Virus record (IMG/VR): IMGVR_UViG_3300018080_008436
Span: 412,249-476,248 of that record
Reading direction: 5' to 3' (one strand)
Length of the DNA stretch: 64,000 bases
Part shown: piece after piece, positions 1 to 64,000 of the stretch
Position numbering within the stretch: position 1 is the stretch's first letter
How the letters are laid out: each line of letters starts with the position of its first letter
Program-made: the position numbers and the translations under genes
Notes under the pieces: model-generated
The model's input: the letters and a program-made list of their open reading frames with translations, nothing else
The model's database searches: none
Told to the model about the DNA's origin: nothing

Positions 1-330
1 CAGGTCATAATTTATGTTGTAGGACTCTTGCACTTTTACCTCCCGTATAGGAATTTTTTTGGGCTTTATCTCTCTACTCTCTTTAACTGTGGGTTTATGA
101 CCTTTTAAAGCATCATATTCTTCAATTAAAGACACTGTTCCATTTGACCCATCCGATTCAATAACTACTGTTTGAAATTCTTGAGGGCCATCTGGATGCT
201 TCCAACACTCAACAAAATCTGGCAGTTCAATATCTGGATCGTCATTTTCAGTATTTAGAATCTTCATCTCTGGCTTTGGCACTATGACTCTTTCACATGC
301 CAATTCATATGCCGACTTAATTTTTGACAT
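1..330 (-). CDS. hypothetical protein, 3'-truncated by the window edge (MSKIKSAYELACERV...)
   Basis: Manual translation is open from ATG at 330 to position 1; TGTATAAT element upstream at ~358-365; not in the ORF track because there is no stop inside the window. Confidence 0.6.
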   Translation of the reverse strand, partial: MSKIKSAYELACERVIVPKPEMKILNTENDDPDIELPDFVECWKHPDGPQEFQTVVIESDGSNGTVSLIEEYDALKGHKPTVKESREIKPKKIPIREVKVQESYNINYDL

Positions 331-409
331 AAGTAGAATTTGCATACCCTTTTGTGCATTATACATATTTTCAGGGTATAATTTAGTAAACCGCATAGGA
401 GAACAGACA

Positions 410-733
410 ATGAAAAGATGGGAAGCTGTAGGTAAAAATGATAGTGAGATCAATGAAGATGACATCAATTGGGAGTTGGTAAAAAACAGAGTCAAGTCTC
501 TCCAATTAAACAACAATGGTCAAATCATCCGTTTGCCTGACAATATGGAATATATACAAGGGAAGACTGCCAGTGCCAATCTTATGGGTGGAAAAGTTCA
601 GATTGAATCTAGGTATGTTGGCATAAAAGTTGGAAATAATATAGTTAAGATACGAGTGGATGAAAAAACCAACGATATTTCCATAGAGGTAGAAGATGAC
701 CCCAATTACATACCTAATCCAAAACAGGACTAG
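410..733 (+). CDS. hypothetical protein
   Basis: ORF 284..733; more likely start is ATG 410 (MKRWEAV) after AGGAGA. Confidence 0.55.
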   Translation: MKRWEAVGKNDSEINEDDINWELVKNRVKSLQLNNNGQIIRLPDNMEYIQGKTASANLMGGKVQIESRYVGIKVGNNIVKIRVDEKTNDISIEVEDDPNYIPNPKQD

Positions 734-1121
734 AATTCCCATCAATACTTTGGATGCAAAGTCCTTAACATTTGGTATGGTGGCTCCAAACGAAACGGCC
801 CAAACCAATATCGTACAGCTTTATGTACCAGATGCCGCCGCAATTACCAATATTCGACTTGCATTAATCGATACTGGAGGTATAATGTTTGGATCTACTA
901 CTTTTGGAGTAGATAACAGATCGTTTATCGACAATAATGTAGTACCCGAATCATTTTTTCAAGGTGTTAGCGACAAAAGCGTAAATTCGCCTTACAATAT
1001 ATCAGTAGCAAACCTAAATAGATTAGCCAGTGAGTACATATATCTGAATGTGGATATCCCAATTGGTCAAACTTTTATCGCTGGAACAATAAGATATCAA
1101 TGGCTTTTTGACTATGCATAG
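696..1121 (+). CDS. hypothetical beta-rich protein
   Basis: 141-aa ORF overlapping the previous gene in an operon-like arrangement. Confidence 0.6.
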   Translation: MTPITYLIQNRTRIPINTLDAKSLTFGMVAPNETAQTNIVQLYVPDAAAITNIRLALIDTGGIMFGSTTFGVDNRSFIDNNVVPESFFQGVSDKSVNSPYNISVANLNRLASEYIYLNVDIPIGQTFIAGTIRYQWLFDYA

Positions 1122-1128
1122 GGGTAAT

Positions 1129-3135
1129 ATGAGAGTACAAATACAACCAACAAAAGACGAACAAGAGCTTTTTGAACTATTAAGGAATACAGTTAAGAAA
1201 GTGGCCCCTGGAACTTCATTAAGAGTTGCAGGCGGGTGGGTTCGTGACAATCTTCTAGGGAAGAAGTCAAATGACATTGATTTCATGGTTGACAACATGT
1301 CTGGAGAGCAAATTGCTCGATTAATCACAAATGAGCTTGGTCTAAGTGGACCCCATGTTGTTCAAGCAAACCCAGATGCCTCCAAACATTTGGAAACCGC
1401 TGGAGCAGAAATCCCCATATCAAATGGCAAGGTGTTTGATCTTGATTTTGCCATCGCAAGACAAGAAATTTACCATGATGACTCAAGAATTCCTGAGATC
1501 AAACCAGCGACTCCAGAAGAAGACGCTTTCAGAAGGGATTTGACCATTAATTCTATGTTCTACAATATTATGACTGGAGAACTGGAAGATTTCACTGGAA
1601 GAGGAATGGAAGATCTTAAGAGTAGAACAATTAAAACTCCTGAAGACCCACTGAAAACATTCAAAGATGACCCTTTAAGAATTTTCAGAACTATTCGTTT
1701 CGCTTCAAGGTACAATGGTAATATTGACCCAGAAACACTTTCTGCTATGAATAATCCAGAATTACATAGCGAAATTAGAGAAAAAGTGTCAAAAGAGAGG
1801 ATTCAAGAGGAACTCTTCAAAACAATGAAGGGACCAAATCCTCTGATGGCCATCAATTTGCTGAAAGAAACTGGCATATTCAGAGACATCATAGAAGATG
1901 CTGTCAAAGGTAGTAAATTTGAAGGAAAAATCGCTCCACTTGACATGGAGCAGAACAATCCTCATCATGAGCTAACGGTTTGGGGTCACACCCTAAAAGT
2001 TGTCGAAAATCTGTTGATGTACTATCCAGACACAGATCCTGAGAAACGTGCTATCATGATCCTAACAGCGGTTATGCATGATTTAGGGAAGCTTTATTAC
2101 GACATTCATGTCGATAAGGGGGATCAAACTTCTTACTATGGACATGCAGACGCTAGTGGTGAAATTGCTGAGATGATTATGCGTTACTTGAAGTTTAATA
2201 ACAAAATGATTGATCAAGTCTCCAAGATGTCAAAGCATCATATGAGAGTTCACTTGGTTGAAAATGACAAAAACTTAAGTGGCGAAGGAAAACGTTTGGC
2301 ATTTTTCAGAAAATTTATTAGAAAGATGCTGGCTGAAGGTATCGATGCGATGGACATAATGAATCTTTCTATTGCTGATGCTTATAGCAAAGGTCACAAA
2401 ATTGTTGATCCTTCAGTAGTTAAAAACTATCAACTTTTAAAAACTCAACTTGAGCAGGCTTTGGCTTCAATAAGTGTTGACCAAAATCAAAAGAAAGTTG
2501 TCCCAGTGTTGAATGGACGAGAAATTATGACTATTCTAAACATTAATCCTGGGTGCATGGTTGGTGATGCGACTAGATTTGTTTATGAGTTAATGGATGA
2601 GAATCCTAAAATCACCAAAGATGAGGCCGCAGAAAGATTAGTTGAAGAGTTCGCACACAAAATTGACAACGAAGAAAAAATTAGGCAAGCTTCTGCATGT
2701 CCAAAGCATCTTCTGTTTAGCAAGATTGATGAAATAAAAGAAGCGATTAATGATGAGAATTGTGACAGAGCAATTACAATTATGACCACTCTCAAGAAAG
2801 AGAATGAAGATGACGAAAGTGTATATGCAGAAATTGCGAACCGTATGCTTGATGTCTTGCTTATAGACCGTTCGAAAAGGAACTTTGAACTTCTAGGTTA
2901 TGTATTTGACAAAGCAATAGATAACTTCTTTGATGTAGAAGTTTGCATACCTGTTCTTGGAATCTTGTTACTCTTAAAGACAGGTACAAAAGAAGAGCAT
3001 ATAGAAACATTATGTGAAAGAATGAAGAACATGGCGAATGATAAATTACAAGTCATGTTAAAGAAATTACCTGATGATGCTTATCATAAGAAATTCATAA
3101 AAAGGTTAAAGAATGGAAGATGTAACTGCAAATGA
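1129..3135 (+). CDS. cca: class II CCA-adding tRNA nucleotidyltransferase with HD domain and C-terminal extension
   Basis: VAGGWVRDNLLG..DIDF, RRDLTINSM and DDPLRIFRTIRFA motifs; HH..VWGHT and MHDLGK HD domain; LNGREIM...PG..VG tail; start MRVQ after AGGGG. Confidence 0.9.
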   Translation: MRVQIQPTKDEQELFELLRNTVKKVAPGTSLRVAGGWVRDNLLGKKSNDIDFMVDNMSGEQIARLITNELGLSGPHVVQANPDASKHLETAGAEIPISNGKVFDLDFAIARQEIYHDDSRIPEIKPATPEEDAFRRDLTINSMFYNIMTGELEDFTGRGMEDLKSRTIKTPEDPLKTFKDDPLRIFRTIRFASRYNGNIDPETLSAMNNPELHSEIREKVSKERIQEELFKTMKGPNPLMAINLLKETGIFRDIIEDAVKGSKFEGKIAPLDMEQNNPHHELTVWGHTLKVVENLLMYYPDTDPEKRAIMILTAVMHDLGKLYYDIHVDKGDQTSYYGHADASGEIAEMIMRYLKFNNKMIDQVSKMSKHHMRVHLVENDKNLSGEGKRLAFFRKFIRKMLAEGIDAMDIMNLSIADAYSKGHKIVDPSVVKNYQLLKTQLEQALASISVDQNQKKVVPVLNGREIMTILNINPGCMVGDATRFVYELMDENPKITKDEAAERLVEEFAHKIDNEEKIRQASACPKHLLFSKIDEIKEAINDENCDRAITIMTTLKKENEDDESVYAEIANRMLDVLLIDRSKRNFELLGYVFDKAIDNFFDVEVCIPVLGILLLLKTGTKEEHIETLCERMKNMANDKLQVMLKKLPDDAYHKKFIKRLKNGRCNCK

Positions 3136-3721
3136 AGTCGCTTCATACGTTGAGGCATTAAATGTAGCCAATATGGATGGCGAGATAAAGAAACCAGAAG
3201 TGCTTGGAGTTTTGCAATCTCTTCCATCCCCAAATCACATCAAAAGATACTTATCAAATGAAGAAGCAAGAGTCTTGTTTGAAAGCATCCGATGGATTTG
3301 GAAAGAAACAAGTGGTAAAGATATTAGTGAGACATTTAATTTCGAGCCTGCTCCAGAATCATTGCTAGGAAATTACTGGATGCTAAGGAATGGTCTGATC
3401 TTTCATGGTATCAACCATTATGGCATCATTAAAAGAAATATGACGCTCTTTTCTAACGTCCTGAAGTTAGAGCCGTTTGTACTGCATCAGAAGCTTGCAG
3501 GCATACCACAAGACCTAATTAAGTACGTTATAGACAATGGGGGGATGAGAATCTTCGTTACGGCTGACAAAAGAGCATATTTCCAAATGAATGATCAGGT
3601 TTATGCCAATTGGGGTAGGGCCAAAGTTAAAGGACTGGACTTCGGAAACAAAGTGGTCAAACTTGTTGACCCCACTACCCGATTTGACGGTTGGAACTCT
3701 GGAATTACCTTAAAACTCTAG
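3113..3721 (+). CDS. hypothetical protein
   Basis: 202-aa ORF overlapping the cca stop. Confidence 0.7.
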   Translation: MEDVTANEVASYVEALNVANMDGEIKKPEVLGVLQSLPSPNHIKRYLSNEEARVLFESIRWIWKETSGKDISETFNFEPAPESLLGNYWMLRNGLIFHGINHYGIIKRNMTLFSNVLKLEPFVLHQKLAGIPQDLIKYVIDNGGMRIFVTADKRAYFQMNDQVYANWGRAKVKGLDFGNKVVKLVDPTTRFDGWNSGITLKL

Positions 3722-5475
3722 TTCATAAAGAACGGGTCATCATCATCGTCGTCGTCATCAAATTCTACAGGTGGCAGATCTTCCTCAGGATGTTTTCTCT
3801 TAGGTGGCAATGGTTCGTCTTTCGTTGAAGGGCCAAACAATGATGCAAGTTCTGCTTCAAAATCTACATCATCCCATATCAACTCATCAAGATCTTCTTC
3901 TGCACCAGGAGAAAGTGGGTCTGATGGATCAACTTCTGCACCATCGATAGCATCTCCAGTACCTTCATCAATGTCACCAGCATCTTTGTCTTCTTCATCT
4001 GTTTCGGTTTCCCAGAAACCAGTTTCATCCAACTGATCTTTGAATCGATTCAGAATTTCTTTCGCTTCTTCTTGATCACTAATAATATAACTTGATGCTT
4101 CGAAAAGCTCTTGTACTGGTCCAGCACCCATATATCCAACCAATCCTAATCCAACGATATCTTCTGGTTTACATTGCATGAATCTTCTGAAGTTCTCAGG
4201 ACCAATCTGCATTTGCATTTGCTCATTTACCAATTCATCTGATTCTTTTAGAATGGCAATCGCCTCTTCCATCTCCAAAGGACGTTGTCCTCTGCTTGCT
4301 CTAGACTCATTGTCCAATTGGTGATCAGTTGCTTTTGAGAAAATACCCTTGGTAAGTTCCTGACAAATAATAATAAAGTTCATACCTTGAGCTACAGTGT
4401 TACCTTCATCATCATTATGACTCCAACCAGTTCCTTTTTGGCCTAACTGATCAGCCATCATCCTAACCATCTCTGGATCGATGTAATAAAAATGCTGACA
4501 CATCAAATTAGAGAACTTTTCATAAAGTCCTAAGAGTTGAGGATTAATGTCATTGATCGCACCTTGGACTTCTTCCATCTCAGTTACATCAAATAATTCA
4601 TTAAGTCCTGCGCCTTGAGCCAATGAATTCATGATGATGCGTTTGTTAATTTCACCTTCAAGTTCTGGAGTTATTTCAATATCTACTTCTGGGAAGTCTT
4701 CTTCACCTGAAGGACCCATCTCTTCCATATATTTGATTTCTAACTCATCCCTATCAACATTCCATTTACGAGAGATAACGTCTTTTGCGAGGTCCATCAA
4801 CTGCTCTTCATTTCCTTGTTCCAAAGCTTGGATTTCTCTAAGGAGTCCAAGAATCTGCATCATAACTTGTTGAATGTTAGTGTTTACAGGGATATCCTTC
4901 TCTTCTGCAATATTCGTAATATATTCATAGTTTGCGCGAGCTAGTTCATCACCATAATGAGAAAGCACTGGATTTTGAGAAAGGATATTGTTTTGAGGAA
5001 TATCTTGCCAGAAATTTCTTACACCTCTTTGTACTGAGGCATCGTAATCAGCGGCGGCGACCTTCTGTTCAAGAAGACGGATTTCGTAACCACTTATCTT
5101 TTTTTTTAACTCCGAAGTAATGGTCGGCAAGTTATCAGGGGATACTTGTGCGGCCAATGGAAGATCTTCTTCTGGTTCTTCAGCTTTAGGTTTTGGTTGT
5201 ACGATAGGTTTAGGATTACGTGGTCTTCTTTTCCCAGGTTTTCCAGGCTTAGTCTTTTCTCCTGGTGTAGTTCTGGGTTTGGTTGTTGGAGCGGCTGGAG
5301 CAGGTCCTGATCTTTCGGTTGATGGAGCAGGTTCAGCTTCTCTTACCATATCTTCTGCTTGAACAACTAAATTGCCATCTTCGTCTAGCCATCCAGCTTT
5401 TTTACCAAATTCTTCCCAATCTTTTTGAGACAATTTAACGGTCTTTTTGCCATTGGCGTTTTTTATAATTTTCAT
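3718..5475 (-). CDS. acidic hypothetical protein with shared N-terminal leader module; candidate internal virion protein
   Basis: 585 aa; begins MKIIKNANGKKTVKLSQKDWEEFGKKAGWL; AGG-N19-GAA motif upstream. Confidence 0.75.
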   Translation of the reverse strand: MKIIKNANGKKTVKLSQKDWEEFGKKAGWLDEDGNLVVQAEDMVREAEPAPSTERSGPAPAAPTTKPRTTPGEKTKPGKPGKRRPRNPKPIVQPKPKAEEPEEDLPLAAQVSPDNLPTITSELKKKISGYEIRLLEQKVAAADYDASVQRGVRNFWQDIPQNNILSQNPVLSHYGDELARANYEYITNIAEEKDIPVNTNIQQVMMQILGLLREIQALEQGNEEQLMDLAKDVISRKWNVDRDELEIKYMEEMGPSGEEDFPEVDIEITPELEGEINKRIIMNSLAQGAGLNELFDVTEMEEVQGAINDINPQLLGLYEKFSNLMCQHFYYIDPEMVRMMADQLGQKGTGWSHNDDEGNTVAQGMNFIIICQELTKGIFSKATDHQLDNESRASRGQRPLEMEEAIAILKESDELVNEQMQMQIGPENFRRFMQCKPEDIVGLGLVGYMGAGPVQELFEASSYIISDQEEAKEILNRFKDQLDETGFWETETDEEDKDAGDIDEGTGDAIDGAEVDPSDPLSPGAEEDLDELIWDDVDFEAELASLFGPSTKDEPLPPKRKHPEEDLPPVEFDDDDDDDDPFFMN

Positions 5476-5511
5476 AATATCAATATCCTCTAAAAACTAA
5501 TTGATGTTTAA

Positions 5512-5536
5512 TTCCAATTAAGGTAGTAATAATCCT
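5512..5536 (-). promoter_or_regulatory. AGG-N19-GAA putative phage late promoter
   Basis: AGG attattactaccttaattg GAATTA on the minus strand; same spacing recurs at 16 other sites. Confidence 0.7.
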
Positions 5537-5537
5537 T

Positions 5538-6488
5538 TTATGGATTTACTTCTAGCCCCATTCTTGCATATTCTTCTAGATTTATCGCTGGATTTGAGGC
5601 TTTGACTTTTACAAAAGTCGAATGGTCACATTCTTTCCACAAATCTTCTCTATCCTCTCCCCCTTCAAAGATTATCATATCATAATCTATGTGTGCGGGA
5701 GTCATCCACTCTCCATTATGCCAAATCTGGAAATCCACATCTGCATCTCTATATTGGTTCAACTTGTTGATATGGACTTCTGCATAAAGGAAATCTGGTG
5801 GTTTTTCAATTTTTAATGTATATTTATTATAGCCTGCTGGGACTATCCAAGGGTTTTGGAAAACAAAATACAAATCTTTTGAAACTTTTAACAAATCACC
5901 TCTTTGTTGAACCCAATTCCCCTTTTCATACCAATTCTTATTTTGAGAGAATGAAACAATTCCCCTTCTAACAACATTTTGCTTATCCTTATATGTCCCA
6001 TAATATCCTGATTTAGCAATGGGACTGTAAAAAGTCAGATGACTTCCATCGGCCTCCACTTGTCTTCGAGCGTTATTAAAGGCTCTAACTTCTTCATCTT
6101 CCTCTTCTTCAATAGGATCAGCTTCTTGAGGAGCGTTCGGATCAGCTTCTTGAGGAGCGTTCGGATCAGCTTCTTGAGGAGCGTTCGGATCTATCCCTGC
6201 CAGAAGTTGAGCATTTCGTTCTCTCTCCAATAATTCAAAAAGATCATCTGGTTCATCTATGTCTGGAATTTTCATTTTTCCATCTTTCAACGCATCGTCT
6301 ATTTGTTCTGGAGTTAGAGGTTTTTTATAACCTTTTATCTTCCCTTGTTTATCAAGTACTGGTTGCCTTTCTTCTTGCGTCCAGCCTATTTCTTTTAGCC
6401 TATTCTGATATTCTTTACATTCTATATAGTCTGCTCTTTGAGCCTCTTTAAGAAAAGAATAAAATTCAAATTGCTTGTACCAACTCAT
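5538..6488 (-). CDS. hypothetical protein with WY-type leader (MSWYKQ...LKEAQ) and DPNAPQEA repeats
   Basis: 316-aa ORF with AGGAGA SD. Confidence 0.75.
   Translation of the reverse strand: MSWYKQFEFYSFLKEAQRADYIECKEYQNRLKEIGWTQEERQPVLDKQGKIKGYKKPLTPEQIDDALKDGKMKIPDIDEPDDLFELLERERNAQLLAGIDPNAPQEADPNAPQEADPNAPQEADPIEEEEDEEVRAFNNARRQVEADGSHLTFYSPIAKSGYYGTYKDKQNVVRRGIVSFSQNKNWYEKGNWVQQRGDLLKVSKDLYFVFQNPWIVPAGYNKYTLKIEKPPDFLYAEVHINKLNQYRDADVDFQIWHNGEWMTPAHIDYDMIIFEGGEDREDLWKECDHSTFVKVKASNPAINLEEYARMGLEVNP
6115..6191. repeat. 3 x 24-bp perfect coding tandem repeat (DPNAPQEA)
   Basis: ggatcagcttcttgaggagcgttc x3. Confidence 0.9.
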
Positions 6489-6504
6489 AGAATCTCCTAA
6501 AAAC

Positions 6505-6912
6505 TTATAACATCATTAAATCACTAAAATCTGTATCTTCTCTTTCAGGTGGGTTACAAAGTTCCTCAAGCTGTTCTACAGAAAGGCTTGGCTTAATATT
6601 GTCAAGTCCTCTGAACTCAACAACTTGATCGGTCCCCTTGTTTTTAAGAACTATGGCGTAAAGATCTCCACTAATGAAGTAAACGGATATATCATTTCTA
6701 GCAAGATATTCTCTGGCATAAGATTCTGACTGGACACTCCAACCACCTTCTTGACCCAGTTCCATTAGTCTTTTTACACCTGTAACATCTTCTTTCGTAA
6801 AATTGAAGTTTCTGTTTGCAGTTTTTAGCCAACCAGATTTCTGACCCATGACCAACCACTCTTTTTTAGACATTTGAACTGTTGTCTTTCCAGCTTTTCT
6901 AACTAGTTTCAT
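6505..6912 (-). CDS. hypothetical protein with shared N-terminal leader module
   Basis: MKLVRKAGKTTVQMSKKEWLVMGQKSGWLKTA. Confidence 0.75.
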   Translation of the reverse strand: MKLVRKAGKTTVQMSKKEWLVMGQKSGWLKTANRNFNFTKEDVTGVKRLMELGQEGGWSVQSESYAREYLARNDISVYFISGDLYAIVLKNKGTDQVVEFRGLDNIKPSLSVEQLEELCNPPEREDTDFSDLMML

Positions 6913-6915
6913 TAT

Positions 6916-7197
6916 TTACTCCTCAACATTAGCAACATCTTTTTCAGATGGTGCTTGGCCATGTTCCAGATGCATTTTCATTGCATCACGTAGCTTGAAT
7001 TTATCTGTATATCTAACAGTAATTACTCCACCTGGATAAATGAGGTCCCAGCAGATTTCACCATCACAATCTTTATTCCTAATCATCCCTCCAGCATCAC
7101 GCCATCTGTCGATTAGTTCTTCCATTTCTCTTCTAAAAACAAAGACATCATTCTCTCTTTGTAAAAATGGCATCGCTATTTTAATAATCTTCATCAA
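6916..7197 (-). CDS. hypothetical protein with MKIIKIA leader
   Basis: 93-aa ORF; promoter motif at 7230-7254. Confidence 0.65.
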   Translation of the reverse strand: MMKIIKIAMPFLQRENDVFVFRREMEELIDRWRDAGGMIRNKDCDGEICWDLIYPGGVITVRYTDKFKLRDAMKMHLEHGQAPSEKDVANVEE

Positions 7198-7229
7198 ATA
7201 TCCCCAAATGAATTGCTTATTCTAATTTA

Positions 7230-7254
7230 TTCTTCAATATCAACCATCTAACCT
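7230..7254 (-). promoter_or_regulatory. AGG-N19-GAA putative late promoter
   Basis: AGG ttagatggttgatattgaa GAATAA. Confidence 0.65.
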
Positions 7255-7264
7255 TCATTAACAC

Positions 7265-7291
7265 AAAAAAAGCCCCTTGATTTCAAGGGGC
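7265..7291 (-). terminator. rho-independent terminator
   Basis: GCCCCTTG/CAAGGGGC stem followed by a U-tract on the minus strand. Confidence 0.8.
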
Positions 7292-7371
7292 AGAAATAAT
7301 GCTCTGTCATTCAGGGAAGCAAAAATAATGCCTTATTCCCAAACAGCATCCATAAGTTCATATATTTATTT

Positions 7372-7947
7372 TTATTTATTCTCGCAGACATCTATTAACT
7401 CATAGATTAAATCTTTTTGATCATCTGTGAATTTCCATCGGACATTAACATTTTTGTCTGCCCAGTCTTTTGCGCTATTACCTTTCTCTTGCCCCATACT
7501 GACCCAATCAGCCACCATTTCAGCTATGTCAATGTCCCCCATCTTAGTGCCATCAATCATTTTTTCGGGTGGTTTGTCTCTATCATTTCTGTTGATGAGA
7601 TCGACCGTTTCAGATGAATGAAACTCTGGATGATGCCTATTACTTTTTACATGATGCTCAGTAGCTTTATTCATCTTTTCATCCATCCCATCTGGCGGTT
7701 CCCAGTCTACACCATCATCTTTGCATTTATAACTCCATGTTACATAAAGATATGGTTCATACTCTGGATCTTCAAATTTACTATCGTCATGATGACTGGC
7801 CTGTTCGATAAGGTCTTCGAATTTGTCATCGTAGTCAGCAATCTTTTTGCAGTATTTCTGAACTCGCTTGATATGTTCTCTAGTTCTTTTTTCAAAGAAC
7901 TCTTCTATTTCTTTCTTCTCACTTTTCGCTGTCCTGATTAATTTCAT
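7372..7947 (-). CDS. HD-like phosphohydrolase (DUF5662-like) with MKLIRTA leader
   Basis: RTREHI..V, HHDDSKF, HHVKSNRHHPEFH and EMVADW motifs; start 7947 after GGAGG. Confidence 0.65.
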   Translation of the reverse strand: MKLIRTAKSEKKEIEEFFEKRTREHIKRVQKYCKKIADYDDKFEDLIEQASHHDDSKFEDPEYEPYLYVTWSYKCKDDGVDWEPPDGMDEKMNKATEHHVKSNRHHPEFHSSETVDLINRNDRDKPPEKMIDGTKMGDIDIAEMVADWVSMGQEKGNSAKDWADKNVNVRWKFTDDQKDLIYELIDVCENK

Positions 7948-7965
7948 TGTAATACCTCCATGATT

Positions 7966-8001
7966 ATTATACAAAAAACCCCTTGTAGAGACAAGGGGTT
8001 T
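7966..8001 (-). promoter_or_regulatory. terminator hairpin with an embedded sigma70-type promoter (TTGTCT-17-TATAAT)
   Basis: AACCCCTTGT/ACAAGGGGTT stem plus U-tract; -35 at 7989-7994, -10 at 7966-7971. Confidence 0.7.
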
Positions 8002-8018
8002 AGATGTACACAGAAAGC

Positions 8019-8333
8019 TTATTTTTCTGGTTTGGGTTGTGGAGGTTGGGGTCTGCCTTTTCCATGGCCTCTCATGCCTTTTCCAGGGCCATTACCATGT
8101 CTTCCCCTCATGCCTTCACGATGACGCTTCATCCTTTCTTTCATCATAGCAGTTAACTCTGAACGATCTAACTTACCATCTTTGTCAACGTCAAAGTTTT
8201 CCATGACTCTGTCCAATACCTTTTCCAAACACTTCTCTGGACTTGGACGTTCAGGGCGTTCGGGTCTCTCGGTTTCTTGGGCTGAAAGAGTGCAGGCAAA
8301 AACTAGGGCGAGTAATACGATTAATGCTTTCAT
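8019..8333 (-). CDS. secreted EF-hand protein
   Basis: Signal peptide MKALIVLLALVFACTLSA; EF-hand loop FDVDKDGKLDRSEL; Gly/Pro/Arg-rich tail; start 8333 after AAGGAG. Confidence 0.75.
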   Translation of the reverse strand: MKALIVLLALVFACTLSAQETERPERPERPSPEKCLEKVLDRVMENFDVDKDGKLDRSELTAMMKERMKRHREGMRGRHGNGPGKGMRGHGKGRPQPPQPKPEK

Positions 8334-8370
8334 AATAAGATCTCCTTTATTAAGCAATGAATTTGTTAAC

Positions 8371-8385
8371 GCAAGTGCTGTGCCA
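8371..8385 (-). promoter_or_regulatory. sigma54 (RpoN) -24/-12 promoter
   Basis: TGGCAC-AGCAC-TTGC matches the -24/-12 consensus spacing, 38 nt upstream of the EF-hand start. Confidence 0.7.
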
Positions 8386-8459
8386 AATGTTTTATTGGGT
8401 AAATGGTCACTATAGTGCGCAAATATTAGAATTTTGGTAAAAATAGTGCGCAAAATATG

Positions 8460-8795
8460 CTATCTAAACTCATTTCCCCATTTGTCGAGGTTTTCGTATG
8501 GTATTGTAAACAAATAATCTTCAACTTTGCTTGAACGTGTCCCAAAAGAGACATCATAATATATCCCATCACATTTGACTAAAGCGTGGTTAACTCCATC
8601 CTTTCTACAAACAACAACATCTGCTTTGTATCCCGCTTCTCTTAATGCTTTGCAATACCTTCCACACAGATTACTGCAATCATTGGCATTGGGAATCTTC
8701 TTTTCTTTATTAAGTGACCAGAAAATATCTGGTAATGGTATTTTTTGAAAATTTAGTAATTTGTATAAGAACGATTTGAACCATTTCATGATCAC
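8460..8795 (-). CDS. small transglutaminase/papain-fold-like protein
   Basis: DCSN...NHALV...YYDV putative Cys-His-Asp arrangement. Confidence 0.5.
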   Translation of the reverse strand: MIMKWFKSFLYKLLNFQKIPLPDIFWSLNKEKKIPNANDCSNLCGRYCKALREAGYKADVVVCRKDGVNHALVKCDGIYYDVSFGTRSSKVEDYLFTIPYENLDKWGNEFR

Positions 8796-9212
8796 TTAAC
8801 ATTCGTATGATGTCCTCTTTTCATACTCTGGGCTTCTAGAATAGCTCGTTATAAATACATCAGGGTAATTAGCACCGAATTGATCTGCCGTAATGTCAAT
8901 TATTACCTTATTGTTTAATTCAACCCAGCAATGGTAACTCTTCATACAGTTCCCGCAAACTTTTTTGGCATCGAACCCTCTTTTATTAAGTTCTGCGCAC
9001 AATTCTTCGCTCATCATTTCACAGAATGGAGGAGATAGGAATTTTCCCCCGCTAAGAATTTCGTCTAACCGTTCTCTTTTTTCATCATCGTTGTCATAAT
9101 CTTCATTAACTTCTTCAAGTAGCTCTGAAACATATTCATCCATCATTCTTTCTCTGATCTCTGAAGCGATCTCAAAAATAATCCCCATTCTTGCTACTTT
9201 AATGATTTTCAT
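8796..9212 (-). CDS. transglutaminase/papain-fold-like protein (DITADQF family) with MKIIKVA leader
   Basis: FCEMMS...YHCWVEL...IIDITADQF; start reassigned to 9212. Confidence 0.6.
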   Translation of the reverse strand: MKIIKVARMGIIFEIASEIRERMMDEYVSELLEEVNEDYDNDDEKRERLDEILSGGKFLSPPFCEMMSEELCAELNKRGFDAKKVCGNCMKSYHCWVELNNKVIIDITADQFGANYPDVFITSYSRSPEYEKRTSYEC

Positions 9213-9213
9213 A

Positions 9214-9495
9214 TTAACCAAGAGTATCTTGAACTCTGTCCTCTCGTAACCAAAATTCTCCACTTCCACCAACAGGTTTCAATTTATATTGTGTCCTGCC
9301 GAACATTTTACGTTTACTAAGAACTTCAACAGGAAAGAAAACAGAAGTTGACCCTCTTCCAATTTCATAAAACTGAGCATATTTTATTTGTCCAACTTCG
9401 CTCTCATCCAGTTCCATCTCTTCTGGCACTTTTCTTTCTGGCTCTTCCTTCTGTGGCATAGGAGGAATTACTTGAGCCGCCTTCATTATTTTCAT
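9214..9495 (-). CDS. hypothetical protein with MKIMKAAQ leader
   Basis: 93-aa ORF coupled to its neighbours. Confidence 0.65.
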   Translation of the reverse strand: MKIMKAAQVIPPMPQKEEPERKVPEEMELDESEVGQIKYAQFYEIGRGSTSVFFPVEVLSKRKMFGRTQYKLKPVGGSGEFWLREDRVQDTLG

Positions 9496-9920
9496 TATCC
9501 ATCTCCTTTTATTATCTCGAATCCATTATCTAACCAACCTGCAACTGGAACTCCTTCAACAGGAGAGATGCCCATGCCAAATTTCAAAGAGACGACATCA
9601 TATCCAAGCATTCTCAAAAGAACCAAAGCTTGACTGGAAGTATGACCAACATAACAAACAAGAAGAATCTTTTTGTCTTTAGGTAATTTATCCAGGTTCT
9701 CTTTTTCTAATAAATCTAGCCAGAAAATGTTCTCTGCTCCTTCGATATGCCCTTCAGCAAAGTCTTCGGGCTTTCTTATGTCTAAGATGAAGAAGTTATC
9801 CAAGCCTTTTTCCTTCAACTCAACAGGAGTGATGTAGTTCCAAGTATCGTCTGTTTTGTCAATGAACTCTTTCAGCTTTTCCGTGAAAGTTAGATCGCAT
9901 GATATTTTTATGAGCTTCAT
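9495..9920 (-). CDS. rhodanese-domain protein with MKLIKIS leader
   Basis: ILDIRKPEDFAEGHIEGAENI; active-site loop VCYVGHTS; LRMLGY...GW. Confidence 0.85.
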   Translation of the reverse strand: MKLIKISCDLTFTEKLKEFIDKTDDTWNYITPVELKEKGLDNFFILDIRKPEDFAEGHIEGAENIFWLDLLEKENLDKLPKDKKILLVCYVGHTSSQALVLLRMLGYDVVSLKFGMGISPVEGVPVAGWLDNGFEIIKGDG

Positions 9921-9958
9921 TCACCCTTCCTTAATTCATAAGTATAGTCTTATTATAC

Positions 9959-9983
9959 TTCTAAATAAGGTGTTAGTATCCCT
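9959..9983 (-). promoter_or_regulatory. AGG-N19-GAA putative late promoter
   Basis: AGG gatactaacaccttattta GAAGTA. Confidence 0.6.
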
Positions 9984-10073
9984 ACACAAAAATACCCCCT
10001 GAGGCGAACCTAAGCAAGTCCATCGCAAGCGATATACTCGCTTTGAGACGAATCCCAAGGGGCAAATACTAAG

Positions 10074-10427
10074 TTACCTGTTGGGTTTTATGACTATTAC
10101 ATCAAAAACTCCACTATTTTGATCATTAGCTTCATCTAATGAATCTATGTCAGGGGACATTCGCTCTACGGAATCTATGTGTCGCTCATCAGGTGTTATT
10201 TCCTCTAAGGAATCGACATACTGCTCATCAAACTCTTCTAAACTATCTGTAACTTTCATGACAACTTGGCGATTTTCTATTTCATCCCAAATGTCACTAA
10301 GATCGTTATGACTTTCTACGAAACCTAAGCTTCCAACTCTCATTTGGGTATTAGTATCAGTATTGTGTATGTAAATTACCCCAGTTTCATAAACCCTCAG
10401 TTCACAATTCCTAATGATTATTTCCAC
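10074..10427 (-). CDS. hypothetical protein
   Basis: 117-aa ORF, GTG start after AGGAG. Confidence 0.6.
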   Translation of the reverse strand: MEIIIRNCELRVYETGVIYIHNTDTNTQMRVGSLGFVESHNDLSDIWDEIENRQVVMKVTDSLEEFDEQYVDSLEEITPDERHIDSVERMSPDIDSLDEANDQNSGVFDVIVIKPNR

Positions 10428-10457
10428 TTTTGGCTCCTAGTTTATTACAGTAATCCT

Positions 10458-10709
10458 TTATTCACCTTCTCTGTACCTTCTTCTTTCCAAACATCTATTG
10501 TAATTGTCTCGATAATTTAACTCTATGTCAGGATTTGGCAACAATCTAAGATTGACACTAATCTGGGTTATAATATCCTCTATGCTATCCCCAATTAGTA
10601 CTTGCTTACCTTGTTCAACATTGCACGCAATATAATCTTCCACCAAATTTTCCTCTATCTCGCCAAGAACCTGAAATCCATTAAAAATAGTTACTAGCGT
10701 CTTCTTCAT
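10458..10709 (-). CDS. hypothetical protein
   Basis: 83-aa ORF with GAGG SD and TGTATAAT upstream. Confidence 0.6.
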   Translation of the reverse strand: MKKTLVTIFNGFQVLGEIEENLVEDYIACNVEQGKQVLIGDSIEDIITQISVNLRLLPNPDIELNYRDNYNRCLERRRYREGE

Positions 10710-10843
10710 GATTTAACCTCTTTATGCTACTTACCATAAGGACATTATACAGATAACCTTGATTCATTTTTCTCTTGTAAAAAGCAACATTTTTCCACCT
10801 GGACTCTTACTATCAGAGATTCTGGTTTTCAAGCAAAATCGAC

Positions 10844-10879
10844 AAAAAAAATGCCCCTTGGGACGAATCCCAAGGGGCA
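10844..10879 (-). terminator. rho-independent terminator with UUCG loop
   Basis: TGCCCCTTGGGA-TTCG-TCCCAAGGGGCA plus U8. Confidence 0.85.
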
Positions 10880-10919
10880 AATATCTTTTACGAAATATCT
10901 ACAGAGTAGGTGTAAATAA

Positions 10920-11318
10920 TTAGCTGTCTTGAATTCCTTCTCTTGCTTTTTGGAGTTTGTCCATTAGCATTTGGTGTTCTTCAGGAGTAGGTTCCTCTGG
11001 AACTATGTCTTCCATTTCGTCATGCTCAAACAAATCCCAAAGCCCTTGCCTTTTTAATTGCTCTTCTATTATAGCCGCACGGAATTTATTGCATTTACCT
11101 TCGAAATAATCATCTACTTCAGCCAAATCAAGTGGTTGGTTTATAGCATCTTGGAAAATTTTTCTGAACCTGGCTAATACAGCTTCTGTACCTCCATCCC
11201 AATCTCCTTCCAAATCGTTTGCTTTTTTCATCCACCCAGCCTTCTTCCCCATATCAGTCCACTCTTTGCGAGTCATCTTAATCCTAGTTTTTCCACCAGC
11301 AGTTTTAACTATTTTCAT
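10920..11318 (-). CDS. hypothetical protein with shared N-terminal leader module
   Basis: MKIVKTAGGKTRIKMTRKEWTDMGKKAGWMKKA; AGG-N18-GAATAA at 11354-11377. Confidence 0.75.
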   Translation of the reverse strand: MKIVKTAGGKTRIKMTRKEWTDMGKKAGWMKKANDLEGDWDGGTEAVLARFRKIFQDAINQPLDLAEVDDYFEGKCNKFRAAIIEEQLKRQGLWDLFEHDEMEDIVPEEPTPEEHQMLMDKLQKAREGIQDS

Positions 11319-11397
11319 TTTAATCTCTCCATTAAGGTCTTAATTCTAATTTATTCAAAATCTTTTCTTTTGATCCTTTAATCAGCAGTAATTGTTA

Positions 11398-11925
11398 TTA
11401 AGCCTTTGCCCAAGCCAAGCCTACCCCATTTACACCTAAAGCATTTTTACATGCTTCTATCGTTGTACCTTTAGTTATTACATTATCAACAAAATAAACA
11501 TTCTTGTTGTCTAAATCCATAACGTCTGCATCATCTCTGACAATCATATTGTGCTCTTCAACCGTGTAATTAGGAAGATTTTGCTTTCTCCTTTGATGAG
11601 ATGGTTCTATACTAGAAGACCGACCCAATGGATCATATATCTCAGATCCAGTTATTTTAGCAATTGCCTCGCATAAAAGCATGTTTGACCCCCTATCCCC
11701 TGATGATGATGGAACTGGTACTAAGAGGCTATTAGATGCAACATATTTCGCCATAGTATCAGCCGCTATCTTAATGGCATCTGAATTTTTGTTCTTTATT
11801 TCGTAAGATATCTTTCTAACAAAAGCTTCTTGCTGTGATAGTTCTCTTCTTCTAGGAGAAATATATTGATAAATGGCTATATTTTTGCCATCATTTAAAA
11901 ATTGAGCTTTTTTATACCAGTTCAT
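11398..11925 (-). CDS. phosphoribosyltransferase-fold (ComF-like) protein with MNWYKKAQ leader
   Basis: LLVPVPSS and PRPP-binding loop VYFVDNVITKGTT. Confidence 0.75.
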   Translation of the reverse strand: MNWYKKAQFLNDGKNIAIYQYISPRRRELSQQEAFVRKISYEIKNKNSDAIKIAADTMAKYVASNSLLVPVPSSSGDRGSNMLLCEAIAKITGSEIYDPLGRSSSIEPSHQRRKQNLPNYTVEEHNMIVRDDADVMDLDNKNVYFVDNVITKGTTIEACKNALGVNGVGLAWAKA

Positions 11926-11936
11926 AACAATATTAA

Positions 11937-11961
11937 TTCAAAAATCTGTTCTTCTGACCCT
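11937..11961 (-). promoter_or_regulatory. AGG-N19-GAA putative late promoter
   Basis: AGG gtcagaagaacagattttt GAATTA, 11 nt before the ATG. Confidence 0.65.
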
Positions 11962-11971
11962 TTGTAAACAC

Positions 11972-12004
11972 AAAAATATCCCCTGAGGCGAACCTCAGGG
12001 GATA
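11972..12004 (-). terminator. major capsid gene terminator (UUCG loop)
   Basis: TATCCCCTGAGG-TTCG-CCTCAGGGGATA plus U-tract. Confidence 0.85.
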
Positions 12005-12035
12005 AATACTTTCTACGAGATATCTAAGCTTTCGC

Positions 12036-12899
12036 TTAGCTACCAGCGGTAACTGTGACCTTGGCTACTGCGTAGGTATTGATGATTACAATACCAACTT
12101 CCTCATAAATTACCCAACCGAGGCGGAGCTTCTTTGGATCGTCTGCTGGGAGGACGGTGATATCCTGACGAATCGGGAATGCACCAACGTACTCAGCAGG
12201 AGCGAGCAAGAAGACGGTATCGGTAGGCATCTTTGAAGATACGTGAATATCAGCAGTAAAGAGATGTCCGAACAAACCAGTTGTAAGAACTTCTTTCTGT
12301 GTTGCTTCATCATAGACAGTCTTACCAAATCCACGAATGTCAGCGTAACGAAGAGCATGCATAACAAGCTTACCTACTGTGAGGTCGTGCTGTTCGATGG
12401 TTGCGAAAGCTTGGTTCAAGGCGTTAAGGGTAAGAGCACCACCAGTTGAAACAACGGTATGTGCGGCATCAATTGCGGCGGCGATAGCGTTGAAGATGTT
12501 AAGATCTTCTTCCTTCTGAATCGCTTCTTTAGCTTTGATCTGAGCACGGTCTACAATGTAGAATCTACGAGCTTTAATCTCACTCAAGCGAATAGTAGGA
12601 TTGGTTGCAATCTCGAACGTAGGAACGAGAATTTCTTCACCTTCGGTAATACCATCAGGTACAGCGCCACGACGAGGAATAACCTGGGCGGTCTGGCGAA
12701 CGTCTTTCTCGTAACGTGCATAAGCGCCCTGAGGAAGCTCATCCACCATGAGAAGTTTACGTCCAACTGCTTGATATTCCAATGCTCTACGAATTGGCTC
12801 GACCATGGCCTGAGCCAATGCTACTCTACCTTCAGGTGTCTCAAGCGCCTGAGCGATAAGAGCTTCTCTTTCTGCATTAACAGATCTTTTATTAATCAT
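12036..12899 (-). CDS. major capsid protein (HK97 fold)
   Basis: 287 aa; spine-helix-like DRAQIKAKEAIQKEEDLNIF; C-terminal GWVIYEEVGIVIIN..AV; follows protease/scaffold and decoration genes; strong SD and codon bias. Confidence 0.85.
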   Translation of the reverse strand: MINKRSVNAEREALIAQALETPEGRVALAQAMVEPIRRALEYQAVGRKLLMVDELPQGAYARYEKDVRQTAQVIPRRGAVPDGITEGEEILVPTFEIATNPTIRLSEIKARRFYIVDRAQIKAKEAIQKEEDLNIFNAIAAAIDAAHTVVSTGGALTLNALNQAFATIEQHDLTVGKLVMHALRYADIRGFGKTVYDEATQKEVLTTGLFGHLFTADIHVSSKMPTDTVFLLAPAEYVGAFPIRQDITVLPADDPKKLRLGWVIYEEVGIVIINTYAVAKVTVTAGS

Positions 12900-12969
12900 T
12901 TTGTTTCTCTCCTAATTAGTTGTTCTATAGGGGGTAATAGCCTATAAAATAAACCTTTTTTACTATACC

Positions 12970-13491
12970 TTATACAAGAAGCTTGTATTCGATATAAGTG
13001 TTAGAGTTATCGCCAGCAAGGGCCTGATCGCCATTGATGTCGATGCCAGGTACGCCACTTGGGTATGAGCCAGCGGCACGAGTCAAACGAGCAACAGGAG
13101 TTCCAGTGGTCAAACCACCTTCATCTGTAGTGTCGAGTACACCAAGGGCATTACCATAAAGCAATGCGCCAGGATTGGCGGATGATACGTTTGAAGCGAA
13201 CTGGTCGGTTGCAAACTCACCACCTGAGTGATAGACAGTCATTTTACCTGAAGCTTTGGTTTCGTCAAAATAATCGGAAACCCTGTTCTGCCATCCTGCT
13301 GAGATGCCAGGCATTGCTGAAGCGCTAGTTGACTTGGTGTCACCAGCTACACCGTAAACGGCGGCGTTGGTGCTTGCAAGTACTACTTCGCCAGATGTAT
13401 TAAGAGAGACAAGCTGTCCTTCTTTAATAGTTTCGCCAGAGGCGACATCCTGTTCAGCGGCTACTACATGAAATTTTTCTACAAGAGCCAT
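12970..13491 (-). CDS. putative capsid decoration/cement protein
   Basis: 173 aa, Gly/Ala-rich beta protein (IKEGQLVSL...YGVAGD...GKMTVY) directly upstream of the MCP. Confidence 0.6.
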   Translation of the reverse strand: MALVEKFHVVAAEQDVASGETIKEGQLVSLNTSGEVVLASTNAAVYGVAGDTKSTSASAMPGISAGWQNRVSDYFDETKASGKMTVYHSGGEFATDQFASNVSSANPGALLYGNALGVLDTTDEGGLTTGTPVARLTRAAGSYPSGVPGIDINGDQALAGDNSNTYIEYKLLV

Positions 13492-13677
13492 TTTTTGTTT
13501 CTCCTTTTAGAGTTAATTTTTTGTCAATTTTCATTGACGGTTTTTTAACCAATTTGGTAAACGAAAACCAGCTTAACGCTACGATCTTTCTTCATTGATT
13601 TACTGAAAAAGTTGCCGTCATCTTATTAATCAAAACTGCAAACATTGAATTACTTACCAACTTGTTATATCCCTTTG

Positions 13678-13702
13678 TTCTATATTAATAAGGTGATTTC
13701 CT
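13678..13702 (-). promoter_or_regulatory. AGG-N19-GAA putative late promoter for the decoration/MCP operon
   Basis: AGG aaatcaccttattaatata GAACAA. Confidence 0.65.
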
Positions 13703-13713
13703 GCTTACTATAC

Positions 13714-13760
13714 AAAAAAACCACGAAATATTGCTGATAAAAGCCATATTTCGTGGTTTT
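13714..13760 (-). terminator. rho-independent terminator
   Basis: AAAACCACGAAATAT/ATATTTCGTGGTTTT inverted repeat plus U-tract. Confidence 0.7.
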
Positions 13761-13780
13761 GGCACAAAAATGATTGTTGT

Positions 13781-14014
13781 TTATTCTTTTAGAGACTTTC
13801 TTCTTTGCAATTCTTTTTTCATAGCATCTCTGGTTTTATCTAACTCTTCTAAGTCATATCCCCAATCGATACCATAATTTTCCTGTTCAATAATTTGATT
13901 ATCATAATAAAGCCAAGCCAACTCATTTTCTAATTCTTCTGTTGGAATTTCTTCTATTGGTTCTTTAGATATAATGTATTTATGTTCTTTGTTAGACACT
14001 CTTATTAATTTCAT
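13781..14014 (-). CDS. small hypothetical protein with MKLIRVS leader
   Basis: 77-aa ORF; start overlaps the upstream gene's end. Confidence 0.6.
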   Translation of the reverse strand: MKLIRVSNKEHKYIISKEPIEEIPTEELENELAWLYYDNQIIEQENYGIDWGYDLEELDKTRDAMKKELQRRKSLKE

Positions 14015-14262
14015 AATTTCCCCAATATTTCATCTAATCTTGTTGAAATCTCGACATCTGATAATTGTCTGAATGGAGCCTTAAATACAGTCCCAGACGG
14101 CAATGTAACCTGCACCTTGTCTCCACCTCCCAACACCTCTCTAAACTCATGATAAGTTAATCTATTGGGCTTGGCTCTTAATCCCTTGACATATACGACA
14201 TTGTTGTTTGAGTCTACCCAAACAATCGATGGAATTTTAGAAGATATCTTGATTATTTTCAT
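14011..14262 (-). CDS. small hypothetical protein with MKIIKIS leader
   Basis: 83-aa ORF; AGG-N19-GAATTA at 14272-14296. Confidence 0.6.
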   Translation of the reverse strand: MKIIKISSKIPSIVWVDSNNNVVYVKGLRAKPNRLTYHEFREVLGGGDKVQVTLPSGTVFKAPFRQLSDVEISTRLDEILGKL

Positions 14263-14306
14263 AACAATTAATTCACTAATATAAAAAGAACTTCCTTTAA
14301 GAATAC

Positions 14307-14356
14307 AAAAAAAAGCCGCTCCGGTTTGCTTGCGAACAAGCAGAAGAGCGGCTTTT
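14307..14356 (-). terminator. terminator after the scaffold gene (extended UUCG hairpin)
   Basis: GCCGCTC...GAGCGGC outer stem with inner TGCTTG-TTCG-CAAGCA; U-tract. Confidence 0.75.
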
Positions 14357-14370
14357 AGAGTTAACCGAAC

Positions 14371-17300
14371 TTAACGTTGGTCGTTGTCAATCAAGTTGTC
14401 ATTTAACAACTTGGAACCAATCGTAAACGCTCCAGCGATTTTGTCCTGGAAGCTAGGCTCCTGGGCAGGCTGTGATTGAATTACGATAGCTGGAAGACCA
14501 GTTCCAGCAGTTTTAACTTGCTGTTCAGTAGAAGCAGTTTTAACGGCCTTAACTGGGAACATAGTTTCCGCAACTGAAGCAATTTTATCAACTTCAAACT
14601 GAGCTAATGCAGTAACAACATTATCAAATGTGCTCTTATCAGAAGCAATTCTGTTGTTAGCGGCTAACCATGAAGCAGTACGAAGAGCTTCCTCTTTACG
14701 TGCTTCCTTGATTCTAGCAAGTTGTTCTTCTCTTTTCTGTTGTACCTGTTTGAGATACTTATCATTGATGCCAGGCATATCTGACTGAGTTTCCTTCTCA
14801 ACGCCCATATAAGCGTTATCGATAGGTACATCAGGCTTAGGTGCGTTAACGTCGATGTTATCTGGTCCTTCCTGTCCCATAGTAGCTTTTGCTCTAGGAA
14901 CGTCTGGATTTGCCATCTTTACATCGATGTTGTCAGCGCCTTCATGACCCAAAGAAGCATCGGCTCTAGGAACTCCAGCTTCAACATCACCCTCAACGGT
15001 GTCAACTTCTTTCATCTTTTTCGCTAATGCAAGCTGTCTCTGAGCCTCTTTGAGGTTTTTCTCAGCTTCAGCAATTACAGTACCTTTAATCTCATTATTG
15101 ATTGCAGGCATATCTGATTGAGTAGCTTTCTCAATTCCCATGTAGGAACTATCAACAGCTACGTCTGGCAGACCAGCAGGTGGATTAATGTTATCTGCGC
15201 CTTCATGGCCCATGGTAGCATTAGATCTAGGAACCTGAGGTTTGGCCATAGGAACGTCAATATTATCTGCTCCTTCATTCATCATAGTTGCCTTACTACG
15301 AGGTACTCCAGCTTCAACGTCTTTCTCAATAGTTTTGATGAGCTTAGGCTTACCTGCCAACTTAATGTTGGACTCAGCGCCAGAGCGTCTTACTCTTGAG
15401 GAATTCATTGCCAAAGCCTCTGCAAGTGCGTCGGTATCAAATGTTTCCATATCTTCTCCTTCTGGAACTTCTTCAGCTTCAAATGCAACGTCCTCTGCGA
15501 TGTCCTCTTCCAAGGCTTCATCACCAGTATTTTCAACAACTTCGAGGTTGTCTCCAGTGATGGTTACAGATTCAACTGCGACTTCTTCTGGTTCTTCAAT
15601 AATCTCATCAACCTCTACATCGACTGAGTCGAGTGGTTCGAGATCATCTCCGATTTCAACTTCTTCCAAGATAGCCTGAGCTTTCTTGGCTAAGTTTTCT
15701 TCTTTCTGAATGAACAATTCGTTCATTGTAGCGAGATCGTATTGGCTAAGTGCAATCTTTCCTTCTTTTGCTTCATCAGCAAAAGCTTGGACGTAAATGT
15801 TATCAGATTCTTCTTTAGCGAACTTCTTCTTAATGCAGTTGCAAATTGAAGTTGCTTGAACAACATCATGTCCTTTGCTCTTTTGATCTTCAATACATTC
15901 ATCCATTGGATCTACTTGCATTAAAGTGTCAGCCAATTTTTTCATTTGACGGACTTTGGTAAAACCAAGTCTCTTCAGTTCTTTGCATACGCATTCAGCC
16001 AATGGCTTATCTTTGCAAGGACCGAATCTAGCTACAGTGTTTCCACCATAAGTTCTAGCAATTCTTTCAACGCAGTTAGCAGTTGGGAACGTATCGGCGT
16101 TAGCCTGAGCAGTCTTCAACATTCCAACAACCTTAAGCTTAGAAGCGAACTTCCTTGCTTCTTCTTTGCATTCTGGGCAACTATTGTCAGGAGAAAGATC
16201 CCATTCAACTCTTAACAAGCCGTTTGAAGGATTCTTACTACTAACAATGAGGTTCTTCTCGAAAGAAGTTCCGCATTGTCCGCATTCGCATTTGGTGCGA
16301 CCATCGCCGCTTGCGATGACATCACATTTCTTATTTCCGCAAGCTGGGCAGACATCGCCATGGGCCTCTCTGTTAGCGGCAATACGAACAATAGAATCTT
16401 TATCAATTCTAGTTTGAGCGGCAACTGGAAGTGCTGGCATTTCTTCAGGCTCTTCAGGGCCTTCAACGTCTTCCATACCTTCTTCGCCAACGCTTTTGGT
16501 AGGTTTGATGATTCTAAATTCAATTTCTTTCTTAATGAGAGCTTCGTATTCGGCTCCGCAATTCTGGCAGTTACCGATAATTCCACCGTCATCTTCTTTA
16601 GTTACATCAACATCAGATGAACCACACTCTGGGCAAATGCTCCAAGGAGCTTGCTTTTCGCCAACAGTTGGGATCTCATCCTCTAACTCATCCTCATTAC
16701 CAGTGGTGAGAGCTTGAAGAGCAGGATCTTCTCCCATTGGAGGAGCGTCAAGACCTTCCTCAGGAGCGCCTGGAGCGGCGACTTCGCCTGCGGCCCCTGG
16801 CATTCCGCCACCCATTGGTGACTGAGCAGTTCTTTTCATCTTCTTATTATTATAGGCAACCTGATTAAGGTTTTCCATTTCAATATCAGCGTCAAGTCCG
16901 TCCTCAATGCCTTCTCCTACGAGATCGCCTTCAGGAACGATTTCTTCTTCAATTGGTGCTACTTCTTCGCCAATCGGAATTTCAACTGACTCTTCGCCAG
17001 CATCAGTCTGGACAGCGATTTGAATGGTATTACCATCAATAGTAACATTAGTGATAGAAGCAAGCTTCATATTTTCAGTTGCTAAAGCGCCTTTAGCAAA
17101 CTTAACGATATCTTTCTTGAAAGTGGCAGAAGTCTTTTGAGAACCAAGTTCTTCGAAATCGGTTTCAATTACGATGTCTGCTCCATCAAGTTTTTCAGGA
17201 TTAAGAATTTCTTCCTGAGCCTGGACTCGCTTTCTTGATTCCAAAGAAGCTAGAATTTCTTCTCTTTCAGCATCTCTTTTAGCCTTTTCGTTTTTAACGA

Positions 17301-17460
17301 CAGCTTTGGTTGATGCTTCTTTAGTTTCTTTCTTCTCTTCTTTTTCTTCGCATTCTTCATCCTCTTCGTCACACTCTTCTTCTCCAGCGACAGCTTGCTT
17401 CAGAGCATTTCTAAGTTCGTCCTTAACGTTAACTTTTGCTACTGTAGAGGCTTCAGCAGT
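14371..17460 (-). CDS. C-terminal scaffold/core part of the prohead protease-scaffold protein (Zn-ribbons, internal repeats); reached by a -1 shift
   Basis: Frame is open 72 codons upstream of the TTG at 17244, up to ~17463, with no ATG/GTG; many CxxC pairs; repeated VEAGVPR...EGADNID units. Confidence 0.7.
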   Translation of the reverse strand, partial: TAEASTVAKVNVKDELRNALKQAVAGEEECDEEDEECEEKEEKKETKEASTKAVVKNEKAKRDAEREEILASLESRKRVQAQEEILNPEKLDGADIVIETDFEELGSQKTSATFKKDIVKFAKGALATENMKLASITNVTIDGNTIQIAVQTDAGEESVEIPIGEEVAPIEEEIVPEGDLVGEGIEDGLDADIEMENLNQVAYNNKKMKRTAQSPMGGGMPGAAGEVAAPGAPEEGLDAPPMGEDPALQALTTGNEDELEDEIPTVGEKQAPWSICPECGSSDVDVTKEDDGGIIGNCQNCGAEYEALIKKEIEFRIIKPTKSVGEEGMEDVEGPEEPEEMPALPVAAQTRIDKDSIVRIAANREAHGDVCPACGNKKCDVIASGDGRTKCECGQCGTSFEKNLIVSSKNPSNGLLRVEWDLSPDNSCPECKEEARKFASKLKVVGMLKTAQANADTFPTANCVERIARTYGGNTVARFGPCKDKPLAECVCKELKRLGFTKVRQMKKLADTLMQVDPMDECIEDQKSKGHDVVQATSICNCIKKKFAKEESDNIYVQAFADEAKEGKIALSQYDLATMNELFIQKEENLAKKAQAILEEVEIGDDLEPLDSVDVEVDEIIEEPEEVAVESVTITGDNLEVVENTGDEALEEDIAEDVAFEAEEVPEGEDMETFDTDALAEALAMNSSRVRRSGAESNIKLAGKPKLIKTIEKDVEAGVPRSKATMMNEGADNIDVPMAKPQVPRSNATMGHEGADNINPPAGLPDVAVDSSYMGIEKATQSDMPAINNEIKGTVIAEAEKNLKEAQRQLALAKKMKEVDTVEGDVEAGVPRADASLGHEGADNIDVKMANPDVPRAKATMGQEGPDNIDVNAPKPDVPIDNAYMGVEKETQSDMPGINDKYLKQVQQKREEQLARIKEARKEEALRTASWLAANNRIASDKSTFDNVVTALAQFEVDKIASVAETMFPVKAVKTASTEQQVKTAGTGLPAIVIQSQPAQEPSFQDKIAGAFTIGSKLLNDNLIDNDQR

Positions 17461-19940
17461 TTTTCATCAACTTTCTTACTGATACTCTGTTCACCAAGTT
17501 CGCCATCTGAGAGAACATCAACAGCATCAATAATAGTATCTGGATTAATAGTGTCATCAGATGCAATTACTCTCAACTTGTTAACAAGACAGTGTTCGAC
17601 TTCAGTTGGGGAAGCAGTTGCAACTTTTACGTTTTTGGCGTTCCAATAGGATGATCGCTTCGAAAAAGAAGCAGATTCAGAAGATTGAGGTTCTTCTAAC
17701 AAAGATCCTGCTAATCTTACACGTTCCTTAGTGGTTGCAACGCAGTTGTTCGCAATTTCTTGCAATTCTTGTGGGGTTGCTCCAGTTTCAAGGGAAACCT
17801 CTGCAAACGCTTCAACGACAGCATCCATGTGTTCCTTAGCGGACTTAAATAGAGATGCATCTCTGTTGGCCTGACGTGCCCATGCAGGATCGACATTGTC
17901 TAACTGCTTCTGGGTGATTACTTCAGGCTCATTGTTGGTACGATAGCCTTCACTATCCAATTGTTTTTGGGTGACAGTATGTTTGTCCTCATCCTTACGG
18001 GGAGATACACCATTACTATCATTATCCAATTGTTTTTGGGTAATGACTTCAGGTTCGTCATCCTGTCTGGGGTTCAGCTTCAACTCGCTGTCATCCAACT
18101 GTTTCTCAGTGATAACTTCTTTTTCACCTTTTCTTGGACTCGCGTTATCATTGCTGTCCAGTTGTTTTTGTGTGATGACCTGCTGTTCTTCCCCAGTGCG
18201 ACCGTGATACAACTCGGATCTGTGATCTTCGAGTTGTTTCTGAGTGATCACTTCTGGAGTTGCAAGAACGGTATTGGCACCAGCCTCTTTAGTTTCTTTA
18301 CTCATTCTTTCTACTCCTTCTCTTGGATTTGTTTTGGCGAATAAATCTAAAAATTGATGAGCCGCTACTTTTGGCGACTCACTGATTAAATTCTTATCTT
18401 GATCTGACAGATCGTCATAGGTCCAAATTTGCATTCTGTCAGAGTTAGTGTCCTCCGCGACGATGATAAATGAATCGTCTCTATTTTTCACTGCGAGTTT
18501 TAAATTACCAATTTGCATTGATGGTACTTCTTTTATATACTCAAAAAAGCTTTGTTTTTCCTGCCACGAGTCAGATAAAACTTGCATAGCTTTTTCACGT
18601 TGTTTTTCTTTACTAGCTACGGTTCGTCTTTTTCCCATAGATTTAACTCCCGTTTTATTCATTTTATCGCACAGACTCGCGGCCTTTTGCAAAACAGAAG
18701 CTCCGAACTCATAATGATCTACGGCCTCATCTGCGACTCTCCTAATTAAATGTGAACTCTGGGCGGCTGGACGCATAGGTGCGGTAATAGGCATCTGCGG
18801 TGTATTTACTGGAGGTTGCCCTGGCGCTCCAGTTGTCGTTCCAACTTCCATCGCTTGTTCTGAAGCAACTGGCATTGGTGCGGCATCTCTTGGAGCCGTT
18901 TCCAATCCCCCTCCTGGTGTTGGTGGTACTTCCCCTGTTGGAGGCATACCTTCTTCTGGAGCGTTACCCTCGGTTCCAGGAACCTGAGATTCAACACTTC
19001 CATATCCAGCCCCTACTAATTCATCTGACCAAGTTTGTAGACTAGCAATAATATCTACTAAATCACTTGCAAATTCAACTTCAACTTGTTGTCGGTTCTT
19101 AATCAAGTTAACAGCAATGTTCTCTAATGTTTCAAGAACCTGATTAATCTGATCAATTTCTTCCTGACTTGCATTTTTCTCAAGTGCCGCAGTCTTAATC
19201 ATTCTAAGGTAATTCTCAACATTGGCAACTCTTGCAAGATAATCATCGTTTGGAATTATACCTTCAATATGGCAACTTGGGCAAGCAGGATCAACAACTC
19301 CACTTAACTCAATAAACTTGATCCCATAATTATGTTCAAATACTGGTTCGTCTTTGAATTCCTTCACTTCGCCAGTTCTAACGTTTCTGGCCCTACCAGT
19401 AAATTTTCTGCTCTTTCTATTTCTAATATGTTCGCAGTAATCTTCAGTTCTCTCAGCTTTGTTTTCGCAAATACTGCAAGTACTGTATTCAACTGAAGCA
19501 CCCATGGAGACTCCAGTCATATATCCTTGTTCAATACCGCGACAAATATGAGGATAAGCATCTCTATCTACAAAAGCTATTGTATAAACAGCATTATCAT
19601 CTTCGTTCCATTCGGCCCAGATGATCTTACCTTTAGCCTTTTCTATATCTTGATTTTCATGATTGGTAAAGAAAGGGACACCTTCGAAACTCTTATAAGC
19701 TTTAAGCAATTCTTCTTTCGAAAATGAATCACCATTACTATTAGGTTCGTCAGCTTTGATTGCTTTAGCCCTGAAAAATAAAGCATTTGGATGCTTTGTA
19801 ATTTCTGCTTGAACAATCTTTTCTTTCTCTGAACCAGGCTCTATCAAAACTCTGCCAGAGGCAGTTTTAATCATAACCTCGTCTTCCTTAGAAATTTGCT
19901 CTACAGGACAAGGTTCGGTTAAAGCAACTTTTATTAACAT
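17439..19940 (-). CDS. prohead (maturation) protease with scaffold extension
   Basis: NSNGDSF...FFTNH...AKGKI...GVSMGASVEYSTCSIC...CEHI...FIELSGVVDPA, typical of HK97-type prohead serine proteases; located between portal and MCP. Confidence 0.8.
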   Translation of the reverse strand: MLIKVALTEPCPVEQISKEDEVMIKTASGRVLIEPGSEKEKIVQAEITKHPNALFFRAKAIKADEPNSNGDSFSKEELLKAYKSFEGVPFFTNHENQDIEKAKGKIIWAEWNEDDNAVYTIAFVDRDAYPHICRGIEQGYMTGVSMGASVEYSTCSICENKAERTEDYCEHIRNRKSRKFTGRARNVRTGEVKEFKDEPVFEHNYGIKFIELSGVVDPACPSCHIEGIIPNDDYLARVANVENYLRMIKTAALEKNASQEEIDQINQVLETLENIAVNLIKNRQQVEVEFASDLVDIIASLQTWSDELVGAGYGSVESQVPGTEGNAPEEGMPPTGEVPPTPGGGLETAPRDAAPMPVASEQAMEVGTTTGAPGQPPVNTPQMPITAPMRPAAQSSHLIRRVADEAVDHYEFGASVLQKAASLCDKMNKTGVKSMGKRRTVASKEKQREKAMQVLSDSWQEKQSFFEYIKEVPSMQIGNLKLAVKNRDDSFIIVAEDTNSDRMQIWTYDDLSDQDKNLISESPKVAAHQFLDLFAKTNPREGVERMSKETKEAGANTVLATPEVITQKQLEDHRSELYHGRTGEEQQVITQKQLDSNDNASPRKGEKEVITEKQLDDSELKLNPRQDDEPEVITQKQLDNDSNGVSPRKDEDKHTVTQKQLDSEGYRTNNEPEVITQKQLDNVDPAWARQANRDASLFKSAKEHMDAVVEAFAEVSLETGATPQELQEIANNCVATTKERVRLAGSLLEEPQSSESASFSKRSSYWNAKNVKVATASPTEVEHCLVNKLRVIASDDTINPDTIIDAVDVLSDGELGEQSISKKVDEKLLKPLQ
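17895..18260 (-). repeat. six degenerate (E/Q)VITQKQL protein repeats in the scaffold
   Basis: EVITQKQLEDHR, QVITQKQLDSN, EVITEKQLDDS, EVITQKQLDND, TVTQKQLDSE, EVITQKQLDNV. Confidence 0.85.
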
Positions 19941-19941
19941 A

Positions 19942-22900
19942 TTATCTTCCTTTTCTAAGATTCTTCGAGAACTTCTTTGCTAACCTTAAGAGTTCTAAAG
20001 ATTCATGTGATTTTCCTTCATTGTCCAATTCTTGGGACAACTTTATGATGTTTTTAAGAGCGTCAGTCGATGCCTGTGGGCCATCATCATCGTCATCATC
20101 CACATCAAAATCTTCTTGAAGACCATCAAGAAGTCCAGGCAATGCAGGTGTTGCAGGTTGTTTTGCAGGAGGTTGCTCCCTTCTTTCCCCAGGTTGTTCT
20201 ACGACATCGACTTCTCTGTCAATAACAACCTCTGGCAAATCAGGTGTTACTTCTTCAGGACCTTCAGGACCTTCAGGAACAACCTCTTCAGCGCCATCAC
20301 CAACATCATTTATTTCGAAATCTTCTTGATCCAACAAATCTCCTTCATCAAGTACCTGTTCAAGCTCAAGTGCAACCTGATCCAACATATCTTGATCAAC
20401 ATCATGAACTCCTCTCATATAAGCGAGGTCTTCTGTGTTAATTCTAATCATTGCTTCGTCACCATATATCTCTTCGAAATATTTTCTCATGGTTTCATCA
20501 CTTCTGATTGTTCTGTATAACTTTCTTTGAGCAGGTGTTCTGGCATAGAATTCATATGCCAATTGATTTGAAGTTACATTGTCTGCTGGAGGTCTCTGGA
20601 ATACCAACGCAATTCTTTGAATATTCTTGTCCCCATTCTCATCCATAGATATCAGTGGAGTCTTGGTCCCTGGATCTGTAAGTCTCGTTCCTTTCTCAAC
20701 AAACTCAAAAGCCATTGTTTCAGTTATTTCTCCAACATCAAGAAATGCATCTAACAAACTATTATGAACTCCAAATTGACTCATTTCTTGTTTATCTTCA
20801 TCCCAAACAATACTAACAGCATTGCCAACATCTTCATCGGCACCTTTCTTTGTTCTCTTGCCATCAATTTGTTTTTGTCGTCTATAAACCTTTTCCATTT
20901 CATGAGCATAACTTCTTGCTTTCTTGGCTATGTCTTTTATTTCAGAATCAATTTGAATTTGTTCCCCATTTTCCCCTTCTTCAACATATGGTCTAAATGG
21001 CTCCAATTCTTTTATTTGTAAAGGTACATCTAATTGCCTTGCTCGAATAGCCCTTGTCATCATTGCTCTAACCTGACTTGGGAGAAACTTATTGGCATGT
21101 CCATTCTCATTAAGGAAGATTCGGCCCCTTTCTACAGAATCTTTATCTATCTGTTCTCTGGTGGTAATATTGTTCTCACCCATGAACTCAGCCAAAGTGT
21201 CTAAAGCATTTTTCTTATCGAAGAATTGCAATACTTTCTCCATAGGAGTTCTAACTGTATTCTCATTAAAGCATCTTGGGAAACCATTGGCATCCAAAAA
21301 TCGGACTACAGTTTCGGCAGTACCTTGACCAACATGAGCAAAGTTATTTGCCTCCATACACTCAGCAACCTTCTTTTTAACAACTCTGTCCAAAACTTTA
21401 ATCATTAATGGCTTTACATTACCCTTATTAAATAATGGAGTATAATTGTTAAACTCATCTTTGTGTTTCTTTCTCTTACCCCTACCACTAGCACTTCCAC
21501 CTGGGCCTTTGGGATCTCCACCAGCATTTAAGAAATCAACTACAACTTGCATTGAGTCTTCACTTATCTCTTCTATATTTCTAGAAGCCATAAATTCAGC
21601 AATTTCAGCAATAAGATTCTTCTCATTCTTCACATTTGATTTAATCTGAAGGGCTGAGTTTCTTAAAGCGCTACTAGGTTTAATGAATGCATGAGTCTCA
21701 CTCATTCTTTTGAAGTTCTTTCGCATAACATCAATACTTAATAACTTATCAATGTCTTCTTCTGCCAATTCTCTCTCTTCTTCTGTAGAGTCAGGGTCGC
21801 TAATAATATCTTTGCGGTTTTTGATTTTTTCTTCAATTATGTTTTCATAGAAAGCAAATATATGAGTGACTAACTTATTAAAGATTCTGTTCCCACTATA
21901 TCCATTAAGAGCGCCATCTTTAGAGAAGTTAAAGTTATCTAGGTTAAGAACTCCACCATTAGTAACCTGTTGTCTTGGATCTGGGTTATCTGCCTGTCGT
22001 TGACCTTCTTCCCATTCGTTCAGAGCTTCCTGCCTATCTTCAGAAACGCCACCAATTCCAGTTAGGAAATTAACAAATGTTCTAAAATCACTTGTAAAAT
22101 CAAACCCTGCTTGACCTGCTTGAGGGATTCCCCCAAGAAGTCTGTATCGGTATCTCTCTCCACCAGTTATATTTTGATCTTGGAGATAGGATCTCACATA
22201 ATGTAAAAGATCTTCATTGTATTGTTTGAACTCTTCCATTCCCATCATGTTAGCCAAAAGTTTCCTTAAACCATTTCTATTTAAGAACATTCTTGTTCCA
22301 TTTGGAGAAATGATCATGTTATTCTCAGCGGCTTGATTGTAATTAGCGAAAGAATAGATCTGACAATCAGGATCATTCATATAATTTGCGGGTAAAGTAG
22401 AATCTCTTTTAAGAAGACGATTGTCTACCATAGGACCAACAGCTTTTTTCTGGAAGAATCTTGGACCTTCTGTCTTCTTATCAAGATTATAAATAGTTCT
22501 ATAGTTAAAGATGTAGGAATAGTCATCCAATCCGAACTTCTGAATAAGAGGTGATGGACTCTCGGGATTGGTTAAGCTTTCCACTTGTTGTTCCTGAGTA
22601 ACATGATCTTCTCCTAGATCTTGGAACATATCAAGTTTATGAATTTTGAGATTCTTTTCTAATTCTTCATTCTCTCTGTTTGGAGCAGGGACTGGATAGG
22701 ATCTATGGAATGCTTGGAATTTCCCAAATGCGTCTGCGTAATACAAACCTGCTAGGTTAAGAACTTGATCTCCTTGTATCTTTTTCCCTCTAACTTTTGC
22801 AAATGCGGCATCCTTAGCTTTTCTTTTAGCCACTTCATCGGCGGCTTCCTGATCTTCATGTTTTGGATTTCTACGTTCTTCTTCTTGAATGTTTGGCAAT

Positions 22901-23859
22901 AACATTTGATAGAAGTGATCTTGAACCATCCCTTGAATTTGTCCAGATGACTTTTTGAGAAGTTGTATGATTGTTCCCATAGGGATATCTTCCCCATTTT
23001 CTGCATGGGGGTACATTCCCATAATACGCAATGCGTCACACAATCTACCGTTATCCTCTGGGGCCATTAAATAAGGCCCAACATAAATAGCATGAAGACC
23101 ATGATGTTTACTAAATCCGACATAAGTCTTAAAAATCTTTCTCATTTCTGCGGCACCAGCAGGATCAACTAATTCATCATCTTGACCCTCTTTCGCATCT
23201 CCATATCCATACTTTCTTTTATAGTATGCATATCTCTTCCTCTTCTCATCTTTGATGTCTTGTAATGCGCCTTCGAATGACGGGTTGTCTGCTATAAACT
23301 CTTTCAAGTCATCAGCTTCGTCTAGCATAATCGCTTCATATGGAACCCAAATATAATCGACTCTGTATCTAAGAGCGTCTGCGCCCATAGCTTCTTTAAT
23401 AATTACATCGATATTGAACGATTCTAGTTTCTTTTCTCTCTCTTCTTCCCTCTCTTCCTTTTTCTCTCTCTTGGCTTTCCAATCATTCACTTTCTGAGAA
23501 AGTCCATGGAGTTGTTTTGAGGTATAAGGTTTCAAGCTACTGGGGGTGGGGACTCCCCAAGTTTCTTTAGCATATTTAGCGGCTGAGTCTAAACTGTCGA
23601 AATATTTTCCACCAGCAGAGTAAGTAGCGGGTAGCTTTCTTACGCCTGCGAAGAATTTAGCTCTAGGAGCGTGTACTTTAGCTGGTCCAATAATACAATA
23701 GTATCCGTCACCATTTGGGGCTTGCCCTTCAAAACGGAAATAACTGCCTGGACCGACAACATCTTCAAACTGATCTTTGAGAAATTGGGTTTTATCAGTA
23801 TATTTCTCGCCCCACTTGATGTTTTTCTCAACGAGTTTTTCTTTGGATTCTTTGCGCAT
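19942..23859 (-). CDS. large hypothetical head-associated protein (1305 aa)
   Basis: Lies between portal and protease; AGG-N19-GAA at 23904-23928; internal IIKEA motif; acidic tail ending in a helix NIIKLSQELDNEGK. Confidence 0.7.
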   Translation of the reverse strand: MRKESKEKLVEKNIKWGEKYTDKTQFLKDQFEDVVGPGSYFRFEGQAPNGDGYYCIIGPAKVHAPRAKFFAGVRKLPATYSAGGKYFDSLDSAAKYAKETWGVPTPSSLKPYTSKQLHGLSQKVNDWKAKREKKEEREEEREKKLESFNIDVIIKEAMGADALRYRVDYIWVPYEAIMLDEADDLKEFIADNPSFEGALQDIKDEKRKRYAYYKRKYGYGDAKEGQDDELVDPAGAAEMRKIFKTYVGFSKHHGLHAIYVGPYLMAPEDNGRLCDALRIMGMYPHAENGEDIPMGTIIQLLKKSSGQIQGMVQDHFYQMLLPNIQEEERRNPKHEDQEAADEVAKRKAKDAAFAKVRGKKIQGDQVLNLAGLYYADAFGKFQAFHRSYPVPAPNRENEELEKNLKIHKLDMFQDLGEDHVTQEQQVESLTNPESPSPLIQKFGLDDYSYIFNYRTIYNLDKKTEGPRFFQKKAVGPMVDNRLLKRDSTLPANYMNDPDCQIYSFANYNQAAENNMIISPNGTRMFLNRNGLRKLLANMMGMEEFKQYNEDLLHYVRSYLQDQNITGGERYRYRLLGGIPQAGQAGFDFTSDFRTFVNFLTGIGGVSEDRQEALNEWEEGQRQADNPDPRQQVTNGGVLNLDNFNFSKDGALNGYSGNRIFNKLVTHIFAFYENIIEEKIKNRKDIISDPDSTEEERELAEEDIDKLLSIDVMRKNFKRMSETHAFIKPSSALRNSALQIKSNVKNEKNLIAEIAEFMASRNIEEISEDSMQVVVDFLNAGGDPKGPGGSASGRGKRKKHKDEFNNYTPLFNKGNVKPLMIKVLDRVVKKKVAECMEANNFAHVGQGTAETVVRFLDANGFPRCFNENTVRTPMEKVLQFFDKKNALDTLAEFMGENNITTREQIDKDSVERGRIFLNENGHANKFLPSQVRAMMTRAIRARQLDVPLQIKELEPFRPYVEEGENGEQIQIDSEIKDIAKKARSYAHEMEKVYRRQKQIDGKRTKKGADEDVGNAVSIVWDEDKQEMSQFGVHNSLLDAFLDVGEITETMAFEFVEKGTRLTDPGTKTPLISMDENGDKNIQRIALVFQRPPADNVTSNQLAYEFYARTPAQRKLYRTIRSDETMRKYFEEIYGDEAMIRINTEDLAYMRGVHDVDQDMLDQVALELEQVLDEGDLLDQEDFEINDVGDGAEEVVPEGPEGPEEVTPDLPEVVIDREVDVVEQPGERREQPPAKQPATPALPGLLDGLQEDFDVDDDDDDGPQASTDALKNIIKLSQELDNEGKSHESLELLRLAKKFSKNLRKGR

Positions 23860-23945
23860 TTGGTAATCTCCAACAAAAAAGATCTATTATCATTTTTTCT
23901 CTTTTCTAAAAAAATGACACAGATCCCTTTTTTATGATAAAAATG

Positions 23946-26168
23946 TTACTCTTTTGGTGCTTGATTTTGAATAGCCATTTCCTTTTTCATAATTGTCTGC
24001 ACAATTTTACTCATTGCCTGCTGTGGCTGTTTCTCTATCTCACTATCTTTAAACCTTAAAACAGTCCAGCCCATCTGGGCAAGTTGCCTATCTCTTTCTT
24101 GGTCTTTTTGAATCTGTTTTGGAGAATTGTGAAAAATCTCTCCATCTGCTTCAATAATAAGTCTCAAATGAGGGAGGGCAAAGTCTACAGGATGTTCCAT
24201 ATTTCCTATCATAATCTTATACTGAGGGATAATAGGATATTTAATAATCCCGTCTTTTTGATGTTGAACCATATGATCCATCAATTCTCTTTCAATTTTT
24301 GTAAAAGCGATTCTCCCCTTCTCATCTCTTACCTGTCCATCTTTCCCTTGCGAATAGGAAGATGGTTTTGCGGTCTCTGAACGCATTTTCTTTTGCTCAG
24401 AAACTAATTTATCTCTGGTTTTCTTTTTCAAAACCTTTCCGCCAAATTGTGATGGATCAGCAACTTCCGCAGTCAATGGCCCTGTTTTTGCCAATACGGG
24501 TTCTCCACCTGTTGGTGCGGCTGGCGCTCCACCGAGATCTCCTCCTGGCTCAATAGGGGGTTCTCCCCCCATACCTCCCATTCCACCTCCAAGATCCATG
24601 CCTCCTGGCATTCCGCCGAAGCCACCACCCATGTCTCCTCCAGGCTGTTGCCCCATACCTTGTCCAAGGGCCATCATTTGAACGGCATCATAGCGTTTTC
24701 TTTCAATTTCTTGATCTGGGTCAATATCAAATGCTTCAAGAACAGTCTGCGCACTAACAAGACCCTTCTCGTACAATTGAATAATAAATGTTCTGTATTG
24801 CTGTTGATCTCTAAGATGCATGGAGTTCCATTTAATCTTAGGAACCAGATACTCTTCTTCTCCCGTCTCAGGATTTGTATCAATAAACCCTTGTCGTTTA
24901 GCTTCTGGGAGATATAGGAAATCTGTTATCCAATCAGCTATTTGACTTCTAAATGTGTCCAACCTGTGAATCATAGCTTCAATACCAACAGAAGCGCTTG
25001 CAAATGTTGGACCTTCACCATTAAGAAGAGCATTGTTAATCATCATACCATCAAGGACTTCCTGATTGATGAATTCAAACTCATTACTAAGAGTAAGAAC
25101 TTTGCCAGAAGCACCCACCCAGTCAAAATCAAATGCATGGTGTGTGACAATGGTAAGGTTAGGGTCATTAGCAGTTTCGGCAAGCTGTGCTTGTACAGCG
25201 GCAATATCGGCAGGTCCAGCAGGACGTTCATCACTACCGACTTTAACAATCTTAATAGGAACGATTAGACGTTCTGCAACGATCCACTGAGCTACCATGA
25301 GCTTAGTTTTATATGAAAGTATAGGGAATAATCTACGGACCATTCCGATTCCATAACGAGTATATCCACTTTCACCATATTTCAAGTGAGAAACGTTACG
25401 ATTATCTAATCGGATAGGCTGACCTGACGAAACAAGTGCGATTACATCTGGAGAAAGTTTCTCATATCCAGGTGTTTTTCTCTGGACCATATTGATGAGT
25501 TCTTCATCTGGTTTCAAAGCGATAATCGGGTCAGGATTTAAAGGTGGGGTATAGACATCTACAAAGTCAGGGTTAAGGATGACCATTCTTCTGACCGTTC
25601 CTCCCTCATGATCGCAAATAATATCTCCGACCATTCCAGAGCCTCCACAATGCTCACAATGGATTTCTGCAAATGGGAAGCAATCGCCAAGCAAATGGAC
25701 TTCATGACTTATCAAACGACACCATTTAGTCAGTTCGAGTCTTTTTTTGAATTTATCAAAGTATAACTTAATCTCTCTATCTTTACACTCATGTTCCCAA
25801 TCACTCATTGGAAAATAACTGTAGAAATCAATTGCAGAAGCTACCTTGGGTTCGTTTTCATAGAAGAATCTTGCCCATTGATATTGTTCTATTCTTTTAC
25901 TTGGGATCTGCCAGTTGATTGGAGTATGAACTGGGGAGAAAAATTGAGGCTGACCATAAATAGTTCCTGCACTTGCTACGGAACTAAATTTCGCCATACC
26001 ATTTCCCCATTGGGTACTGGCACCAGTCGTTGGGGCATAGTTTTGTCTTGGGATAGGTCGATATGATTGGTGCTGTGGAACCTCGCTGGTAGCGAGTTTA
26101 GCGGGATCTCTATTTCTTAATGCTCTAAAAGTCTCTTCTAGATTGGTAGTTTGTAGGTGAACTTGCAT
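23946..26168 (-). CDS. portal protein with C-terminal DUF559/Vsr-like endonuclease domain
   Basis: WARFFYENEPKVASAIDFYS, HLLGDCFPF, YGIGMVRR, IVPIKIVKVG portal-like core; Gly/Met/Pro linker; then PVDFALP..RLIIEADGEIFH...KDQERDRQL..GWTVLRF. Confidence 0.8.
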   Translation of the reverse strand: MQVHLQTTNLEETFRALRNRDPAKLATSEVPQHQSYRPIPRQNYAPTTGASTQWGNGMAKFSSVASAGTIYGQPQFFSPVHTPINWQIPSKRIEQYQWARFFYENEPKVASAIDFYSYFPMSDWEHECKDREIKLYFDKFKKRLELTKWCRLISHEVHLLGDCFPFAEIHCEHCGGSGMVGDIICDHEGGTVRRMVILNPDFVDVYTPPLNPDPIIALKPDEELINMVQRKTPGYEKLSPDVIALVSSGQPIRLDNRNVSHLKYGESGYTRYGIGMVRRLFPILSYKTKLMVAQWIVAERLIVPIKIVKVGSDERPAGPADIAAVQAQLAETANDPNLTIVTHHAFDFDWVGASGKVLTLSNEFEFINQEVLDGMMINNALLNGEGPTFASASVGIEAMIHRLDTFRSQIADWITDFLYLPEAKRQGFIDTNPETGEEEYLVPKIKWNSMHLRDQQQYRTFIIQLYEKGLVSAQTVLEAFDIDPDQEIERKRYDAVQMMALGQGMGQQPGGDMGGGFGGMPGGMDLGGGMGGMGGEPPIEPGGDLGGAPAAPTGGEPVLAKTGPLTAEVADPSQFGGKVLKKKTRDKLVSEQKKMRSETAKPSSYSQGKDGQVRDEKGRIAFTKIERELMDHMVQHQKDGIIKYPIIPQYKIMIGNMEHPVDFALPHLRLIIEADGEIFHNSPKQIQKDQERDRQLAQMGWTVLRFKDSEIEKQPQQAMSKIVQTIMKKEMAIQNQAPKE

Positions 26169-26209
26169 GCACACATTCCTGATTTAGATTTTTTTTATTA
26201 TACAAAATC

Positions 26210-27541
26210 TTAGAGTTCATCAATTTCGAATGTGTCTACCTCTTCAACCTCTTGAACATCTTGAACACCCATTTCTTCGCCAACTTCATTTAGACCAATC
26301 TCATCTGCCGCATCCTGAATTGATTCAACTTCACCATTCTCGTCAAGTGCATCAAGGGCTTCAGTAAGATTTGAAATGTCAGTTTTGATAATGACAGTTT
26401 GACCGACCCCTTTCCCAGAAGCAATATCATAATTGCCTTGTGGAGTATTTGGGTCATCTACAAGAATTGTTCCCTGTAAAAGATTGACAGGAACATTCCC
26501 ACCATCTCCCATTGTTTCAGCCGCAAGGTCACTTAACAATCTGTAGGTTGACCTTGAATTTGCTGTTTTGACAGGTTTAACATCAAATGCATAAGCAATT
26601 TGATCATGTTTCTTCACCATCGTATCAGCAAACTTTCCGATCTGTGCTACGTTCGTTATTGAAGTGTCGTAATGCTCAGAGATCAAATCCAACATATTCT
26701 CATATCCGATGCCTGCCGCTTTCATATCCATGTAATCAGTAAAGATGCTATAAACAATATCATCAAACCTATTTACAGGGGTCTTACTAGCTGTTTTAAC
26801 CAATTTATTAAAAGAATTGGCAGTCGTCGTTACTTCAAGATCATAAGTCTCATTGCCTCTGGCCTCTTCCAGTCTTCTTTCAGTTGAATACTGATGAGGT
26901 CTTGGCTTTCTGGTCCTTTCATTCAGACCTAATTCCATTTGGTTTCCGCCATCTCTTGGAGCGTCTGGATTGGCAGGAGTACCAGCAGTAGGGTAAACAT
27001 GGAATCTGTCATTGATATATCCACCAACCCATTGTCCTTCTTCTGTTTTATACTCTCTGTAGAATTTGTCCATGACATACATTCTCCAGATAGCTTCCCC
27101 ACTATAAACACGATCAGGATCAGCGTCAAAAGAAATGGCATCTGGAGCATAATGAGTGAAATCAAAAAACTGATCTCTGTCAACTCTCCAAGGAGTGTCT
27201 TCATTATAAGCATCTACTGCTCTATTCCATTTATTACGCTCTCCTCGCATCCAACCGTTTCTCTGTCTGCTTTGAGCTTTCTTTTCCATATAAACACCTT
27301 TATTTAATGCCTCTGTTAAATTGTGTTTGGACAAAATTTTATACAATACATTAGACGCATCTTCGTCATCATCATTATAGATCGCTGTACAAGCGTCTTT
27401 AATGTCCAACTCATCCTCAATAAAGTCAATGTCAGTAGTTATCTTCACTACCTTCATTAACTCGTTAAATGCATCTCCTAACGTATCTTTATCTCTAATC
27501 CAATCATTAAGATCATTTGGATTTTTGAAAAAATTCGCCAC
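26210..27541 (-). CDS. hypothetical head-associated protein
   Basis: 443 aa; internal MEKKAQ, LVKTAS and VKTAN motifs. Confidence 0.7.
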   Translation of the reverse strand: MANFFKNPNDLNDWIRDKDTLGDAFNELMKVVKITTDIDFIEDELDIKDACTAIYNDDDEDASNVLYKILSKHNLTEALNKGVYMEKKAQSRQRNGWMRGERNKWNRAVDAYNEDTPWRVDRDQFFDFTHYAPDAISFDADPDRVYSGEAIWRMYVMDKFYREYKTEEGQWVGGYINDRFHVYPTAGTPANPDAPRDGGNQMELGLNERTRKPRPHQYSTERRLEEARGNETYDLEVTTTANSFNKLVKTASKTPVNRFDDIVYSIFTDYMDMKAAGIGYENMLDLISEHYDTSITNVAQIGKFADTMVKKHDQIAYAFDVKPVKTANSRSTYRLLSDLAAETMGDGGNVPVNLLQGTILVDDPNTPQGNYDIASGKGVGQTVIIKTDISNLTEALDALDENGEVESIQDAADEIGLNEVGEEMGVQDVQEVEEVDTFEIDEL

Positions 27542-27545
27542 AAAA

Positions 27546-28574
27546 TTATCCTAAATGTTTCTTCAACTCTTCAGTGAAGTGGTCACTAACCATTCTAGAA
27601 GGAGCGGCCTTGGTTTCTTCCCAAGTCCTATTTTCAGATTTAGTTTCTCTCTGAATAGAAGCTTTTCTAGTTTCGTTCTGCTGAGCTAAACTCTCACCAG
27701 CAGTTTTCTCAGGAAGATTTTTGAGGTCAGCTTCGCTATAAGCTCCCATGAAGCTACTACTAACTCCAGAGCCAACGTTCCCAACCTCAGTTGGGAAGAC
27801 AACACCTTGAGCCTCAAATCCATCAGCTTGCATTTCAGCGACCTTTTCTTCCTGCCAAGCTTGATGCTCTCTTTCTCTTTTCTTGGATCTTTCAAAATTA
27901 TCAAAGACAAGCTTTTCGCCAGGAGTGAATGTTTCACTTTCTTCAAGCCTTTCAATGGCCCCAGGATCGGCAATAGAATTCTGATTAGGAGCAAGGCTAG
28001 GTTGATTAGCAATTCTGTAATCCTCTCCACCTCTAATAGGACAAATACCTCCAAGCATAGCAACACCTGGAGCATCGCCTAATTTAGCCTCAGGAGCAAC
28101 CTGTTGCCAATTTGCTTCTTTCATGTGGTCCATATTTGTTCTTTCATCGATATGGAACGGATCGCCAAGAACTTCTTTCAGAGCTTCTTCCATTGTGGAA
28201 GTCTGAGGTTCTGCACTGGCAGTCTTAACCATTTGTTCAGATGAAGCCGTTCTCTCTACTACGGATGTAGGATCAATTCCAACAATTCGGTCTGTACCAA
28301 GTCCACATACAGAAGCGAACTCTTTAAGATGACGAACGTCTCTTTCAGACCAAGTTGAGTTATAGTAATAAGGTTGGTTGTTGGACGCACATTTCTCTAT
28401 TTGTTCACATTCTTCGAACAAGCACATCTCATCAACCTTAGAAGCGGCTGTGACATTAAGCCTATCAATGCCAGCTTGAAGCAGTCTTTCATTCTCTTCT
28501 ACTGCTTCTAAGTATGTTCCTGCGGTAACCCAATCAGGGACGTTATGAACATCTTGTGTTCTATTAATTTTCAT
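27546..28574 (-). CDS. hypothetical head-associated protein
   Basis: 342 aa; VERTAS, MVKTAS, EKTAG; tandem AGG-N19-GAA sites upstream. Confidence 0.7.
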   Translation of the reverse strand: MKINRTQDVHNVPDWVTAGTYLEAVEENERLLQAGIDRLNVTAASKVDEMCLFEECEQIEKCASNNQPYYYNSTWSERDVRHLKEFASVCGLGTDRIVGIDPTSVVERTASSEQMVKTASAEPQTSTMEEALKEVLGDPFHIDERTNMDHMKEANWQQVAPEAKLGDAPGVAMLGGICPIRGGEDYRIANQPSLAPNQNSIADPGAIERLEESETFTPGEKLVFDNFERSKKREREHQAWQEEKVAEMQADGFEAQGVVFPTEVGNVGSGVSSSFMGAYSEADLKNLPEKTAGESLAQQNETRKASIQRETKSENRTWEETKAAPSRMVSDHFTEELKKHLG

Positions 28575-28612
28575 GTTAATATCATCCTGTAATTAATGAC
28601 TTTTCGAACTTA

Positions 28613-28681
28613 TTCGTTAAAAATAAACAAAAGTCCTATTCCCATGTCATACTTAGTTCAACAAATATTATACACAAACCT
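28613..28681 (-). promoter_or_regulatory. two tandem AGG-N19-GAA putative late promoters
   Basis: 28613-28637 (AGG acttttgtttatttttaac GAATAA) and 28657-28681 (AGG tttgtgtataatatttgtt GAACTA). Confidence 0.65.
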
Positions 28682-28692
28682 TCATAAAACAC

Positions 28693-28720
28693 AAAAAAAG
28701 ACCACCCGAAGGGGTGGTCC
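28693..28720 (-). terminator. rho-independent terminator (CUUCGG loop)
   Basis: GACCACCC(C)-TTCG-GGTGGTC plus U7. Confidence 0.8.
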
Positions 28721-28750
28721 TTAATGGTACATTAGTATGTTAGAAAACGG

Positions 28751-28954
28751 TTACCAGTCGAAGTTTAACAGTACTTCTTCTTCAGGTTCGCATCCTATTG
28801 AAGTTAACCACTCTTCAATAGAACCTCCTATTTCTCCAACTGTTGTCCTAACGGCTGTTCTGTTCAAATCTCCGAGCCAACCGCCAATTTCTTTTCTAAC
28901 TTCTTTTGGAGCGTCATTGACATCAACGACTTTCATTATTTGTACAGTACCCAT
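28751..28954 (-). CDS. small hypothetical protein
   Basis: 67-aa ORF just after the AAA gene, with GAGG SD. Confidence 0.55.
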   Translation of the reverse strand: MGTVQIMKVVDVNDAPKEVRKEIGGWLGDLNRTAVRTTVGEIGGSIEEWLTSIGCEPEEEVLLNFDW

Positions 28955-28956
28955 GA

Positions 28957-30981
28957 TTATTCCTCTTGAAATCCTTTGGTCTCTTTGAGCTTCTCAACAT
29001 CCGTGACAGAGTCCTCGAACTCAACCTGGATTTCTTCAGGATCATCCTTGTAATAATCCCTATCGCCAAGTTTAAGCTCTCCAGTCGTTGCTCCCTTGAC
29101 AGAACCTTCGCTGTTCTCAAGAACCTTGACGAATGATTCAGTTGTCCATGGAATACCTCGGTCATCACCGTACTTATTGAAGTAGTAACGATGAGCCGCC
29201 ATTTCAATCATAAGCATCTCAACATCACGAACGGTGAACTTCTTAGTCATTGCCAATTCAGACAACTTTTCGAGATCCAGACCGTTGATTGCTCTCTGGA
29301 AGTCTTCTTGATCCTCAAAACCAATAACATCAACGCCTCGATTGTGCATTCTTCTTGCGCAAGTCTCAAATGTTTCCATCATACTTGCGGAATCGAAGTT
29401 ACCAATGTCAATGGCAAGGTCAGTACGACCAGAACGAAGCAGAGGTCCAGTGAAATTCTCAAGATGGTTCGTAGTCAAAACGAGGAAGATATTTCTTTTA
29501 ACAAAAAGATTCTCTTCCTGATTGTTCTGAAGCCAGTTCATGAACTCACTCTCAACCTGCTTATGAGCTTCATGCATTCCGCCACCTCGATCATTGGTGG
29601 AACCCATAGCTCTGTCATACTCATCAATTCGAATGATAATATGACTGGTTGAAGCGATTTTATCCAAAGACTTTCTCATCTGTTCGGAACCCTGACCAAT
29701 CCACTTTGAATGACATGCATTGATGTTGAAGTCCCAAACATCAATATCAAGCAATCCAGCCAAGTGAACGGGAAATGCAGACTTACCAACACCGCCCTGA
29801 CCATACAGAACAATAACATGAGGCATTCTGGTTCGAAGATCCTCAATGCTTTTATCGAGGACAGACATTTGGTCTCTTGCCTCATTAATCTTCTTGGCTG
29901 ATTTATTCTTGCTCTTCTGATGGATCTCTTTCTTCTCGTCAGAAAGAAGATCAACCTCATCAAAATCACGCATCAACTTCTGAACATCATAGGTGAAGTT
30001 ACTGTTCTTTGGACAGATATAGTCTTCCCAAGGTCTTCCCTGCAACTGAGTCAAACCAAAGCCATCCTTCATCAGGTTCTTATTGATCTTTGTTCTCAGA
30101 AGTCTCAGGGCTTCTCCCATGTCAATGTAGTCCTGACCGTTTGCATCTGTTGTAATCGCCCTTGGAAGGCAATATCCAAGAACATCACAAGCTTCACTGT
30201 AATTCAGACCAGCGAGTTTGCGGATTGTCTGGTTCATCTGAGATTCGGTGATCGAAAGACGAATGTTCTTTGCGCTGTAGCTCTTGACGTAAACATTGAA
30301 AAGGTGTTTAACCTCAAACTCGTCAACAGTACCAATCTCAACAACATCGACTTTAAAAGGGAACTTGAGTGGGACATTCGAAATCAGAACCAAAACACAT
30401 CCAAGACGAACGGTTGGGTTTCTGAATTTATCAAACAGGAACAAAGCTCTGGTGTCTACAACTCCTGGCTCTTCTGGTTTGCAGAAATCAAGGCAGAAAT
30501 CGACATTACTAATCAACAGAATTTTATCTCTGCACCCACCAGCTTCAGACTTTTTGCGAAGATCCTTTCTGGTTACAAGGCCATTCTCTTTTCTCCTGAT
30601 CTCACCAGTTTGTTCATTGATATCTGGCTCAGGATCTCCATTTGGCCCATTCTTGATTTTGTAAGCGCCATAGATCAACTCATCAAAGAAACGAACACTT
30701 GCTCCTTTCCCAGGTCTACCATGCTGTAACTCAACAGCATCAAATTTGGTTGTTCCATTGAAGAGTTGCTCTACACAGAACGTTTTCTTCAGGATGGACT
30801 GAACGAGGTAAGGATTTTCATGATTGACAACGAAATTGACGATACCAGTTATAGAGATGGAGCAAGTAGACTTCATCTCTTTAATTACCTTATTAATACC
30901 TGGGCTGTTTTCCAGCAGGTAAGGCATTCCAGTTTTCTTCTGCTTGTTGTCTTCTGTGGCACTTTTCTTGTCTTCGCTCAT
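28957..30981 (-). CDS. AAA+ ATPase, Ycf46-like
   Basis: Walker A GQGGVGKS, SKWIGQGSE pore loop, Walker B IRIDEYD, sensor TTN, Arg finger LLRSGRTD; degenerate N-terminal AAA domain. Confidence 0.8.
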   Translation of the reverse strand: MSEDKKSATEDNKQKKTGMPYLLENSPGINKVIKEMKSTCSISITGIVNFVVNHENPYLVQSILKKTFCVEQLFNGTTKFDAVELQHGRPGKGASVRFFDELIYGAYKIKNGPNGDPEPDINEQTGEIRRKENGLVTRKDLRKKSEAGGCRDKILLISNVDFCLDFCKPEEPGVVDTRALFLFDKFRNPTVRLGCVLVLISNVPLKFPFKVDVVEIGTVDEFEVKHLFNVYVKSYSAKNIRLSITESQMNQTIRKLAGLNYSEACDVLGYCLPRAITTDANGQDYIDMGEALRLLRTKINKNLMKDGFGLTQLQGRPWEDYICPKNSNFTYDVQKLMRDFDEVDLLSDEKKEIHQKSKNKSAKKINEARDQMSVLDKSIEDLRTRMPHVIVLYGQGGVGKSAFPVHLAGLLDIDVWDFNINACHSKWIGQGSEQMRKSLDKIASTSHIIIRIDEYDRAMGSTNDRGGGMHEAHKQVESEFMNWLQNNQEENLFVKRNIFLVLTTNHLENFTGPLLRSGRTDLAIDIGNFDSASMMETFETCARRMHNRGVDVIGFEDQEDFQRAINGLDLEKLSELAMTKKFTVRDVEMLMIEMAAHRYYFNKYGDDRGIPWTTESFVKVLENSEGSVKGATTGELKLGDRDYYKDDPEEIQVEFEDSVTDVEKLKETKGFQEE

Positions 30982-31054
30982 TGTTTACTCCAGTAATTGA
31001 TGGTCGCCTTCTAGGTTTTCAAGTTAAACTAATATTAGTATATCCCCCTAAAAC

Positions 31055-31095
31055 AAAAAAGCAAGCCGATAAATGCATATCGACTTGCTTTTTTT
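31055..31095. terminator. bidirectional-looking terminator
   Basis: AAAAAAGCAAGCCGAT...ATCGACTTGCTTTTTTT. Confidence 0.7.
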
Positions 31096-31116
31096 CGAGA
31101 TTCTTGGGATTACGAC

Positions 31117-31791
31117 TTATTTTTCGTAATCTTTTACCATTAACTTGACAAAGTCTTTGGGGTATCCAAGCTGTCTTGACCAGTAATCGTAGATCTTCTT
31201 ACGATTCTTTGGACTGATCTCAGCAAGCTTTACCCAATCATCAGCGGAAGCTTCAACAACTTCATCTTCTTCGTCTTCGGCTTCTACCACTTCATCTTCT
31301 TCGGAAGCTTCAACAGTTTCTTCGGAAGCTTCAACAGTTTCGTTTTCATCAGTTGCACATTTTTGAGTTGGACACTCTTCGCCACCTTCGATAACTTCTT
31401 CCTCAACTTCCATTTCGAATTCCTCTACAGGAGCATCTTCAGTTTCTCCACCAAGACACTCAACAGCATCTTCAATGGCATCCTGTGCTCTTTCGAGACA
31501 TTCAACTGCGGCATCTTCGCCTTCAGCTACTTCTTCGACTTGACCTTCGAATTCAACACCGTCAGTTTCAACAGCATCAGTCTCTGCAAGCTCATCGCCA
31601 CCCATAGCCATGCCACAACCTTGTGCGGCTTCTTTTTCTTCGTAATTAGCCACTACTTGTTTTGCGGCTTCGAAAAGATCATCTCTATATTGTTCCTGTT
31701 CGGAAACTTCTCCTTCATTATTTGAAGCGGTTTTCACCATAACTTTGGGAAGCCAATCCGTAGAACCTTTTCCAGAAGGCATAATTCTCAT
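31117..31791 (-). CDS. acidic hypothetical head-associated protein
   Basis: 224 aa; MVKTAS, ETVEASE repeats, WVKLAE; AGG-N19-GAATAA at 31857-31881. Confidence 0.7.
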   Translation of the reverse strand: MRIMPSGKGSTDWLPKVMVKTASNNEGEVSEQEQYRDDLFEAAKQVVANYEEKEAAQGCGMAMGGDELAETDAVETDGVEFEGQVEEVAEGEDAAVECLERAQDAIEDAVECLGGETEDAPVEEFEMEVEEEVIEGGEECPTQKCATDENETVEASEETVEASEEDEVVEAEDEEDEVVEASADDWVKLAEISPKNRKKIYDYWSRQLGYPKDFVKLMVKDYEK

Positions 31792-31853
31792 TTTAAACTC
31801 TCCTTATCTATGTTTTGTTGGTTTACACACTTGAAAAAGTATGGAATTCTCTC

Positions 31854-32057
31854 TTATTCTAAATAAGAGTCCTTTTTCCCTACATCTTTCTTGTCATATT
31901 TGTCTTGGCAGGTTTGCCATGCATCTTGAGGACTGTCCCCTTCATCAAGACACTCTTTCTGACAGTCCATCTTTTTCCTTTCTGGACGCATCAATTCTTG
32001 AGCACCTTCATAAAAGGCTTTCTTTTTTAAATGCCTTTTCAAATTGAAAATAGCCAT
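31854..32057 (-). CDS. small hypothetical protein
   Basis: 67 aa; MAIFNLKRHLKKKAF N-terminus. Confidence 0.55.
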   Translation of the reverse strand: MAIFNLKRHLKKKAFYEGAQELMRPERKKMDCQKECLDEGDSPQDAWQTCQDKYDKKDVGKKDSYLE

Positions 32058-32060
32058 AAT

Positions 32061-32975
32061 TCACCTAATAATGTTTTTTAACCTGTCCCACAAATTTTGT
32101 GGTTCTTCTATTGTTTGTTCTTGTTCTGGAGAGGTTTCTCCTTCATCAACTTTTATTTCTAGACTGATTATGTTATCAATCAAGAAGTTCTTTGGCGTTC
32201 CCCCTTCAATACTCCATCCACTTCCATTAATAGTAGGAGAAGCATCATAAGCCGTAAAATATCTTCCGTTAGGTCCAGACTTAATTGGATACCCTTCACC
32301 TGGAACTGGCATCAATCTTCTTGGTGGTAAAACCCTTCCGCTCAAAGTCCAGTAGACGATATCCATCTCCTGGTTATTTTGTTCTGCATACTTGATCTTA
32401 GCTGTCTGGTTCATGTTGTACTCAACAACTTGATTGGGCTGTGGAGGCTGTTCATACATTTGTTGTTGTTCAGGAGTAACTGGTATTTCTTCCATTGGGG
32501 CTTCTTGAAGAACTTGCTCTTCTTCGGGAGTTAACTCACCCTCTAAATCATTCGGCTCCATCAAAGGATCTTCATTCTCAACATTAACTTGAGCAAATCT
32601 TGAAAGATTCTTGTAAGTAACATTGCTTTTAAGAGTTCTCACCCAATCATCTCCATCAAACATCTGGAAACCAACATCAATATTGTTTTTGGAAAACCAC
32701 CCTTTATTAACTTCAACAGCATATTGGCATGGGCTTGAGGAAGTCGTCATTCTTGTACTCATTGGGGCCATGGATTCTATTTGCATAATCTTTCCACTAT
32801 CATCAAGAAAAGCAATATCCAATGGAATATAGGTGTTCTGCATCCAAAAACTTTGGGGATGCTTTCTAGGAAAGATGAATATCATTCCATCATTTTCCCC
32901 CAGTGTTTTACGATCCATTAAACCATAAGATCGTTTATGGGGAGTATCCGCTATTTCCAAACTCAAATAAGCCAT
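32061..32975 (-). CDS. DUF192 domain fused to a WYL-like domain
   Basis: EIADTP.KRSYGLM.R..L..NDGMIFIF...FWMQNTYIPLDIAF...YAVEVNKG (DUF192); C-terminal MDIVY...RRLMP...YFTAYD...KNFLIDNIISLE (WYL-like). Confidence 0.75.
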   Translation of the reverse strand: MAYLSLEIADTPHKRSYGLMDRKTLGENDGMIFIFPRKHPQSFWMQNTYIPLDIAFLDDSGKIMQIESMAPMSTRMTTSSSPCQYAVEVNKGWFSKNNIDVGFQMFDGDDWVRTLKSNVTYKNLSRFAQVNVENEDPLMEPNDLEGELTPEEEQVLQEAPMEEIPVTPEQQQMYEQPPQPNQVVEYNMNQTAKIKYAEQNNQEMDIVYWTLSGRVLPPRRLMPVPGEGYPIKSGPNGRYFTAYDASPTINGSGWSIEGGTPKNFLIDNIISLEIKVDEGETSPEQEQTIEEPQNLWDRLKNIIR

Positions 32976-33231
32976 ATCTTACCTCTTCATCCCAAGGGAT
33001 TCCGCTTTGATCCAAAGCATCGCAAAGCACTTCGGAAATTTCTCTATCCTCACACTCAAATTGGAGAACCTTAGAACCTGCTTTGTTGGTCATTTCAACT
33101 CCACTAGGAATTTCTAAAGTTGCCAGACCATGAATTAGCATATTGTAATGTCTTCTTGACAATACAGCCCTAATAGCTACTGGTCCGTTTCCTGGTTCGT
33201 GTTTTTTATTCCTGATCAGCATCTTTGACAT
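32935..33231 (-). CDS. hypothetical protein
   Basis: 98-aa ORF overlapping its neighbours in the operon. Confidence 0.55.
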   Translation of the reverse strand: MSKMLIRNKKHEPGNGPVAIRAVLSRRHYNMLIHGLATLEIPSGVEMTNKAGSKVLQFECEDREISEVLCDALDQSGIPWDEEVRYGLFEFGNSGYSP

Positions 33232-33676
33232 TAAGATTGTTTGATGTGTTAGAGCAGAATTTTGGAATGCGATATCCTTCCTTCCCTCTCTTATCCATGC
33301 TTGCCATGATTTCTAAATAACTCTTATCCGATTTACCTTTCTCGAACTTATTACCTTCACCAAGGGCCATAACAGTAATAACCTGTCTCCCTCGTTCAGT
33401 TATTCTAACTTCAGAAGAATCACCAGAAACCAACCCATAGGTTTTCAGTCTCATGATATCTCGGTTACTAAGACCCATATCAGAAGAAATCACAAACTTA
33501 TCATCATTGTTCTCTGCTTCGAGCCAAATTCTCATCAAAATCTCTGCGTCTTTATTACTAGCAGTGATTTTCTTTCTTTTCTCATCACTCTTAATGACTT
33601 CTTGTGCAAGAAACGAATAATCAACAAAACGATTGTTTTCTTGTGGATCTTGCATTGGTCTAATAGGTATAGGCAT
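33206..33676 (-). CDS. winged-helix-like hypothetical protein
   Basis: IMRLKTYGLV...VRITERGRQVI resembles a wHTH wing; KKITAS motif precedes it. Confidence 0.55.
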   Translation of the reverse strand: MPIPIRPMQDPQENNRFVDYSFLAQEVIKSDEKRKKITASNKDAEILMRIWLEAENNDDKFVISSDMGLSNRDIMRLKTYGLVSGDSSEVRITERGRQVITVMALGEGNKFEKGKSDKSYLEIMASMDKRGKEGYRIPKFCSNTSNNLNVKDADQE

Positions 33677-33678
33677 AA

Positions 33679-36063
33679 TTACTCTCCAAAATCCAATATT
33701 TTATCTAATTCATACTTCTTAAAAAGTTCCTGGGCTTCCTCTTCATTGAGTGACTCTATCTTTGCCTTCGCAAACTGCAAGAAGTCAACAGAATACTTTT
33801 CCAAAAGAACGGGAGCGTATTTTCCAATAGCTTCCTCTAATTCACTATCAATATCAAGACCAAGCTTGATTGACAAATACAACGCTCTCAATATAATGAA
33901 TGGGTTGAATGACAATACATCATCTGCATCCATGACCGTTTCGATATAATTATCTCCATTAAAAGGAGTGATGAACGATCCAGTGTAAGGGTTATATCCT
34001 CTAGCATTAATAGTGAAATCCTTGTTGCAAATATCATGCAATACATGGCTGGAAGAATCAAGATCCTGTTTTTTCATCCATCTCTCGATAGTTGGGATCT
34101 TTTGTCCTCCATTGAAACAAATCTTCACGCCTTTGTGATTAAAACAAAAACATCTAGTTGCTGGATCAATCTCAGAGACCTGTTCTCCCAATTCTTCAGC
34201 CAACAAACTTCCGAATTTATGGCAGTTTTGGGATGAATCACTTGTAAATTCAAGTTCCTCAACTTCTGGAGATCTGTTCCCAAAAGATTTCTCTCTTGCA
34301 TAAGAACCGATAGCATAAACATCTTTGATATCGTATTCATGAGCCACACTCTTTGCGGCATCCATAATGCAACTAATAGCATCTTCAAGCGTTGGTCTGC
34401 AACCAACAACCTTTGACATAATCTCTCTTAGTTGTTCATCATTGTTCTGAATAGCATCTTCGACTTTTTCAATTTCTTCACTACCAACTCCCCTATGAAT
34501 CCAGCAGGAGTATATCTCTTCTCCATCGGACTCTCCCAAAGAAAACATATCGACTCCAATAGGACTGCGCCCCATTGACTTTTCAATAACTGACAACATA
34601 TCTTCACTACAAACAATCCTAGTTGCCTTCATATCGCCCCTAAGAATGATTGATCGTATTTTTCTCAACATATCAACAATATGTCCAAGCCCACCCGAAG
34701 CAAAACGTTTTGCAGGATGAGTGTTGCTTAAGTCTCTTGTTGAATCAAACCAACTCTCTGGTTTGAACCTTGGCTCGATCCATCTGTAATAAAACCCCTT
34801 GATGTCATATGTTGGGTTATATCTAGGTTGTGACTTTATCCAGTCCTCTTCTTCTGAAAAACATTCATCTCTGTCATCCCAGGCCATGACTCTGTCACCT
34901 AACCCAGGAATAGTTGATCCATCAGAAATTTCGAGATTATTGTACCACCCAAAAACTGTCGCCATCTTTGTCATCTTTGATGCTTGCTTTAAAGGCATCA
35001 TCAATGGTTGTGGTCTAGTATCTTCCAGAAGATCTTCAGTGATTCTATATCCAGTATCGTCTTTGAGCCTGTCTTTGTCAAGCAATTCTTCAAAAATGAG
35101 ATCAGGATCTAATTCCCAATCACCTTCAGTAAATTTCCTCAACTGAACTTCATAGATGTCATGTTCTGGAGATAGGTCTGGAGGGAGTGGAGCCTGATAC
35201 TGTCTGCCAAGCATTTCTTCGATTGCTCGATTTTGATATTGATGGGCGATCATACCCCAATCTGGTTGGGCCTGGAAATTTGCTCCATGATCACCATATC
35301 TTCCTGACAAATCAGATCCTGAGGGAGGATAGAATGGAAAGTGGCTTTGAGCTTCTTTATACCAATTATTTGAGGCTCCTTGCCTTAAACTTAGTTCACC
35401 CTCTATGCTGTATTTCTGCTGAATCTCTCTCATGGCAGATTCAAGTAATGCTGTCTCAACTTGAGTTGGACCTGCTTCGTCTTCTGCCCCTTTAGCATGA
35501 GTGGCTTCGTGAGCCATTGTAGCGGCCATGTGAGCTATCATAAGATCTTGTCTTAGCTCTGCATGCATTTCTGGTGGAACGATGTCCTGAAGGTTCCTAA
35601 AGGATTGCTCCATCTCATTACGAGTGTCTGCTACATTCAGTCCTAGAACTGATCCTCCTTTACTTTCTAGATCAGCATATACTTGCTGGATTTCATTACG
35701 GATAGTTTCTTGGTCTTTCTCTTCTTTAGTGTCATACGCTCGAAGCATTCCATCTTCTTCGACAATTTCATAACCTCTTGATTCAAGTCTTTTTTGAAGT
35801 TCTTGGGTTTTGACTGCCCTATCTAGTGACGGAACATAAACTCCATAAACACCAGCTTTCGCGAAGTTGAACATATAAACAATATTCTGCAAAAGATTTG
35901 AGTCGAATCGATTGACTAAGTCAACTGATTTCTGGGCATCGCCAAATTGGGAAGAGATGTTGGAGATGTTAACACTTGGGCTTCCGATCAAACTACCTTT
36001 ATACTCTGGAGCATCACCAGAGTAATACCCTCCGTAGTCTTGAGATACTTTTATGATTTTCAT
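33679..36063 (-). CDS. multidomain protein: MKIIKVSQ leader, HExxH domain and degenerate CCA/poly(A)-polymerase domain
   Basis: MAHEATH; internal NNWYKEAQ; VYAIGSYARE...ELEF...DICNKDFTINA...NPFIILRAL; AGG-N19-GAATAA at 36100-36124. Confidence 0.7.
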   Translation of the reverse strand: MKIIKVSQDYGGYYSGDAPEYKGSLIGSPSVNISNISSQFGDAQKSVDLVNRFDSNLLQNIVYMFNFAKAGVYGVYVPSLDRAVKTQELQKRLESRGYEIVEEDGMLRAYDTKEEKDQETIRNEIQQVYADLESKGGSVLGLNVADTRNEMEQSFRNLQDIVPPEMHAELRQDLMIAHMAATMAHEATHAKGAEDEAGPTQVETALLESAMREIQQKYSIEGELSLRQGASNNWYKEAQSHFPFYPPSGSDLSGRYGDHGANFQAQPDWGMIAHQYQNRAIEEMLGRQYQAPLPPDLSPEHDIYEVQLRKFTEGDWELDPDLIFEELLDKDRLKDDTGYRITEDLLEDTRPQPLMMPLKQASKMTKMATVFGWYNNLEISDGSTIPGLGDRVMAWDDRDECFSEEEDWIKSQPRYNPTYDIKGFYYRWIEPRFKPESWFDSTRDLSNTHPAKRFASGGLGHIVDMLRKIRSIILRGDMKATRIVCSEDMLSVIEKSMGRSPIGVDMFSLGESDGEEIYSCWIHRGVGSEEIEKVEDAIQNNDEQLREIMSKVVGCRPTLEDAISCIMDAAKSVAHEYDIKDVYAIGSYAREKSFGNRSPEVEELEFTSDSSQNCHKFGSLLAEELGEQVSEIDPATRCFCFNHKGVKICFNGGQKIPTIERWMKKQDLDSSSHVLHDICNKDFTINARGYNPYTGSFITPFNGDNYIETVMDADDVLSFNPFIILRALYLSIKLGLDIDSELEEAIGKYAPVLLEKYSVDFLQFAKAKIESLNEEEAQELFKKYELDKILDFGE

Positions 36064-36134
36064 ATTTTAACTCAGGAAAATTGTACAATTGCATTTTTAT
36101 TCTCACTTTTCCGTTGAATGTCCTATTTGGGCAC

Positions 36135-36162
36135 AAAAAAACGGGACTATTTCTAGTCCCGT
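36135..36162 (-). terminator. rho-independent terminator
   Basis: ACGGGACTA/TAGTCCCGT stem plus U-tract. Confidence 0.8.
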
Positions 36163-36192
36163 ATATTATACATTTTATTGTGGGCCGAAAAC

Positions 36193-36540
36193 TTAGATGC
36201 CAAAACCTCCTGCATCATAAGGATCAACGGCCATTGGGGAGTCGTCCAGAGGATTGTAGCCGTCCTCTTCCTCTTCTTCGTCATTTTCAAGTGGATTGAA
36301 AGTGACAGAGGCTTGGCGATGCACCATCTCCCCCTTCTTTGTTAATTCTGGTTCCCCAGAAGATCCGCCAATTTGTTCAGCGATGTACTTCACAATTTTG
36401 GCATTGATGTTTTCACCGTTTTCATCAATCGCAGTACATGAGACTTGCTCCCCATGGTCCAAGATTGTAACGGTGTACTTTCCTGTCAATTTGTCGATTT
36501 TTACTTCGACATCGAGATGAGTTCCAAAAAGGTCAGCCAT
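36193..36540 (-). CDS. DUF2997-like protein
   Basis: VEVKIDKLTGKYTVTI...SC pattern; adjacent to a DUF1257-like gene. Confidence 0.45.
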   Translation of the reverse strand: MADLFGTHLDVEVKIDKLTGKYTVTILDHGEQVSCTAIDENGENINAKIVKYIAEQIGGSSGEPELTKKGEMVHRQASVTFNPLENDEEEEEDGYNPLDDSPMAVDPYDAGGFGI

Positions 36541-36550
36541 TGTTATACTC

Positions 36551-36994
36551 CTAAACCATTCCGTTCAAAATGTCGTCACCATCGATCTTGAACTTGAAGA
36601 TGAAGTTATCATCATCTTCTTCCTCGGTGAAGCCCAGTACGTCCAAACGATTGACCATCGTCTTGGCTTTGTACCTTCCGATTTCACCTGGGAGTTCATC
36701 TTCGAACTTCTTCTGGCGCTTTCCAGCGACAGAGCTATGACCACCCAAAGCAACAATCCATTTATTGCCTTCCCGTCTCATACCGAATTCCTCGTAGCAA
36801 ACTCCTTTTGCTCCGACTGGAACGCGAATGTGATAGGTTGACTTGGCTTGTTGATAGCCACTTCTCAAAGAAATGTTTCCAGATTCAGAAGTGTCGATTT
36901 GACCTTTCCATTCTGGGACCATGTTTTCGAGAACTCTGGCCATTGTTTGGACATCGCAATTTGCTTGCACTTCACCATAAACATAGTGACTCAT
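36551..36994 (-). CDS. DUF1257 (Ycf35)-like protein
   Basis: Start reassigned to MSHYV (36994, after AGGAGA); EFGMRREGNKW motif. Confidence 0.5.
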   Translation of the reverse strand: MSHYVYGEVQANCDVQTMARVLENMVPEWKGQIDTSESGNISLRSGYQQAKSTYHIRVPVGAKGVCYEEFGMRREGNKWIVALGGHSSVAGKRQKKFEDELPGEIGRYKAKTMVNRLDVLGFTEEEDDDNFIFKFKIDGDDILNGMV

Positions 36995-37020
36995 TGCTCT
37001 TCTCCTTGGTTGTTTTTGTT

Positions 37021-38082
37021 TTATCTTGCTACTTGAATACCATTCTTTTCGCAAAATTCGATGGCGTATATTGAGAATACTCCAGCACTCAATCCGTAGT
37101 TGTCGTTGTCTCCAACAATTGCAGTTATTACTCCGATAACCTTACCATCATGACGATTGATAATTGGACCGCCACTGTTTCCTGGTAATATTGCGAGATC
37201 TAAAAACATGTATAGAGGTGCTCCATTATGAGAATAGATCTCCCTGTCAAGAGAGCTAACATAACCGAAAGTTGTGTTGTTTTCGAATCCATGAGGACTT
37301 CCAACTGCAAAAATTTCATCTCCGACATTAACGATTTGATCGAATTCAAAAGGTTTTGCATTGATATCGGCCTTCAGTAAAGCTAGGTCTTTAGCTCCAT
37401 CAAAGGCTATAACCTCTGCGTTAACCATCTGATCTCCATCTTTGATCAGTACCCTTATCATATCCTCATATTCAGAGAAGTCAAGCGAGCTTTCAGTATT
37501 TTTGTTGTAATTTTTTACGACATGGGCGCAAGTAAGGAAATAATTAGGGGCTACGCAGAAAGCAGAACCCGTTTCCTCAGTATTCGTGCTGAAGTTCTGT
37601 GACTTTACAACAAACGTCTTTTCAAGAGCCTCATCAACTTGATTTGGTTCTGGTTCAGCTTGCGCTACTCTAGAGATCCATTTGACAAGAACTCCCCTCT
37701 CTTCCATCTTTCTTCGATATTGTTGAGCCGATTCCAAAGATGGGAAAGTTTTATAGCCACCTCTAACCTTTAACTTCCAAACCTCTTTATCACCAGAATT
37801 ATTAGTAAGGTTTCTGAAGATGTCTAAATCTCTTTCTCTTCTTTTGTAATCGTCACCCTCATCTTTGTAAGATCCAGGTTGAGATTCTTCGTTCCTTGAC
37901 CAATCTCCCCAATCACCTTGTTGACCTGGGAGTTTATATTGTTTGCCAGTCAATACATCCCATATGGTATGCACATTATTGAAGGGCATAACGGATTTTG
38001 GAGTAGTGGGACTTAAGCCAGAGCCTGGATATAGAATCTCAGGCATTGTTGTGCGATAAGCTTTTTTCTTTTGTTTGCCCAT
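37021..38082 (-). CDS. trypsin-like (S1/HtrA-type) serine protease with N-terminal extension
   Basis: GSAF...FLTCAHVV, DLALLK, GNSGGP triad; AGG-N19-GAATAA at 38116-38140. Confidence 0.85.
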   Translation of the reverse strand: MGKQKKKAYRTTMPEILYPGSGLSPTTPKSVMPFNNVHTIWDVLTGKQYKLPGQQGDWGDWSRNEESQPGSYKDEGDDYKRRERDLDIFRNLTNNSGDKEVWKLKVRGGYKTFPSLESAQQYRRKMEERGVLVKWISRVAQAEPEPNQVDEALEKTFVVKSQNFSTNTEETGSAFCVAPNYFLTCAHVVKNYNKNTESSLDFSEYEDMIRVLIKDGDQMVNAEVIAFDGAKDLALLKADINAKPFEFDQIVNVGDEIFAVGSPHGFENNTTFGYVSSLDREIYSHNGAPLYMFLDLAILPGNSGGPIINRHDGKVIGVITAIVGDNDNYGLSAGVFSIYAIEFCEKNGIQVAR

Positions 38083-38140
38083 TTTTGATACCTAAATTAA
38101 GTGTACTCTAACTTATTCAAAAAAAGTACACTTTGAACCT

Positions 38141-38971
38141 TTAGACTTCAATAAAGGCATCTCCAAGTTGATCTTCTTCATCAACTTCATCTGGAATGAA
38201 GGCATTTTCCACATCTTCATCTACAGGTTCTTCTTCATCGATAAAAGCATCTTCTACATCATCTCCGAAGATTTCATCAACATCTAGGAAATTTGCATCT
38301 GGTCTATCACCGAAAGCATTGTTTTTCATTTCAACCTGGGTTGCCTTGCCATTGCCAGCGCCAATAACAGCGGTTGTTCCCATTCTTTCAGATGGATCTA
38401 ACAAAGATTCATCGATGGGTGTTTCTTCCTCAACCTCTTCCCCTGCCTCTTCTGCATCAAGCTTTGCGGCGGCTTTCATGGATGCCTCACAACGAGGCTC
38501 ATTTTCATCAATTTCCCCATTCATCTTGTGAACCATCTCTTGAGTCTTAGGCCCTACATCAGTCATTACAACCACTTTCTCTTTTGGTTTTTCTTCCTTT
38601 TCAGCCTTCTTTTCAGTTTTCTTGCTTTTGCTCTTGCCTCTTCTTGACTTAGGCTTCCTTTTGGGCTTCTCTTCTTCAGCCTTTTCTTCAGGCTTTTCTT
38701 CAGGCTTTTCTTGGGGAGGTTCAGTGGTCAGAATCTCTTCTACCTTTTCTGCTTCTTTAGGTTTTTCTTCGATCACTTCCATACGAATCAAACCATAGTT
38801 GGCAACTTGTCTGAGTTCACTTGCTTGCGCTTCGTTTTCAACTTCGATATTTAAAGCGTAACTACATCCATCACATTTTTTAGGATTGGGGTCATATTTA
38901 CCCCTAAGCATCATGCCAATAGTGTTGAAGGAAATTGTAGCTTCTGTCAAACCATATACGTTAACTTTCAT
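38141..38971 (-). CDS. hypothetical protein with Lys/Glu-rich low-complexity segments
   Basis: 276-aa ORF; TGTATAAT upstream at ~39005-39012. Confidence 0.7.
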   Translation of the reverse strand: MKVNVYGLTEATISFNTIGMMLRGKYDPNPKKCDGCSYALNIEVENEAQASELRQVANYGLIRMEVIEEKPKEAEKVEEILTTEPPQEKPEEKPEEKAEEEKPKRKPKSRRGKSKSKKTEKKAEKEEKPKEKVVVMTDVGPKTQEMVHKMNGEIDENEPRCEASMKAAAKLDAEEAGEEVEEETPIDESLLDPSERMGTTAVIGAGNGKATQVEMKNNAFGDRPDANFLDVDEIFGDDVEDAFIDEEEPVDEDVENAFIPDEVDEEDQLGDAFIEV

Positions 38972-39208
38972 AATAAAACTCCCAATTTAGTCTTGGTGTT
39001 GTTTATTATACAAATTAACCGAGCAGATCTAACCCTATGTTTTTGTCTTGCATAAAGGTGTTGATGTGTTTAAGGAAAAGAGCTTTCTCTTGTGGAGTAA
39101 AAAATGCAGATGCAAGTAAACTACTCAACTCATCACTTGTCGCAGGGATATCATCCTCGTCAAACGATCTTTTGAATGAAACAAATGCTCGACTTACTTT
39201 CTGGTCAT

Positions 39209-40150
39209 CTACTTTTTTTTTGTAGCTTCAACGATTTGACGGTTTTTGAAATAATTGGATGCAAAGAGTCTATCTTCCTCATCCATTAGATCTTCTTCGT
39301 CTAAGTCAGTTACTTCAAAATCCTCACCCACTTCGTCAAGACCGATTTGGTAAGTTACAATGCCCTGACTAAGTTTTGAATCATCAAATGAAGCTAATGA
39401 AAATGGAATTTCGCCATGATGTTTGGACATGAAGTATTCCAAATCGTCAGCGATATCTTCCAAAGTCAAACTACTTGTATCGTTTGTACCAGTTATTTCA
39501 AGTTTACCAACAGCGGTAGGGGTTCCACCTATGTCAATCTCTTCGTAGTAGACTTCTTTAACAGCTTCTAGAACATCATCGTCGTCTCCGAGGTCTTCTA
39601 TTGGAAAATCAGGATCGATTTCATTAATTTCAAAGTCCTGTCCATAAGGATCATCTAGGATATCATCCATATTGTCTTCAAGACTACGATCACGTTCCAC
39701 ATAATCCCAATCAATATCCATTGACTGAGCTTTCTTCTCGAAAGCTATTTTAAGGCCATCTTCGCTTTTGATTTCCCACCATCTTTGTCGCTTGGGAGTT
39801 TCTGAGGCTGTCTCATACTCCTCTCCTTCGATATTGTAATCGGCCAATCGTTTCTCTTCAAGCTTATTCATATCACCTTCATAAGCTTGAGCATTTCTGT
39901 GTTTAGAACCAAATTCATCTTTGGCTTCATCTAGGTTTTTCTCAATAACAACTTCTGCACTACCAGTTCTGTTGTTTTCAAGAAGCTTTTCCATAACTGA
40001 ATCTTTGTCACCTACGTGATGAGGATCTAACTGCTTATCTGTAATTTCCTCTGGAATGTCGCCATGGGATTCTGACAACATGCGATCAGTATGGGCATCT
40101 TCATCTAATTTTTCATAGACTACAAATTTATATTCAGACATTTTATGCAC
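39209..40150 (-). CDS. acidic hypothetical head-associated protein; candidate -1 frameshift extension to 39015
   Basis: 313 aa ending ACA AAA AAA AAG TAG; AGG-N19-GAACAA at 40176-40200; LKIAFEKKAQ motif. Confidence 0.7.
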   Translation of the reverse strand: MHKMSEYKFVVYEKLDEDAHTDRMLSESHGDIPEEITDKQLDPHHVGDKDSVMEKLLENNRTGSAEVVIEKNLDEAKDEFGSKHRNAQAYEGDMNKLEEKRLADYNIEGEEYETASETPKRQRWWEIKSEDGLKIAFEKKAQSMDIDWDYVERDRSLEDNMDDILDDPYGQDFEINEIDPDFPIEDLGDDDDVLEAVKEVYYEEIDIGGTPTAVGKLEITGTNDTSSLTLEDIADDLEYFMSKHHGEIPFSLASFDDSKLSQGIVTYQIGLDEVGEDFEVTDLDEEDLMDEEDRLFASNYFKNRQIVEATKKK

Positions 40151-40200
40151 TCTCCTGAAGAATATTTCTTATTTGTTCTTCTTCTATTATAAAAAATCCT

Positions 40201-42036
40201 CTAAAATCTCATCCTAACAGTTACAGGTTCTGGAAGAGCAGGGTTCAGTCCATCAGTAGCAGAAGAAACAGCCCCTACTAAGCAATCAACTACATCATCT
40301 GTCTTCACATCTGCATTTTTATCTGGCAGAAGAGAAATTCCTCTTGCAATTCTTTTGAATTTTAAGTGTTGCATCTCTGCTAACATATATGAAGCATGTC
40401 CATCATCATCATAAAGATAAATTTCAGGATTTGGTTGATACTCCATCATCATCTTCATATTTCTATATAATTTCTGTTTAACACTTCTGTTATATTGAAT
40501 CTTTTGACAATTTACTCCATGACTCCTCAAAAACTGCAAACTGTGTACAGACTGAAAGTCATCATAAGTAACTCTCAATGGTCTAAAGATTTTGCAAATA
40601 GTTAGAACATCTCTATCAATCTCATGGAATTGTAATCCAATACCTGGAACTGGTTTCCAGATCCATACGCCAGCTAATTCAACCATCCATCTCTTTTCCC
40701 CCTGATTGTTTCTATATTTCTTAGCGGCAATCAAAACCATACTGAAGTTATTTCCGCCATTGGCTGGATCAACATGAGCATAATAATTGTATCCTGGTGC
40801 TGGTTTGGCATGAGGGCCAAGATCTGCCCTTACACATCTTTCAAGCAATCCTTCCTCAAAATAGTTACCATAAATACCGCCACTAGCCCATTGAGCGCCA
40901 TACTCAATAGCAAACATTTCTGGGTTACTCTCTCTATCACCAACCATCTCTTTGTTATAAAAATCAATATCATCATTTACACACCAAGTTGGCAACTGAA
41001 ACGATAAGATAGAATCATCTTCTAATGATCTTCGATACATATCATAGAAAATACCCATCCTATTGTTCGGTGATGATATCATCACTATTCGAGCCGCATT
41101 ATATTTGTAGAATTTAGATAATGATGGCTTTAATCTGTTGAAGAAATAGGTCCCTGTTACCTTACCACTCTCATCATAGAATGCAATCTCGTCAAACAGA
41201 ATAAGAATAGCACTATATCCAGCAAGTGAGTCTGGATTACTATGACCACAAAGAAGTAGAATAGATCCCGCAACTTCAATGTCAACTCCCTGACTTTTCT
41301 TTTCTAAGTCAGAGTCAGTATACAAACGAATCTCCGAAGAAATTGATTTAGCGATTCGTCCTTTGAAAAAAGGAGAGTTTCTAATTCTAGCCTGAATCTG
41401 TCCAAACAAACGTCCAGCCTGAGATTGTGACAAGGCAACATTAATAATTGCAATTTCATCATCACTAGGTAGATTATAGTAGCTATGGGGATTACCCTCA
41501 TTAATAACTAGTAACTTGTACGCTTCATACACAGTTATGATTGAAGCCATCAAGGTTTTACTTCCACGTCTACCTAAGACAAGATGCAACATACTAAAAT
41601 ATTCAGGTCGTCTGTCTTCTGGCTTCTTCCCCTCATTTTCATCATTCCCCTTGGCCTTCTCATCGTGGAACCTGTCCATCTCGATCATTTTTTTGATAAC
41701 CTCTTTGATGTTCCTTTCATAAGTAACACCTTCAAGAGTCTCATCTTCTTCATTACCGTAAAGCCACTCCCACTCTTCTTTATTGAGATGAAGGTCTTCA
41801 TTTCCTATAGTGTTCTTGTAGAAGCACTTAAGGATAACTCTTTGGGAAGTCCAGAGATCAAGCTGATTCTCTTCTGATGGTAAGTTTAGGTAGTCTGGAT
41901 GATCACAAAACGTTATGATATCGACTATCTCTTTGTAACCCTTGTTCTTTTTCAGAATCGGGTTTTTGGTATTAATCTGAAGTATTGCTTCTTCAAGTGG
42001 ATTAATAGCTTTCTGCTTCTTCTGGCGACTCGACAT
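40201..42036 (-). CDS. terL: terminase large subunit
   Basis: Walker A GRRGSKT, Walker B ILFDEIAF, motif III ISSP, EYGAQW, RNase H-like HVDPA and C-terminal DDVVD. Confidence 0.9.
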   Translation of the reverse strand: MSSRQKKQKAINPLEEAILQINTKNPILKKNKGYKEIVDIITFCDHPDYLNLPSEENQLDLWTSQRVILKCFYKNTIGNEDLHLNKEEWEWLYGNEEDETLEGVTYERNIKEVIKKMIEMDRFHDEKAKGNDENEGKKPEDRRPEYFSMLHLVLGRRGSKTLMASIITVYEAYKLLVINEGNPHSYYNLPSDDEIAIINVALSQSQAGRLFGQIQARIRNSPFFKGRIAKSISSEIRLYTDSDLEKKSQGVDIEVAGSILLLCGHSNPDSLAGYSAILILFDEIAFYDESGKVTGTYFFNRLKPSLSKFYKYNAARIVMISSPNNRMGIFYDMYRRSLEDDSILSFQLPTWCVNDDIDFYNKEMVGDRESNPEMFAIEYGAQWASGGIYGNYFEEGLLERCVRADLGPHAKPAPGYNYYAHVDPANGGNNFSMVLIAAKKYRNNQGEKRWMVELAGVWIWKPVPGIGLQFHEIDRDVLTICKIFRPLRVTYDDFQSVHSLQFLRSHGVNCQKIQYNRSVKQKLYRNMKMMMEYQPNPEIYLYDDDGHASYMLAEMQHLKFKRIARGISLLPDKNADVKTDDVVDCLVGAVSSATDGLNPALPEPVTVRMRF

Positions 42037-42853
42037 AATATTCCTCCAATATATAAACACAACCATTGTCTGATGGACAAAAGGTCAGAATTTTATTTCC
42101 AACCTTATATATTTCAAACAAATGAGTCGCATCTCCTTCAGAGGAAAGCATATGCACAGTATTGTCACTTAAAAAGAAAAGTTTGTTCTTGACATAATAT
42201 ATGTCTTTTAGGTCTTTGCAGTCATCGATAATTGTGTACGTTGAGTTTTTTCGTATCCCCCTTAAGCAATTGTTACCACTGTCTGCAAAACAGACAGTTT
42301 TTCCCATTATTGCAACTCCAGTTGGTTTAGAAATCCTCGTATTTTTTAAATTTGATATTGAGAATCCAGCCTTACCACAACCTATAAGTGGAAAGGCGTT
42401 CTCCTCATTCATTATAAAGCATCTGTGACAATTTGTAGTGCTCCAGATGACTTGATTTTCTAATGAAGTTACATAAGTCCTTGAGTCGCTTCTTCCAAGG
42501 ACTTTTCTTCTAAATTGTTTAGCACTGTTTTTTGAGATCAAATTCTCAAAATCCATCAACTCCAAATCGACTTTGTGAATTCGGCTACCACCTTCTGAAA
42601 CTATATATAAACAATCATAACTGGAATTATAGCATATCGAACTGAAAGTTGAAAAGTCTGGCTTCTCAGTATATGTGAGTTCATAACGCCAATCAGGATT
42701 GCAGTCGCCATTATTCATCTTTCCTATGCCATCATCATGTAGGAAAAACAGATTATCCCCAACACAACAAAAATCCTTGATCTCGAAGTTGATCTCGAAA
42801 TTTCGTTGTTTTCGGGTGGTAAGGTTCTTTTCTGTAAGTTTATAGATCATCAA
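42002..42853 (-). CDS. NHL-repeat/beta-propeller-like protein
   Basis: KPTGVAI...FADSGNNCLR NHL-like repeat. Confidence 0.55.
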   Translation of the reverse strand: MMIYKLTEKNLTTRKQRNFEINFEIKDFCCVGDNLFFLHDDGIGKMNNGDCNPDWRYELTYTEKPDFSTFSSICYNSSYDCLYIVSEGGSRIHKVDLELMDFENLISKNSAKQFRRKVLGRSDSRTYVTSLENQVIWSTTNCHRCFIMNEENAFPLIGCGKAGFSISNLKNTRISKPTGVAIMGKTVCFADSGNNCLRGIRKNSTYTIIDDCKDLKDIYYVKNKLFFLSDNTVHMLSSEGDATHLFEIYKVGNKILTFCPSDNGCVYILEEYYVESPEEAESY

Positions 42854-44207
42854 TGATTTCGAACTGATCTTCTACCATTCTACAAATGTGATTACCAAAG
42901 TTAATATCAACTTCCAAATGATCACCAAATGGTATAACTTGGACAACATGTCCTGTTTGTTGATAATAGCTTTCCAAAGTTGGATCAGTGCAAACAACAA
43001 TTGCGCCTTTTCCATTTTGGTAGTAATCCTGTTCAGAGTATTTTGATCCTGCTTCTTTCGTCATTGAAGATGGATTAACAAACCAAGCAGGTTTGTCTCC
43101 TTTAAAAGAAACAGTAAAAGTTGATGCCGCCTTAGATTCTTTATCTATTGTTTCGAAAGTAGGGCTTTCATAGGGAAAGTCTTTAGGTATGTCTGGTAAA
43201 CTACGTCCCTCTAAATGTAATACAGATGAATTGTCTCCTACACAGCAATGCCCTATCTTCTCCACAATTGGCTTCCAATATGCTTGATAGAACTCCAGGG
43301 AGTGATATGGATACATATCCCTGATTTTGCCCCCAGGTCTTATGTCTTGCAAAAACAAATCTTTCCCAATATCTAATGCGATTACAATATCGTCACCATC
43401 AAATAAATCAATACCATGGGAATGTTTTACCCATACTGCACTTGGATGATTATTTTCAACTGCTGAACAAGCACGTTTGCCATACTCATTCATCAACTCT
43501 TGGATTGCATCAGCGTCGATGTCTCCCCAAGCATCTTGATAAGAAGTAAGAGATTGGGCTTGCTTTATTAAAGACTTAGATGAGGCCATCGGCATTTCCA
43601 TTGGATCGGCCATTGGCATCCCTCCCATCGGATCGGCCATCGGATCAGCCATTGGATCAGCCATTGGGACATCTTCCTCTTCTTCACTTTCTTTTTTGTC
43701 CTTGGCTAAATCCTCAGAATAATATTTGTGGACAAGTTCCTTTATTTTAGAAATAATTCCGTTCAGTCTTTCTTCGCTTTTTTCTTTATCTTCTTCTTCA
43801 GCGAGTTCATCTTCGTCCATGTTGTCTATCACAAACAAAATTTCACTAACAACAGCTTTTGCTTCGAAGTAATTTACTTTCTTCTGATTCTTATCCTCTT
43901 CATCCATGCCATCCGCCGTATCCACGAGACCATCATAAATTTCTTCATAATGATCTGCTAATCTCGTCTCTGCCGAAACATCTTCTACTAATGGCTTTTG
44001 CAAATCCTCTATAGCGAATTTTTCTAAAGCGTCAATGTGATAAGAATGTTTCTCCGCAATTTGTTTGGCATCGCTATATGCTTCCCAGGCGTAACGATAC
44101 AAAGGTTCTGAGAATTTTGTAAGGTTACTGTGATGGATGGATGAGAATTTGTTTATTGTAAAACAATATCTGTCTTTTATCTTGAAAACTTTAATGTGTT
44201 TGTTCAT
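42840..44207 (-). CDS. hypothetical head-associated protein with PMAD repeats
   Basis: 455 aa; LEKFA, LIKQAQ, MTKEAG; AGG-N19-GAA at 44242-44266. Confidence 0.7.
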   Translation of the reverse strand: MNKHIKVFKIKDRYCFTINKFSSIHHSNLTKFSEPLYRYAWEAYSDAKQIAEKHSYHIDALEKFAIEDLQKPLVEDVSAETRLADHYEEIYDGLVDTADGMDEEDKNQKKVNYFEAKAVVSEILFVIDNMDEDELAEEEDKEKSEERLNGIISKIKELVHKYYSEDLAKDKKESEEEEDVPMADPMADPMADPMGGMPMADPMEMPMASSKSLIKQAQSLTSYQDAWGDIDADAIQELMNEYGKRACSAVENNHPSAVWVKHSHGIDLFDGDDIVIALDIGKDLFLQDIRPGGKIRDMYPYHSLEFYQAYWKPIVEKIGHCCVGDNSSVLHLEGRSLPDIPKDFPYESPTFETIDKESKAASTFTVSFKGDKPAWFVNPSSMTKEAGSKYSEQDYYQNGKGAIVVCTDPTLESYYQQTGHVVQVIPFGDHLEVDINFGNHICRMVEDQFEIIDDL

Positions 44208-44218
44208 AGCTAAAACCT

Positions 44219-44266
44219 AAAAAAGGCTGTATCGTGTTTATTTCCACAAATACAGCCTTTTTACCT
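44219..44266 (-). terminator. terminator after RNR, overlapping an AGG-N19-GAA promoter
   Basis: AAAAAGGCTGTAT...ATACAGCCTTTTT. Confidence 0.7.
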
Positions 44267-44275
44267 TTTATATGA

Positions 44276-47200
44276 TTACGAGTCTTTTTCGCTTAGCTTC
44301 TCACGTATGGATACTCCAAGTGCTCCGCTTTCACAATGACCGCCTGAGCAAGCGTCTCCAGCCCCGCCACCATAATTGTCTAAATTGCCATATTCATCTT
44401 CATAACATCCTGACCAGTCAACATCAATATATGTTCTAGTCAGATCTAACCACTTCTTCCAGTTCGCGACATCTTTAAGGCAATATGTCATTTTTCTAAC
44501 ATCACCTTCAAAATAGCGATCTGCAAATTGTTTTGCCCTTCTGACCCAATCCAATTTTTCTTTGTAGTTTTCTACATTATGGTTAAGCCAAGCTTCAAGT
44601 AGTTTGTCTGGAGAGTCAGGGGACAATCCTTCGTTTTTCCACTTGATCCCATTTGTTTCAAAATCTCTGGAGATCTTATTTCTTAAAGGATCAACATAGA
44701 TAATCTCTCCAATGCCAAGCAAACAATCACAAGCTTCCCAAAGATTGTCTTTAAATACTCTCAATCCGTCAACAATAAGACCGCTGGCGAATAAACTGCC
44801 ATCCCCATACTCTCTGACGATCTCTGTGATGGTCATAACTGCCGTAAAAGGCGCTTGAGGGTAATCTTTGTCCCCAGACATAGGTAACATAGAAATTCCC
44901 GCATAATACCTTCTATTGCGATAAATGTGGTTAGCAACATCATCCCATTCATGTGGCTTGATGTTAATAGTGTTTGATACATTATGTCTTAGCCAAGGAT
45001 AAATAGCCGTATCATGTCTTGTCCCTGACTCAACCCAATTCTGTTGAGTAAGCTTAACATTCTCAAGAAGAGTTATGGCACCGACCTGATTTTTGGTTTT
45101 GGCTCCATCAGGAACTTCGCATAAGAAGGTAATAACAACATCAGTGTTATTATTTGACCATACTGATTCTTCGATAGCATCTGGGTTATGTTTTTCAAAA
45201 TATTTCAGCGGAGTCTCAAGTTTGTTTGCTTGAACTCTCCTGAAATATCTTTTGGCATGATGAGGATGAATCCCAGATGCAGTTCCCAAAACACAACTCG
45301 TAGATCCAGCAGGCTTAACACATGTAGCTCTTGCACATAAATTGATGCCAAGTATTCCTGCAATCTTCTCATTAGTTTTAAGAATAAGTTTAGCACCCTT
45401 CCTTTGTAATGCAGGATCAAAGGCCATATCAGGATTATCTGCCATACCTGTCATAGAAACACCGAGAAGTGCCTCAAGCTTTACGATTTCCTGAGTGATG
45501 TTGCCCAAATAATGAAAGGTATCATACGAAGCTTGAATAGTGCCAATGATTGCCGCCGCTTTACAAGAGTCAAGAAAATCCTCTTCGGTTTTAACCTTCT
45601 TTACATTGATCTCACATAAATTGCAAAATTGCCATCCGCTAAGATATTCATTATTGTCCTGAGCGATAACAGCAGAGGCAAATTCTTTGCGGAATTGATC
45701 ATTCAAAGGGAGCTTTGGGACCATGCCGATTTCAACACAGTTATGTACATAAACTCCGTTTCCATCGAACGCATGAACAACGGGAACAGTACAATCATAT
45801 ACTTTTTCAATCCCCTTACTCTCTTTAGAGGCAACTGTAGCTATGAATTTACTCTTATTTGGTTTTCTTTTATATTGACTCAACAAACTATCAAGTTTTT
45901 GAATTTTATATGGTTCTGAAAACCCGATCCTATTTCTATAAACCCAAATAGATTCATTTGAAATAACAAGTTCATGGGCCGTTTGGCAAAAATAATCTTT
46001 TTTACCACCTTTTCCGTCAGGCATTGGTTTAAAACCCTCACCTCTACGGTTTTTATAAACTTTAGACACAATACCAAGGCGGAGGAGCATCCTTTGTACA
46101 GTTTTTAAATTGTTAAGAGAGATGCTGTGTAAACGTATTGACATCCCCTTCTTTAAATCGCCCTGGACAGATCCATCTGCATCAAAATACCCCTGAAGGA
46201 ACCCTCTATACATATCTGAAGAACTTCCCTCTATTTTACACCCTATCTCCTTTTCACCACGTTTTATTCCGTAGTATTCTGCCATCTTTTTTAACCCAGA
46301 AGAATATAACCTTAATTTACCGACATTTGACGTTTGTTTTCCTCCTGTCATTTCTTTATATGTATGAAGTCCTGACATTTTTATTCTTTTGATAGCCATC
46401 TTCATCATATGAGACCTTGACTCTCCCCAATAGTCAAGCAATGCACTATTTTTAGTAAAGGTTCCGTCCCCAAGCAAACTGCCCAACAACCAACCTTTAT
46501 CAAAGGTTTCATGAAACCCTTCTCCCTTCCATGTAAGATTTTGGTGATTATGTAAAACTATTTGATCTCCAACGTTTAGGTCTTTCAGTTCAACCCAACC
46601 CTCTGGAGTCATTATCTGGTGATTACTGGTCGCCTCTATGCAAAATCCCTCTTTAGTTTCTAAACCAAAAAGCTCTTTTTCCCCAGTTTCAAACATCCCC
46701 TTTTTTGTAGTAGGATATACTTGACCATCAACTATTGCTCCAAACTGTTTGCCCAAAAGATTTTTTGCTTTCTTCGGGCCATGATCTGTCATAACCCAAG
46801 TGTCACCACTAACACATGGATTATAAACGATGTCATTACTTTCTGCCCAAACGAAGCCTGGTTCACCAAATTCTTTGTTCAATTCAATGAATTTCATGAA
46901 CTGCTCTTTGGAGGTTTCGCTTCGCACTAAAATAACAGAATTATTTGATCTTCCTCTTTGAGGATTCTCTTTGCGCCAAGCGCCAGTTTTGGCTTTTGCC
47001 ATCTCTTCGTCTTCAGGAGAGAATAAACAAATAGATGCACTGCGGCGAATTCCACCAGACAAAACAGCATCAGAGGAATGCATCATGATATCATAAGCAT
47101 CAATTGGCCTAAGACAGTCACCAAACTTACAACATCTATTAAGCAGAACATTGATATTATATAGTGATATTTTCAGTCCATCTGGTCCAGGGGCCTTGCT

Positions 47201-47779
47201 TCCTGAGGAAATTGGAGCACCTTCTGGTCGAATTTGGGAAAAATCGAAGATCACTTCATATCCTTGATATTCTGGGAAAGGAACGTCATCTCCAATAAAA
47301 AATGAAGATAACAAAACCCCGACAGAATCGGCCCATCCTTCGATGCTGTCTGGGATTACGAAAGTCTTAGTCCCTTTAGTCGGGTTGGCTATGCCAGGAA
47401 GCTTCGCGACATGGTGGGTTTGAACTGAAAATCCGATTCCACAACCACAAAGTAAAAGGAACATACCTTCTTGAAAAAATCTTGGTCTGTCACAATACGA
47501 GACCGTACAATTGTATAACTTCTCATGCTTGTCTAGAATTGGTTTCCCCCCAAACTGCAATGCCCTTTGAGATCCAAGAACCCTTTTTCTTCGAACCATT
47601 CGTTCTGCGAAATCCATTTCTTCTTTTAATTGCTCACAAATCTCTGGCCCAAGCTTCTTTCGATGCATGTCAAATACTCTAGTGACTTGTTCTTCCCAAG
47701 TCTCTCGTCTTTTCATCTCAGGTAGGTATTTGGCATACTTCGAAAAACGTGTATATTCTTGAAGTGCTCTGACGGACAT
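44276..47779 (-). CDS. nrdJ: class II (adenosylcobalamin-dependent) ribonucleotide reductase with intein
   Basis: RRETWEE, YNCTV, GCGIGFSV, GGIRRSA, GEPGF, NP[intein]CVEI, CNLCEIN, TCVKPAGS, HNVSNT and C-terminal CSGGHCE. Confidence 0.9.
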   Translation of the reverse strand: MSVRALQEYTRFSKYAKYLPEMKRRETWEEQVTRVFDMHRKKLGPEICEQLKEEMDFAERMVRRKRVLGSQRALQFGGKPILDKHEKLYNCTVSYCDRPRFFQEGMFLLLCGCGIGFSVQTHHVAKLPGIANPTKGTKTFVIPDSIEGWADSVGVLLSSFFIGDDVPFPEYQGYEVIFDFSQIRPEGAPISSGSKAPGPDGLKISLYNINVLLNRCCKFGDCLRPIDAYDIMMHSSDAVLSGGIRRSASICLFSPEDEEMAKAKTGAWRKENPQRGRSNNSVILVRSETSKEQFMKFIELNKEFGEPGFVWAESNDIVYNPCVSGDTWVMTDHGPKKAKNLLGKQFGAIVDGQVYPTTKKGMFETGEKELFGLETKEGFCIEATSNHQIMTPEGWVELKDLNVGDQIVLHNHQNLTWKGEGFHETFDKGWLLGSLLGDGTFTKNSALLDYWGESRSHMMKMAIKRIKMSGLHTYKEMTGGKQTSNVGKLRLYSSGLKKMAEYYGIKRGEKEIGCKIEGSSSDMYRGFLQGYFDADGSVQGDLKKGMSIRLHSISLNNLKTVQRMLLRLGIVSKVYKNRRGEGFKPMPDGKGGKKDYFCQTAHELVISNESIWVYRNRIGFSEPYKIQKLDSLLSQYKRKPNKSKFIATVASKESKGIEKVYDCTVPVVHAFDGNGVYVHNCVEIGMVPKLPLNDQFRKEFASAVIAQDNNEYLSGWQFCNLCEINVKKVKTEEDFLDSCKAAAIIGTIQASYDTFHYLGNITQEIVKLEALLGVSMTGMADNPDMAFDPALQRKGAKLILKTNEKIAGILGINLCARATCVKPAGSTSCVLGTASGIHPHHAKRYFRRVQANKLETPLKYFEKHNPDAIEESVWSNNNTDVVITFLCEVPDGAKTKNQVGAITLLENVKLTQQNWVESGTRHDTAIYPWLRHNVSNTINIKPHEWDDVANHIYRNRRYYAGISMLPMSGDKDYPQAPFTAVMTITEIVREYGDGSLFASGLIVDGLRVFKDNLWEACDCLLGIGEIIYVDPLRNKISRDFETNGIKWKNEGLSPDSPDKLLEAWLNHNVENYKEKLDWVRRAKQFADRYFEGDVRKMTYCLKDVANWKKWLDLTRTYIDVDWSGCYEDEYGNLDNYGGGAGDACSGGHCESGALGVSIREKLSEKDS
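45740..46816 (-). mobile_element. 359-aa intein with LAGLIDADG homing endonuclease, inserted before the catalytic Cys of RNR
   Basis: Begins CVSGDT, block B ATSNHQI, WLLGSLLGDG and FLQGYFDADG motifs, ends VYDCTV...VHN followed by C. Confidence 0.92.
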
Positions 47780-47790
47780 AAAGTGTCTCC

Positions 47791-49011
47791 TTATTTCTCT
47801 ATTAAATCTTCTACAAAACTACTGACAACTTCGAACATAAACTGCTTTACATCCCCCCTAAAGTCATCCACATCATCGATTGGTTGATCCAATCGTTTCA
47901 ATAACTCTCTCCCATCTTCAACAATGTCTTCTGTGTCATCAAACGTTTGCAGTTTTATCAGAGCATCTTTGATTTCATCATGCACTTGCAATCTCCAGGG
48001 TTCTTTGCGATAAATATCACTACAATTTAACAATCTCAAGTCATGAACTTGGTTTTTGTCTGAAAAATTTCTGGAGATATGATAGCTATGAGTTGTTGTG
48101 ATGATTTGACTATCCTCAAAACATCTTTTCATAGCCCTGATTAAAGGTAAATGTCTTCCACTTTCAACATGCATTTCTACATTATCTATTAGGATTATAG
48201 ATGGGACGTATTCTAAATTCAAAAGAGAAGAAAATGTTTTCATGATTTTCCTCTCTCCATCGCTACATTCTTTATAGTGAATTGTTTCATTGGGTTTGTG
48301 TACGTAGAACCCGAACACATACTCTTTTTTAATTCTGGAGTTTCCGACAGAGAATTCCGTTTCTTCTTCTTCTATCTCAAATCCAGTTACAGCTTCAAAC
48401 AATTCTTTGAAGATCACCCATTTACCTCTGTCCAATTGGAACTTTCTTAGCTCCTGATCAAATCGAGTGAAGTAACATAATCTCATTACGAGATTTCTGA
48501 TTTTTTCAGGGTGTCCTTTCTTAAATCCCTCCTTAGTGAGTATAACTTCATAATCTCCCAAAGATGTCCCCAGAGTTGCCCTAATGCAGAAGTCGGCATC
48601 CCCATAAACACCTGACTTATCCCCTCCTTCCACATGACGAACAGCCTTACCAAGTATGGATTTTAGACGAACTTCATCATATTGTTCGTAATTAGTAAAA
48701 AGGGAGTAAATAATTTCAAGGGTTGTTGACTTTCCACAGCCATTGGGTCCGATAAAACAGGCAAAATTGCTGGTTTCATCTTTATAAGTAAAGTCTATTA
48801 AGAAGTCATGGAAGATTTTATAGTCTCTTATGTAGAGACGCTTCACTTTGACGTAAGGAAAATCTTTCTCTGAGAAATTGGGCATAGCAGAAATGAGCTT
48901 CTGAAGGTCATCAGTGACATTTGTCTCATTGGTTACCTGATCTTCGGCACAATCAAACTCAGTTTTGTTCTCTATGAAAAAATCTTTACCTTTTGTCGTC
49001 ACTTCGTCCAT
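47791..49011 (-). CDS. ABC-type ATPase (AAA_15/AAA_21, OLD/AbiEii-like)
   Basis: GPNGCGKST, signature-like CSDGE, Walker B ILIDNVEMH, H-loop TTHS. Confidence 0.75.
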   Translation of the reverse strand: MDEVTTKGKDFFIENKTEFDCAEDQVTNETNVTDDLQKLISAMPNFSEKDFPYVKVKRLYIRDYKIFHDFLIDFTYKDETSNFACFIGPNGCGKSTTLEIIYSLFTNYEQYDEVRLKSILGKAVRHVEGGDKSGVYGDADFCIRATLGTSLGDYEVILTKEGFKKGHPEKIRNLVMRLCYFTRFDQELRKFQLDRGKWVIFKELFEAVTGFEIEEEETEFSVGNSRIKKEYVFGFYVHKPNETIHYKECSDGERKIMKTFSSLLNLEYVPSIILIDNVEMHVESGRHLPLIRAMKRCFEDSQIITTTHSYHISRNFSDKNQVHDLRLLNCSDIYRKEPWRLQVHDEIKDALIKLQTFDDTEDIVEDGRELLKRLDQPIDDVDDFRGDVKQFMFEVVSSFVEDLIEK

Positions 49012-49174
49012 ACTTGCCTCCGCATAACTTCTTTGTTACTGTTCTATCAATAATCATTCGTCGTTTTTCATATTCAGTTTCAGGTTCAGGTGCAGGTTTA
49101 TTTTCTGTATTTACTCTTGCACCATCTGGCACATGGACATAGAATCCACCCAATTCATATTTTTCATCATTCAT
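48986..49174 (-). CDS. small hypothetical protein
   Basis: 62-aa ORF filling the operon gap. Confidence 0.45.
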   Translation of the reverse strand: MNDEKYELGGFYVHVPDGARVNTENKPAPEPETEYEKRRMIIDRTVTKKLCGGKYGRSDDKR

Positions 49175-49178
49175 TCTA

Positions 49179-49649
49179 TTACCAATCCAAAGATCTGAGT
49201 TCTTCAGTAAGTATTCTGGGCAGTAGACTTATGTGAAATTTAAATTTTGCAACATTTCCGAGAACTGTTACACCAAACTTTCTATGAGTTTTTGACGATA
49301 TCGCCTCAATATAATCTTGTGCTTCTAATTTAGAGGTTAACTCTACAAATTGGCTGATATTCTCTCTTACCAAGAACTCTCCCAAGAAGTCGATCATGAA
49401 AGTGGAGAAGAACTCTTTCTCATATTTGATGTAGGTTTCTCTATCAAACCCCATATCATCCATGAATACTGAGAAAGTGATATCTTCGGTATCAATCGCT
49501 TCTTCATTTTCATTTTGAGACTGGACAAAAGAAAGAGATCTGATTTGAGGCTTCGTTTTTATAAAGCGCTCAATCATTTCTCGACAATGAAAACACTTGC
49601 CTCCATTCGAGTCTTGAAACAACTTATTGTTTGTTTGCTCTTTATTCAC
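49179..49649 (-). CDS. hypothetical protein
   Basis: 156-aa ORF. Confidence 0.6.
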   Translation of the reverse strand: MNKEQTNNKLFQDSNGGKCFHCREMIERFIKTKPQIRSLSFVQSQNENEEAIDTEDITFSVFMDDMGFDRETYIKYEKEFFSTFMIDFLGEFLVRENISQFVELTSKLEAQDYIEAISSKTHRKFGVTVLGNVAKFKFHISLLPRILTEELRSLDW

Positions 49650-49716
49650 TTAATCTTGCCCTTGTTAGATTATGGTTATAAGCCTTTGATATTATAACCT
49701 GAGACGACCCAAAATC

Positions 49717-50184
49717 CTAGAACTTTATTGTCATTTTTAGGCCGACCTTTAAATTTTTCTTAAGTTTATCTCCGATTTCTTGGATATCGTCGTTCATATA
49801 GTCTGGACCTTCGCCTTCTTTGAAAGGTGTAAGTCCAATATCTGGTCTGACATGTTTCTTTATAAAATTACCTATTCTTCCCAATCTCGTCTTGGGTCTT
49901 TTGTCGAATTCTGTCTCTTGAACTGGCTCAACACTCTCTAAAATTTCTTTCTTTTCTTCGTCTGTAAGTCTAAATATCTCGGTTTTAGTTGGCGGTTTTG
50001 AGTCTTCCGTTTCGACTATTTCCACCTTATCCTCTGAAGTTCCAAAAAGAGAGTTCAAATCGTCTTGGACATCTTCCAGTTTTTCCGTCTCTTTTTGTTT
50101 TTGAAGTGCTTTTTCGGCTTCTCTAGCTTCTTTCTCCCGCCGTCTTCTCTCTTTTCTTTCTCGGAGTTTTCGTAGTAATCCCAT
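49717..50184 (-). CDS. charged hypothetical protein
   Basis: 155-aa ORF; AGG-N19-GAA at 50232-50256. Confidence 0.6.
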   Translation of the reverse strand: MGLLRKLRERKERRRREKEAREAEKALQKQKETEKLEDVQDDLNSLFGTSEDKVEIVETEDSKPPTKTEIFRLTDEEKKEILESVEPVQETEFDKRPKTRLGRIGNFIKKHVRPDIGLTPFKEGEGPDYMNDDIQEIGDKLKKNLKVGLKMTIKF

Positions 50185-50189
50185 GTGAA

Positions 50190-50256
50190 AGGTTTTTCTC
50201 GATTTTAGTTAGAATTATTGGTAAGTTATAGTTCAAAAAAGTCAAGTTAAAAACCT
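50190..50256. promoter_or_regulatory. face-to-face AGG-N19-GAA promoter pair serving divergent genes
   Basis: Plus strand 50190-50214 (AGG tttttctcgattttagtta GAATTA); minus strand 50232-50256. Confidence 0.65.
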
Positions 50257-50267
50257 GTATCTGAAAA

Positions 50268-51044
50268 ATGATTAACAACAAAAATAATTGGTATTCTGAG
50301 GCTAGAGAAGCCTCTTTAATCGTTCAAGAAGCTGGTATCACTGATAACTGGAAAACATTGGTGTTTGCGGTTGCACTTGTTTTATCAGGGTTATCTCTAA
50401 TTGATGTATCTGAGAAGACTGGATTACCACCTGAACAAATACAACAAGCCCTCAATAATAAAGAAATAGTTGAACAAGCTCAAAATCAGGAAGAATCATC
50501 AATGCCTAGATTAGATTTCTCTGGAATCGAGGAATTAATTCGACAGCATGAAGTTTCTGGTGCCGAAAGGTATGTTAGAGTTAAAGGTAAAAACGTTGAC
50601 ATAAGAAAAGCATATCCTGATCCTATTCATGGATGGAAAGTTCCAACCATTGGTGTTGGTTATAATTTAAACAAACCTGAAGCCAGAGGGGAAATTGAAG
50701 CTCTAGGACTAGATTATGACAAAGTCCGTAAAGGAGAGCAAGCCCTAACTGATGAACAGGTAAATATACTATACCGAGACGATATAGCAAAAGCAATACT
50801 TTCTGCAAGAAGATTCCTACCGAATTTCGATCAACAACCAACTGAAGTAAAAACAGTAATCGTAGACATGGCTTTTAATTTAGGTGAAACCCGATTGAGA
50901 AAATTTAAAAAATTCAGGAAAGCGCTCGAAAACAACAATTATCAAGAAGCCGCAGAAGAGATGAAAAACTCTAGGTGGTATCATCAAGTTGGGAATAGAG
51001 CGAAAAGAAACGTTGAAAAAATGTTGGAATTTCACTCCAAATAG
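50268..51044 (+). CDS. T4-type (GH24) lysozyme with WY-type leader and hydrophobic helix
   Basis: IRQHE...AYPD...PTIGVGYNL, DMAFNLG, SRWYHQVGNRA; N-terminal NNWYSEAREA and LVFAVALVLSGL. Confidence 0.85.
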   Translation: MINNKNNWYSEAREASLIVQEAGITDNWKTLVFAVALVLSGLSLIDVSEKTGLPPEQIQQALNNKEIVEQAQNQEESSMPRLDFSGIEELIRQHEVSGAERYVRVKGKNVDIRKAYPDPIHGWKVPTIGVGYNLNKPEARGEIEALGLDYDKVRKGEQALTDEQVNILYRDDIAKAILSARRFLPNFDQQPTEVKTVIVDMAFNLGETRLRKFKKFRKALENNNYQEAAEEMKNSRWYHQVGNRAKRNVEKMLEFHSK

Positions 51045-51190
51045 CCTATTTTTTCTCCCAGAATCGTAACACTTATATAATACTATATCTTACTTATTAA
51101 TATAATAACTTATTATAATAATAAAGGCGAAACCCAACTTTCACAAACCATTGATAACTTTATTGTTACATAAGTGCTATTTATTTTTCG

Positions 51191-51298
51191 TTAGTAAAAA
51201 TTACTAACCCTTGAGCCACACTTTAGTAAAAATTACTAACGAAAAATTAAAGATTAGTAAAAATTACTAATTTGCCATTTTTTAGTAAAAATTACTAA
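51191..51298. repeat. four identical 17-bp palindromes TTAGTAA-AAA-TTACTAA
   Basis: Copies at 51191, 51223, 51254 and 51282. Confidence 0.95.
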
Positions 51299-51447
51299 TT
51301 TGCAAAAATCTTGCATTTTTTCTTGGAATCAGAAAATGTGGTTGTATAATGACAATATGCTTTCGAAACCAATTGTTTTGAAAGTGAACCCTTCCTAGCG
51401 GGGTATAGGCTAGAGAGCGAGAGACATAATAAAAGGAGAAAAGTATC

Positions 51448-52371
51448 ATGTCTAATGAAACGCCCACCGACTCTTGGGAGTCAAGAATCAACCAAGTTGC
51501 TAAGATCCTTAGCAAAACCCCAGATGACATTGAGGAAATCCTCAGTGCAGATCCGTTCAGAATTACTCAGGACCCAAACCGTCTTGAGATGCTGGCGGAT
51601 GAAGAAGTAACCCCATTCGGAGATCTTCGCAAGATGTTTTGCGATGAGAATGGAGTTTCCCTACCCCAATTACGTATGTGCATGAAAGTATTACGTGGAC
51701 CTAAAGGTAGCCAGAAGGCTTCTGAAATGGATACAAACGTACTTGCTTTCAATGCTAAGTATGGATTGGAAACTCATGTAGAAGATCTGGACATTGAACA
51801 GATCCTCCCATTCTACAATCCCAAAAAGCGCAATAGAATTCATGAACTCATTCGTGATCGTTATGAAAGTGAGTTCGGCCCTGTTATCGCTTTCAAACCG
51901 AACTCTGAAAAGATTGCTGTTGAAGAAACACTTGATTACATTGCTGATCTTGAATCTGGCCTTCCAGCAGAAGAAAGTATCGAGGTAGATGGGGAACTTG
52001 TCCGTCTTTATAAAGTTGGAGAAGTTCCAAACGAAAAGGTCGATGAAGATCCACTCTTCCCAGACTGTCCATTGAGAAAAGGCCGTTCTACTCATAACAG
52101 AGTGAATTGGACTGACATCTCAATAGAAGTTCGTCAATTCTTCCGCATTCTTCATGAGTATTCTGAGGATATCGATCCAAACAATCGTCTTGAACTACGT
52201 AAAGTGGTTCGTCTTCCTCTTGATGAACTTAGAGAAATCTTCCCAGAAATCTATTTGATTTACAAAGAGCTTAAGGCAGACAACAAACTGCCAAGTTTGA
52301 AGATGTCTTTAAGAACCGTTACTTCAAGAACGCAAAATCCATTTGCCATTGGCAGAAACAGAACTCGATAA
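51448..52371 (+). CDS. hypothetical protein
   Basis: 307 aa, strong AAGGAG SD, TGTATAAT at ~51343-51350. Confidence 0.75.
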   Translation: MSNETPTDSWESRINQVAKILSKTPDDIEEILSADPFRITQDPNRLEMLADEEVTPFGDLRKMFCDENGVSLPQLRMCMKVLRGPKGSQKASEMDTNVLAFNAKYGLETHVEDLDIEQILPFYNPKKRNRIHELIRDRYESEFGPVIAFKPNSEKIAVEETLDYIADLESGLPAEESIEVDGELVRLYKVGEVPNEKVDEDPLFPDCPLRKGRSTHNRVNWTDISIEVRQFFRILHEYSEDIDPNNRLELRKVVRLPLDELREIFPEIYLIYKELKADNKLPSLKMSLRTVTSRTQNPFAIGRNRTR

Positions 52372-52425
52372 AAATATAAGGGAGTGGGGTTATCCTCACT
52401 CCCTTTACTTTCTGGGAGAATAATT

Positions 52426-53571
52426 ATGAAAAATTTTGATACCGTATGGGATTATGAATACTGGATGAAATCCAATGGGATGTTTGTTGGACTAAATACC
52501 CCCGAAGCTCTTAAGTCCGAAGATTTTAATCATGGTCTGCCACCATATGCTAGAAGAAAATCATTTCTAGTAGATGAATACCCAGCTTGCCCTAAAAACT
52601 GGATGCAAAGTGAAGGAACGTTAGCCAGTTATTTTGTTCCTGTAAAAGAAGGTAATGGAATGTGGTTAGATTTCAATAAAAACTATGACCATGACTATGA
52701 TGTGGCTATCGTCATTTCAATTCAAGGTGTAAACCCAATTTCAGGTTTACCTTGTAAAGATGAATATCTGGAGCAATACATTGAATGTTGTCCAAAATGC
52801 GAGACTCCTTTCAAACCAGATAGGTTGTGTGAGAAGTGTAACATTAGATATCCTAAGCAGAATTATATTGCTACAACTACAACTCCAAAAGGCAAACTTT
52901 GGCTTGATGGGTTCAGAAGTTTAGAGGGTATCGTTCGTCAATACATTTTAACAGCAGAAAAAATGAGAGGTGTCGCATCTAACGTAAAAGGAGTTGGGAG
53001 CAATAGAGTGTTCGCTATTGGAGTCTCTTTCTTTTTAAGTAAGGAAAAGAAACCAGTATATGAATCTTCATCTTCGTCTTCATCATGGGGGTTCCCATGT
53101 TCATCATCTTCTTCGTCTTCTATTGGAAGTGCATCATCATCTTCGATTCCTGACGCTTATGAAGATGATGACGACGATTACACATATTTGGATATGGATT
53201 TTGAAAGTATAAGTAGCGCTGACAACAAATCCAGTGAGAGTTACAAGATTACATGTGACAACTCTGACATACATAAAGTTTTTTCCAAAAAATCACGTCT
53301 CTCTAAACCACAACGTTCAGCCAAACCAGTAACTTGCAACTTTATCCAACAAGTTAAAACCAAAAAGCTTGAGGTTGGTGCTGGAGCGAACATTGATCAA
53401 CAGGTTTATGATGATAACGAAAAGATTGATTTCTGGAGAAGTGAACCTGAAGCCAGAATTTGCGTAAATTACGTCCTTGAGGAAGACGCAGTTAAGATCA
53501 TTGAGCAAGGAAGAAGAATATTGGAAGGCCACAAGGAAGGCTTTCTGCAAAACGTACCAGTAGGAAATTAA
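52426..53571 (+). CDS. conserved protein of unknown function (MWLDF...VNPISG...WLDGF...VRQY...GAGA.I.Q family) with Zn-ribbon insert
   Basis: Start reassigned to 52426; motif pattern recalled from an uncharacterised family; CPKC..C..C insert. Confidence 0.65.
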   Translation: MKNFDTVWDYEYWMKSNGMFVGLNTPEALKSEDFNHGLPPYARRKSFLVDEYPACPKNWMQSEGTLASYFVPVKEGNGMWLDFNKNYDHDYDVAIVISIQGVNPISGLPCKDEYLEQYIECCPKCETPFKPDRLCEKCNIRYPKQNYIATTTTPKGKLWLDGFRSLEGIVRQYILTAEKMRGVASNVKGVGSNRVFAIGVSFFLSKEKKPVYESSSSSSSWGFPCSSSSSSSIGSASSSSIPDAYEDDDDDYTYLDMDFESISSADNKSSESYKITCDNSDIHKVFSKKSRLSKPQRSAKPVTCNFIQQVKTKKLEVGAGANIDQQVYDDNEKIDFWRSEPEARICVNYVLEEDAVKIIEQGRRILEGHKEGFLQNVPVGN

Positions 53572-53582
53572 GGAGAATTAAA

Positions 53583-54281
53583 ATGCCTAGAGAAGATTAT
53601 ACCCATTTAGTTTTTGTCGTTGATCGTTCTGGATCTATGTCTGGAATCGCATCAACAATGTGTGAAGGATATAACGGACTTATGGTTGATCAAAGAGAAG
53701 TCGATGGTAAAGCAACCGTCACATTAGCTCAATTTGATGACCGATATGAGTTGTTATATGATATGGTTGACATTGAGACCGTTCCAGAGCTTACATTGCA
53801 ACCAAGAGGCTGTACGGCCCTTCTGGACGCAATGGGAAGGACCATGAATACTGTCTTAGAACAGATTATGGAGATGGAAGAGTCTGAAAGACCAGCAAGA
53901 TGTCTGTTTGTTACCATTACTGACGGTGGAGAAAATTCATCAATGGAATATACCAGAGATCGGATTTTCCAAATGATCCAGGATTGCCAGGAAAGAGACG
54001 ATATTAACTTTGACTTCACTTTCCTTGGAGCTAACCAAGATGCTATCGCTGTTGGTGGAGGTCTTGGTATTCGTCAAGATGCGGCTTTGACTTATGCCGC
54101 AAACAATGTCTCTGCTCAAGCAATGTGCGATACTTTGTCAAGAAGCATGACGCAGTATAGATGTTGTAAATCTAGGGATGCTTCATTGAGTTATTCTCTT
54201 GAAGATCGGGAAAATGTATTGGGAGAAAACCCCCTTGTCCCTGACATCGATTCTGATGTAATCAAGAATTTCAAGAAATAA
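53583..54281 (+). CDS. von Willebrand factor A domain protein
   Basis: MIDAS DRSGS, GCTALLDA, ITDGGENSS, FLGANQDA. Confidence 0.88.
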   Translation: MPREDYTHLVFVVDRSGSMSGIASTMCEGYNGLMVDQREVDGKATVTLAQFDDRYELLYDMVDIETVPELTLQPRGCTALLDAMGRTMNTVLEQIMEMEESERPARCLFVTITDGGENSSMEYTRDRIFQMIQDCQERDDINFDFTFLGANQDAIAVGGGLGIRQDAALTYAANNVSAQAMCDTLSRSMTQYRCCKSRDASLSYSLEDRENVLGENPLVPDIDSDVIKNFKK

Positions 54282-54293
54282 TTCATCGTACAG

Positions 54294-54346
54294 TTGTCAA
54301 ATATCCAACGGTTAGTTATAATATCTCTAACCGTTGGATATTTTTT
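54294..54346 (+). promoter_or_regulatory. sigma70-type promoter (TTGTCA-17-TATAAT) nested in a terminator hairpin
   Basis: 16-bp inverted repeat 54300-54315/54327-54342 plus T-tract; the -10 lies in the loop. Confidence 0.75.
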
Positions 54347-54369
54347 GTTAAGATTAGGAGAATAAAGAC

Positions 54370-54942
54370 ATGGGTAAAGAAGACACCAATCCCTGCAACA
54401 ATCTTGAAGACAACCGAATTATTTATGTAAATGGAAATTTCAACGAAGAAATGACCAAGAACATATATGAAAAGCTAATAGCACTGGAAACAAAAGATCC
54501 TAGAAAAGACATTTTCATGGTCATTGACTCTTATGGTGGATACTGCCACAGCTTCCTTGCAATTCATGATGCCATGAAAATGTGTAGGTGTGATGTTGCA
54601 ACGTTTTGTATTGGGAAAGCTATGTCATGTGGGCAAATGTTATTGATGTCTGGGACTAAGGGTAAGAGATTTGCCTCCCCAAATTGCAGAATACTTGTCC
54701 ATCAACTTTCTAGTGCTTGTTGGGGAACTTTGTCAGAAATGCAGGTCGAAGTTACTGAGAGTGAAGAAATCCAGAAAATTATGGACAAAATCATTCTTGA
54801 GAACACTGGGATGACCAAAAGGGAATTAAAAAAGCTGATGTCAAGAGATTCTTATCTATCTCCAGAAGAAGCTATAGAATTTGGAATTGTTGATAAGGTC
54901 GTTACCAGTTATAAAGACATTTACAAAACGGTAAAAATCTAA
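54370..54942 (+). CDS. clpP: ClpP-family serine protease
   Basis: IDSYGG, GKAMSCG (Ser), ILVHQ (His), RDSYLSPEEAIEFGIVDKV (Asp). Confidence 0.9.
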   Translation: MGKEDTNPCNNLEDNRIIYVNGNFNEEMTKNIYEKLIALETKDPRKDIFMVIDSYGGYCHSFLAIHDAMKMCRCDVATFCIGKAMSCGQMLLMSGTKGKRFASPNCRILVHQLSSACWGTLSEMQVEVTESEEIQKIMDKIILENTGMTKRELKKLMSRDSYLSPEEAIEFGIVDKVVTSYKDIYKTVKI

Positions 54943-55746
54943 TTACCAGACTGTTCTATAGATCTTCAAGCCAAGAACATGATTGTTTTGTGTTCCTGCT
55001 GGATAATAAACATATGTTCTTACCCTTGCCGCTTCTTGAGTAACACTTGGGTCCAATGGGAATCCGAATGTATTCAAACAGCTAATCCATTGCCCTTCAT
55101 AAGGGTATAGATAACTATCAAAGAATGGTAGTGATCCTCCCATAGAAGTAGGTATATTAGGTGCCAATACACAATAGAGTTGATGCCCCCAAGCGTCTCC
55201 ACTTAGGTTTTTATCACACCAGAAAGTTCCCCCCATTGTATCAACATCCAATGCGGCTGGAGTTTCTGCTTGATCATTAGCTACATAATCCCATATAGAT
55301 AAAACACCATTATTGTTTGCATCAGTCTCATCTGAGCAAGCTGTGTAGCCTGAAGAATCGTCCCCTTTATAACATCCAACAAAAGATAGCTCTCCCCAAC
55401 TTGTCCTTTTATTGGTTGAAGTGTTAACTCTCAAATCTTCGAATGTATCAGAAAGTGTTGCTGTTGTTAATTTAAAATCTCTAAATGACATGTAGTAACC
55501 AGATCTTGCTGGTTGTTGAACAAATCTTTGAACATAACCAACTGTTGGTTTCTCAAGTGTAGCCATGTTTGCAATTTCTACAGCTTCCCCTTCTGTTGTT
55601 TCTACAACACTAGTTTTATTACTGTCAATTGTATGTCCAACTGGATCTGCTGGACAAGTTGTTGGTGCTGTTTCACTTTCTGACCAGAGATATTCCCATT
55701 GAGAATCAGTGTCGCACCATACTCTATATTTATATAATACTGCCAT
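54943..55746 (-). CDS. hypothetical virion (tail/fibre-associated) protein
   Basis: 267 aa, last gene of the fibre operon. Confidence 0.6.
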   Translation of the reverse strand: MAVLYKYRVWCDTDSQWEYLWSESETAPTTCPADPVGHTIDSNKTSVVETTEGEAVEIANMATLEKPTVGYVQRFVQQPARSGYYMSFRDFKLTTATLSDTFEDLRVNTSTNKRTSWGELSFVGCYKGDDSSGYTACSDETDANNNGVLSIWDYVANDQAETPAALDVDTMGGTFWCDKNLSGDAWGHQLYCVLAPNIPTSMGGSLPFFDSYLYPYEGQWISCLNTFGFPLDPSVTQEAARVRTYVYYPAGTQNNHVLGLKIYRTVW

Positions 55747-55756
55747 AATTTTCTCT

Positions 55757-56392
55757 CTATTTTACGACTGCTGATGAAATCCTCAGTTCATTACCTTTAT
55801 TATTGATTCTACCCTCTATACTTAGGACTACTTCGTCTGTTGGAAGATTTGCTAATGGCGTAAGAGTTACAATAGAAGGAAGATTATTAGTCTTACCTGT
55901 AGCTTCGACAATTACATCTCCAGTATCTTCTCTTACAATCCTAACATCATATGAATCGTTTGATTTAGTCTGCCATGAAACTAACTTAATTACTGTTGGG
56001 ACTCCAAGCGTATCAATTCCCTCGAATATAAAACTTGCTATAACACTATAGTTTGTTGAAGTTGTTCTGGTGTAAGGTTTTCTCCCAGATGGAAAAATAA
56101 CATTAACATCGGACATTTTTTGCTCAGCAACAACTGATTGGTTCTTAAATAACTGAATTAAACCAGTTTGAGGCGACTTAAGGGTTATTATAAGTTCGTT
56201 CTTTTTATTGCCAGGTGAGGTCATAACACTTTCTATAAGGTCTTCTCTAGATTTCCCATTAAGAATTACTTTTGCTGTTAGATCTTTGTATCCAAGGTTA
56301 TGAGTCACTGTTATAACTGATTCAGGTGATAGAGTTCCTTCCTCTTCATCATATCCAAAGATATGCCTGTATACCAATACATCTTTAGCCAT
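55757..56392 (-). CDS. hypothetical virion (fibre-associated) protein
   Basis: ITVTHNLG motif, typical of phage fibre/baseplate proteins. Confidence 0.6.
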   Translation of the reverse strand: MAKDVLVYRHIFGYDEEEGTLSPESVITVTHNLGYKDLTAKVILNGKSREDLIESVMTSPGNKKNELIITLKSPQTGLIQLFKNQSVVAEQKMSDVNVIFPSGRKPYTRTTSTNYSVIASFIFEGIDTLGVPTVIKLVSWQTKSNDSYDVRIVREDTGDVIVEATGKTNNLPSIVTLTPLANLPTDEVVLSIEGRINNKGNELRISSAVVK

Positions 56393-58698
56393 TACAATTT
56401 ACCTCCATGAGTCCATTTTACTCCACTTAATCCGAGTTCAACCACTCCTATTTGTGAAGAAGACGTTCCTAAATCATCTAACTCAAATCTAATAAAAACC
56501 ATGTCTCCAGGATAATACCCAGATATATAAAATGGGCCAAATTCAACAAACTGAATTTTAGTTGTGTCAACATCGTCAACTTTTACAGAATCTGACTGAG
56601 CGGCAGTTGCCGTTTTTGATTCTGTATTGACTAAAGTCCTTGCAACAGGAGTTATCCCTCCAGATGGATCTGCTTCCAAGACACCTTGCACTTCAACAAC
56701 TTTAAAGCCAATAGTCATATCTATATCTAAGCCAGATCCTGTATTAACAGTATCTAGGAAAGTTAAATCAACAAAAATAGGTAAGCTTGTGTCCATCCCC
56801 TTAGGTATGCTGAATTGATAGTATATTGCATCCCCCGCGTCATTTAACAATGAGTTTGGACATTGATGTGTCCATCCGTCAGGCTCAGTTCCCAAGCCAA
56901 TTGCAGTCGTCCAAGCCGCAACCCCACCAGATTCTCCAAAAACATTCCCAGCGGCGTTTAGAGATACCCTGAATCTAGATCTTCCATGATAAGTGTTCGT
57001 TCCATCTGGATTAGCTTCAAATCTATTGCAACTTAATTTAAATTGTTCGAAAACTGGAGCAGTTGTAACAGCAGTATCAATTCTAATTCTTGTCCAATAT
57101 AGATTTTTACTATCAATTGTTTTCTTTGTCCAGTCAGTACCAGTAACATCTTCAGTTAGTCCAAATCTAATATGTTCACTTGAGTTTGCTCTGATAAATA
57201 CTTCGTCAGCATAATTGTAAAATTCAGATGATTCTGTTGACTGAACTGCGAACTCTGTCCAGGCACTGCCATTCCAATACTCAAAAACAAAACTTTTAGG
57301 AGTTACTTCAACAGCGGCTGTGGTTTGTTTGACTTTTATTCCCCAATGTTTAACCAAATCTGTTGCAGTTTGTCTTTGTGAACCAATTAAAATTGTATGA
57401 TTCGCCGCAGTACCTTGGAATGAAAAAGTACTGCCTGATGAAGAAGACGCATCCTCTGATTCATCTACGAAATTACCACCATCAGTAGTTGATGACGCTG
57501 TGCTGTCTGTAGTTAAAACAACCATTCCTGAGGTATAAGAGTCACCTTCTCCAGCAATAAGTTCAGATCCACGATCTGGTCGTCCAACTGCGAGTTCTCC
57601 AGAGAATTTAAAGCCTTCATCACCTTCAAAATCATCTTGAATAAATACAATTTCATTAGCATATCCTGCTGGAAATTGAGCTAACCCAAAATTAGCGTCC
57701 AAACCAATAATGTGAATCTCCACATCAAGACTTTCTACCAAAAAATCAAGACTTGACGATGTACGGAATTCACACGACGAAATAGTAATCTTACCTGTCC
57801 CATCGGCTCTCATCGCGTTGGTGCAATTTCTTATCGTCATGGAAGATATTATTAACGATGAATCTGTTCCTAAGATATAAACCCCATCAGTTGCTCCATC
57901 AATTTCACCAGCACGAACGGTAAGAGTTGCTCCATCATCACACTTTATCCCTGTAGTAACATTAGTTGACACACACTCAAAAGTTACAAAATCAATTTTT
58001 GATGTAGAACCATTTGCGTGAAAAACATTTGTTATGCTACAAGCAACTGGCACAACAAGGCCAGTACCTCTTATTGTTCCACTATTCGCATAAATAAGGT
58101 TGGTTACTGAACCAACTGGCGCTGTAGTTAAGTTAATAACAACAACGCTTGAACTCGAAGTACATTCAATACCATTCGCACAATTATAAATAACACAGTC
58201 TTTAACTATAGATGACGGAACACCTGGAGTTGCCATTAAGAATGCTGTTCCTGAAGTTGCTCCAGTCAAAGAAAATCCTGCCAAAGTGTTATATCCAGTA
58301 GATGTTACTATTGTATCACTTGCGCTTGATGCTGAAATAGTAGTTGTAAATGGACCAGCTATGGCTCGTATATCAACATAGTTCTTCATTGCTATGGGAG
58401 TTTCTGTGTAAATTCCAGGTGCAACTGCAATTGTATAGCTATTGGTTGGACCATTGTCTGTAATGTTTGATAAGGCCCCATTTATAGTTAAATATGGGCT
58501 ATGTGCATCACCGTCACCTTCTGTATCGCTACCCGTTTTGGATACATATAAAACGTTTGAAAGTGGAACAAGAAGATTTTCTCTTTTGATATATTGTGAT
58601 TCATAACTTCCACCACCAAGGTTTTTTGAAACAGCGACTAAGTCATCTGCTTCTAAAGTGGTCATTTCTGAAAGTTGTGATAATGATTTGTCAGCCAT
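56392..58698 (-). CDS. tail spike/fibre with right-handed beta-helix
   Basis: LYVSKTGSD..GDG..SPYLTI..AL...IAVAPGIYTE cap followed by beta-helix repeats; AGG-N19-GAA at 58729-58753. Confidence 0.7.
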   Translation of the reverse strand: MADKSLSQLSEMTTLEADDLVAVSKNLGGGSYESQYIKRENLLVPLSNVLYVSKTGSDTEGDGDAHSPYLTINGALSNITDNGPTNSYTIAVAPGIYTETPIAMKNYVDIRAIAGPFTTTISASSASDTIVTSTGYNTLAGFSLTGATSGTAFLMATPGVPSSIVKDCVIYNCANGIECTSSSSVVVINLTTAPVGSVTNLIYANSGTIRGTGLVVPVACSITNVFHANGSTSKIDFVTFECVSTNVTTGIKCDDGATLTVRAGEIDGATDGVYILGTDSSLIISSMTIRNCTNAMRADGTGKITISSCEFRTSSSLDFLVESLDVEIHIIGLDANFGLAQFPAGYANEIVFIQDDFEGDEGFKFSGELAVGRPDRGSELIAGEGDSYTSGMVVLTTDSTASSTTDGGNFVDESEDASSSSGSTFSFQGTAANHTILIGSQRQTATDLVKHWGIKVKQTTAAVEVTPKSFVFEYWNGSAWTEFAVQSTESSEFYNYADEVFIRANSSEHIRFGLTEDVTGTDWTKKTIDSKNLYWTRIRIDTAVTTAPVFEQFKLSCNRFEANPDGTNTYHGRSRFRVSLNAAGNVFGESGGVAAWTTAIGLGTEPDGWTHQCPNSLLNDAGDAIYYQFSIPKGMDTSLPIFVDLTFLDTVNTGSGLDIDMTIGFKVVEVQGVLEADPSGGITPVARTLVNTESKTATAAQSDSVKVDDVDTTKIQFVEFGPFYISGYYPGDMVFIRFELDDLGTSSSQIGVVELGLSGVKWTHGGKL

Positions 58699-58751
58699 AA
58701 TTTTTCCTCGGCATTAATTATTTTCTATTTCTATATTTATGTTAAATAATC

Positions 58752-61700
58752 CTATTGGCTTTCGCTAGAACTTTCGCTAAACATTTCAGATGAAGAGGAA
58801 GATGACTCACCTTGAGATGATGTTGATGAGCTTTCGGAGTATAACTCACTAGAGGTACTTGAGCTTTCGGAGTATAACTCACTAGAGGTACTTGAACTTT
58901 CAGAGAATCCTTCAGATGATGTACTTGAACTATCGGTACTTTGTGAGTATTGTTCACTAGATGTACTTGAACTATCAGTACTCTCTGTTAATCTACGGAA
59001 AGTTCCATCCTCCCAAATTGCGTTTCCTAAATCACCATCCCAGACAAAGTTATCTCCATTCTCTAGTATCCATTGTTCGTCATTAATGGATGAAGATGAA
59101 CTTTCTGAACCAGAGCTTGTGGAGAATGGACAACTTTCTTCAACAAATCCAGGGTCGCCAAATCCCCTGCCTTTTGTCCAGACATTACCTTGATTAATTG
59201 GATAAATTTGGTTTGGGTCACTATAGAACATCCAAAGATTTATGTCATTAGTAACTGTATCGTTAACGGCCCAATAAAAATTACCACCTGATTCTCCATA
59301 AAATAGATATAAGTCATTTGTATAACGTTTATATATTGGATACCCATTAAATGTTTGTATAGTTTTGTAATACGGCCCATTAACATCTTGAGCAGGGACA
59401 GAGCTTGAACTTGATTCTGAAGAAAATTGTTCACTTGATGTTGAGGAACTCTGAGAAATACTGCTAGATGATTCAGATTTTGATGAATCGCTTACTGAAC
59501 TTTCAGAAAGTGAGCTTGAACTTTCAGATTGAGAGCTAGAAGACTCACTAGTAAATCCTCCAGAACTTGTACTACTAGAGTCTTTAGAACTTGAACTACT
59601 TTCTCCAACTCCATCAGCAAGGGTTGAAAGTCTAATGGCAGATAAACCAATTTGGCTTGCTACCGTTAAATCTGTTCCACCTGCCTGACCTTGGAGAGAT
59701 GTCCTTAACTCAACTTCCTCCCCCGCTGTCAATTCAAGGACAGTGTGGGCGTTAAAACCACCATTCCAAGTGTCTGCTCCCCCCTGAGAACCACGTTTGT
59801 AATTACCATGACCCCCAATATTACTTTCGACATCATCAACAAACCAATCCGCGCCAAATGTAAGTCTTGTCCCACTAGTTGAAACTGTATCATCTGACAA
59901 TCCATTCCCCATAAACAAATAATCATCAGTAATATTAACTTGAACTTCAGCATTAGAGTTTTGAGTATAGGAGTTTGTGTCAATTTGATCAACATCTCTA
60001 GCAATATTAAGAATGGTACTTGCTCCCACATCCTGTCCACCAGTACTATCATGAGTAATAATGGTTTCTGTATGCCATGGTACTTCCATAATTTCCAGAC
60101 TAGATGAGTTAACAACTCTGGCCATACCTGTTCCATCAATGTCTGCGTTACCTCTTTGGATTTGCAAGATAAGATCTTGATTTGCAGTTGTATTATCGAC
60201 TAGAAAAAGCGCATGAGCCACACCTGGACCTGAACTATTACCTCTTTCATAGACATATGAATAACTACCCTCAATTGCTGTACCACCCAAAGTTGTCCTT
60301 AATATTCTTTGTGTTCTACTAGATCCAGGTCCAAACTTGAAAGAATATTTGACAAGATATTTTGCGACCTTTTTAAGTCGAACGGTTGTTGCATTTTGTT
60401 GTTCGATAACATCTGTGTCAGTTTCGTCTTTAGTATTAAATGTAATGTCCTGCCATACTGTTCCAACGTAAGCTGTAGTATCTATATCGTCAAAGTATTG
60501 TCCATATGCGACTTTGTCTTCACTTGGCAATTTTACCAACATTAATGAAGTTTTAGAGTTCGATAACACATCAGATGCACTTATAAGTACGGGTTGCCAT
60601 TCAACTCGGACATCTTGTCCTCTAACTACATCTATAAAAACCGCTCCAGATGTAAAGCCTTCATCATTCTCATTATTTCTGGCATAGCCATATCCATAAC
60701 CACCATCTTGAACTACACCATTAACCAAAACTCTTGATTGAATTGAATGTCTGCCATCAGATGTTGATGTTGATCTAATCTCATACATGAGTAGGTATTT
60801 ACCATTGCTATCTATAGTGATGTCTGTATTGTTTACGTTTTTGTTATAAATGCTGTCTTCTCTAACAGTGTTATTAAATTGAACTCCTTCCCATACCCCA
60901 ATGTTTCCTATTGTTTGGGTATTATTTGTGTCTTGGTAAATTGCAATAAGTCCAGTATTTTCTACATCAGACTCACTACTGGAACTTGTGATTCCCTCAC
61001 TACTGGAACTATTGGAACTGTCAGAACTAAATTCATCGTTAAGCCATTTATCAGCGAGATATGCTTCTACTTCATATCTCTCTGATGTAGACAGAACCCT
61101 ATCATAGAGAAGTATTTCAGCGACTAAACCTTCAGTATATGAATCATTATTTCTGTTTCTTCCAACAGCATAAAAATCAAACAACGGATTGAAAACGGAA
61201 CCAAGAGTTTGATCTAAGGTTTTCAATCCATTTATATAACCTTTTAAACTATTGGCACCATCAGCAGTAATTGATAAAACGGTTGGCAATCTATTCCCAG
61301 AAGATTGCTCAATGGAATATTCTGTAGCTCCTACTCTAATTCCTAAAGTATCTGATGCATTATAATTGACTTGAAAGGAAGTGTCTGGAGTTTCTGAAGA
61401 ATCATTACAAAACCAACTATCAAATTCAGATTGAGTTTCTGTTGATTTATAAACCAAGAAAAAAGTCATTGGGCCTTGCCAATTAACGATATCTCTGTCT
61501 AAATAATCGTTATCACCATCAAACTCAACAGTGTTCCTTCCATTCATTGAGTTCAAGTTGTAAACTGGTTGATTTGCAGGGGTTGTCTGCTCCACATTAA
61601 GTATATTACCAGATTTGTCAGCCCAAGCAGATACATTACTTCCGTTCAAGGTAATAGTGGATGCATCATCTGCATCTAGCCATAACCTCAATCCATTGGA

Positions 61701-61835
61701 CGGGAGTCCTTCTGATGATGTTGAGCTACTATCTCTGCTTGAACTGGAGCTACTATCTCTACTGGAAGAGCTAGAACTACTGTCTCTGCTTGAGCTTGAG
61801 CTACTATCAAAACTACTTGAACTACTTGAAGCCAT
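58752..61835 (-). CDS. Ser-rich modular fibre protein with LamG/ConA-like domain and repeated beta-sandwich domains
   Basis: LWLDADD...VSAWADKSGN...EILLYDRVLS..ERYEVEAYLADKW; poly-Ser/Glu linkers. Confidence 0.75.
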   Translation of the reverse strand: MASSSSSSFDSSSSSSRDSSSSSSSRDSSSSSSRDSSSTSSEGLPSNGLRLWLDADDASTITLNGSNVSAWADKSGNILNVEQTTPANQPVYNLNSMNGRNTVEFDGDNDYLDRDIVNWQGPMTFFLVYKSTETQSEFDSWFCNDSSETPDTSFQVNYNASDTLGIRVGATEYSIEQSSGNRLPTVLSITADGANSLKGYINGLKTLDQTLGSVFNPLFDFYAVGRNRNNDSYTEGLVAEILLYDRVLSTSERYEVEAYLADKWLNDEFSSDSSNSSSSEGITSSSSESDVENTGLIAIYQDTNNTQTIGNIGVWEGVQFNNTVREDSIYNKNVNNTDITIDSNGKYLLMYEIRSTSTSDGRHSIQSRVLVNGVVQDGGYGYGYARNNENDEGFTSGAVFIDVVRGQDVRVEWQPVLISASDVLSNSKTSLMLVKLPSEDKVAYGQYFDDIDTTAYVGTVWQDITFNTKDETDTDVIEQQNATTVRLKKVAKYLVKYSFKFGPGSSRTQRILRTTLGGTAIEGSYSYVYERGNSSGPGVAHALFLVDNTTANQDLILQIQRGNADIDGTGMARVVNSSSLEIMEVPWHTETIITHDSTGGQDVGASTILNIARDVDQIDTNSYTQNSNAEVQVNITDDYLFMGNGLSDDTVSTSGTRLTFGADWFVDDVESNIGGHGNYKRGSQGGADTWNGGFNAHTVLELTAGEEVELRTSLQGQAGGTDLTVASQIGLSAIRLSTLADGVGESSSSSKDSSSTSSGGFTSESSSSQSESSSSLSESSVSDSSKSESSSSISQSSSTSSEQFSSESSSSSVPAQDVNGPYYKTIQTFNGYPIYKRYTNDLYLFYGESGGNFYWAVNDTVTNDINLWMFYSDPNQIYPINQGNVWTKGRGFGDPGFVEESCPFSTSSGSESSSSSINDEQWILENGDNFVWDGDLGNAIWEDGTFRRLTESTDSSSTSSEQYSQSTDSSSTSSEGFSESSSTSSELYSESSSTSSELYSESSSTSSQGESSSSSSEMFSESSSESQ

Positions 61836-61894
61836 TAAATGTTTCCATTACTATTTTTCGTATTCTATATTATAAATTTTTTTCTATTAATCCC

Positions 61895-64000
61895 TTATCC
61901 AAAACCAAATAAACAGTATTGATCTGGGAATGCCTCTGATGAACTTGAACTTTCGGAGAATCCTTCGCTTGAACTTGAACTTGAACTTTCGGAGAATCCT
62001 TCGCTTGAACTTGAACTTTCTGAAGAAGAGCTTTCTGAAGAAGAGCTTTCAGAGAAACCCTCTGATGAACTGCTACTTGAATCTTTAGAACTACTTGATG
62101 ACGAAATATCAGCTTCAAAACAAGTTGCCATTGCTGACAAACTGATATTAGTACCAGTAACAGTAGTTCCTGTTTCAGTGTACCACCTACCTTTAATGGT
62201 ATAGGTTCCTGCTGGTAATTTATTTTCTGTTCTTACAAAAATTGAGCAACTTCCATCTTCATTAGCTGTTCCATGACTTCTTCTAATCTCACCATAATCA
62301 GTTCCATCAATGTTGATCGTGAAAAGAACATCTCTATTTGCAACATCTGCTGATGTCTGTAATGTCATGCATGCAAAAATGTGGCCCTCTTGATTTAACT
62401 GTAGGGTTATGGAAGATCCATCTATATCCTCTATGGAAGTTGCAGTTGTTGTATCAGAATTAACTATTGTCTGGGATGATGGAAGAAACTCTTCTTGATT
62501 TGTTTCGCATCCGAAGGCCGTAAGCATAAATGGAGCACCAGTGGCAGTAACTGGAGATTCAACACTCCACCTTCCTTTAACTGTTATGTCTCCAGGACCA
62601 AAGTTACTTCCAGTTCTTGAAGCTATACATATAGAAGATCTGTCTCCTGCACTTGAATGGAACCTGGTAATAGGCAACTCTTGACCACCAATGTTCAGGG
62701 CGCAAGTAATGTCTTTGGCGGCTCCACCAGAAATGTATGTGGTTGCAGATAGGAAACCAAAAATTGGATGGTTCGTCTGCATGGTCAAGTCTTGAGTTAA
62801 GCCATCAATATCCTCTAGTGTTGCAGATGTTGTTGTGTCATTTGCAACTGTATCATATATTGATGGGATTTCATTTCCATAACAACTCTGCATAGGAATG
62901 GCGATAACAGTGATGCTAGTTGCAGATAGAGTTCCTCCTTCAGTATACCATCTACCTTTAACTGTGTATGTCCCTGCTGGAAGAGTGCTTGGAGTTCTAT
63001 AAACAACACCAACACTACCATAATCATTTGAACTTGACTGGTATCTAGTAATCACAGGAGAATCTGTTCCATTGATGCTAATGGCGAAATAACCTTCTTG
63101 GTTATTAGTTGTATTGTTGCTTGATAACGACATGAATCCCATTATGTGGGCATCGTCAACCAATATAACGTCAACGCTTGCTCCATCGATATCCTCAAGA
63201 GCGGTTGTATTGGTTGTGGAGTCAGATGCAACAACTGCTCTTTCAACAAACATGCAATTAAGACATTCCAAGCTTGAAGAGCTACTTGATGAACTGCTAA
63301 ATCCTTCACTACTTGAGCTTGAAGGAGAAGATTCAGAAATACTTGACGATGACTCAGACAGAGATGAAGACGATTCGGACTGAGAACTCTCTGAGAAAGA
63401 ACTCTCAGATTGACTACTGCTGGATTCTGATGTACTACTTGAGCTAGATGATTCTGAGCTTATACTTTCAGTAAACTCATCGCAGTGTCTGTACCTAAAA
63501 TGAACGTTCTCTGTAGAACTACTTGATGAGTTACTACTTGATGATTCACTCTGCGAACTTGAACTTTCTGAGAATCCTTCGGATGAACTGCTTGAAGGAG
63601 AGGATTCCGACTGACTAGATGATGATTCTGATTGAGAACTACTAGACTCACTTTGTGATGACGAACTCTCTGACTGAGAAGATTCACTTTGAGAACTAGA
63701 ACTCTCTGACTGCGAAGAACTGGATTCAGATTGAGATGAATCGGACTGACTACTTGAGCTTTCAGACTGACTACTTGAGCTTTCAGATTGAGATGAATCG
63801 GACTGACTAGATGAACTTTCAGATTGACTACTTTCACTTTGTGAACTGCTTGACTCTGATTGACTACTTTCAGACTGAGATGATTCACTTTGAGATGATT
63901 CCGATTGACTACTTATACTTTCGGTAAATAAATCGCATAACAAATATTTGTAATGAACGTTTTCTGTTGAACTACTTGATGATTCACTACTTGAGCTTTC
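61895..64000 (-). CDS. Ser-rich modular fibre protein, start lies beyond the window edge
   Basis: Frame stays open from 63943 to 64000; (SQSESSS)n tracts; three repeats of TT.T..EDIDG...T.KGRW domains. Confidence 0.75.
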   Translation of the reverse strand, partial: ESSSSESSSSSTENVHYKYLLCDLFTESISSQSESSQSESSQSESSQSESSSSQSESSQSESSSSQSDSSQSESSSSQSESSSSQSDSSQSESSSSQSESSSSQSESSQSESSSSQSESSSSQSESSSSQSESSPSSSSSEGFSESSSSQSESSSSNSSSSSTENVHFRYRHCDEFTESISSESSSSSSTSESSSSQSESSFSESSQSESSSSLSESSSSISESSPSSSSSEGFSSSSSSSSSLECLNCMFVERAVVASDSTTNTTALEDIDGASVDVILVDDAHIMGFMSLSSNNTTNNQEGYFAISINGTDSPVITRYQSSSNDYGSVGVVYRTPSTLPAGTYTVKGRWYTEGGTLSATSITVIAIPMQSCYGNEIPSIYDTVANDTTTSATLEDIDGLTQDLTMQTNHPIFGFLSATTYISGGAAKDITCALNIGGQELPITRFHSSAGDRSSICIASRTGSNFGPGDITVKGRWSVESPVTATGAPFMLTAFGCETNQEEFLPSSQTIVNSDTTTATSIEDIDGSSITLQLNQEGHIFACMTLQTSADVANRDVLFTINIDGTDYGEIRRSHGTANEDGSCSIFVRTENKLPAGTYTIKGRWYTETGTTVTGTNISLSAMATCFEADISSSSSSKDSSSSSSEGFSESSSSESSSSESSSSSEGFSESSSSSSSEGFSESSSSSEAFPDQYCLFGFG

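What the first reader, a model, noticed from the sequence alone, without database searches (positions are those of the whole stretch)
5538..51044. Second leader class (N/S)WYKxAQ, also found internally
Seen: MNWYKKAQ (PRTase, 11925), MSWYKQFEFYSFLKEAQ (6488), MINNKNNWYSEAREA (lysozyme, 50268), and internal ASNNWYKEAQ in the 794-aa protein (~35345-35375), which separates its HExxH domain from the rest. All end in the K/R-x-A motif. Inference: an alternative packaging or cleavage tag; the internal copy looks like the fossil of a fusion between two tagged genes.
Basis: partly seen in the sequence, partly recalled or inferred. Interest (0 to 1): 0.65.

Follow-up and report, generated by a model that had tools for sequence, protein, structure and literature searches.

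The report
Shared leader tag of phage-G-like megaphages
A short peptide (M-N-W-Y-K-x-A-Q) heads many unrelated proteins in giant phages related to Bacillus phage G and recurs at domain junctions; it is most likely a capsid-loading and protease-cutting tag that marks proteins carried in the phage head.

Summary
All four sites are real. Exact NWYKxAQ occurs twice in the window, against 0.00 expected. The window is the end of a 476-kb relative of Bacillus phage G. ATG-NWYKxAQ starts 46 ORFs on 27 viral contigs. Fifteen of these, including all four complete ones, carry the G-type capsid gene. In 596 Gb of prokaryote genomes the pattern stays at chance level. Synonymous codons vary and the tagged proteins are unrelated (kinase, ADP-ribosyltransferase, lysozyme, G6PD, anti-Thoeris Tad6), so this is a peptide-level add-on. 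It is not an independent class. Orthologues swap MKIIKxSQ and NWYKxAQ at the same position, and phage G uses MKRLIKK on the same protein family. The shared core is hydrophobic-hydrophobic-K/R-x-A/S(-Q). That core also sits at conserved sites flanking the assemblin-fold prohead protease domain. The internal copy in the 794-aa protein is no fossil: it is conserved in about 45 of 54 divergent homologues, in a disordered linker. Two relatives have the downstream module as a separate gene that starts at the tag. Best reading: a T4-CTS-like capsid-targeting and maturation-cleavage tag. Neither cleavage nor packaging is shown.

The parts
11902..11925 (-). Class-2 leader MNWYKKAQ at the start of the 175-aa PRT-like protein (gene 11398-11925), directly downstream of the major capsid gene
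   Evidence: In homologues the tag is an add-on ahead of the conserved core that begins at 'YISPR'; it is absent from the bacterial-MAG homologue.
6438..6488 (-). Extended class-2 leader MSWYKQFEFYSFLKEAQ at the start of the 316-aa protein (gene 5538-6488)
   Evidence: Only a near-identical homologue was found. A similar extended form (SWYDREISKKIEKAAQ) sits at the internal tag position of a 794-aa homologue, P0043.
50268..50312 (+). Diverged class-2 leader MINNKNNWYSEAREA, followed by a transmembrane segment and a lysozyme domain (gene 50268-51044)
   Evidence: The G003 orthologue (37% identity) starts MSWYQHQRQQ followed by a TM segment.
35347..35376 (-). Internal tag ASNNWYKEAQ (residues 231-240) of the 794-aa protein, in the disordered linker between the HExxH domain and the rest
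   Evidence: Conserved in about 45 of 54 homologues; pLDDT is below 50 over residues 227-270, with a short helix at 234-240.
36040..36063 (-). Class-1 leader MKIIKVSQ at the start of the same 794-aa protein (gene 33679-36063: HExxH domain, linker, CCA-adding-type nucleotidyltransferase domain)
   Evidence: In longer homologues this position is internal and still carries KIIKQSQ, GWYQKFSQ or SNWYEGIKKNAQ.
17439..19940 (-). Prohead protease (residues about 30-230, assemblin / T4 gp21 fold) fused to a repeat-rich scaffold-like part. Tag-like sites: MLIKVAL (19920-19940), VMIKTAS (19857-19877), MIKTA just after the protease domain (19188-19202), LFKSA (17838-17852).
12036..12899 (-). Major capsid protein (HK97 fold, phrog_2522). 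55% identical to phage G gp27 and 72-74% to the three complete relatives that use the tag most.
3718..14262 (-). Run of small genes around the capsid gene, most starting with a class-1 leader (MKIIKNA, MKLVRKA, MKIIKIA, MKLIRTA, MKIIKVA, MKIMKAA, MKLIK, MKIVKTA, MKLIRVS, MKIIKIS). The two N-terminal class-2 genes on this strand lie among them.
16105..16122 (-). Internal MLKTAQ in the 957-aa head-module protein (gene 14371-17244). Candidate site of the same kind.
   Evidence: Not conserved in register in the relatives examined, so weak.
20032..20049 (-). Internal IIKLSQ near the C-terminus of the 1305-aa protein that lies between the portal and protease genes (gene 19942-23859). Candidate site.
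   Evidence: Conservation not tested.

Best explanation
NWYKxAQ is one variant of a single lineage-specific tag with the core hydrophobic-hydrophobic-(K/R)-x-(A/S), often followed by Q. Its other forms are MKIIKxA/SQ in this genome and MKRLIKK in phage G. Phage-G-like megaphages attach it to the N-terminus of some 13-22 otherwise unrelated proteins per genome, counting whichever variant that genome favours. Many of these proteins are host-modifying or anti-defence enzymes. The tag is also kept between modules of fused proteins.

The proposed mechanism is inferred, not shown. As with the T4 capsid targeting sequence, the exposed and disordered tag would bring the protein into the assembling prohead. 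The assemblin-fold prohead protease would then cut at it, probably after the A/S. That would remove the leader from single-domain cargo and separate the modules of fused cargo. The cargo would then travel with the DNA into the host.

Shown: the tag exists, is selected at the peptide level, is specific to this virus lineage, is an add-on, is interchangeable between variants, is conserved at internal junctions, and matches conserved motifs that flank the protease domain.

Inferred: binding to a prohead component, cleavage, its exact position, and delivery into the host.
For: - **Recurrence.** ATG-NWYKxAQ starts 46 ORFs on 27 viral contigs, with up to 6 per contig, almost always at the first start codon. 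MNWYK is the commonest or second commonest M-initial 5-mer in two complete relatives. The core motif starting exactly at residue 3 is seen 8-12 times in three of the four IMG/VR genomes, where about 1 is expected. In phage G it starts at residue 4, 10 times.
- **Peptide-level selection.** Synonymous codons vary at every degenerate position.
- **Lineage link.** The G-type capsid gene is found in 15 of the 27 tag-bearing records, and in 4 of 4 complete ones. The pattern is at chance level in 596 Gb of prokaryote genomes; the only real ORF starts there lie on small MAG contigs.
- **Add-on to unrelated folds.** The 72 tagged proteins show 4% mean column identity. They match AAA_33 kinase, ART-PolyVal, lysozyme, G6PD, Tad6, HicA, GNAT, cREC_REC and HTH families. 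The class-1 and phage G sets match PARP-like, ParB_N, GNAT, ferritin-like and SLOG families. The bacterial homologue of the 175-aa protein lacks the tag.
- **Variants are equivalent.** P0068 has MKIKKIKKKAQ where others have NWYKxAQ. P0028 carries three tags. The 'xFHGTS' ART-like family carries MKRLIKK in phage G and MNWYKIAQ in relatives.
- **Internal tags mark module borders.** Stand-alone tagged genes align, from the tag onward, to the C-terminal part of longer tagged proteins (51% identity, E 5e-37; 37.5%, E 2e-20).
- **Disorder.** Residues 1-6 and 227-270 of the 794-aa model have pLDDT below 50.
- **Protease.** Its best structural matches are T4 gp21 and herpesvirus assemblins, and it matches the PHROG 'head maturation protease'. 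In 28 homologues the same core motif is conserved at the N-terminus and about 20-45 residues in (x-I/V-K/R-T-A-S, nearly invariant, including phage G gp19). In the closer homologues whose sequence extends past the protease domain it also follows that domain directly, twice in tandem in two of them.
- **Herpes parallel.** In herpesviruses the protease is released from its scaffold by cutting after Ala at such a site (PMC4498786).
- **Gene position.** Tagged genes lie directly downstream of the capsid gene here and in G021.
- **Proteomics.** One phage G tagged protein (gp346, MKRLFKKA) is reported in particle proteomics (PMC12484599).
Against: - There is no direct evidence of cleavage or of packaging.
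- The complex prediction of the protease domain with a tagged N-terminus gave no answer.
- The capsid protein itself shows no such site.
- Only about 58% of unbiased class-2 tags have A/S at position 7.
- Some tagged proteins are odd cargo: G6PD, and proteins with a transmembrane segment right after the tag.
- In phage G, and partly in G003 and G007, tagged genes are scattered among replication genes rather than in the head module.
- The phage G particle proteome also lists many non-structural proteins, so gp346 is weak support.
- ΦΦ[KR]x[AS] is a short motif that occurs about 250 times per genome, so single internal matches mean little.
Confidence: 0.55

Rival explanations
1. The tag is a docking or sorting motif that is not cleaved. 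It would be a short linear motif that binds a common partner (a scaffold, portal or DNA-associated protein, or a non-virion partner such as a chaperone or a replication or transcription factory) and stays on the mature protein.
For: The tag is exposed and disordered. It sits both at N-termini and at internal junctions. Many tags lack the A/S-Q end. Tagged genes are scattered in phage G. HTH regulators and metabolic enzymes are among the tagged proteins.
Against: This reading does not explain why the same core motif flanks the protease domain at conserved positions in 28 homologues. It also does not explain why the tag always sits at module borders rather than anywhere on the surface.
Confidence: 0.2
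2. The tag is a degradation or unfolding signal: an N-terminal recognition tag for ClpXP or another AAA+ protease. From my own knowledge, it resembles ClpX N-motif 1, 'polar-T/φ-φ-basic-φ' (Flynn et al. 2003). It would time the turnover of effector proteins.
For: N-W-Y-K-x and K-I-I-K-x fit polar-φ-φ-basic-x. This genome has two ClpP genes, one of them in the window at 54370-54942. Phage G encodes ClpX and ClpP, and both were detected in particle proteomics (PMC12484599).
Against: ClpP is absent from G003, G007 and G021, the three complete relatives with the most NWYK tags. Conserved internal copies cannot act as N-terminal signals unless they are first exposed by a cut. The motif flanks the prohead protease, not ClpP. 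Use of the host ClpXP is not excluded.
Confidence: 0.07
3. This applies to the internal copy only. It would be the cis-cleavage site of the upstream HExxH metallopeptidase domain, which would release the nucleotidyltransferase part as proposed for MPTase domains of polyvalent proteins. It would be unrelated to the prohead protease.
For: H185, E186, H189 and E196 are nearly invariant. A conserved R-x-A lies 5-7 residues upstream of the WY. Language-model features point to small zincin effector proteases (scores below 0.9, a lead only). Autoprocessing by zincin-like domains is proposed for polyvalent proteins (PMC5512222).
Against: The same tag heads homologues that lack the HExxH domain (P0048, P0068). 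It also occurs internally in proteins of G007 and G021 that have no homologue of the 794-aa protein. The complete relatives richest in tags have no homologue of this protein.
Confidence: 0.1
4. There is no function. The similarity would be chance, shared ancestry of paralogues, a DNA-level signal (translation start region or recombination site), or, for the internal copy, a decaying relic of a fusion.
For: Some tagged genes are true paralogues, such as the 'IGH' and 'HGTS' families. A few tagged genes lack an obvious Shine-Dalgarno sequence.
Against: Zero matches are expected by chance. The downstream folds are unrelated. Synonymous codons vary. The internal tag is among the best-conserved columns of its region across 54 homologues.
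Confidence: 0.03

Closest known systems
T4 capsid targeting sequence (CTS) of the internal proteins IPI-III and other head proteins, removed by the prohead protease gp21 (PMC3012670, PMC5694885)
   Same: In both cases a very short N-terminal leader (10-20 residues in T4) is shared by otherwise diverse proteins, many of them anti-defence or host-modifying. The leader ends in a motif that also occurs in the protease and scaffold proteins. The protease here has the same fold as gp21.
   Different: The sequence is unrelated: T4 uses MKTYQEFIAE and cuts after L/I-x-E. The leader here is shorter (about 7-8 residues). It is carried by many more genes per genome (about 13-22). It has interchangeable variants. 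It is conserved internally at module borders. Function is not demonstrated.
Propeptides and A/S-x-E cleavage motif of the ejection proteins of phiKZ-like giant phages (SPN3US, phiKZ, 201phi2-1; PMC5694885)
   Same: These are giant phages with many head-internal proteins processed by an assemblin-fold protease at a short motif. Paralogues share identical N-termini, and the protease processes itself.
   Different: Their propeptides are mostly over 100 residues long, and cleavage follows Glu. The capsid and protease lineage is different (T4-like, not the phage G type). No register-fixed 8-residue leader is described there.
Herpesvirus assemblin release (R) and maturation (M) sites (PMC4498786)
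   Same: The protease domain is fused to a scaffold part and released by a cut after Ala at a site just past the domain. Here a ΦΦK-T-A-A/S motif sits at that place in the closer homologues. The folds are shared.
   Different: This is an animal virus, and its sites are not used as leaders on cargo proteins. The sequence resemblance (from my own knowledge, Y-V/L-K/Q-A|S) is only approximate.
Polyvalent proteins of phages and conjugative elements (Iyer et al. 2017, PMC5512222)
   Same: The domain repertoire is the same: ART-PolyVal, GNAT, ParB-like, lysozyme, zincin-like HExxH and nucleotidyltransferase. Both involve proposed delivery with the DNA, proposed proteolytic release of modules, and solo versions alongside fused ones.
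   Different: Here most modules are separate genes, each with its own leader. The common element is a linear tag, not an MPTase or MuF domain. The HExxH domain did not match any Pfam model.
Encapsulin cargo-loading peptides
   Same: A short linear peptide directs unrelated cargo into an HK97-fold shell.
   Different: As far as I know these peptides are usually C-terminal, are not cleaved, and bind the shell protein directly. None of this was tested here.

Membership tests
T4-type capsid targeting sequence / protease-removed leader | The same short N-terminal leader on several otherwise unrelated proteins of one phage | tested here: met
T4-type capsid targeting sequence / protease-removed leader | The leader ends in the cleavage motif of the phage's own prohead protease, and the motif is also present in the protease and scaffold proteins | tested here: inconclusive
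   The same core motif is conserved at sites flanking the protease domain. The specificity of the protease is unknown, and the capsid protein shows no such site.
T4-type capsid targeting sequence / protease-removed leader | The prohead protease has the gp21 / assemblin fold | tested here: met
   Foldseek top matches are 5jbl (T4 gp21, probability 0.99-1.0) followed by herpesvirus proteases. It also matches phrog_18299 'head maturation protease'. E-values are modest (3e-3).
T4-type capsid targeting sequence / protease-removed leader | Tagged proteins are present in virions and lack the leader | not testable with these tools
   The only datum is that phage G gp346 (MKRLFKKA) is listed in particle proteomics (PMC12484599). 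The N-terminal state is unknown. The earlier virion mass-spectrometry paper is not held.
T4-type capsid targeting sequence / protease-removed leader | The leader is sufficient to encapsidate a foreign protein | not testable with these tools
   Needs an experiment.
Polyvalent proteins (Iyer 2017) | Several effector-type domains in one polypeptide, with solo versions in related elements | tested here: met
   The 794-aa protein has an HExxH domain plus a CCA-adding-type nucleotidyltransferase. Split relatives exist. ART-PolyVal occurs among tagged proteins.
Polyvalent proteins (Iyer 2017) | A zincin-like MPTase domain recognisable by its family model | tested here: not met
   No Pfam family matches the HExxH domain at E<=0.01. 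There is only a language-model lead to small zincin effector proteases.
ClpX N-terminal recognition motifs | The signal acts at a free N-terminus and a Clp protease is available | tested here: not met
   Conserved internal copies exist. ClpP is absent from three tag-rich complete genomes. The host Clp system was not tested.
Phage-G-like (Donellivirus-type) head module | phrog_2522 capsid protein with the gene order portal - protease - decoration - capsid | tested here: met

The most novel reading that the evidence does not exclude
Phage-G-like megaphages mark their whole 'injectome' with a sequence-readable 7-8-residue header. Any gene or module that begins with ΦΦ(K/R)x(A/S)(Q) would be loaded into the prohead, trimmed or cut apart by the assemblin-fold protease, and delivered with the DNA. 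Tag-plus-module would be an evolutionary cassette that can stand alone or be fused. That would give a list of 15-25 delivered effectors per genome, including anti-defence proteins such as Tad6, ADP-ribosyltransferases, kinases and a membrane-anchored lysozyme. It would also give a minimal packaging tag usable for engineering.
Probability: 0.4. Interest if true: 0.75.

Novelty: new variant of a known kind. Interest (0 to 1): 0.62.

Why it matters
If the tag is a capsid-loading and cleavage signal, the set of proteins that megaphages carry into the cell could be read directly from sequence. So far only one member of this lineage (phage G) is cultivated, and most of its genes have no assigned function. 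The tag would point to candidate early-acting counter-defence and host-takeover proteins. It would define the cleavage specificity of a new branch of assemblin-fold proteases. It would also show how stand-alone effectors and multi-domain 'polyvalent' proteins interconvert, by fusion of tagged cassettes. I found no description of the motif in the searchable literature. It is directly testable in phage G.

Tried and rejected
- **Complex prediction.** The protease domain (residues 28-250) was folded with the first 40 residues of the 175-aa protein. The result was 'no answer' and counts neither for nor against.
- **794-aa protein in relatives.** No match in phage G, G003, G007, G010 or G021. Its homologues came instead from the representative-protein search.
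- **Protease profile against PDB sequences.** Nothing relevant. The fold search was needed.
- **Literature.** The strings NWYKKAQ, MNWYK and related forms gave only irrelevant hits. The phage G virion mass-spectrometry paper (PMC7316594) is not held. The supplementary tables of the 2025 phage G paper are not held. The tail paper has no head data.
- **DNA-level signal.** Rejected because synonymous codons vary.
- **Shared promoter or Shine-Dalgarno peculiarity of tagged genes.** Nothing consistent was found.
- **Paralogy as the sole cause.** Rejected on 4% mean column identity and many unrelated Pfam families.
- **Phage-encoded ClpXP as the reader of the tag.** Weakened by the absence of ClpP in three tag-rich genomes.
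- **Capsid protein N-terminus.** It has no K/R-x-A site that is conserved with phage G.
- **Internal ΦΦKxAQ in the 957-aa protein.** Not aligned with a motif in relatives.
- **HExxH domain.** No Pfam hit. The Atlas features gave only sub-threshold leads.
- **316-aa protein.** No informative homologues.

Full report
**Where the window lies.** The window is the last 64 kb of a 476,248-bp IMG/VR virus record. Its major capsid protein (12036-12899, minus strand) belongs to phrog_2522 and is 55% identical to gp27 of Bacillus phage G. The portal, a 1305-aa protein, a prohead protease fused to a repeat-rich part, a 957-aa protein, a decoration-like protein and the capsid protein lie in the same order as in phage G and in three complete uncultivated relatives. 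Those relatives are G003 (488 kb), G007 (461 kb) and G021 (548 kb).

**The observation.**
- Exact NWYKxAQ occurs twice in the window, against 0.00 in shuffles. It occurs nowhere else in the genome.
- The lysozyme's looser MINNKNNWYSEAREA is backed by its G003 orthologue, which starts MSWYQHQRQQ followed by a transmembrane segment.
- The 316-aa protein has no informative relatives.

**It is a real, widespread, virus-specific leader.**
- A scan of 2.9 million viral contigs for ATG-NWYKxAQ found 46 ORF starts on 27 contigs, with up to six per contig. Nearly all sit at the first start codon after a stop. By my own rough estimate only one or two matches would be expected by chance.
- The same scan of 596 Gb of prokaryote genomes gave 12 matches. 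Nine of these are out of frame, internal, or head very short ORFs. The three real ones lie on small MAG contigs.
- Synonymous codons vary at every degenerate position, so selection acts on the peptide.
- Fifteen of the 27 records, and all four complete ones, carry the phrog_2522 capsid gene at E 1e-59 to 1e-76, apart from one weak, stop-interrupted match. The others are fragments estimated at 5-48% complete.
- MNWYK is the commonest M-initial pentapeptide in G007 and the second commonest in G021.
- ORFs starting M-(N/S/G/A)-W-Y number about 22 in G007, 19 in G021, 13 in G003, 4-5 in this genome and 0 in phage G.

**It is an add-on to unrelated proteins.**
- Seventy-two tagged proteins share only M1, W3 and Y4, with N2 in at least 90% (4% mean column identity).
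- They match many different Pfam families: AAA_33 kinases, ART-PolyVal, PcfJ, lysozyme, G6PD, the anti-Thoeris protein Tad6, cREC_REC, HicA, GNAT, a methyltransferase and HTH domains.
- For the 175-aa PRT-like protein, phage homologues carry the tag ahead of a conserved core that begins at YISPR. A bacterial-MAG homologue lacks it.

**It is not a separate class.**
- This genome mostly uses MK(I/L)(I/V)(K/R)x(A/S). There are 17 copies, 13 of them in the window and most around the capsid gene.
- Phage G uses MKRLIKK(A/S) on about 18-20 ORFs.
- The same 'xFHGTS' ART-like family carries MKRLIKK in phage G and MNWYKIAQ in relatives.
- Among homologues of the 794-aa protein, P0068 starts MKIKKIKKKAQ exactly where others have NWYKxAQ. 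The N-termini of the family read MKIIKxSQ, MRIVRIAQ or MRIYKMAQ. Longer homologues keep KIIKQSQ, GWYQKFSQ or SNWYEGIKKNAQ internally, at the position of our N-terminal MKIIKVSQ.
- The common core is therefore ΦΦ(K/R)x(A/S), often followed by Q. It is strongly enriched in a fixed register: it starts at residue 3 in 8-12 ORFs in three of the four IMG/VR genomes (4 in G003), where about one is expected, and at residue 4 in phage G.

**The internal copy.**
- The 794-aa protein has 179 representative homologues.
- Most are not split. About 45 of 54 aligned homologues (23-51% identity) keep W, Y, K/R, A/S and Q at the junction, preceded by a conserved R-x-A, while the flanking residues vary.
- AlphaFold2 places a folded HExxH domain at residues 8-222. 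The N-terminal tag (1-6) and the linker 227-270, which holds the internal tag as a short helix, have pLDDT below 50. The C-terminal third is a CCA-adding-type nucleotidyltransferase.
- Two relatives have the downstream part as a separate gene that begins at the tag. P0048 lies in a syntenic locus and starts MDWYKINKKAKKSSWYKKAQ. P0068 starts with a class-1 tag.
- The same pattern recurs elsewhere. In G021 and G007 a stand-alone tagged gene aligns, from its tag onward, to the C-terminal module of a longer tagged protein (51% identity, E 5e-37; 37.5%, E 2e-20).
- A fusion of tagged cassettes is thus a good account of the origin. The internal tag is nonetheless under selection and is not a fossil.

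**Link to the prohead protease.**
- Residues about 30-230 of the 833-aa protein (17439-19940) match the PHROG 'head maturation protease'.
- The domain folds with confidence, and its best structural matches are T4 gp21 followed by herpesvirus assemblins.
- In 28 homologues, including phage G gp19, the tag core is conserved at the N-terminus (MLIKVAL, MLYKFAL, MAIYKTAT) and 20-45 residues in (nearly invariant x-I/V-K/R-T-A-S). In the closer homologues whose sequence extends past the protease domain it also follows that domain directly (RMIKTAAL; doubled in P0160 and P0166). The four megaphage genomes share a further site around residue 620-700.
- This arrangement resembles known self-processing sites. 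Herpesvirus assemblin is released from its scaffold by a cut after Ala just past the protease domain (PMC4498786), and T4-like and phiKZ-like proteases process themselves and their cargo at one short motif (PMC5694885).
- I therefore infer that ΦΦ(K/R)x(A/S) is the recognition site of this protease. That remains an inference.

**Best reading and its limits.** The closest known system is the T4 capsid targeting sequence. There, a conserved short leader is the only thing shared by a diverse set of internal, largely anti-defence proteins, and it is removed by the prohead protease (PMC3012670, PMC5694885). The cargo repertoire here also matches the domains of 'polyvalent proteins', which are proposed to be packaged and injected (PMC5512222). 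One tagged phage G protein, gp346, is reported in particle proteomics, but that data set also contains many non-structural proteins.

Several points count against the reading:
- There are no cleavage or packaging data.
- Only about 58% of unbiased class-2 tags have A/S at position 7.
- Some cargo is odd (G6PD, tag followed by a transmembrane segment).
- Tagged genes are scattered in phage G.

**Rivals.**
- A ClpX-type N-terminal signal is weakened because ClpP is absent from the three tag-rich relatives and because internal copies are conserved.
- An uncleaved docking motif remains a serious alternative.
- The HExxH domain may cut its own linker, but the tag occurs widely without that domain.

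**Verdict.** This is a new variant of a known kind of system (a leader or CTS plus a maturation-protease site) in an almost unstudied megaphage lineage. I put confidence in the proposed mechanism at about 0.55.

Noticed in passing
window 23946-26174 (-): The portal ORF (742 aa) matches portal families only over residues about 62-507. Its C-terminal residues about 630-734 match HNH-endonuclease-type PHROGs. Relatives align over only about 440 residues, so this genome seems to have an HNH module fused to or following the portal gene.
   Followed up: no
P0176, P0178, P0179 (homologues of the protease at window 17439-19940): Three protease homologues have a long insertion right after the catalytic GVSMGA motif. 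One of them carries a LAGLIDADG (PF14528) hit, which suggests an intein inside the prohead protease.
   Followed up: no
window 3718-5475, 6505-6912, 10920-11318 (all -); also G000:194959 (+): Four proteins share not only the MKI/LxK leader but a module of about 35 residues (MKxxKxAxGKTxIKMSxKEWxxMGKKAGWLK) ahead of unrelated C-terminal parts. This may be a longer form of the tag or a separate small domain.
   Followed up: no
window about 17841-18173 (-), within the 833-aa protease protein: There are six or seven tandem copies of a unit containing EVITQKQLD in the scaffold-like part downstream of the protease domain. In G003, G007 and G021 the protease, this part and the 957-aa homologue form one ORF of 1834-1890 aa; here they are two genes.
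   Followed up: partly
window 54370-54942 (+); G000:188671-189207: This genome has two ClpP genes and phage G has one. The three complete relatives G003, G007 and G021 have none.
   Followed up: yes
window 58752-61835 and 61895-63943 (-): Two large proteins begin with long serine-rich low-complexity runs (SSSSSSRDSSSS..., SQSESSQSES...). They are followed downstream by 768-, 211- and 267-aa genes. Function not examined; possibly fibre or surface proteins.
   Followed up: no
L005:11652-12971 (+); one unidentified member of alignment A1: A full-length glucose-6-phosphate dehydrogenase (G6PD_N and G6PD_C) carries the leader MNWYKWAQ. One tagged protein matches the anti-Thoeris family Tad6 (E 4.5e-35). 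The metabolic enzyme is unexpected cargo.
   Followed up: partly
window 1108-3135 (+) and 33679-36063 (-): The window holds two CCA-adding / poly(A)-polymerase-type nucleotidyltransferases. One is a canonical 675-aa enzyme with an HD domain. The other is the C-terminal domain of the tagged 794-aa protein.
   Followed up: partly
G000:1-720 (-), the other end of the contig: A 239-aa ORF starting MKIIRVASS lies at the opposite end of the record. The run of tagged genes near the capsid gene may therefore continue across the ends of the assembled contig.
   Followed up: no
window 37021-38082 (-) and L144:1285-2388: A trypsin-like serine protease gene lies three genes upstream of the 794-aa gene, and the same order is kept in a distant relative. 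It is a third protease, besides the prohead protease and ClpP, that could act on the tags.
   Followed up: no

What the first reader, a model, noticed from the sequence alone, without database searches (positions are those of the whole stretch)
8019..8460. Host-type sigma54 promoter with paired upstream sites driving a secreted EF-hand gene
Seen: TGGCAC-N5-TTGC at 8371-8385 and two direct repeats ATAGTGCGCAAA at 8412-8423 and 8443-8454, 31 bp (about three helical turns) apart. The gene has a signal peptide, one EF-hand and its own terminator. Known: sigma54 promoters need enhancer-binding proteins bound to upstream sites. Inference: a host-derived moron still wired to a host signalling pathway. 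The protein style recalls PVC-superphylum secreted EF-hand proteins, a weak host clue. The repeats are closer than typical enhancers.
Basis: partly seen in the sequence, partly recalled or inferred. Interest (0 to 1): 0.6.

Follow-up and report, generated by a model that had tools for sequence, protein, structure and literature searches.

The report
Sigma-54 promoter in a megaphage
A giant phage of about 0.5 Mb carries a textbook sigma-54 promoter with two repeated upstream sites in front of a small secreted calcium-binding protein gene, which suggests the phage leaves this gene's expression to a signalling pathway of its still unknown host.

Summary
TGGCAC-N5-TTGC lies at 8385..8371 on the minus strand. 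Two exact 12-mers sit 31 bp apart and extend to 20-nt units. Downstream are a Shine-Dalgarno site, a 104-aa signal-peptide plus single EF-hand gene (8333..8019) and a strong terminator.

The window is the end of a 476-kb record (524-kb contig) of a megaphage with 59 tRNAs and four sigma-70-family genes. It has no rpoN and no enhancer-binding protein.

The core motif is unique in the genome. Only 0.4% of 2,159 composition-matched control motifs give an exact hit in such a promoter context.

Two independent sites add support:
- A sigma-54-like site precedes the phage's Hsp20 gene. In a 78%-identical relative its -24/-12 blocks are conserved, while the spacer and the would-be sigma-70 -10 box changed.
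- A perfect site precedes a small ORF in a related 398-kb phage.

I therefore rate a functional, host-dependent sigma-54 promoter as the best explanation (about 0.55).

Not supported:
- Recent host origin. The closest homologue is 47% identical, GC3 equals the phage mean, and 43 cellular homologues lack the motif.
- A free-standing moron. The gene ends a five-gene unit and read-through is possible.

The host, the transcription start and the protein that binds the repeats remain unknown.

The parts
8435..8454 (-). Distal repeat unit: TTTGCGCACTAT-tttt-ACCA (12-mer core 8443-8454). Candidate binding site for an activator, centred about -85 to -89 from the predicted start.
   Evidence: The core occurs only twice in 476 kb.
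8404..8423 (-). Proximal repeat unit: TTTGCGCACTAT-agtg-ACCA (12-mer core 8412-8423), 31 bp from the distal unit, centred about -54 to -58.
   Evidence: Chance of such a close 12-mer repeat in this spacer is about 8e-4.
8371..8385 (-). Sigma-54 core promoter TGGCAC-N5-TTGC (-24 GG at 8384-8383, -12 GC at 8372-8371).
   Evidence: unique in the genome; 0.37% of 2,159 control motifs give an exact hit in a promoter context.
8357..8361 (-). Predicted transcription start, about 12 nt downstream of the -12 GC (inferred, not measured). It would give a 5' UTR of about 26 nt.
   Evidence: Inference from the standard geometry of sigma-54 promoters. No RNA data exist.
8341..8348 (-). Shine-Dalgarno site AAAGGAGA, with GGAG 8 nt before the ATG.
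   Evidence: AAGGAG-type sites are the phage's usual ribosome-binding sites.
8019..8333 (-). Gene for a 104-aa secreted protein (P0001). It has a signal peptide (residues 1-19, cleavage after LSA), a Pro/Glu/Arg linker, one canonical EF-hand (loop residues 48-59 = 8157-8192) and a basic Gly/Pro/Arg/His/Met tail.
   Evidence: EF-hand matches to secretagogin, calbindin and calmodulin. (homologues with the same build).
7976..8001 (-). Intrinsic terminator (11-bp stem, T-run) ending the EF-hand transcript.
   Evidence: -20.5 kcal/mol, z = -6.8.
7966..7973 (-). TGTATAAT phage-type promoter of the next gene (DUF5662, 7947..7372), overlapping the terminator's T-run. It marks the start of a separate unit.
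   Evidence: enriched motif, 108 genome copies of GTATAAT. (DUF5662).
8460..8789 (-). Upstream 109-aa gene of unknown function. Its stop codon lies 5 nt before the distal repeat and no terminator follows it.
   Evidence: no Pfam match.
9952..9958 (-). GTATAAT promoter before the rhodanese gene. It is the nearest upstream phage-type promoter, from which read-through could reach the EF-hand gene.
   Evidence: No terminator-like site on the minus strand between 9958 and 8334.

Best explanation
The 126-nt spacer upstream of the EF-hand gene is a sigma-54 (RpoN)-dependent promoter region.

Proposed mechanism (inferred):
1. Host core RNA polymerase carrying host sigma-54 binds TGGCAC-N5-TTGC (8385..8371) as a closed complex.
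2. A host AAA+ enhancer-binding protein, probably bound to the two 20-nt direct repeat units on the same DNA face (31 bp, three helical turns apart), opens the complex.
3. Transcription starts near 8359 and ends at the terminator 8001..7976.
4. The product is a small exported Ca2+-binding protein.

A basal level of the same mRNA may come from read-through from the phage promoter at 9958. The sigma-54 promoter would then add a conditional burst that depends on a host signal.

Shown: the sequence elements, their uniqueness and their statistical excess in promoter context; the absence of phage rpoN and EBP genes; and the build of the protein.

Inferred: sigma-54 binding, the start site, that the repeats bind an EBP, and which signal is sensed.
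For: - The core is exact, correctly spaced and unique in 476 kb.
- It lies in non-coding DNA 37 nt before an SD-led ATG.
- Only 0.37% of 2,159 composition-matched control motifs give an exact hit in such a context, and 0.8% give two hits at up to one mismatch.
- A second site, TGGCATgtgttTTGCT, lies 46 nt before the phage's Hsp20 gene at record position 301608..301594. In a diverged relative (protein 78% identical, L123) the blocks TTGGCATG and TTTTGCTTTTTAG are unchanged. The two spacer bases and four of the six bases of the would-be sigma-70 -10 box differ.
- A related 398-kb megaphage has TGGCACGggggTTGCA 27 nt before an SD-led 62-aa ORF, again with repeated elements upstream. No control motif had exact in-context hits in both genomes.
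- No phage-type promoter (TGTATAAT, or TTGACA...TGcTATGTT) is present in the spacer.
- The spacer has no RNA structure signal (z = 0.09) and no Rfam match. This favours a DNA-level element.
- The phage has no RNA polymerase beta subunit and relies on host core enzyme.
- Small heat-shock genes are sigma-54-controlled in E. coli ibpB (PMC2831329). They are predicted to be so in Planctomycetota and Bacteroidota (PMC12316311).
Against: - There are no transcript data, so the start site and RpoN dependence are untested.
- The host is unknown, so the presence of rpoN is assumed.
- The repeats are direct, have only a 6-8-bp palindromic core, and lie closer to the promoter than classical enhancers.
- I could match them to no known EBP site. 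The combination of repeat plus promoter was found nowhere else in JGI metagenomes. It was at chance level in 401 Planctomycetota and 401 Verrucomicrobiota genomes.
- Three other related megaphages have no TGGCAY-N5-TTGC at all. The second genome was looked at because it had hits.
- Bases flanking the core (A after TGGCAC, G after TTGC) are not the preferred ones.
- Read-through from the promoter at 9958 could express the gene without any internal promoter.
- All five assemblies of this phage are identical across this region, so there is no comparative footprint for this site itself.
Confidence: 0.55

Rival explanations
1. The -24/-12 match is a chance or non-functional sequence. The EF-hand gene would simply be the last gene of a five-gene unit (rhodanese, g93, g158, g109, EF-hand) read from the GTATAAT promoter at 9958 and ended by the terminator at 8001..7976. 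The repeats would bind some other phage or host regulator, or do nothing.
For: About 0.5 exact matches are expected somewhere in 476 kb. No terminator lies between 9958 and the gene. Three related megaphages have no such motif. Homologues elsewhere lack it.
Against: The location-specific probability is low (0.37%). A 126-nt spacer is unusual in a unit whose other genes abut or overlap. The exact 12-mer repeats are unlikely by chance (about 8e-4). The Hsp20 site shows a sigma-54-type conservation pattern.
Confidence: 0.25
2. The repeats themselves are promoters or operators of the sigma-70 type. Each unit holds a -10-like box (TATAGT, TATTTT) read by host sigma-70 or by one of the four phage sigma factors, and the TGGCAC element would lie in the 5' UTR.
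For: TATAGT at 8414..8409 is a 5-of-6 match to TATAAT. TTGCGC-N17-TCTAAT is a weak -35/-10 pair. The phage encodes four sigma-70-family proteins of unknown specificity.
Against: The consensus scan finds no sigma-70-like promoter on this strand in the spacer. There is no TG extension and no usable -35. The unit occurs nowhere else in the genome at up to 3 mismatches in a promoter-like place, whereas the phage's real promoter motifs recur tens of times.
Confidence: 0.08
3. Sigma-54 holoenzyme binds the site but is not activated. The stable closed complex would act as a roadblock or sink that lowers read-through into the EF-hand gene, and the repeats would bind a different factor.
For: Sigma-54 holoenzyme binds DNA in an inactive state, and many bound sites in E. 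coli are not linked to detectable transcription (PMC4591121). The site sits in the path of possible read-through.
Against: The geometry is that of a normal promoter (SD and ATG 37 nt downstream, repeats upstream). The Hsp20 and G001 sites follow terminators or non-coding DNA rather than sitting inside operons.
Confidence: 0.07

Closest known systems
Classical enhancer-dependent sigma-54 promoters (for example E. coli glnAp2 with two NtrC sites about three helical turns apart; my own knowledge)
   Same: It has the -24 GG and -12 GC elements with the exact spacing. It has two upstream sites about three helical turns apart on one DNA face. The gene sits downstream with a short leader.
   Different: The promoter is carried by a phage that encodes neither RpoN nor an activator. 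The sites are direct 20-nt repeats rather than clear dyads. They are centred near -55 and -87 instead of about -100 to -150. No IHF-like site was seen between them and the promoter.
Phage genes placed under a host two-component regulator: cyanophage genes with Pho boxes bound by host PhoB (PMC10976474)
   Same: A lytic phage wires accessory genes to a host signalling pathway through host-type cis elements. Expression then depends on host physiology.
   Different: Those are sigma-70-type promoters with a response-regulator box. Here the promoter class itself (sigma-54) makes expression strictly activator-dependent. The cyanophage cases have transcript and gel-shift evidence, and this one has none. 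That paper also warns that predicted boxes in phage genomes are unreliable.
Sigma-54 control of small heat-shock genes (E. coli ibpB, PMC2831329; predicted heat-shock regulon in Planctomycetota and Bacteroidota, PMC12316311)
   Same: The same phage has a conserved sigma-54-like site before its own Hsp20 gene.
   Different: The gene is phage-borne. The upstream conserved block (TTTGTCTCAC-N2-ATATGTGTCAAA) is unrelated to the EF-hand repeats, so the two genes would answer to different activators.
Secreted EF-hand proteins of Verrucomicrobiota and Planctomycetota (uncharacterised families)
   Same: They share the signal peptide ending AQ[ED], the Pro-rich linker (ERPERPERPSPE is shared with P0002), the DxDKDGKL loop and the Gly/Pro/Arg tail.
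   Different: The phage protein has one EF-hand where most relatives have two to four. Identity is at most 47%. The closest full-length look-alikes (P0013, P0041) come from low-GC contigs of unknown organisms.
Phage morons (for example lambda bor/lom-type promoter-gene-terminator cassettes; my own knowledge)
   Same: It is a small accessory gene with a candidate promoter of its own and a strong terminator, lying between unrelated phage genes.
   Different: There is no compositional anomaly at third codon positions. Insertion relative to kin could not be demonstrated. No terminator lies upstream, so it is not insulated from the preceding genes.

Membership tests
Sigma-54 (RpoN)-dependent promoter | Conserved -24 (TGGCAC) and -12 (TTGC) elements with GG and GC exactly 10 nt apart | tested here: met
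   TGGCACagcacTTGC at 8385..8371, 10 of 10 core positions.
Sigma-54 (RpoN)-dependent promoter | Non-coding position, correct orientation, short distance to a translated gene, and occurrence beyond chance | tested here: met
   It lies 37 nt before an SD-led ATG. Only 0.37% of 2,159 control motifs give an exact hit in such a context.
Sigma-54 (RpoN)-dependent promoter | Transcription start about 12 nt downstream of the -12 GC | not testable with these tools
   No RNA runs hold this phage.
Sigma-54 (RpoN)-dependent promoter | Dependence on RpoN and on an AAA+ enhancer-binding protein | not testable with these tools
   The phage record has no Sigma54_DBD or Sigma54_CBD match. Its PF00158 hits are ClpB-like, RecD2, RuvB and DnaX. 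The host is unknown. 48 kb of the 524-kb contig could not be read.
Sigma-54 (RpoN)-dependent promoter | Conservation of the -24/-12 blocks in relatives, with free spacer positions | tested here: inconclusive
   For this site all five assemblies are identical and no diverged copy exists. The pattern is met for the phage's Hsp20 site.
Enhancer (UAS) for a bacterial enhancer-binding protein | Two or more activator sites upstream, phased on one DNA face, usually dyad-symmetric, usually about 80-150 bp upstream | tested here: inconclusive
   Two 20-nt units lie 31 bp apart, so the phasing is met. They are direct repeats with only a TGCGCA/TTGCGCAC palindromic core and are centred near -55 and -87. 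They match no known site, and the repeat-plus-promoter combination was found nowhere outside the phage.
EF-hand calcium-binding protein | Helix-loop-helix with the 12-residue loop D-x-[DN]-x-[DN]-G-x-[ILV]-x-x-x-E, and a Pfam match above threshold | tested here: met
   The loop is DVDKDGKLDRSE. EF-hand_1 scores 29.7 bits against a cut-off of 25.4. PDB sequence matches include secretagogin, calbindin and calmodulin over residues 36-64.
EF-hand calcium-binding protein | EF-hands occur in pairs within one chain | tested here: not met
   Only one EF-hand is detected. Pairing would need dimerisation, which was not tested.
Phage moron (horizontally acquired promoter-gene-terminator cassette) | Own promoter and own terminator, insulated from neighbours | tested here: inconclusive
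   The terminator is clear and a candidate promoter is present. No terminator separates the gene from the four genes upstream.
Phage moron (horizontally acquired promoter-gene-terminator cassette) | Composition or codon use unlike the rest of the phage, and close cellular donors | tested here: not met
   GC3 is 37.1% against a phage mean of 36.9%. The overall GC of 45.7% is explained by the Gly/Pro/Arg content. The best homologue is 47% identical.
Phage moron (horizontally acquired promoter-gene-terminator cassette) | Present as an insertion between genes that are adjacent in related phages | tested here: inconclusive
   Related megaphages share only DUF5662. None of the other 12 neighbouring proteins is found near it.

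The most novel reading that the evidence does not exclude
Some megaphages place a few accessory genes behind strictly activator-dependent sigma-54 promoters. Here these are a secreted Ca2+-binding protein and a small heat-shock protein, and in a relative a 62-aa protein. The infected cell's own enhancer-binding proteins (stress or nutrient sensors) would then decide when these phage genes fire. That would be a natural use of host sigma-54 circuits by a virulent-type giant phage. I found no such case in the searched literature.
Probability: 0.45. Interest if true: 0.65.

Novelty: new variant of a known kind. Interest (0 to 1): 0.5.

Why it matters
Sigma-54 promoters are silent until a signal-activated ATPase opens them. 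A phage gene behind one is therefore expressed only when the host senses a particular condition.

If this is confirmed, giant phages do more than replace host sigma-70 with their own sigma factors (this phage has four). They would also tap the host's enhancer-dependent signalling to time accessory functions such as a periplasmic calcium binder and a chaperone.

It would also give a practical clue to the host. The host must have rpoN and an activator that recognises TTTGCGCACTAT-N4-ACCA. In addition, it would supply a compact natural cassette for studying enhancer action at short range.

Tried and rejected
1. Shared upstream site between the EF-hand and Hsp20 promoters. TTTGCGC[AC]C occurs only three times on that strand, all near these two promoters. 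I rejected the link. The Hsp20 copy sits next to a tRNA-His-like 3' end and terminator, and it is not conserved in the relative L123.

2. Phage-encoded activator. All PF00158 hits are ClpB-like, ClpX, RecD2, RuvB or DnaX. There is no RpoN.

3. Promoter conservation in homologues. None of 43 loci has a -24/-12 element. The closest homologue, L013, has only TGGCAT-N5-TTGT, with the -12 C lost, and I did not count it.

4. Synteny or insertion test. No shared neighbours were found in related phages.

5. RNA element in the spacer. The fold z-score is 0.09 and there is no Rfam match.

6. Expression data. Only DNA runs hold the phage.

7. Host search:
   - TerL is about 25% identical to anything isolated.
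   - The sigma factors reach no equivalog threshold.
   - The Hsp20 look-alikes are mostly viral.
   - The repeat-plus-promoter pattern was found only in the phage in JGI metagenomes. It was at chance level in 802 PVC genomes.
   - The 48 kb that IMG/VR trimmed from the 524-kb contig could not be read.

8. Table 4 was named once for a neighbouring gene on L013 because of in-frame stops. It did not clear them and nothing rests on it.

9. Relatives of the G001 62-aa ORF and of Hsp20 in viral contigs. Only the same phages were found.

Full report
**What the window is**

The 64-kb window is the last part of a 476,248-bp virus record. The same sequence sits in a 524,692-bp metagenome contig and a 523,871-bp ENA contig, so the IMG/VR record is a 'provirus' cut of a longer contig.

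- The record carries about 616 ORFs, mostly on the minus strand. It has 59 tRNA genes and a tmRNA.
- The window holds a portal protein, a head protease, a large terminase and a ribonucleotide reductase.
- TerL is only about 25% identical to any isolated phage.
- The phage has four sigma-70-family genes but no RNA polymerase beta subunit. It therefore redirects host core polymerase.
- Its own promoter motifs are TGTATAAT(A) and, in the first 114 kb, TTGACA followed by TGcTATGTT. AAGGAG-type ribosome-binding sites are common.
- The samples are sediment and seawater metagenomes. The JGI samples belong to a set in which Planctomycetes genomes were binned (PMC7449369).

**The observation**

- TGGCACagcacTTGC lies at 8385..8371. 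It is the only exact match in the window and in the whole record.
- TTTGCGCACTAT lies at 8454..8443 and 8423..8412, the only two copies in the record. The repeat extends to 20-nt units of the form TTTGCGCACTAT-N4-ACCA.
- AAAGGAGA lies at 8348..8341.
- The ORF runs from the ATG at 8333 to the stop at 8019.
- A strong terminator lies at 8001..7976 (-20.5 kcal/mol, z = -6.8).
- Directly after it, TGTATAAT starts the next unit, a DUF5662 gene.

**The protein**

P0001 is 104 aa. It has these parts:

- a signal peptide ending LSA|QE
- a Pro/Glu/Arg linker
- one canonical EF-hand, loop DVDKDGKLDRSE (Pfam 29.7 bits against a cut-off of 25.4)
- a basic Gly/Pro/Arg/His/Met tail

The word-index search found one relative only. 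I therefore ran the exhaustive search, which gave 581 relatives at E<=1e-3, none above 47% identity.

Full-length look-alikes share the same build (P0013 of 92 aa, P0041 of 101 aa, P0140, P0002). In named genomes the family is dominated by Verrucomicrobiota and Planctomycetota, with some Xanthomonas. The Atlas look-alikes agree.

**Is the sigma-54 match more than chance?**

Base composition predicts about 0.5 exact matches somewhere in the record. Location is therefore what counts.

I scored every hit with GG and GC fixed and at most one mismatch. I asked whether each lies in non-coding DNA 12-90 nt before an SD-led start of an ORF of at least 60 codons. I did the same for all 2,159 motifs made by permuting the letters within the two blocks.

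- The true motif has 12 hits in this phage, 2 of them in context. Controls average 8.7 hits and 0.11 in context.
- 0.8% of controls reach two in-context hits.
- 0.37% of controls give an exact in-context hit.

The 12-mer direct repeat is independently unlikely, about 8e-4 for this spacer.

**Two further sites**

The second in-context hit in this phage is TGGCATgtgttTTGCT at record position 301608..301594.

- It follows a tRNA-His cluster and a terminator, and it lies 46 nt before an Hsp20 gene (P0151, Pfam 68 bits).
- A 546-bp metagenome contig encodes a 78%-identical Hsp20 together with its upstream region.
- In the alignment, TTGGCATG and TTTTGCTTTTTAG are unchanged and both spacer bases differ.
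- The hexamer that could serve as a sigma-70 -10 box in this phage (TAAAAT, 17 nt after TTGGCA) reads TTTAGG in the relative.
- That substitution pattern fits sigma-54 and not sigma-70.
- An upstream block, TTTGTCTCAC-N2-ATATGTGTCAAA, is also conserved.

A related 398-kb megaphage (its DUF5662 is 62% identical) has TGGCACGggggTTGCA 27 nt before an SD-led 62-aa ORF. Upstream it carries CGGTAGCG twice, around a TTGAAATTTCAA palindrome. No control motif gave exact in-context hits in both genomes.

Caveat: I fetched that genome because it had hits. Three other related megaphages have no TGGCAY-N5-TTGC at all. The trait is therefore patchy, as expected if the hosts differ.

**Who would read the promoter?**

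Neither this phage nor four relatives encode RpoN domains. All matches to the sigma-54 activator ATPase family are ClpB-like, ClpX, RecD2, RuvB or DnaX. Any activity therefore needs host sigma-54 and a host activator. The 48 kb trimmed from the contig could not be read.

**What speaks against a free-standing, host-derived moron**

- On the minus strand, GTATAAT promoters lie at 10750, 9958 and 7972. No terminator lies between 9958 and the EF-hand gene. The gene can therefore also be read as the fifth and last gene of the rhodanese unit. Its 126-nt spacer stands out from the abutting genes upstream.
- GC3 equals the phage mean, and the nearest homologue is 47% identical.
- None of 43 homologue loci has a -24/-12 element.
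- The neighbours are not conserved in related phages.
- All assemblies of this phage are identical in this region. The site itself therefore has no comparative footprint.

**Alternatives for the spacer**

- It has no RNA structure signal and no Rfam match.
- No sigma-70-like promoter is called on this strand. The -10-like boxes inside the repeats lack a TG extension and a -35. The unit recurs nowhere else.
- The repeats resemble no activator site that I can name.
- The repeat-plus-promoter pattern is found only in this phage in JGI metagenomes. It is at chance level in 802 PVC genomes.

**Host**

The host is unresolved. Canonical -35/-10 promoters and frequent Shine-Dalgarno sites argue against a Bacteroidota-type host (my own knowledge of that phylum's promoters).

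A recent survey predicts sigma-54 control of the heat-shock set, including small heat-shock proteins, mainly in Planctomycetota and Bacteroidota (PMC12316311). Together with the PVC-type EF-hand family and the Planctomycetes bins in the same samples, this gives a weak but convergent pointer to a Planctomycetota host. I rate it a lead only.

**Comparison with what is known**

- The element works like a classical enhancer-dependent sigma-54 promoter. It meets the sequence-level membership tests. The functional tests were not possible.
- As biology, it is closest to cyanophage genes driven by host PhoB (PMC10976474). That paper also warns that predicted regulator boxes in phage genomes often fail experimentally.
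- Sigma-54 control of an sHSP gene has a precedent in E. coli ibpB (PMC2831329).
- Sigma-54 holoenzyme also binds many sites without detectable transcription (PMC4591121). That keeps a non-productive reading open.
- Searches of the paper library found no natural sigma-54 promoter described in a lytic or giant phage. This is absence in a limited library, not proof.

**Verdict**

- Observation: confirmed.
- Interpretation: partly supported.
- Functional host-dependent sigma-54 promoter: about 0.55.
- The repeats are its activator sites: roughly 0.35-0.4.
- Recent host origin of the cassette: not supported.
- Interest: moderate (0.5). It is a plausible and testable case of a giant phage tapping host enhancer-dependent signalling, but it rests on sequence evidence alone.

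Noticed in passing
Outside the window: virus record G000 301594-301608 (-), locus L094; relative L123: A sigma-54-like site, TGGCATgtgttTTGCT, lies 46 nt before the phage's Hsp20 gene. Its -24/-12 blocks and an upstream block (TTTGTCTCAC-N2-ATATGTGTCAAA) are conserved in a 78%-identical relative, while the spacer and the would-be sigma-70 -10 box changed.
   Followed up: yes
L091 (related 398-kb megaphage G001, 71757-71771, -): A perfect TGGCACG-N4-TTGCA lies 27 nt before an SD-led 62-aa ORF of unknown function. Upstream, CGGTAGCG occurs twice around a TTGAAATTTCAA palindrome. A second exact match in that genome (L093) lies inside a coding frame.
   Followed up: partly
window about 51191-51300; also G000 1464, 15474, 31694: The palindromic motif TTAGTAAAAATTACTAA is repeated four times, about 28-32 bp apart, in an intergenic region of the window. 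It recurs at three other places in the genome. It looks like an operator array for a phage regulator.
   Followed up: no
L064 and L067, 4001-4435 and 5534-5662: In two related phage contigs the DUF5662 homologue is split by about 1.1 kb of inserted DNA. This may be an intron, an intein or a mobile element.
   Followed up: no
L013 (contig of the closest EF-hand homologue P0013, 26% GC), 1452-3965 (-): The neighbouring ankyrin-like gene has 11 in-frame stops under tables 11 and 4, so they are not TGA. This suggests a TAA/TAG-recoded organism or phage. Upstream of the EF-hand homologue is TGGCAT-N5-TTGT, a degenerate -24/-12-like string.
   Followed up: partly
window 6168-6191: A 24-nt tandem-repeat copy-number difference inside the 316-aa gene is the only difference between the ENA assembly (L005) and the window over 6.3 kb.
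   Followed up: no
whole record G000 against contig Ga0180433_10000003: IMG/VR classes the record as a provirus and trims 48,444 bp from one end of a 524,692-bp contig. For a phage with 59 tRNAs, a tmRNA, ClpB-like, RuvB and DnaX genes, this may be a false host call. The trimmed part could not be read.
   Followed up: partly
G000 2.5-114 kb against the rest of the genome: There are two promoter classes. TTGACA followed by TGcTATGTT occurs only in the first quarter of the genome. TGTATAAT(A) occurs throughout (108 copies of GTATAAT, 82 on the minus strand). This fits an early host-sigma-70 class and a class read by one of the four phage sigma factors.
   Followed up: partly
window 9495-9920 (-) and 1108-3135 (+): The unit that ends with the EF-hand gene begins with a rhodanese-domain protein. 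Nearby is a 675-aa CCA-adding/poly(A) polymerase-type enzyme with an HD domain.
   Followed up: no

What the first reader, a model, noticed from the sequence alone, without database searches (positions are those of the whole stretch)
14371..44207. Dense [KR]-x-A|[SQ] motif in scaffold and head proteins: probable prohead protease cleavage code
Seen in the protease/scaffold: MIKTAS, MIKTAA, EKNAS, RRVAD, VKVATAS, TKEAS, VKFAK, MKLAS, MKRTAQ, RKFAS, LKTAQ, IKLAG, LKEAQ, LRTAS, VKTAS, VKTAG. Seen in neighbours: MEKKAQ/LVKTAS/VKTAN (26210), VERTAS/MVKTAS (27546), MVKTAS (31117), EKKAQ (39209), LIKQAQ/MTKEAG (42840). It matches the end of the N-terminal leaders. Known: T4 gp21 and phiKZ gp175 cut many head proteins at a short motif ending in Glu. 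Inference: this protease cuts after Ala in a hydrophobic-K-x-A context, which marks the acidic hypothetical ORFs as prohead core or ejection proteins.
Basis: partly seen in the sequence, partly recalled or inferred. Interest (0 to 1): 0.8.

Follow-up and report, generated by a model that had tools for sequence, protein, structure and literature searches.

The report
Megaphage head-protein cleavage motif K-x-A|S
A short K-x-A-(S/Q/G) motif is packed into a giant protease-scaffold protein and several neighbouring head-module proteins of an uncultured ~0.5 Mb phage. It is kept at the same positions in dozens of distant relatives and avoided in the capsid shell protein, so it is very probably the cutting code of the phage's head-maturation protease.

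Summary
[KR]-x-A-[SQ] occurs 21 times against 2.7 expected in five ORFs, and the strict [IVLM]KTA[SANGQ] form 9 times against 0.06.

The two "protease/scaffold" ORFs (17439-19940 and 14371-17244) are one 1,856-codon gene. A 1-nt assembly indel at 17457/8 splits it; a sister contig and an independent assembly both have it intact.

In 53 orthologous polyproteins at about 30% identity the motif is 3.3- to 6-fold enriched, and 17 sites are positionally conserved, against 0-1 for eight control patterns. These sites bracket the protease domain at A27 (47/49) and A257 (48/49). The major capsid protein is about 10-fold depleted.

Conserved sites also occur in ORFs 26210, 27546, 31117, 32061, 39209 and 42840.

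The protease domain has the T4 gp21 / herpesvirus assemblin fold (Z 10 and 7.3-7.8). Cultured relatives (phage G, Tunturi_5, mycobacteriophage Alice) show the same enrichment.

Best reading: these are prohead-protease processing sites, probably cut Ala|Ser as in herpesviruses. A cut after Lys/Arg is not excluded, and nothing has been shown biochemically. I rate it a new variant of a known kind, of moderate interest.

The parts
14371..19940 (-). One protease-scaffold polyprotein gene (1,856 codons once the missing base is counted). The window shows it as two ORFs, 17439-19940 and 14371-17244. It carries 28 [KR]-x-A-[SQGNA] sites.
   Evidence: The sister contig L003 has one intact 1,856-aa ORF and is 99.98% identical with a single gap. 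All 49 relatives have one ORF of 1,622-2,396 aa. Site list.
17457..17458 (.). Position of a missing base that splits the polyprotein ORF in the window. It is an A on the + strand, a T in the gene's sense.
   Evidence: Alignment with L003. An independent Logan contig of run X1, word depth 64, has 'A put in behind 17457'.
19860..19940 (-). N-terminal leader of the polyprotein (residues 1-27), ending in V-M-I-K-T-A|S. The motif codons lie at 19857-19868.
   Evidence: Ala27 is invariant in 39-40 aligned sequences including phage G gp19. The motif is present in 47 of 49. Residues 1-27 have pLDDT below 50 in the model.
19224..19859 (-). Prohead protease domain (residues 28-239) with a Cys-rich insert. 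His94 (19659-19661) and Ser145 (19506-19508) are invariant. The domain contains no motif in this phage.
   Evidence: phrog_18299 head maturation protease, E 1.9e-19. AF2 model pLDDT 81. T4 gp21 (5jbl) Z 10.0 over 128 residues; HSV-2 and HCMV proteases Z 7.3-7.8. Invariant columns.
19167..19232 (-). Cluster of sites just after the protease domain: R-V-A|N (239), K-T-A|A (251) and E-K-N-A|S (257). This is the candidate 'release' site.
   Evidence: The site at 257 is conserved in 48 of 49 and the one at 239 in 27 of 49. Residues 255-258 form the loop between helices 232-254 and 259-279 of the model.
14431..14682 (-). C-terminal cluster of six sites in the last 100 residues (RTA|S, RIA|S, KIA|S, KTA|S, KTA|G, KIA|G). 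The last sits about 20 residues before a conserved F-T-I-G-x-K tail. This is the candidate 'maturation' site that would free the scaffold from the shell.
   Evidence: site positions; sites in the last 120 aa average 2.86 against 1.45 expected if uniform; the K-[IL]-A|[SG]-x-F-T-I-G tail is kept in the closer relatives.
16822..16833 (-). K-M-K-R-T-A|Q site (polyprotein residue 1039), one of the best conserved internal sites. Others: 16105-16116 (LKTA|Q, residue 1278) and 18279-18290 (KEA|G, residue 553).
   Evidence: Conserved in 48/49, 43/49 and 42/49 respectively.
26210..27541 (-). 443-aa protein next to the portal, with an acidic C-terminus. Sites: M-E-K-K-A|Q (Ala89; 27272-27283), L-V-K-T-A|S (Ala251; 26786-26797) and V-K-T-A|N (Ala327).
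   Evidence: Site 89 is conserved in 56/59 orthologs and site 251 in 36/59, at a median 25% identity. Control patterns give 0 conserved clusters.
27546..28574 (-). 342-aa protein. Sites: V-E-R-T-A|S (Ala110) and M-V-K-T-A|S (Ala119; 28215-28226).
   Evidence: 7 motifs against 1.05 expected. Site 119 is conserved in 9/12 orthologs.
31117..31791 (-). 224-aa very acidic protein with a 22-residue leader ending V-M-V-K-T-A|S (31723-31734).
   Evidence: The site is conserved in 9/10 orthologs. PSSM score 12.0 bits.
32061..32975 (-). DUF192-domain protein (domain residues 5-104) with L-S-R-F-A|Q at Ala128 (32589-32600), between the domain and a C-terminal extension.
   Evidence: Pfam DUF192, E 2.8e-31. 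The site is conserved in 27/41 orthologs.
39209..40150 (-). 313-aa acidic protein. The F-E-K-K-A|Q site at Ala141 (39725-39736) sits at the end of the conserved N-terminal ~140 residues.
   Evidence: 95 of 123 homologs have a [KR]-x-A-[SQGNA] motif at this boundary. Most of the rest have K-x-A followed by E, K or T.
42840..44207 (-). 455-aa protein with an acidic, Met/Pro-rich middle. Sites: S-L-I-K-Q-A|Q (Ala217; 43554-43565) and M-T-K-E-A|G (Ala386; 43047-43058).
   Evidence: PSSM score 14.1 bits. Of 36 aligned sequences, 11 carry the strict motif at the 217 column and about 15 a hydrophobic-[KR]-x-A form; 21 carry it at the 386 column.
12036..12899 (-). Major capsid protein, 287 aa, with no delta domain and no motif.
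   Evidence: phrog_2522, E 1.8e-72. 55% identical to phage G gp27. In 32 orthologs there are 4 motifs against 36 expected.
12970..13491 (-). 173-aa probable decoration/cement protein, poor in the motif.
   Evidence: Weak Pfam Phage_cement hit. In 41 orthologs there are 7 motifs against 15 expected. It occupies the same position as phage G gp26.
23946..26174 (-). Portal protein with a C-terminal DUF559 endonuclease-like domain. Relatives have an N-terminal L-T-K-A-A|Q site; the window has M-A-K-F-S-S there, so no match.
   Evidence: phrog_16240, E 1.6e-47; Pfam DUF559. Site present in 27 of the 35 aligned portals.
37021..38082 (-). Trypsin-like (Trypsin_2/DegP-type) serine protease encoded in the head module. 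It is the rival candidate enzyme.
   Evidence: Pfam Trypsin_2, E 4e-23. No homolog in phage G, Tunturi_5 or Bixzunavirus at E<=1e-3.
11217..11318 (-). Shared ~33-residue N-terminal module, MKIVKTAGGKTRIKMTRKEWTDMGKKAGWMKKA|N, of ORF 10920-11318. The same module opens ORF 6505-6912 (6814-6912, ending GWLKTA|N) and ORF 3718-5475 (5377-5475, with no terminal motif). It is a candidate targeting leader.
   Evidence: hmmsearch E 5e-20 to 3e-18 on three otherwise unrelated window ORFs. A further 12 distinct ORFs in six related loci begin with it (one more begins 18 residues in); about eight of them end it in G-W-x-K-x-A|Q.

Best explanation
The motif marks the processing sites of the phage's own head-maturation (prohead) protease.

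Proposed mechanism, in order:
1. The protease is the N-terminal domain of a 1,856-residue protease-scaffold polyprotein. The polyprotein co-assembles with a capsid protein that has no delta domain.
2. Inside the prohead, the enzyme cuts itself free at K-T-A|S (after Ala27) and at the E-K-N-A|S cluster (after Ala257).
3. It detaches the scaffold from the shell at sites next to the conserved C-terminal tail, and chops the scaffold at about 28 sites into pieces of about 4-150 residues that can leave the head.
4. It also trims leaders or propeptides of 22-250 residues from accessory head-module proteins (ORFs 26210, 27546, 31117, 32061, 39209, 42840). The remaining parts would stay in the head as internal or ejected proteins.

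Consensus: P5 L/M, P4 V/I/L, P3 K (85%) or R, P2 variable (T, V, E), P1 Ala, P1' S > Q > G > A > N.

What is shown: enrichment, positional conservation, depletion in shell proteins, the fold of the enzyme, and the single-gene organisation.

What is inferred: that the sites are cut at all, which enzyme cuts them, and that the cut falls between Ala and the next residue. I put the Ala|X register at about two in three, given that the sites are cut.
For: 1. Enrichment cannot be explained by composition.
- In 53 polyprotein orthologs there are 1,135 motifs against 343 in shuffles. For [KR]xA[SQ] the figures are 692 against 115. Permuted-order patterns give 288-319.
- When anchored only on Ala-Ser, 49% of sites have K/R at -2.

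2. Positional conservation at about 30% identity.
- There are 17 site clusters present in >=40% of 49 polyproteins, six of them in >=80%. Eight control patterns give 0-1.
- Conserved sites also occur in 26210 (56/59), 27546 (9/12), 31117 (9/10), 32061 (27/41), 39209 (95/123) and 42840.

3. Sites bracket the protease domain in all relatives. Ala27 is invariant, including in phage G gp19, which is what autoprocessing predicts.

4. Proteins that must survive inside the prohead avoid the motif: capsid protein 4 against 36, decoration protein 7 against 15.

5. The enzyme has the gp21/assemblin fold, and His94 and Ser145 are invariant.

6. In the Ala|X register the logo has specificity at P3 and P1, V/I at P4 and Ser at P1'.
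- This is the layout measured for SPN3US gp245: A-x-E|, Val at P4, Ser at P1' (PMC10052503).
- It also fits herpesvirus sites: YLQA|T and VQA|S, with the protease fused to the scaffold and R and M sites (PMC4498786).

7. The same enrichment is seen in cultured relatives that have no trypsin-like protease homolog.
- Phage G: gp7 10 against 2.9, gp11 5 against 0.8, gp19 5 against 1.05.
- Tunturi_5: gp328 14 against 4.4, gp332 9 against 2.7.
- Mycobacteriophage Alice: gp90 18 against 7.
Against: - There is no biochemical or mass-spectrometric evidence for any cut in this clade. I found none in the held literature.
- HK97-type proteases, the nearest sequence family (weak Pfam S78_2 hits), have been seen to cut after K or R (phi12: R128|L129 and K87|Q88; PMC8569155). 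The conserved K/R could therefore be P1.
- Some motif copies sit in conserved, probably buried cores and are unlikely to be cut: portal E-P-K-V-A|S, and protease E-L-K-K-A|A in relatives.
- The orthologs are related, so counts over them are not independent events.
- The sets of orthologs for 27546 and 31117 are small (10-12).
Confidence: 0.62

Rival explanations
1. The same sites and the same prohead protease, but the bond cut is the one after the conserved Lys/Arg (K|x-A-S). The basic residue would be P1, as reported for HK97-type capsid proteases.
For: - The position is K 85% / R 15%, the classic pair for a basic P1.
- The phi12 HK97-like protease cuts after R128 and K87, with 'a positively charged residue in the P1 position' (PMC8569155).
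- Relatives of this protease give weak hits to Pfam Peptidase_S78_2 and S78.
Against: - The two most informative positions after K/R would then be P2' (invariant Ala, 3.5 bits) and P3' (Ser/Gln/Gly, 2.0 bits). I know of no relative with that pattern.
- The Ala|X register reproduces the P4-Val, P3, P1, P1'-Ser layout measured for SPN3US gp245 and the Ala|Ser/Thr bond of herpesvirus assemblins.
Confidence: 0.17
2. The sites are cut by another enzyme and not by the prohead protease. The candidates are the trypsin-like serine protease encoded at 37021-38082 in the same module, or a host protease.
For: - A Trypsin_2 domain protein (E 4e-23) lies between the terminase and portal genes.
- Chymotrypsin-fold enzymes exist that cut after basic residues or after small residues (general knowledge).
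- Host proteases process capsid proteins in some phages (80alpha, mentioned in PMC8569155).
Against: - The motif brackets the assemblin-like domain in every relative, which fits autoprocessing.
- Phage G, Tunturi_5 and Bixzunavirus show the enrichment but have no homolog of the trypsin-like protein at E<=1e-3.
- Hosts of these phages span Bacillota, Acidobacteriota and Actinomycetota, so a shared host enzyme is unlikely.
Confidence: 0.08
3. The motif is not a cleavage site. It would be a conserved structural or binding element of scaffold-type proteins, for example a helix boundary or a contact point for capsid or portal proteins.
For: - Several copies lie at predicted helix ends: residues 255-258 lie between two helices.
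- Some copies sit in conserved cores that are unlikely to be cut.
- No cut has been observed.
Against: - The motif is shared by at least eight unrelated proteins. It often sits at the junction between a conserved part and a variable part, or at the end of a short disordered leader.
- It is strongly avoided in the shell proteins.
- It flanks a protease domain on both sides.
- A binding motif would not be expected about 23 times per scaffold with a variable middle residue.
Confidence: 0.1
4. Chance or amino-acid composition: K-, A- and S-rich acidic proteins simply contain many K-x-A-S strings.
For: Single hits in individual ORFs such as 33679, and the weaker hits in 39209 and 42840, are only p 0.02-0.05 taken alone.
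Against: - 0 of 500 shuffles reach the observed counts.
- Permuted-order controls sit at expectation.
- There are 17 conserved clusters against 0-1 for controls.
Confidence: 0.01

Closest known systems
Herpesvirus assemblin and the UL26 protease-scaffold protein (MEROPS S21)
   Same: - The protease domain is fused to the N-terminus of the scaffold.
- A site just after the protease domain is a 'release'-site analogue. A site near the C-terminal capsid-binding tail is a 'maturation'-site analogue.
- Proposed Ala at P1 and Ser at P1'; PrV sites are YLQA|T and VQA|S (PMC4498786).
- Shared fold: Z 7.3-7.8 to the HSV-2 and HCMV proteases.
   Different: - P3 is Lys/Arg here, against Val/Leu in herpesviruses.
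- There are about 23-28 sites per polyprotein, against two.
- The polyprotein is 3-4 times longer.
- The herpes catalytic triad is Ser-His-His; here only one invariant His (H94) and Ser145 were identified.
- No nested scaffold-only gene was looked for.
- There is no detectable sequence similarity.
T4 gp21, phiKZ gp175 and SPN3US gp245 prohead proteases with short cleavage motifs (MEROPS S77 type)
   Same: - One prohead protease trims many head proteins at a short P3-x-P1 motif.
- N-terminal propeptides are removed from internal or ejected proteins, and the scaffold is degraded.
- P4 Val and P1' Ser preferences match SPN3US (PMC10052503).
- This is the best structural match: T4 gp21 5jbl, Z 10.0, 23% identity over 128 residues.
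   Different: - P1 is Glu in all of these (L/I-x-E, S/A/G-x-E, A-x-E). Here P1 would be Ala and P3 basic.
- Their capsid proteins are themselves cut. Here the capsid protein lacks the motif.
- Their protease is a separate small protein, not fused to a giant scaffold.
HK97 gp4-type capsid maturation proteases (Pfam Peptidase_S78 / S78_2 XkdF) and protease-scaffold fusions such as P2 gpO
   Same: - Nearest sequence families: phrog_18299 at E 1.9e-19, and weak S78_2 hits in 21 of 39 relatives.
- The gene lies between the portal and capsid genes.
- P2 gpO (from my own knowledge) also joins a protease and a scaffold in one chain.
   Different: - The window protein does not reach the Pfam thresholds.
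- In HK97 the substrate is the capsid protein's own delta domain. Here the capsid protein has none.
- Documented cuts in phi12 follow K/R without an Ala two residues on.
- The size differs greatly: 1,856 aa against about 225-285 aa.
Unannotated large proteins of phrog_2774, e.g. mycobacteriophage Alice gp90 (1,511 aa) and Gordonia phage Pupper gp94
   Same: - Same N-terminal protease domain: 35-39% identity; phrog_2774 at E 2.1e-32.
- Same gene order: portal, a large protein (>1,200 aa), the polyprotein, a small protein (~170-180 aa), then the capsid protein.
- The motif is enriched in gp90, 18 against 7, with N-N-K-T-A|G right after the domain.
   Different: - They are annotated as hypothetical protein or capsid maturation protease. 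No cleavage code is described in the records or in the papers I could read.
- P1' is mostly G, A or N in Alice.
- Outside the protease domain there is no detectable similarity.
T4 capsid targeting sequence (CTS) of internal proteins
   Same: A short conserved N-terminal peptide is shared by otherwise unrelated proteins and ends in the protease motif. The 33-residue module is on ORFs 10920 and 6505 and on about 12 ORFs in relatives.
   Different: - It is 33 residues against about 10.
- It has no sequence similarity to the T4 CTS.
- ORF 3718 has the module but lacks the terminal motif.
- Location of these proteins in the head is unknown. A small folded domain is an equally open reading.

Membership tests
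Prohead protease of the assemblin / T4 gp21 / HK97 gp4 superfamily | Assemblin-like fold of the catalytic domain | tested here: met
   AF2 model with pLDDT 81 and pTM 0.71. The top six Foldseek hits are T4 gp21, the HSV-2 protease and the HCMV protease. VIA-align gives Z 10.0 (gp21, 128 aligned residues, 23% identity) and 7.3-7.8 (assemblins).
Prohead protease of the assemblin / T4 gp21 / HK97 gp4 superfamily | Conserved catalytic Ser and His | tested here: inconclusive
   His94 (T-N-H) and Ser145 (S-M-G) are invariant in 39 sequences. I could not check by superposition that they coincide with the catalytic residues of gp21, and the third triad member was not identified.
Prohead protease of the assemblin / T4 gp21 / HK97 gp4 superfamily | Gene lies in the head module between the portal and major capsid genes | tested here: met
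   Order on the minus strand: portal 23946-26174, ORF 19942-23859, polyprotein 14371-19940, ORF 12970-13491, capsid protein 12036-12899. The order is the same in phage G and Alice.
Prohead protease of the assemblin / T4 gp21 / HK97 gp4 superfamily | Proteolytic activity on head proteins | not testable with these tools
   This needs expression and mass spectrometry.
Pfam Peptidase_S78 / Peptidase_S78_2 (HK97 gp4, XkdF) | Score above the curated Pfam threshold | tested here: not met
   The window protein has no Pfam protease hit at E<=0.01 or at E<=1. Among relatives the best S78_2 E-value is 3.8e-4 (21 of 39 at E<=1), and S78 is hit by 4 of 39. The PHROG family phrog_18299 'head maturation protease' is matched at E 1.9e-19.
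Herpesvirus-type protease-scaffold polyprotein (UL26-like organisation) | Protease and scaffold in one polypeptide | tested here: met
   One ORF in 49 relatives, in the sister contig and in an independent assembly. That the C-terminal 1,600 residues act as a scaffold is inferred from their position, from the absence of a delta domain in the capsid protein, and from the motif load.
Herpesvirus-type protease-scaffold polyprotein (UL26-like organisation) | Release site directly after the protease domain and maturation site near the C-terminus | tested here: inconclusive
   The motif after the domain is conserved in 48/49. A K-[IL]-A|[SG] site about 20 residues from the C-terminus, before a conserved F-T-I-G tail, is kept in the closer relatives, and C-terminal sites are enriched 2.86 against 1.45. 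Cleavage itself has not been observed.
Herpesvirus-type protease-scaffold polyprotein (UL26-like organisation) | Scissile bond Ala|Ser | not testable with these tools
   The logo fits this (P1 Ala, P1' Ser 42%), but the register is inferred.
T4 / phiKZ-type cleavage code | Glu at P1 (L/I-x-E or S/A/G-x-E) | tested here: not met
   The conserved sites have Ala or K/R, never Glu, at the informative positions. The control pattern [DE].A[SQGNA] gives 0 conserved clusters. The system works like these ones but with a different specificity.
Capsid targeting sequence (T4 CTS-like leader) | Short N-terminal peptide shared by unrelated proteins and ending in the protease motif | tested here: met
   Found in three window ORFs and 12 further distinct ORFs in relatives. 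Two of the three window copies, and about eight of the 12 in relatives, end in K-x-A|[NQ].
Capsid targeting sequence (T4 CTS-like leader) | Carrier proteins are packaged in the head and the leader is removed | not testable with these tools
   There is no virion proteome for this clade.

The most novel reading that the evidence does not exclude
The K-x-A|S code and the shared 33-residue N-terminal module together form a cargo-loading system.
- The module would dock otherwise unrelated proteins onto the giant protease-scaffold polyprotein inside the prohead.
- The protease would then release them.
- The set of proteins that half-megabase phages carry in the head and inject could then be read from sequence alone.
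- The Ala|Ser, protease-fused-to-scaffold design would be an ancestral feature shared with herpesviruses rather than a herpesvirus speciality.
Probability: 0.25. Interest if true: 0.75.

Novelty: new variant of a known kind. Interest (0 to 1): 0.55.

Why it matters
Prohead proteases with a defined short motif have been mapped for T4, phiKZ-like phages and herpesviruses. I found nothing comparable for phage G-like megaphages, Tunturi_5 or the large Bixzunavirus group, whose >1,500-residue proteins are mostly annotated 'hypothetical'.

If the code holds, it does four things:
- It assigns a function to a conserved giant gene (phrog_2774).
- It lets head-internal or ejected proteins of uncultured half-megabase phages be predicted from sequence.
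- It explains how a scaffold for a very large capsid is removed.
- It adds a phage system whose proposed Ala|Ser bond and protease-scaffold fusion resemble herpesvirus assembly more closely than T4 does.

It can be tested at once on phage G, for which virion LC-MS/MS data already exist.

Tried and rejected
- **Pfam on the window protease.** No hit. Membership rests on PHROG and on fold.
- **Profile search of the protease alignment against PDB sequences.** Only spurious coiled-coil hits.
- **The search for related loci with the single protease protein.** It found only the window's own phage. The portal alignment was needed.
- **Literature on phage G, on Myrna (a relative of Alice) and on Tunturi_5.** No cleavage data. 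The phage G capsid paper (PMC7316594) is not held.
- **Atlas search for the 33-residue module protein.** Nothing informative.
- **Homology of ORFs 26210, 27546, 31117, 39209 and 42840 to phage G proteins.** None found. Only the capsid protein, protease and portal match.
- **Portal as a substrate in this phage.** Rejected. The site present in relatives is M-A-K-F-S-S here, and the other portal motifs lie in conserved core segments.
- **ORF 19942-23859 (1,305 aa).** It has 1 motif against 3.9 expected and is not a predicted substrate.
- **AAA ATPase, TerL, RNR and the tail-fibre-like ORFs.** They are at or below expectation.
- **Composition or chance as the explanation.** Rejected.
- **A real frameshift or two-gene organisation.** Rejected.

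Full report
**Context.** The window is part of a ~476-525 kb contig of an uncultured phage from sediment or seawater metagenomes (IMGVR_UViG_3300018080_008436). Its closest cultured relative is Bacillus phage G, with 55% capsid protein identity. The minus strand carries a head module:
- large terminase, 40201-42066;
- portal with a C-terminal DUF559 domain, 23946-26174;
- a 1,305-aa unknown protein, 19942-23859;
- an ORF whose first ~220 residues match 'head maturation protease' (phrog_18299, E 1.9e-19; phrog_2774, E 2.1e-32), 17439-19940;
- a 957-aa ORF, 14371-17244;
- a 173-aa probable decoration protein, 12970-13491;
- a 287-aa major capsid protein with no delta domain, 12036-12899.

**The observation.**
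- In the five ORFs that carry most copies, [KR].A[SQ] occurs 21 times against 2.7 in shuffles, and [IVLM]KTA[SANGQ] 9 times against 0.06. Three patterns with the same letters in another order sit at expectation.
- Those ORFs were chosen because they carry the motif, so I added unbiased checks.
- VKTA and KTAS are the top 4-mers that are not low-complexity and are shared between proteins.
- A position matrix trained only on other phages' sites gives 16 strong hits in the 55 window ORFs against 1.15 expected. All 16 lie in the minus-strand structural block.

**One gene, not two.**
- A sister contig (L003) is identical over 5.7 kb except for one extra base, and it has a single 1,856-codon ORF.
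- An independent Logan assembly of the probable source run, at word depth 64, also has that base ('A put in behind 17457').
- All 49 non-identical relatives encode one protein of 1,622-2,396 residues.
- The window's split into 833-aa and 957-aa ORFs is therefore an assembly indel. The real product is a protease-scaffold polyprotein.

**Comparative test.** Using a portal alignment I fetched 80 loci with 10-kb flanks and found orthologs by BLASTP.
- In 53 polyproteins, [KR]xA[SQGNA] occurs 1,135 times against 343 in shuffles (11.8 per 1,000 residues). [KR]xA[SQ] occurs 692 times against 115. Permuted patterns give 288-319.
- In the capsid protein the motif occurs 4 times against 36 expected. The figures are 7 against 15 in the decoration protein and 10 against 16 in the AAA ATPase.
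- In a 49-sequence alignment at about 30% identity, 17 site clusters are present in >=40% of sequences and six in >=80%. Eight control patterns give 0-1 and none.
- The best conserved sites are Ala27 (47/49), Ala257 (48/49), Ala553 (42/49), Ala1039 (48/49) and Ala1278 (43/49) in polyprotein numbering.
- Ala27 is invariant in a 40-sequence alignment that includes phage G gp19.
- The first two sites bracket the protease domain, and in this phage the 212 residues between them contain no site.
- Six sites crowd the last 100 residues. The final one lies about 20 residues before a conserved F-T-I-G-x-K tail. Across orthologs, the last 120 residues hold 2.86 sites against 1.45 expected.

**Other proteins.** Conserved sites occur in the following ORFs.

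| ORF | Site | Conservation |
|---|---|---|
| 26210 | Ala89 | 56/59 |
| 26210 | Ala251 | 36/59 |
| 27546 | Ala119 | 9/12 |
| 31117 | Ala22 | 9/10 |
| 39209 | Ala141 | 95/123 homologs have the motif exactly where the conserved N-terminal ~140 residues end |
| 42840 | Ala217 | 11/36 strict motif (~15/36 with looser P1') |
| 42840 | Ala386 | 21/36 |

Relatives' portals have an N-terminal L-T-K-A-A|Q site (present in 27 of the 35 aligned portals), but the window's portal does not.

**The logo.** From 666 distinct conserved-site instances in other phages: P5 L/M, P4 V/I/L, P3 K 85% / R 15%, P2 T/V/E and others, P1 Ala, P1' S 42%, Q 27%, G 15%, A 11%, N 5%. Little information lies beyond P1'. P3, P1 and P1' are fixed by the search pattern. 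Anchoring on Ala-Ser alone still gives K/R at -2 in 49% of cases.

**The enzyme.**
- An AlphaFold2 model of residues 1-280 has mean pLDDT 81, with the leader 1-27 below 50. Its best PDB matches are T4 gp21 (Z 10.0, 128 residues, 23% identity) and the HSV-2 and HCMV proteases (Z 7.3-7.8).
- His94 and Ser145 are invariant.
- Pfam thresholds are not reached; relatives give weak S78_2/XkdF hits.

**Which bond is cut.** This is inferred, not shown.
- In the Ala|X register the layout (P4 V/I, P3, variable P2, P1, P1' Ser) matches what was measured for SPN3US gp245: A-x-E|, Val at P4, Ser at P1' (PMC10052503).
- It also matches the Ala|Ser/Thr bonds of herpesvirus R and M sites, in a protein that likewise joins protease and scaffold (PMC4498786).
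- Against this, the HK97-like protease of phage phi12 cuts after R128 and K87 (PMC8569155), so a cut after the conserved K/R is possible.
- I weight the two registers about 2:1 in favour of Ala|X.

**Which enzyme cuts.**
- A trypsin-like protease is encoded at 37021-38082.
- Phage G, Tunturi_5 and Bixzunavirus have no homolog of it, yet they show the same enrichment around the same protease.
  - Phage G: gp7 10 against 2.9, gp11 5 against 0.8, gp19 5 against 1.05, capsid protein 0.
  - Tunturi_5: gp328 'DNA ejection protein' 14 against 4.4, gp332 9 against 2.7, and the protease flanked by K-T-A|N, K-T-A|A and K-V-A|S.
  - Alice: gp90, a 1,511-aa protease polyprotein, 18 against 7 with K-T-A|G right after the domain.
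- This favours the prohead protease.

**Mechanism proposed.**
1. The polyprotein co-assembles with the capsid protein, probably through its conserved C-terminal tail.
2. Once concentrated in the prohead, the protease frees itself (Ala27, Ala239-257), cuts the tail from the scaffold, and reduces the scaffold to fragments of about 4-150 residues.
3. It also removes leaders or propeptides from accessory proteins.
4. The shell proteins escape because they lack the motif.

The statistics, the conservation, the fold and the gene structure are shown. Everything about actual cutting is inferred.

**Side finding.**
- Three otherwise unrelated window ORFs (10920, 6505, 3718) start with the same ~33-residue module. 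Twelve further distinct ORFs in six related loci carry it at or near their start.
- Two of the three window copies, and about eight of the twelve in relatives, end in G-W-x-K-x-A|[NQ].
- This recalls the T4 capsid targeting sequence, but nothing shows that these proteins are in the head.

**Novelty and score.**
- The kind of system is well known: a prohead protease with a short motif, N-terminal propeptides and scaffold degradation.
- New here are the specificity, the giant fused scaffold with about 23 sites (median over 49 orthologs, range 17-33), and the avoidance of the motif in shell proteins.
- Also new are the breadth of the code (hundreds of metagenomic megaphages plus three cultured groups) and the closeness to the herpesvirus design.
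- I found no description of it in the literature available to me, but the key phage G paper could not be read.
- Interest 0.55. It is a solid, testable prediction rather than a surprise of principle.

Noticed in passing
window 17457-17458: A single missing base splits the protease-scaffold gene into two ORFs. A sister contig and an independent assembly of the probable source run both have the base, so this is an assembly error, not biology.
   Followed up: yes
window 3718-5475, 6505-6912, 10920-11318 (N-termini); L006, L008, L009, L011, L013, L039: A ~33-residue N-terminal module (MK[IL][IV]KTA[SG]GK.T.K.S..EW...GKKAGW.K.A|[QN]) opens otherwise unrelated proteins of 99-585 aa. It is sometimes found on three tandem genes. 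It may be a targeting leader or a small domain. No Pfam, PHROG or Atlas match was found.
   Followed up: partly
window 23946-26174; proteins P0122-P0240: The portal protein carries a C-terminal DUF559 / REase_MTES_1575 endonuclease-like domain throughout the clade. Many relatives' portals are 1,000-1,290 aa and contain intein/Hint domains.
   Followed up: no
L038, L039, L044, L050, L054, L064, L072, L074 (polyprotein N-terminal regions): In several relatives the protease domain is interrupted by an insert of about 250-550 residues (offset between query and subject coordinates). This may be an intein.
   Followed up: no
window 37021-38082: A trypsin-like (Trypsin_2, DegP-type) serine protease with an unknown 160-residue N-terminal part is encoded inside the head module. 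It is absent from phage G, Tunturi_5 and Bixzunavirus.
   Followed up: partly
window 32061-32975: A DUF192 domain protein with a 175-residue C-terminal extension lies in the head module. A conserved R/K-x-A|Q site separates the two parts in 27 of 41 orthologs.
   Followed up: partly
window ~17892-18224 and ~14900-15400: There are internal repeats in the polyprotein. Six copies of V-[IT]-T-[QE]-K-Q-L-[DE] are spaced about 20 residues apart. Further downstream there are repeated G-A-D-N-I-D-V / V-P-R-x-x-A-T-M units. The scaffold part also contains several CxxC...CxxC zinc-ribbon-like pairs.
   Followed up: no
window 19942-23859: A 1,305-aa protein with no family match lies between the portal and the polyprotein. 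A protein of similar size (Alice gp89, 1,271 aa, LysM) lies just upstream of the polyprotein gene in mycobacteriophage Alice. It is poor in the motif (1 against 3.9 expected).
   Followed up: partly
window 28957-30981: An AAA-family ATPase (674 aa) sits in the middle of the head module, between motif-bearing ORFs. It does not carry the motif above expectation.
   Followed up: no
window 58752-63943: Two large ORFs are very rich in Ser: 32% Ser in 61895-63943, with a ~105-residue S/E/T/Q/D/G-only stretch. 58752-61835 matches a virion structural protein family. They are probably tail fibre-like.
   Followed up: no
window 44276-47779: The ribonucleotide reductase large subunit is 1,167 aa, with a middle segment (about residues 343-564) that matches endonuclease/helicase-type phage families. 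This suggests an inserted homing element.
   Followed up: no
window 42840-44207, residues ~190-210: A Met/Ala/Asp/Pro repeat (MADP x4, then MPMADPMEMPMA) lies just upstream of the S-L-I-K-Q-A|Q site.
   Followed up: no
window, several ORF starts (3718, 14011, 33679 and others): Five ORFs begin with MKIIK and others with MKI[VM]K or MKL[VI][KR]. Part of this is the shared module. The rest may simply reflect A/T-rich codon preference at gene starts.
   Followed up: no
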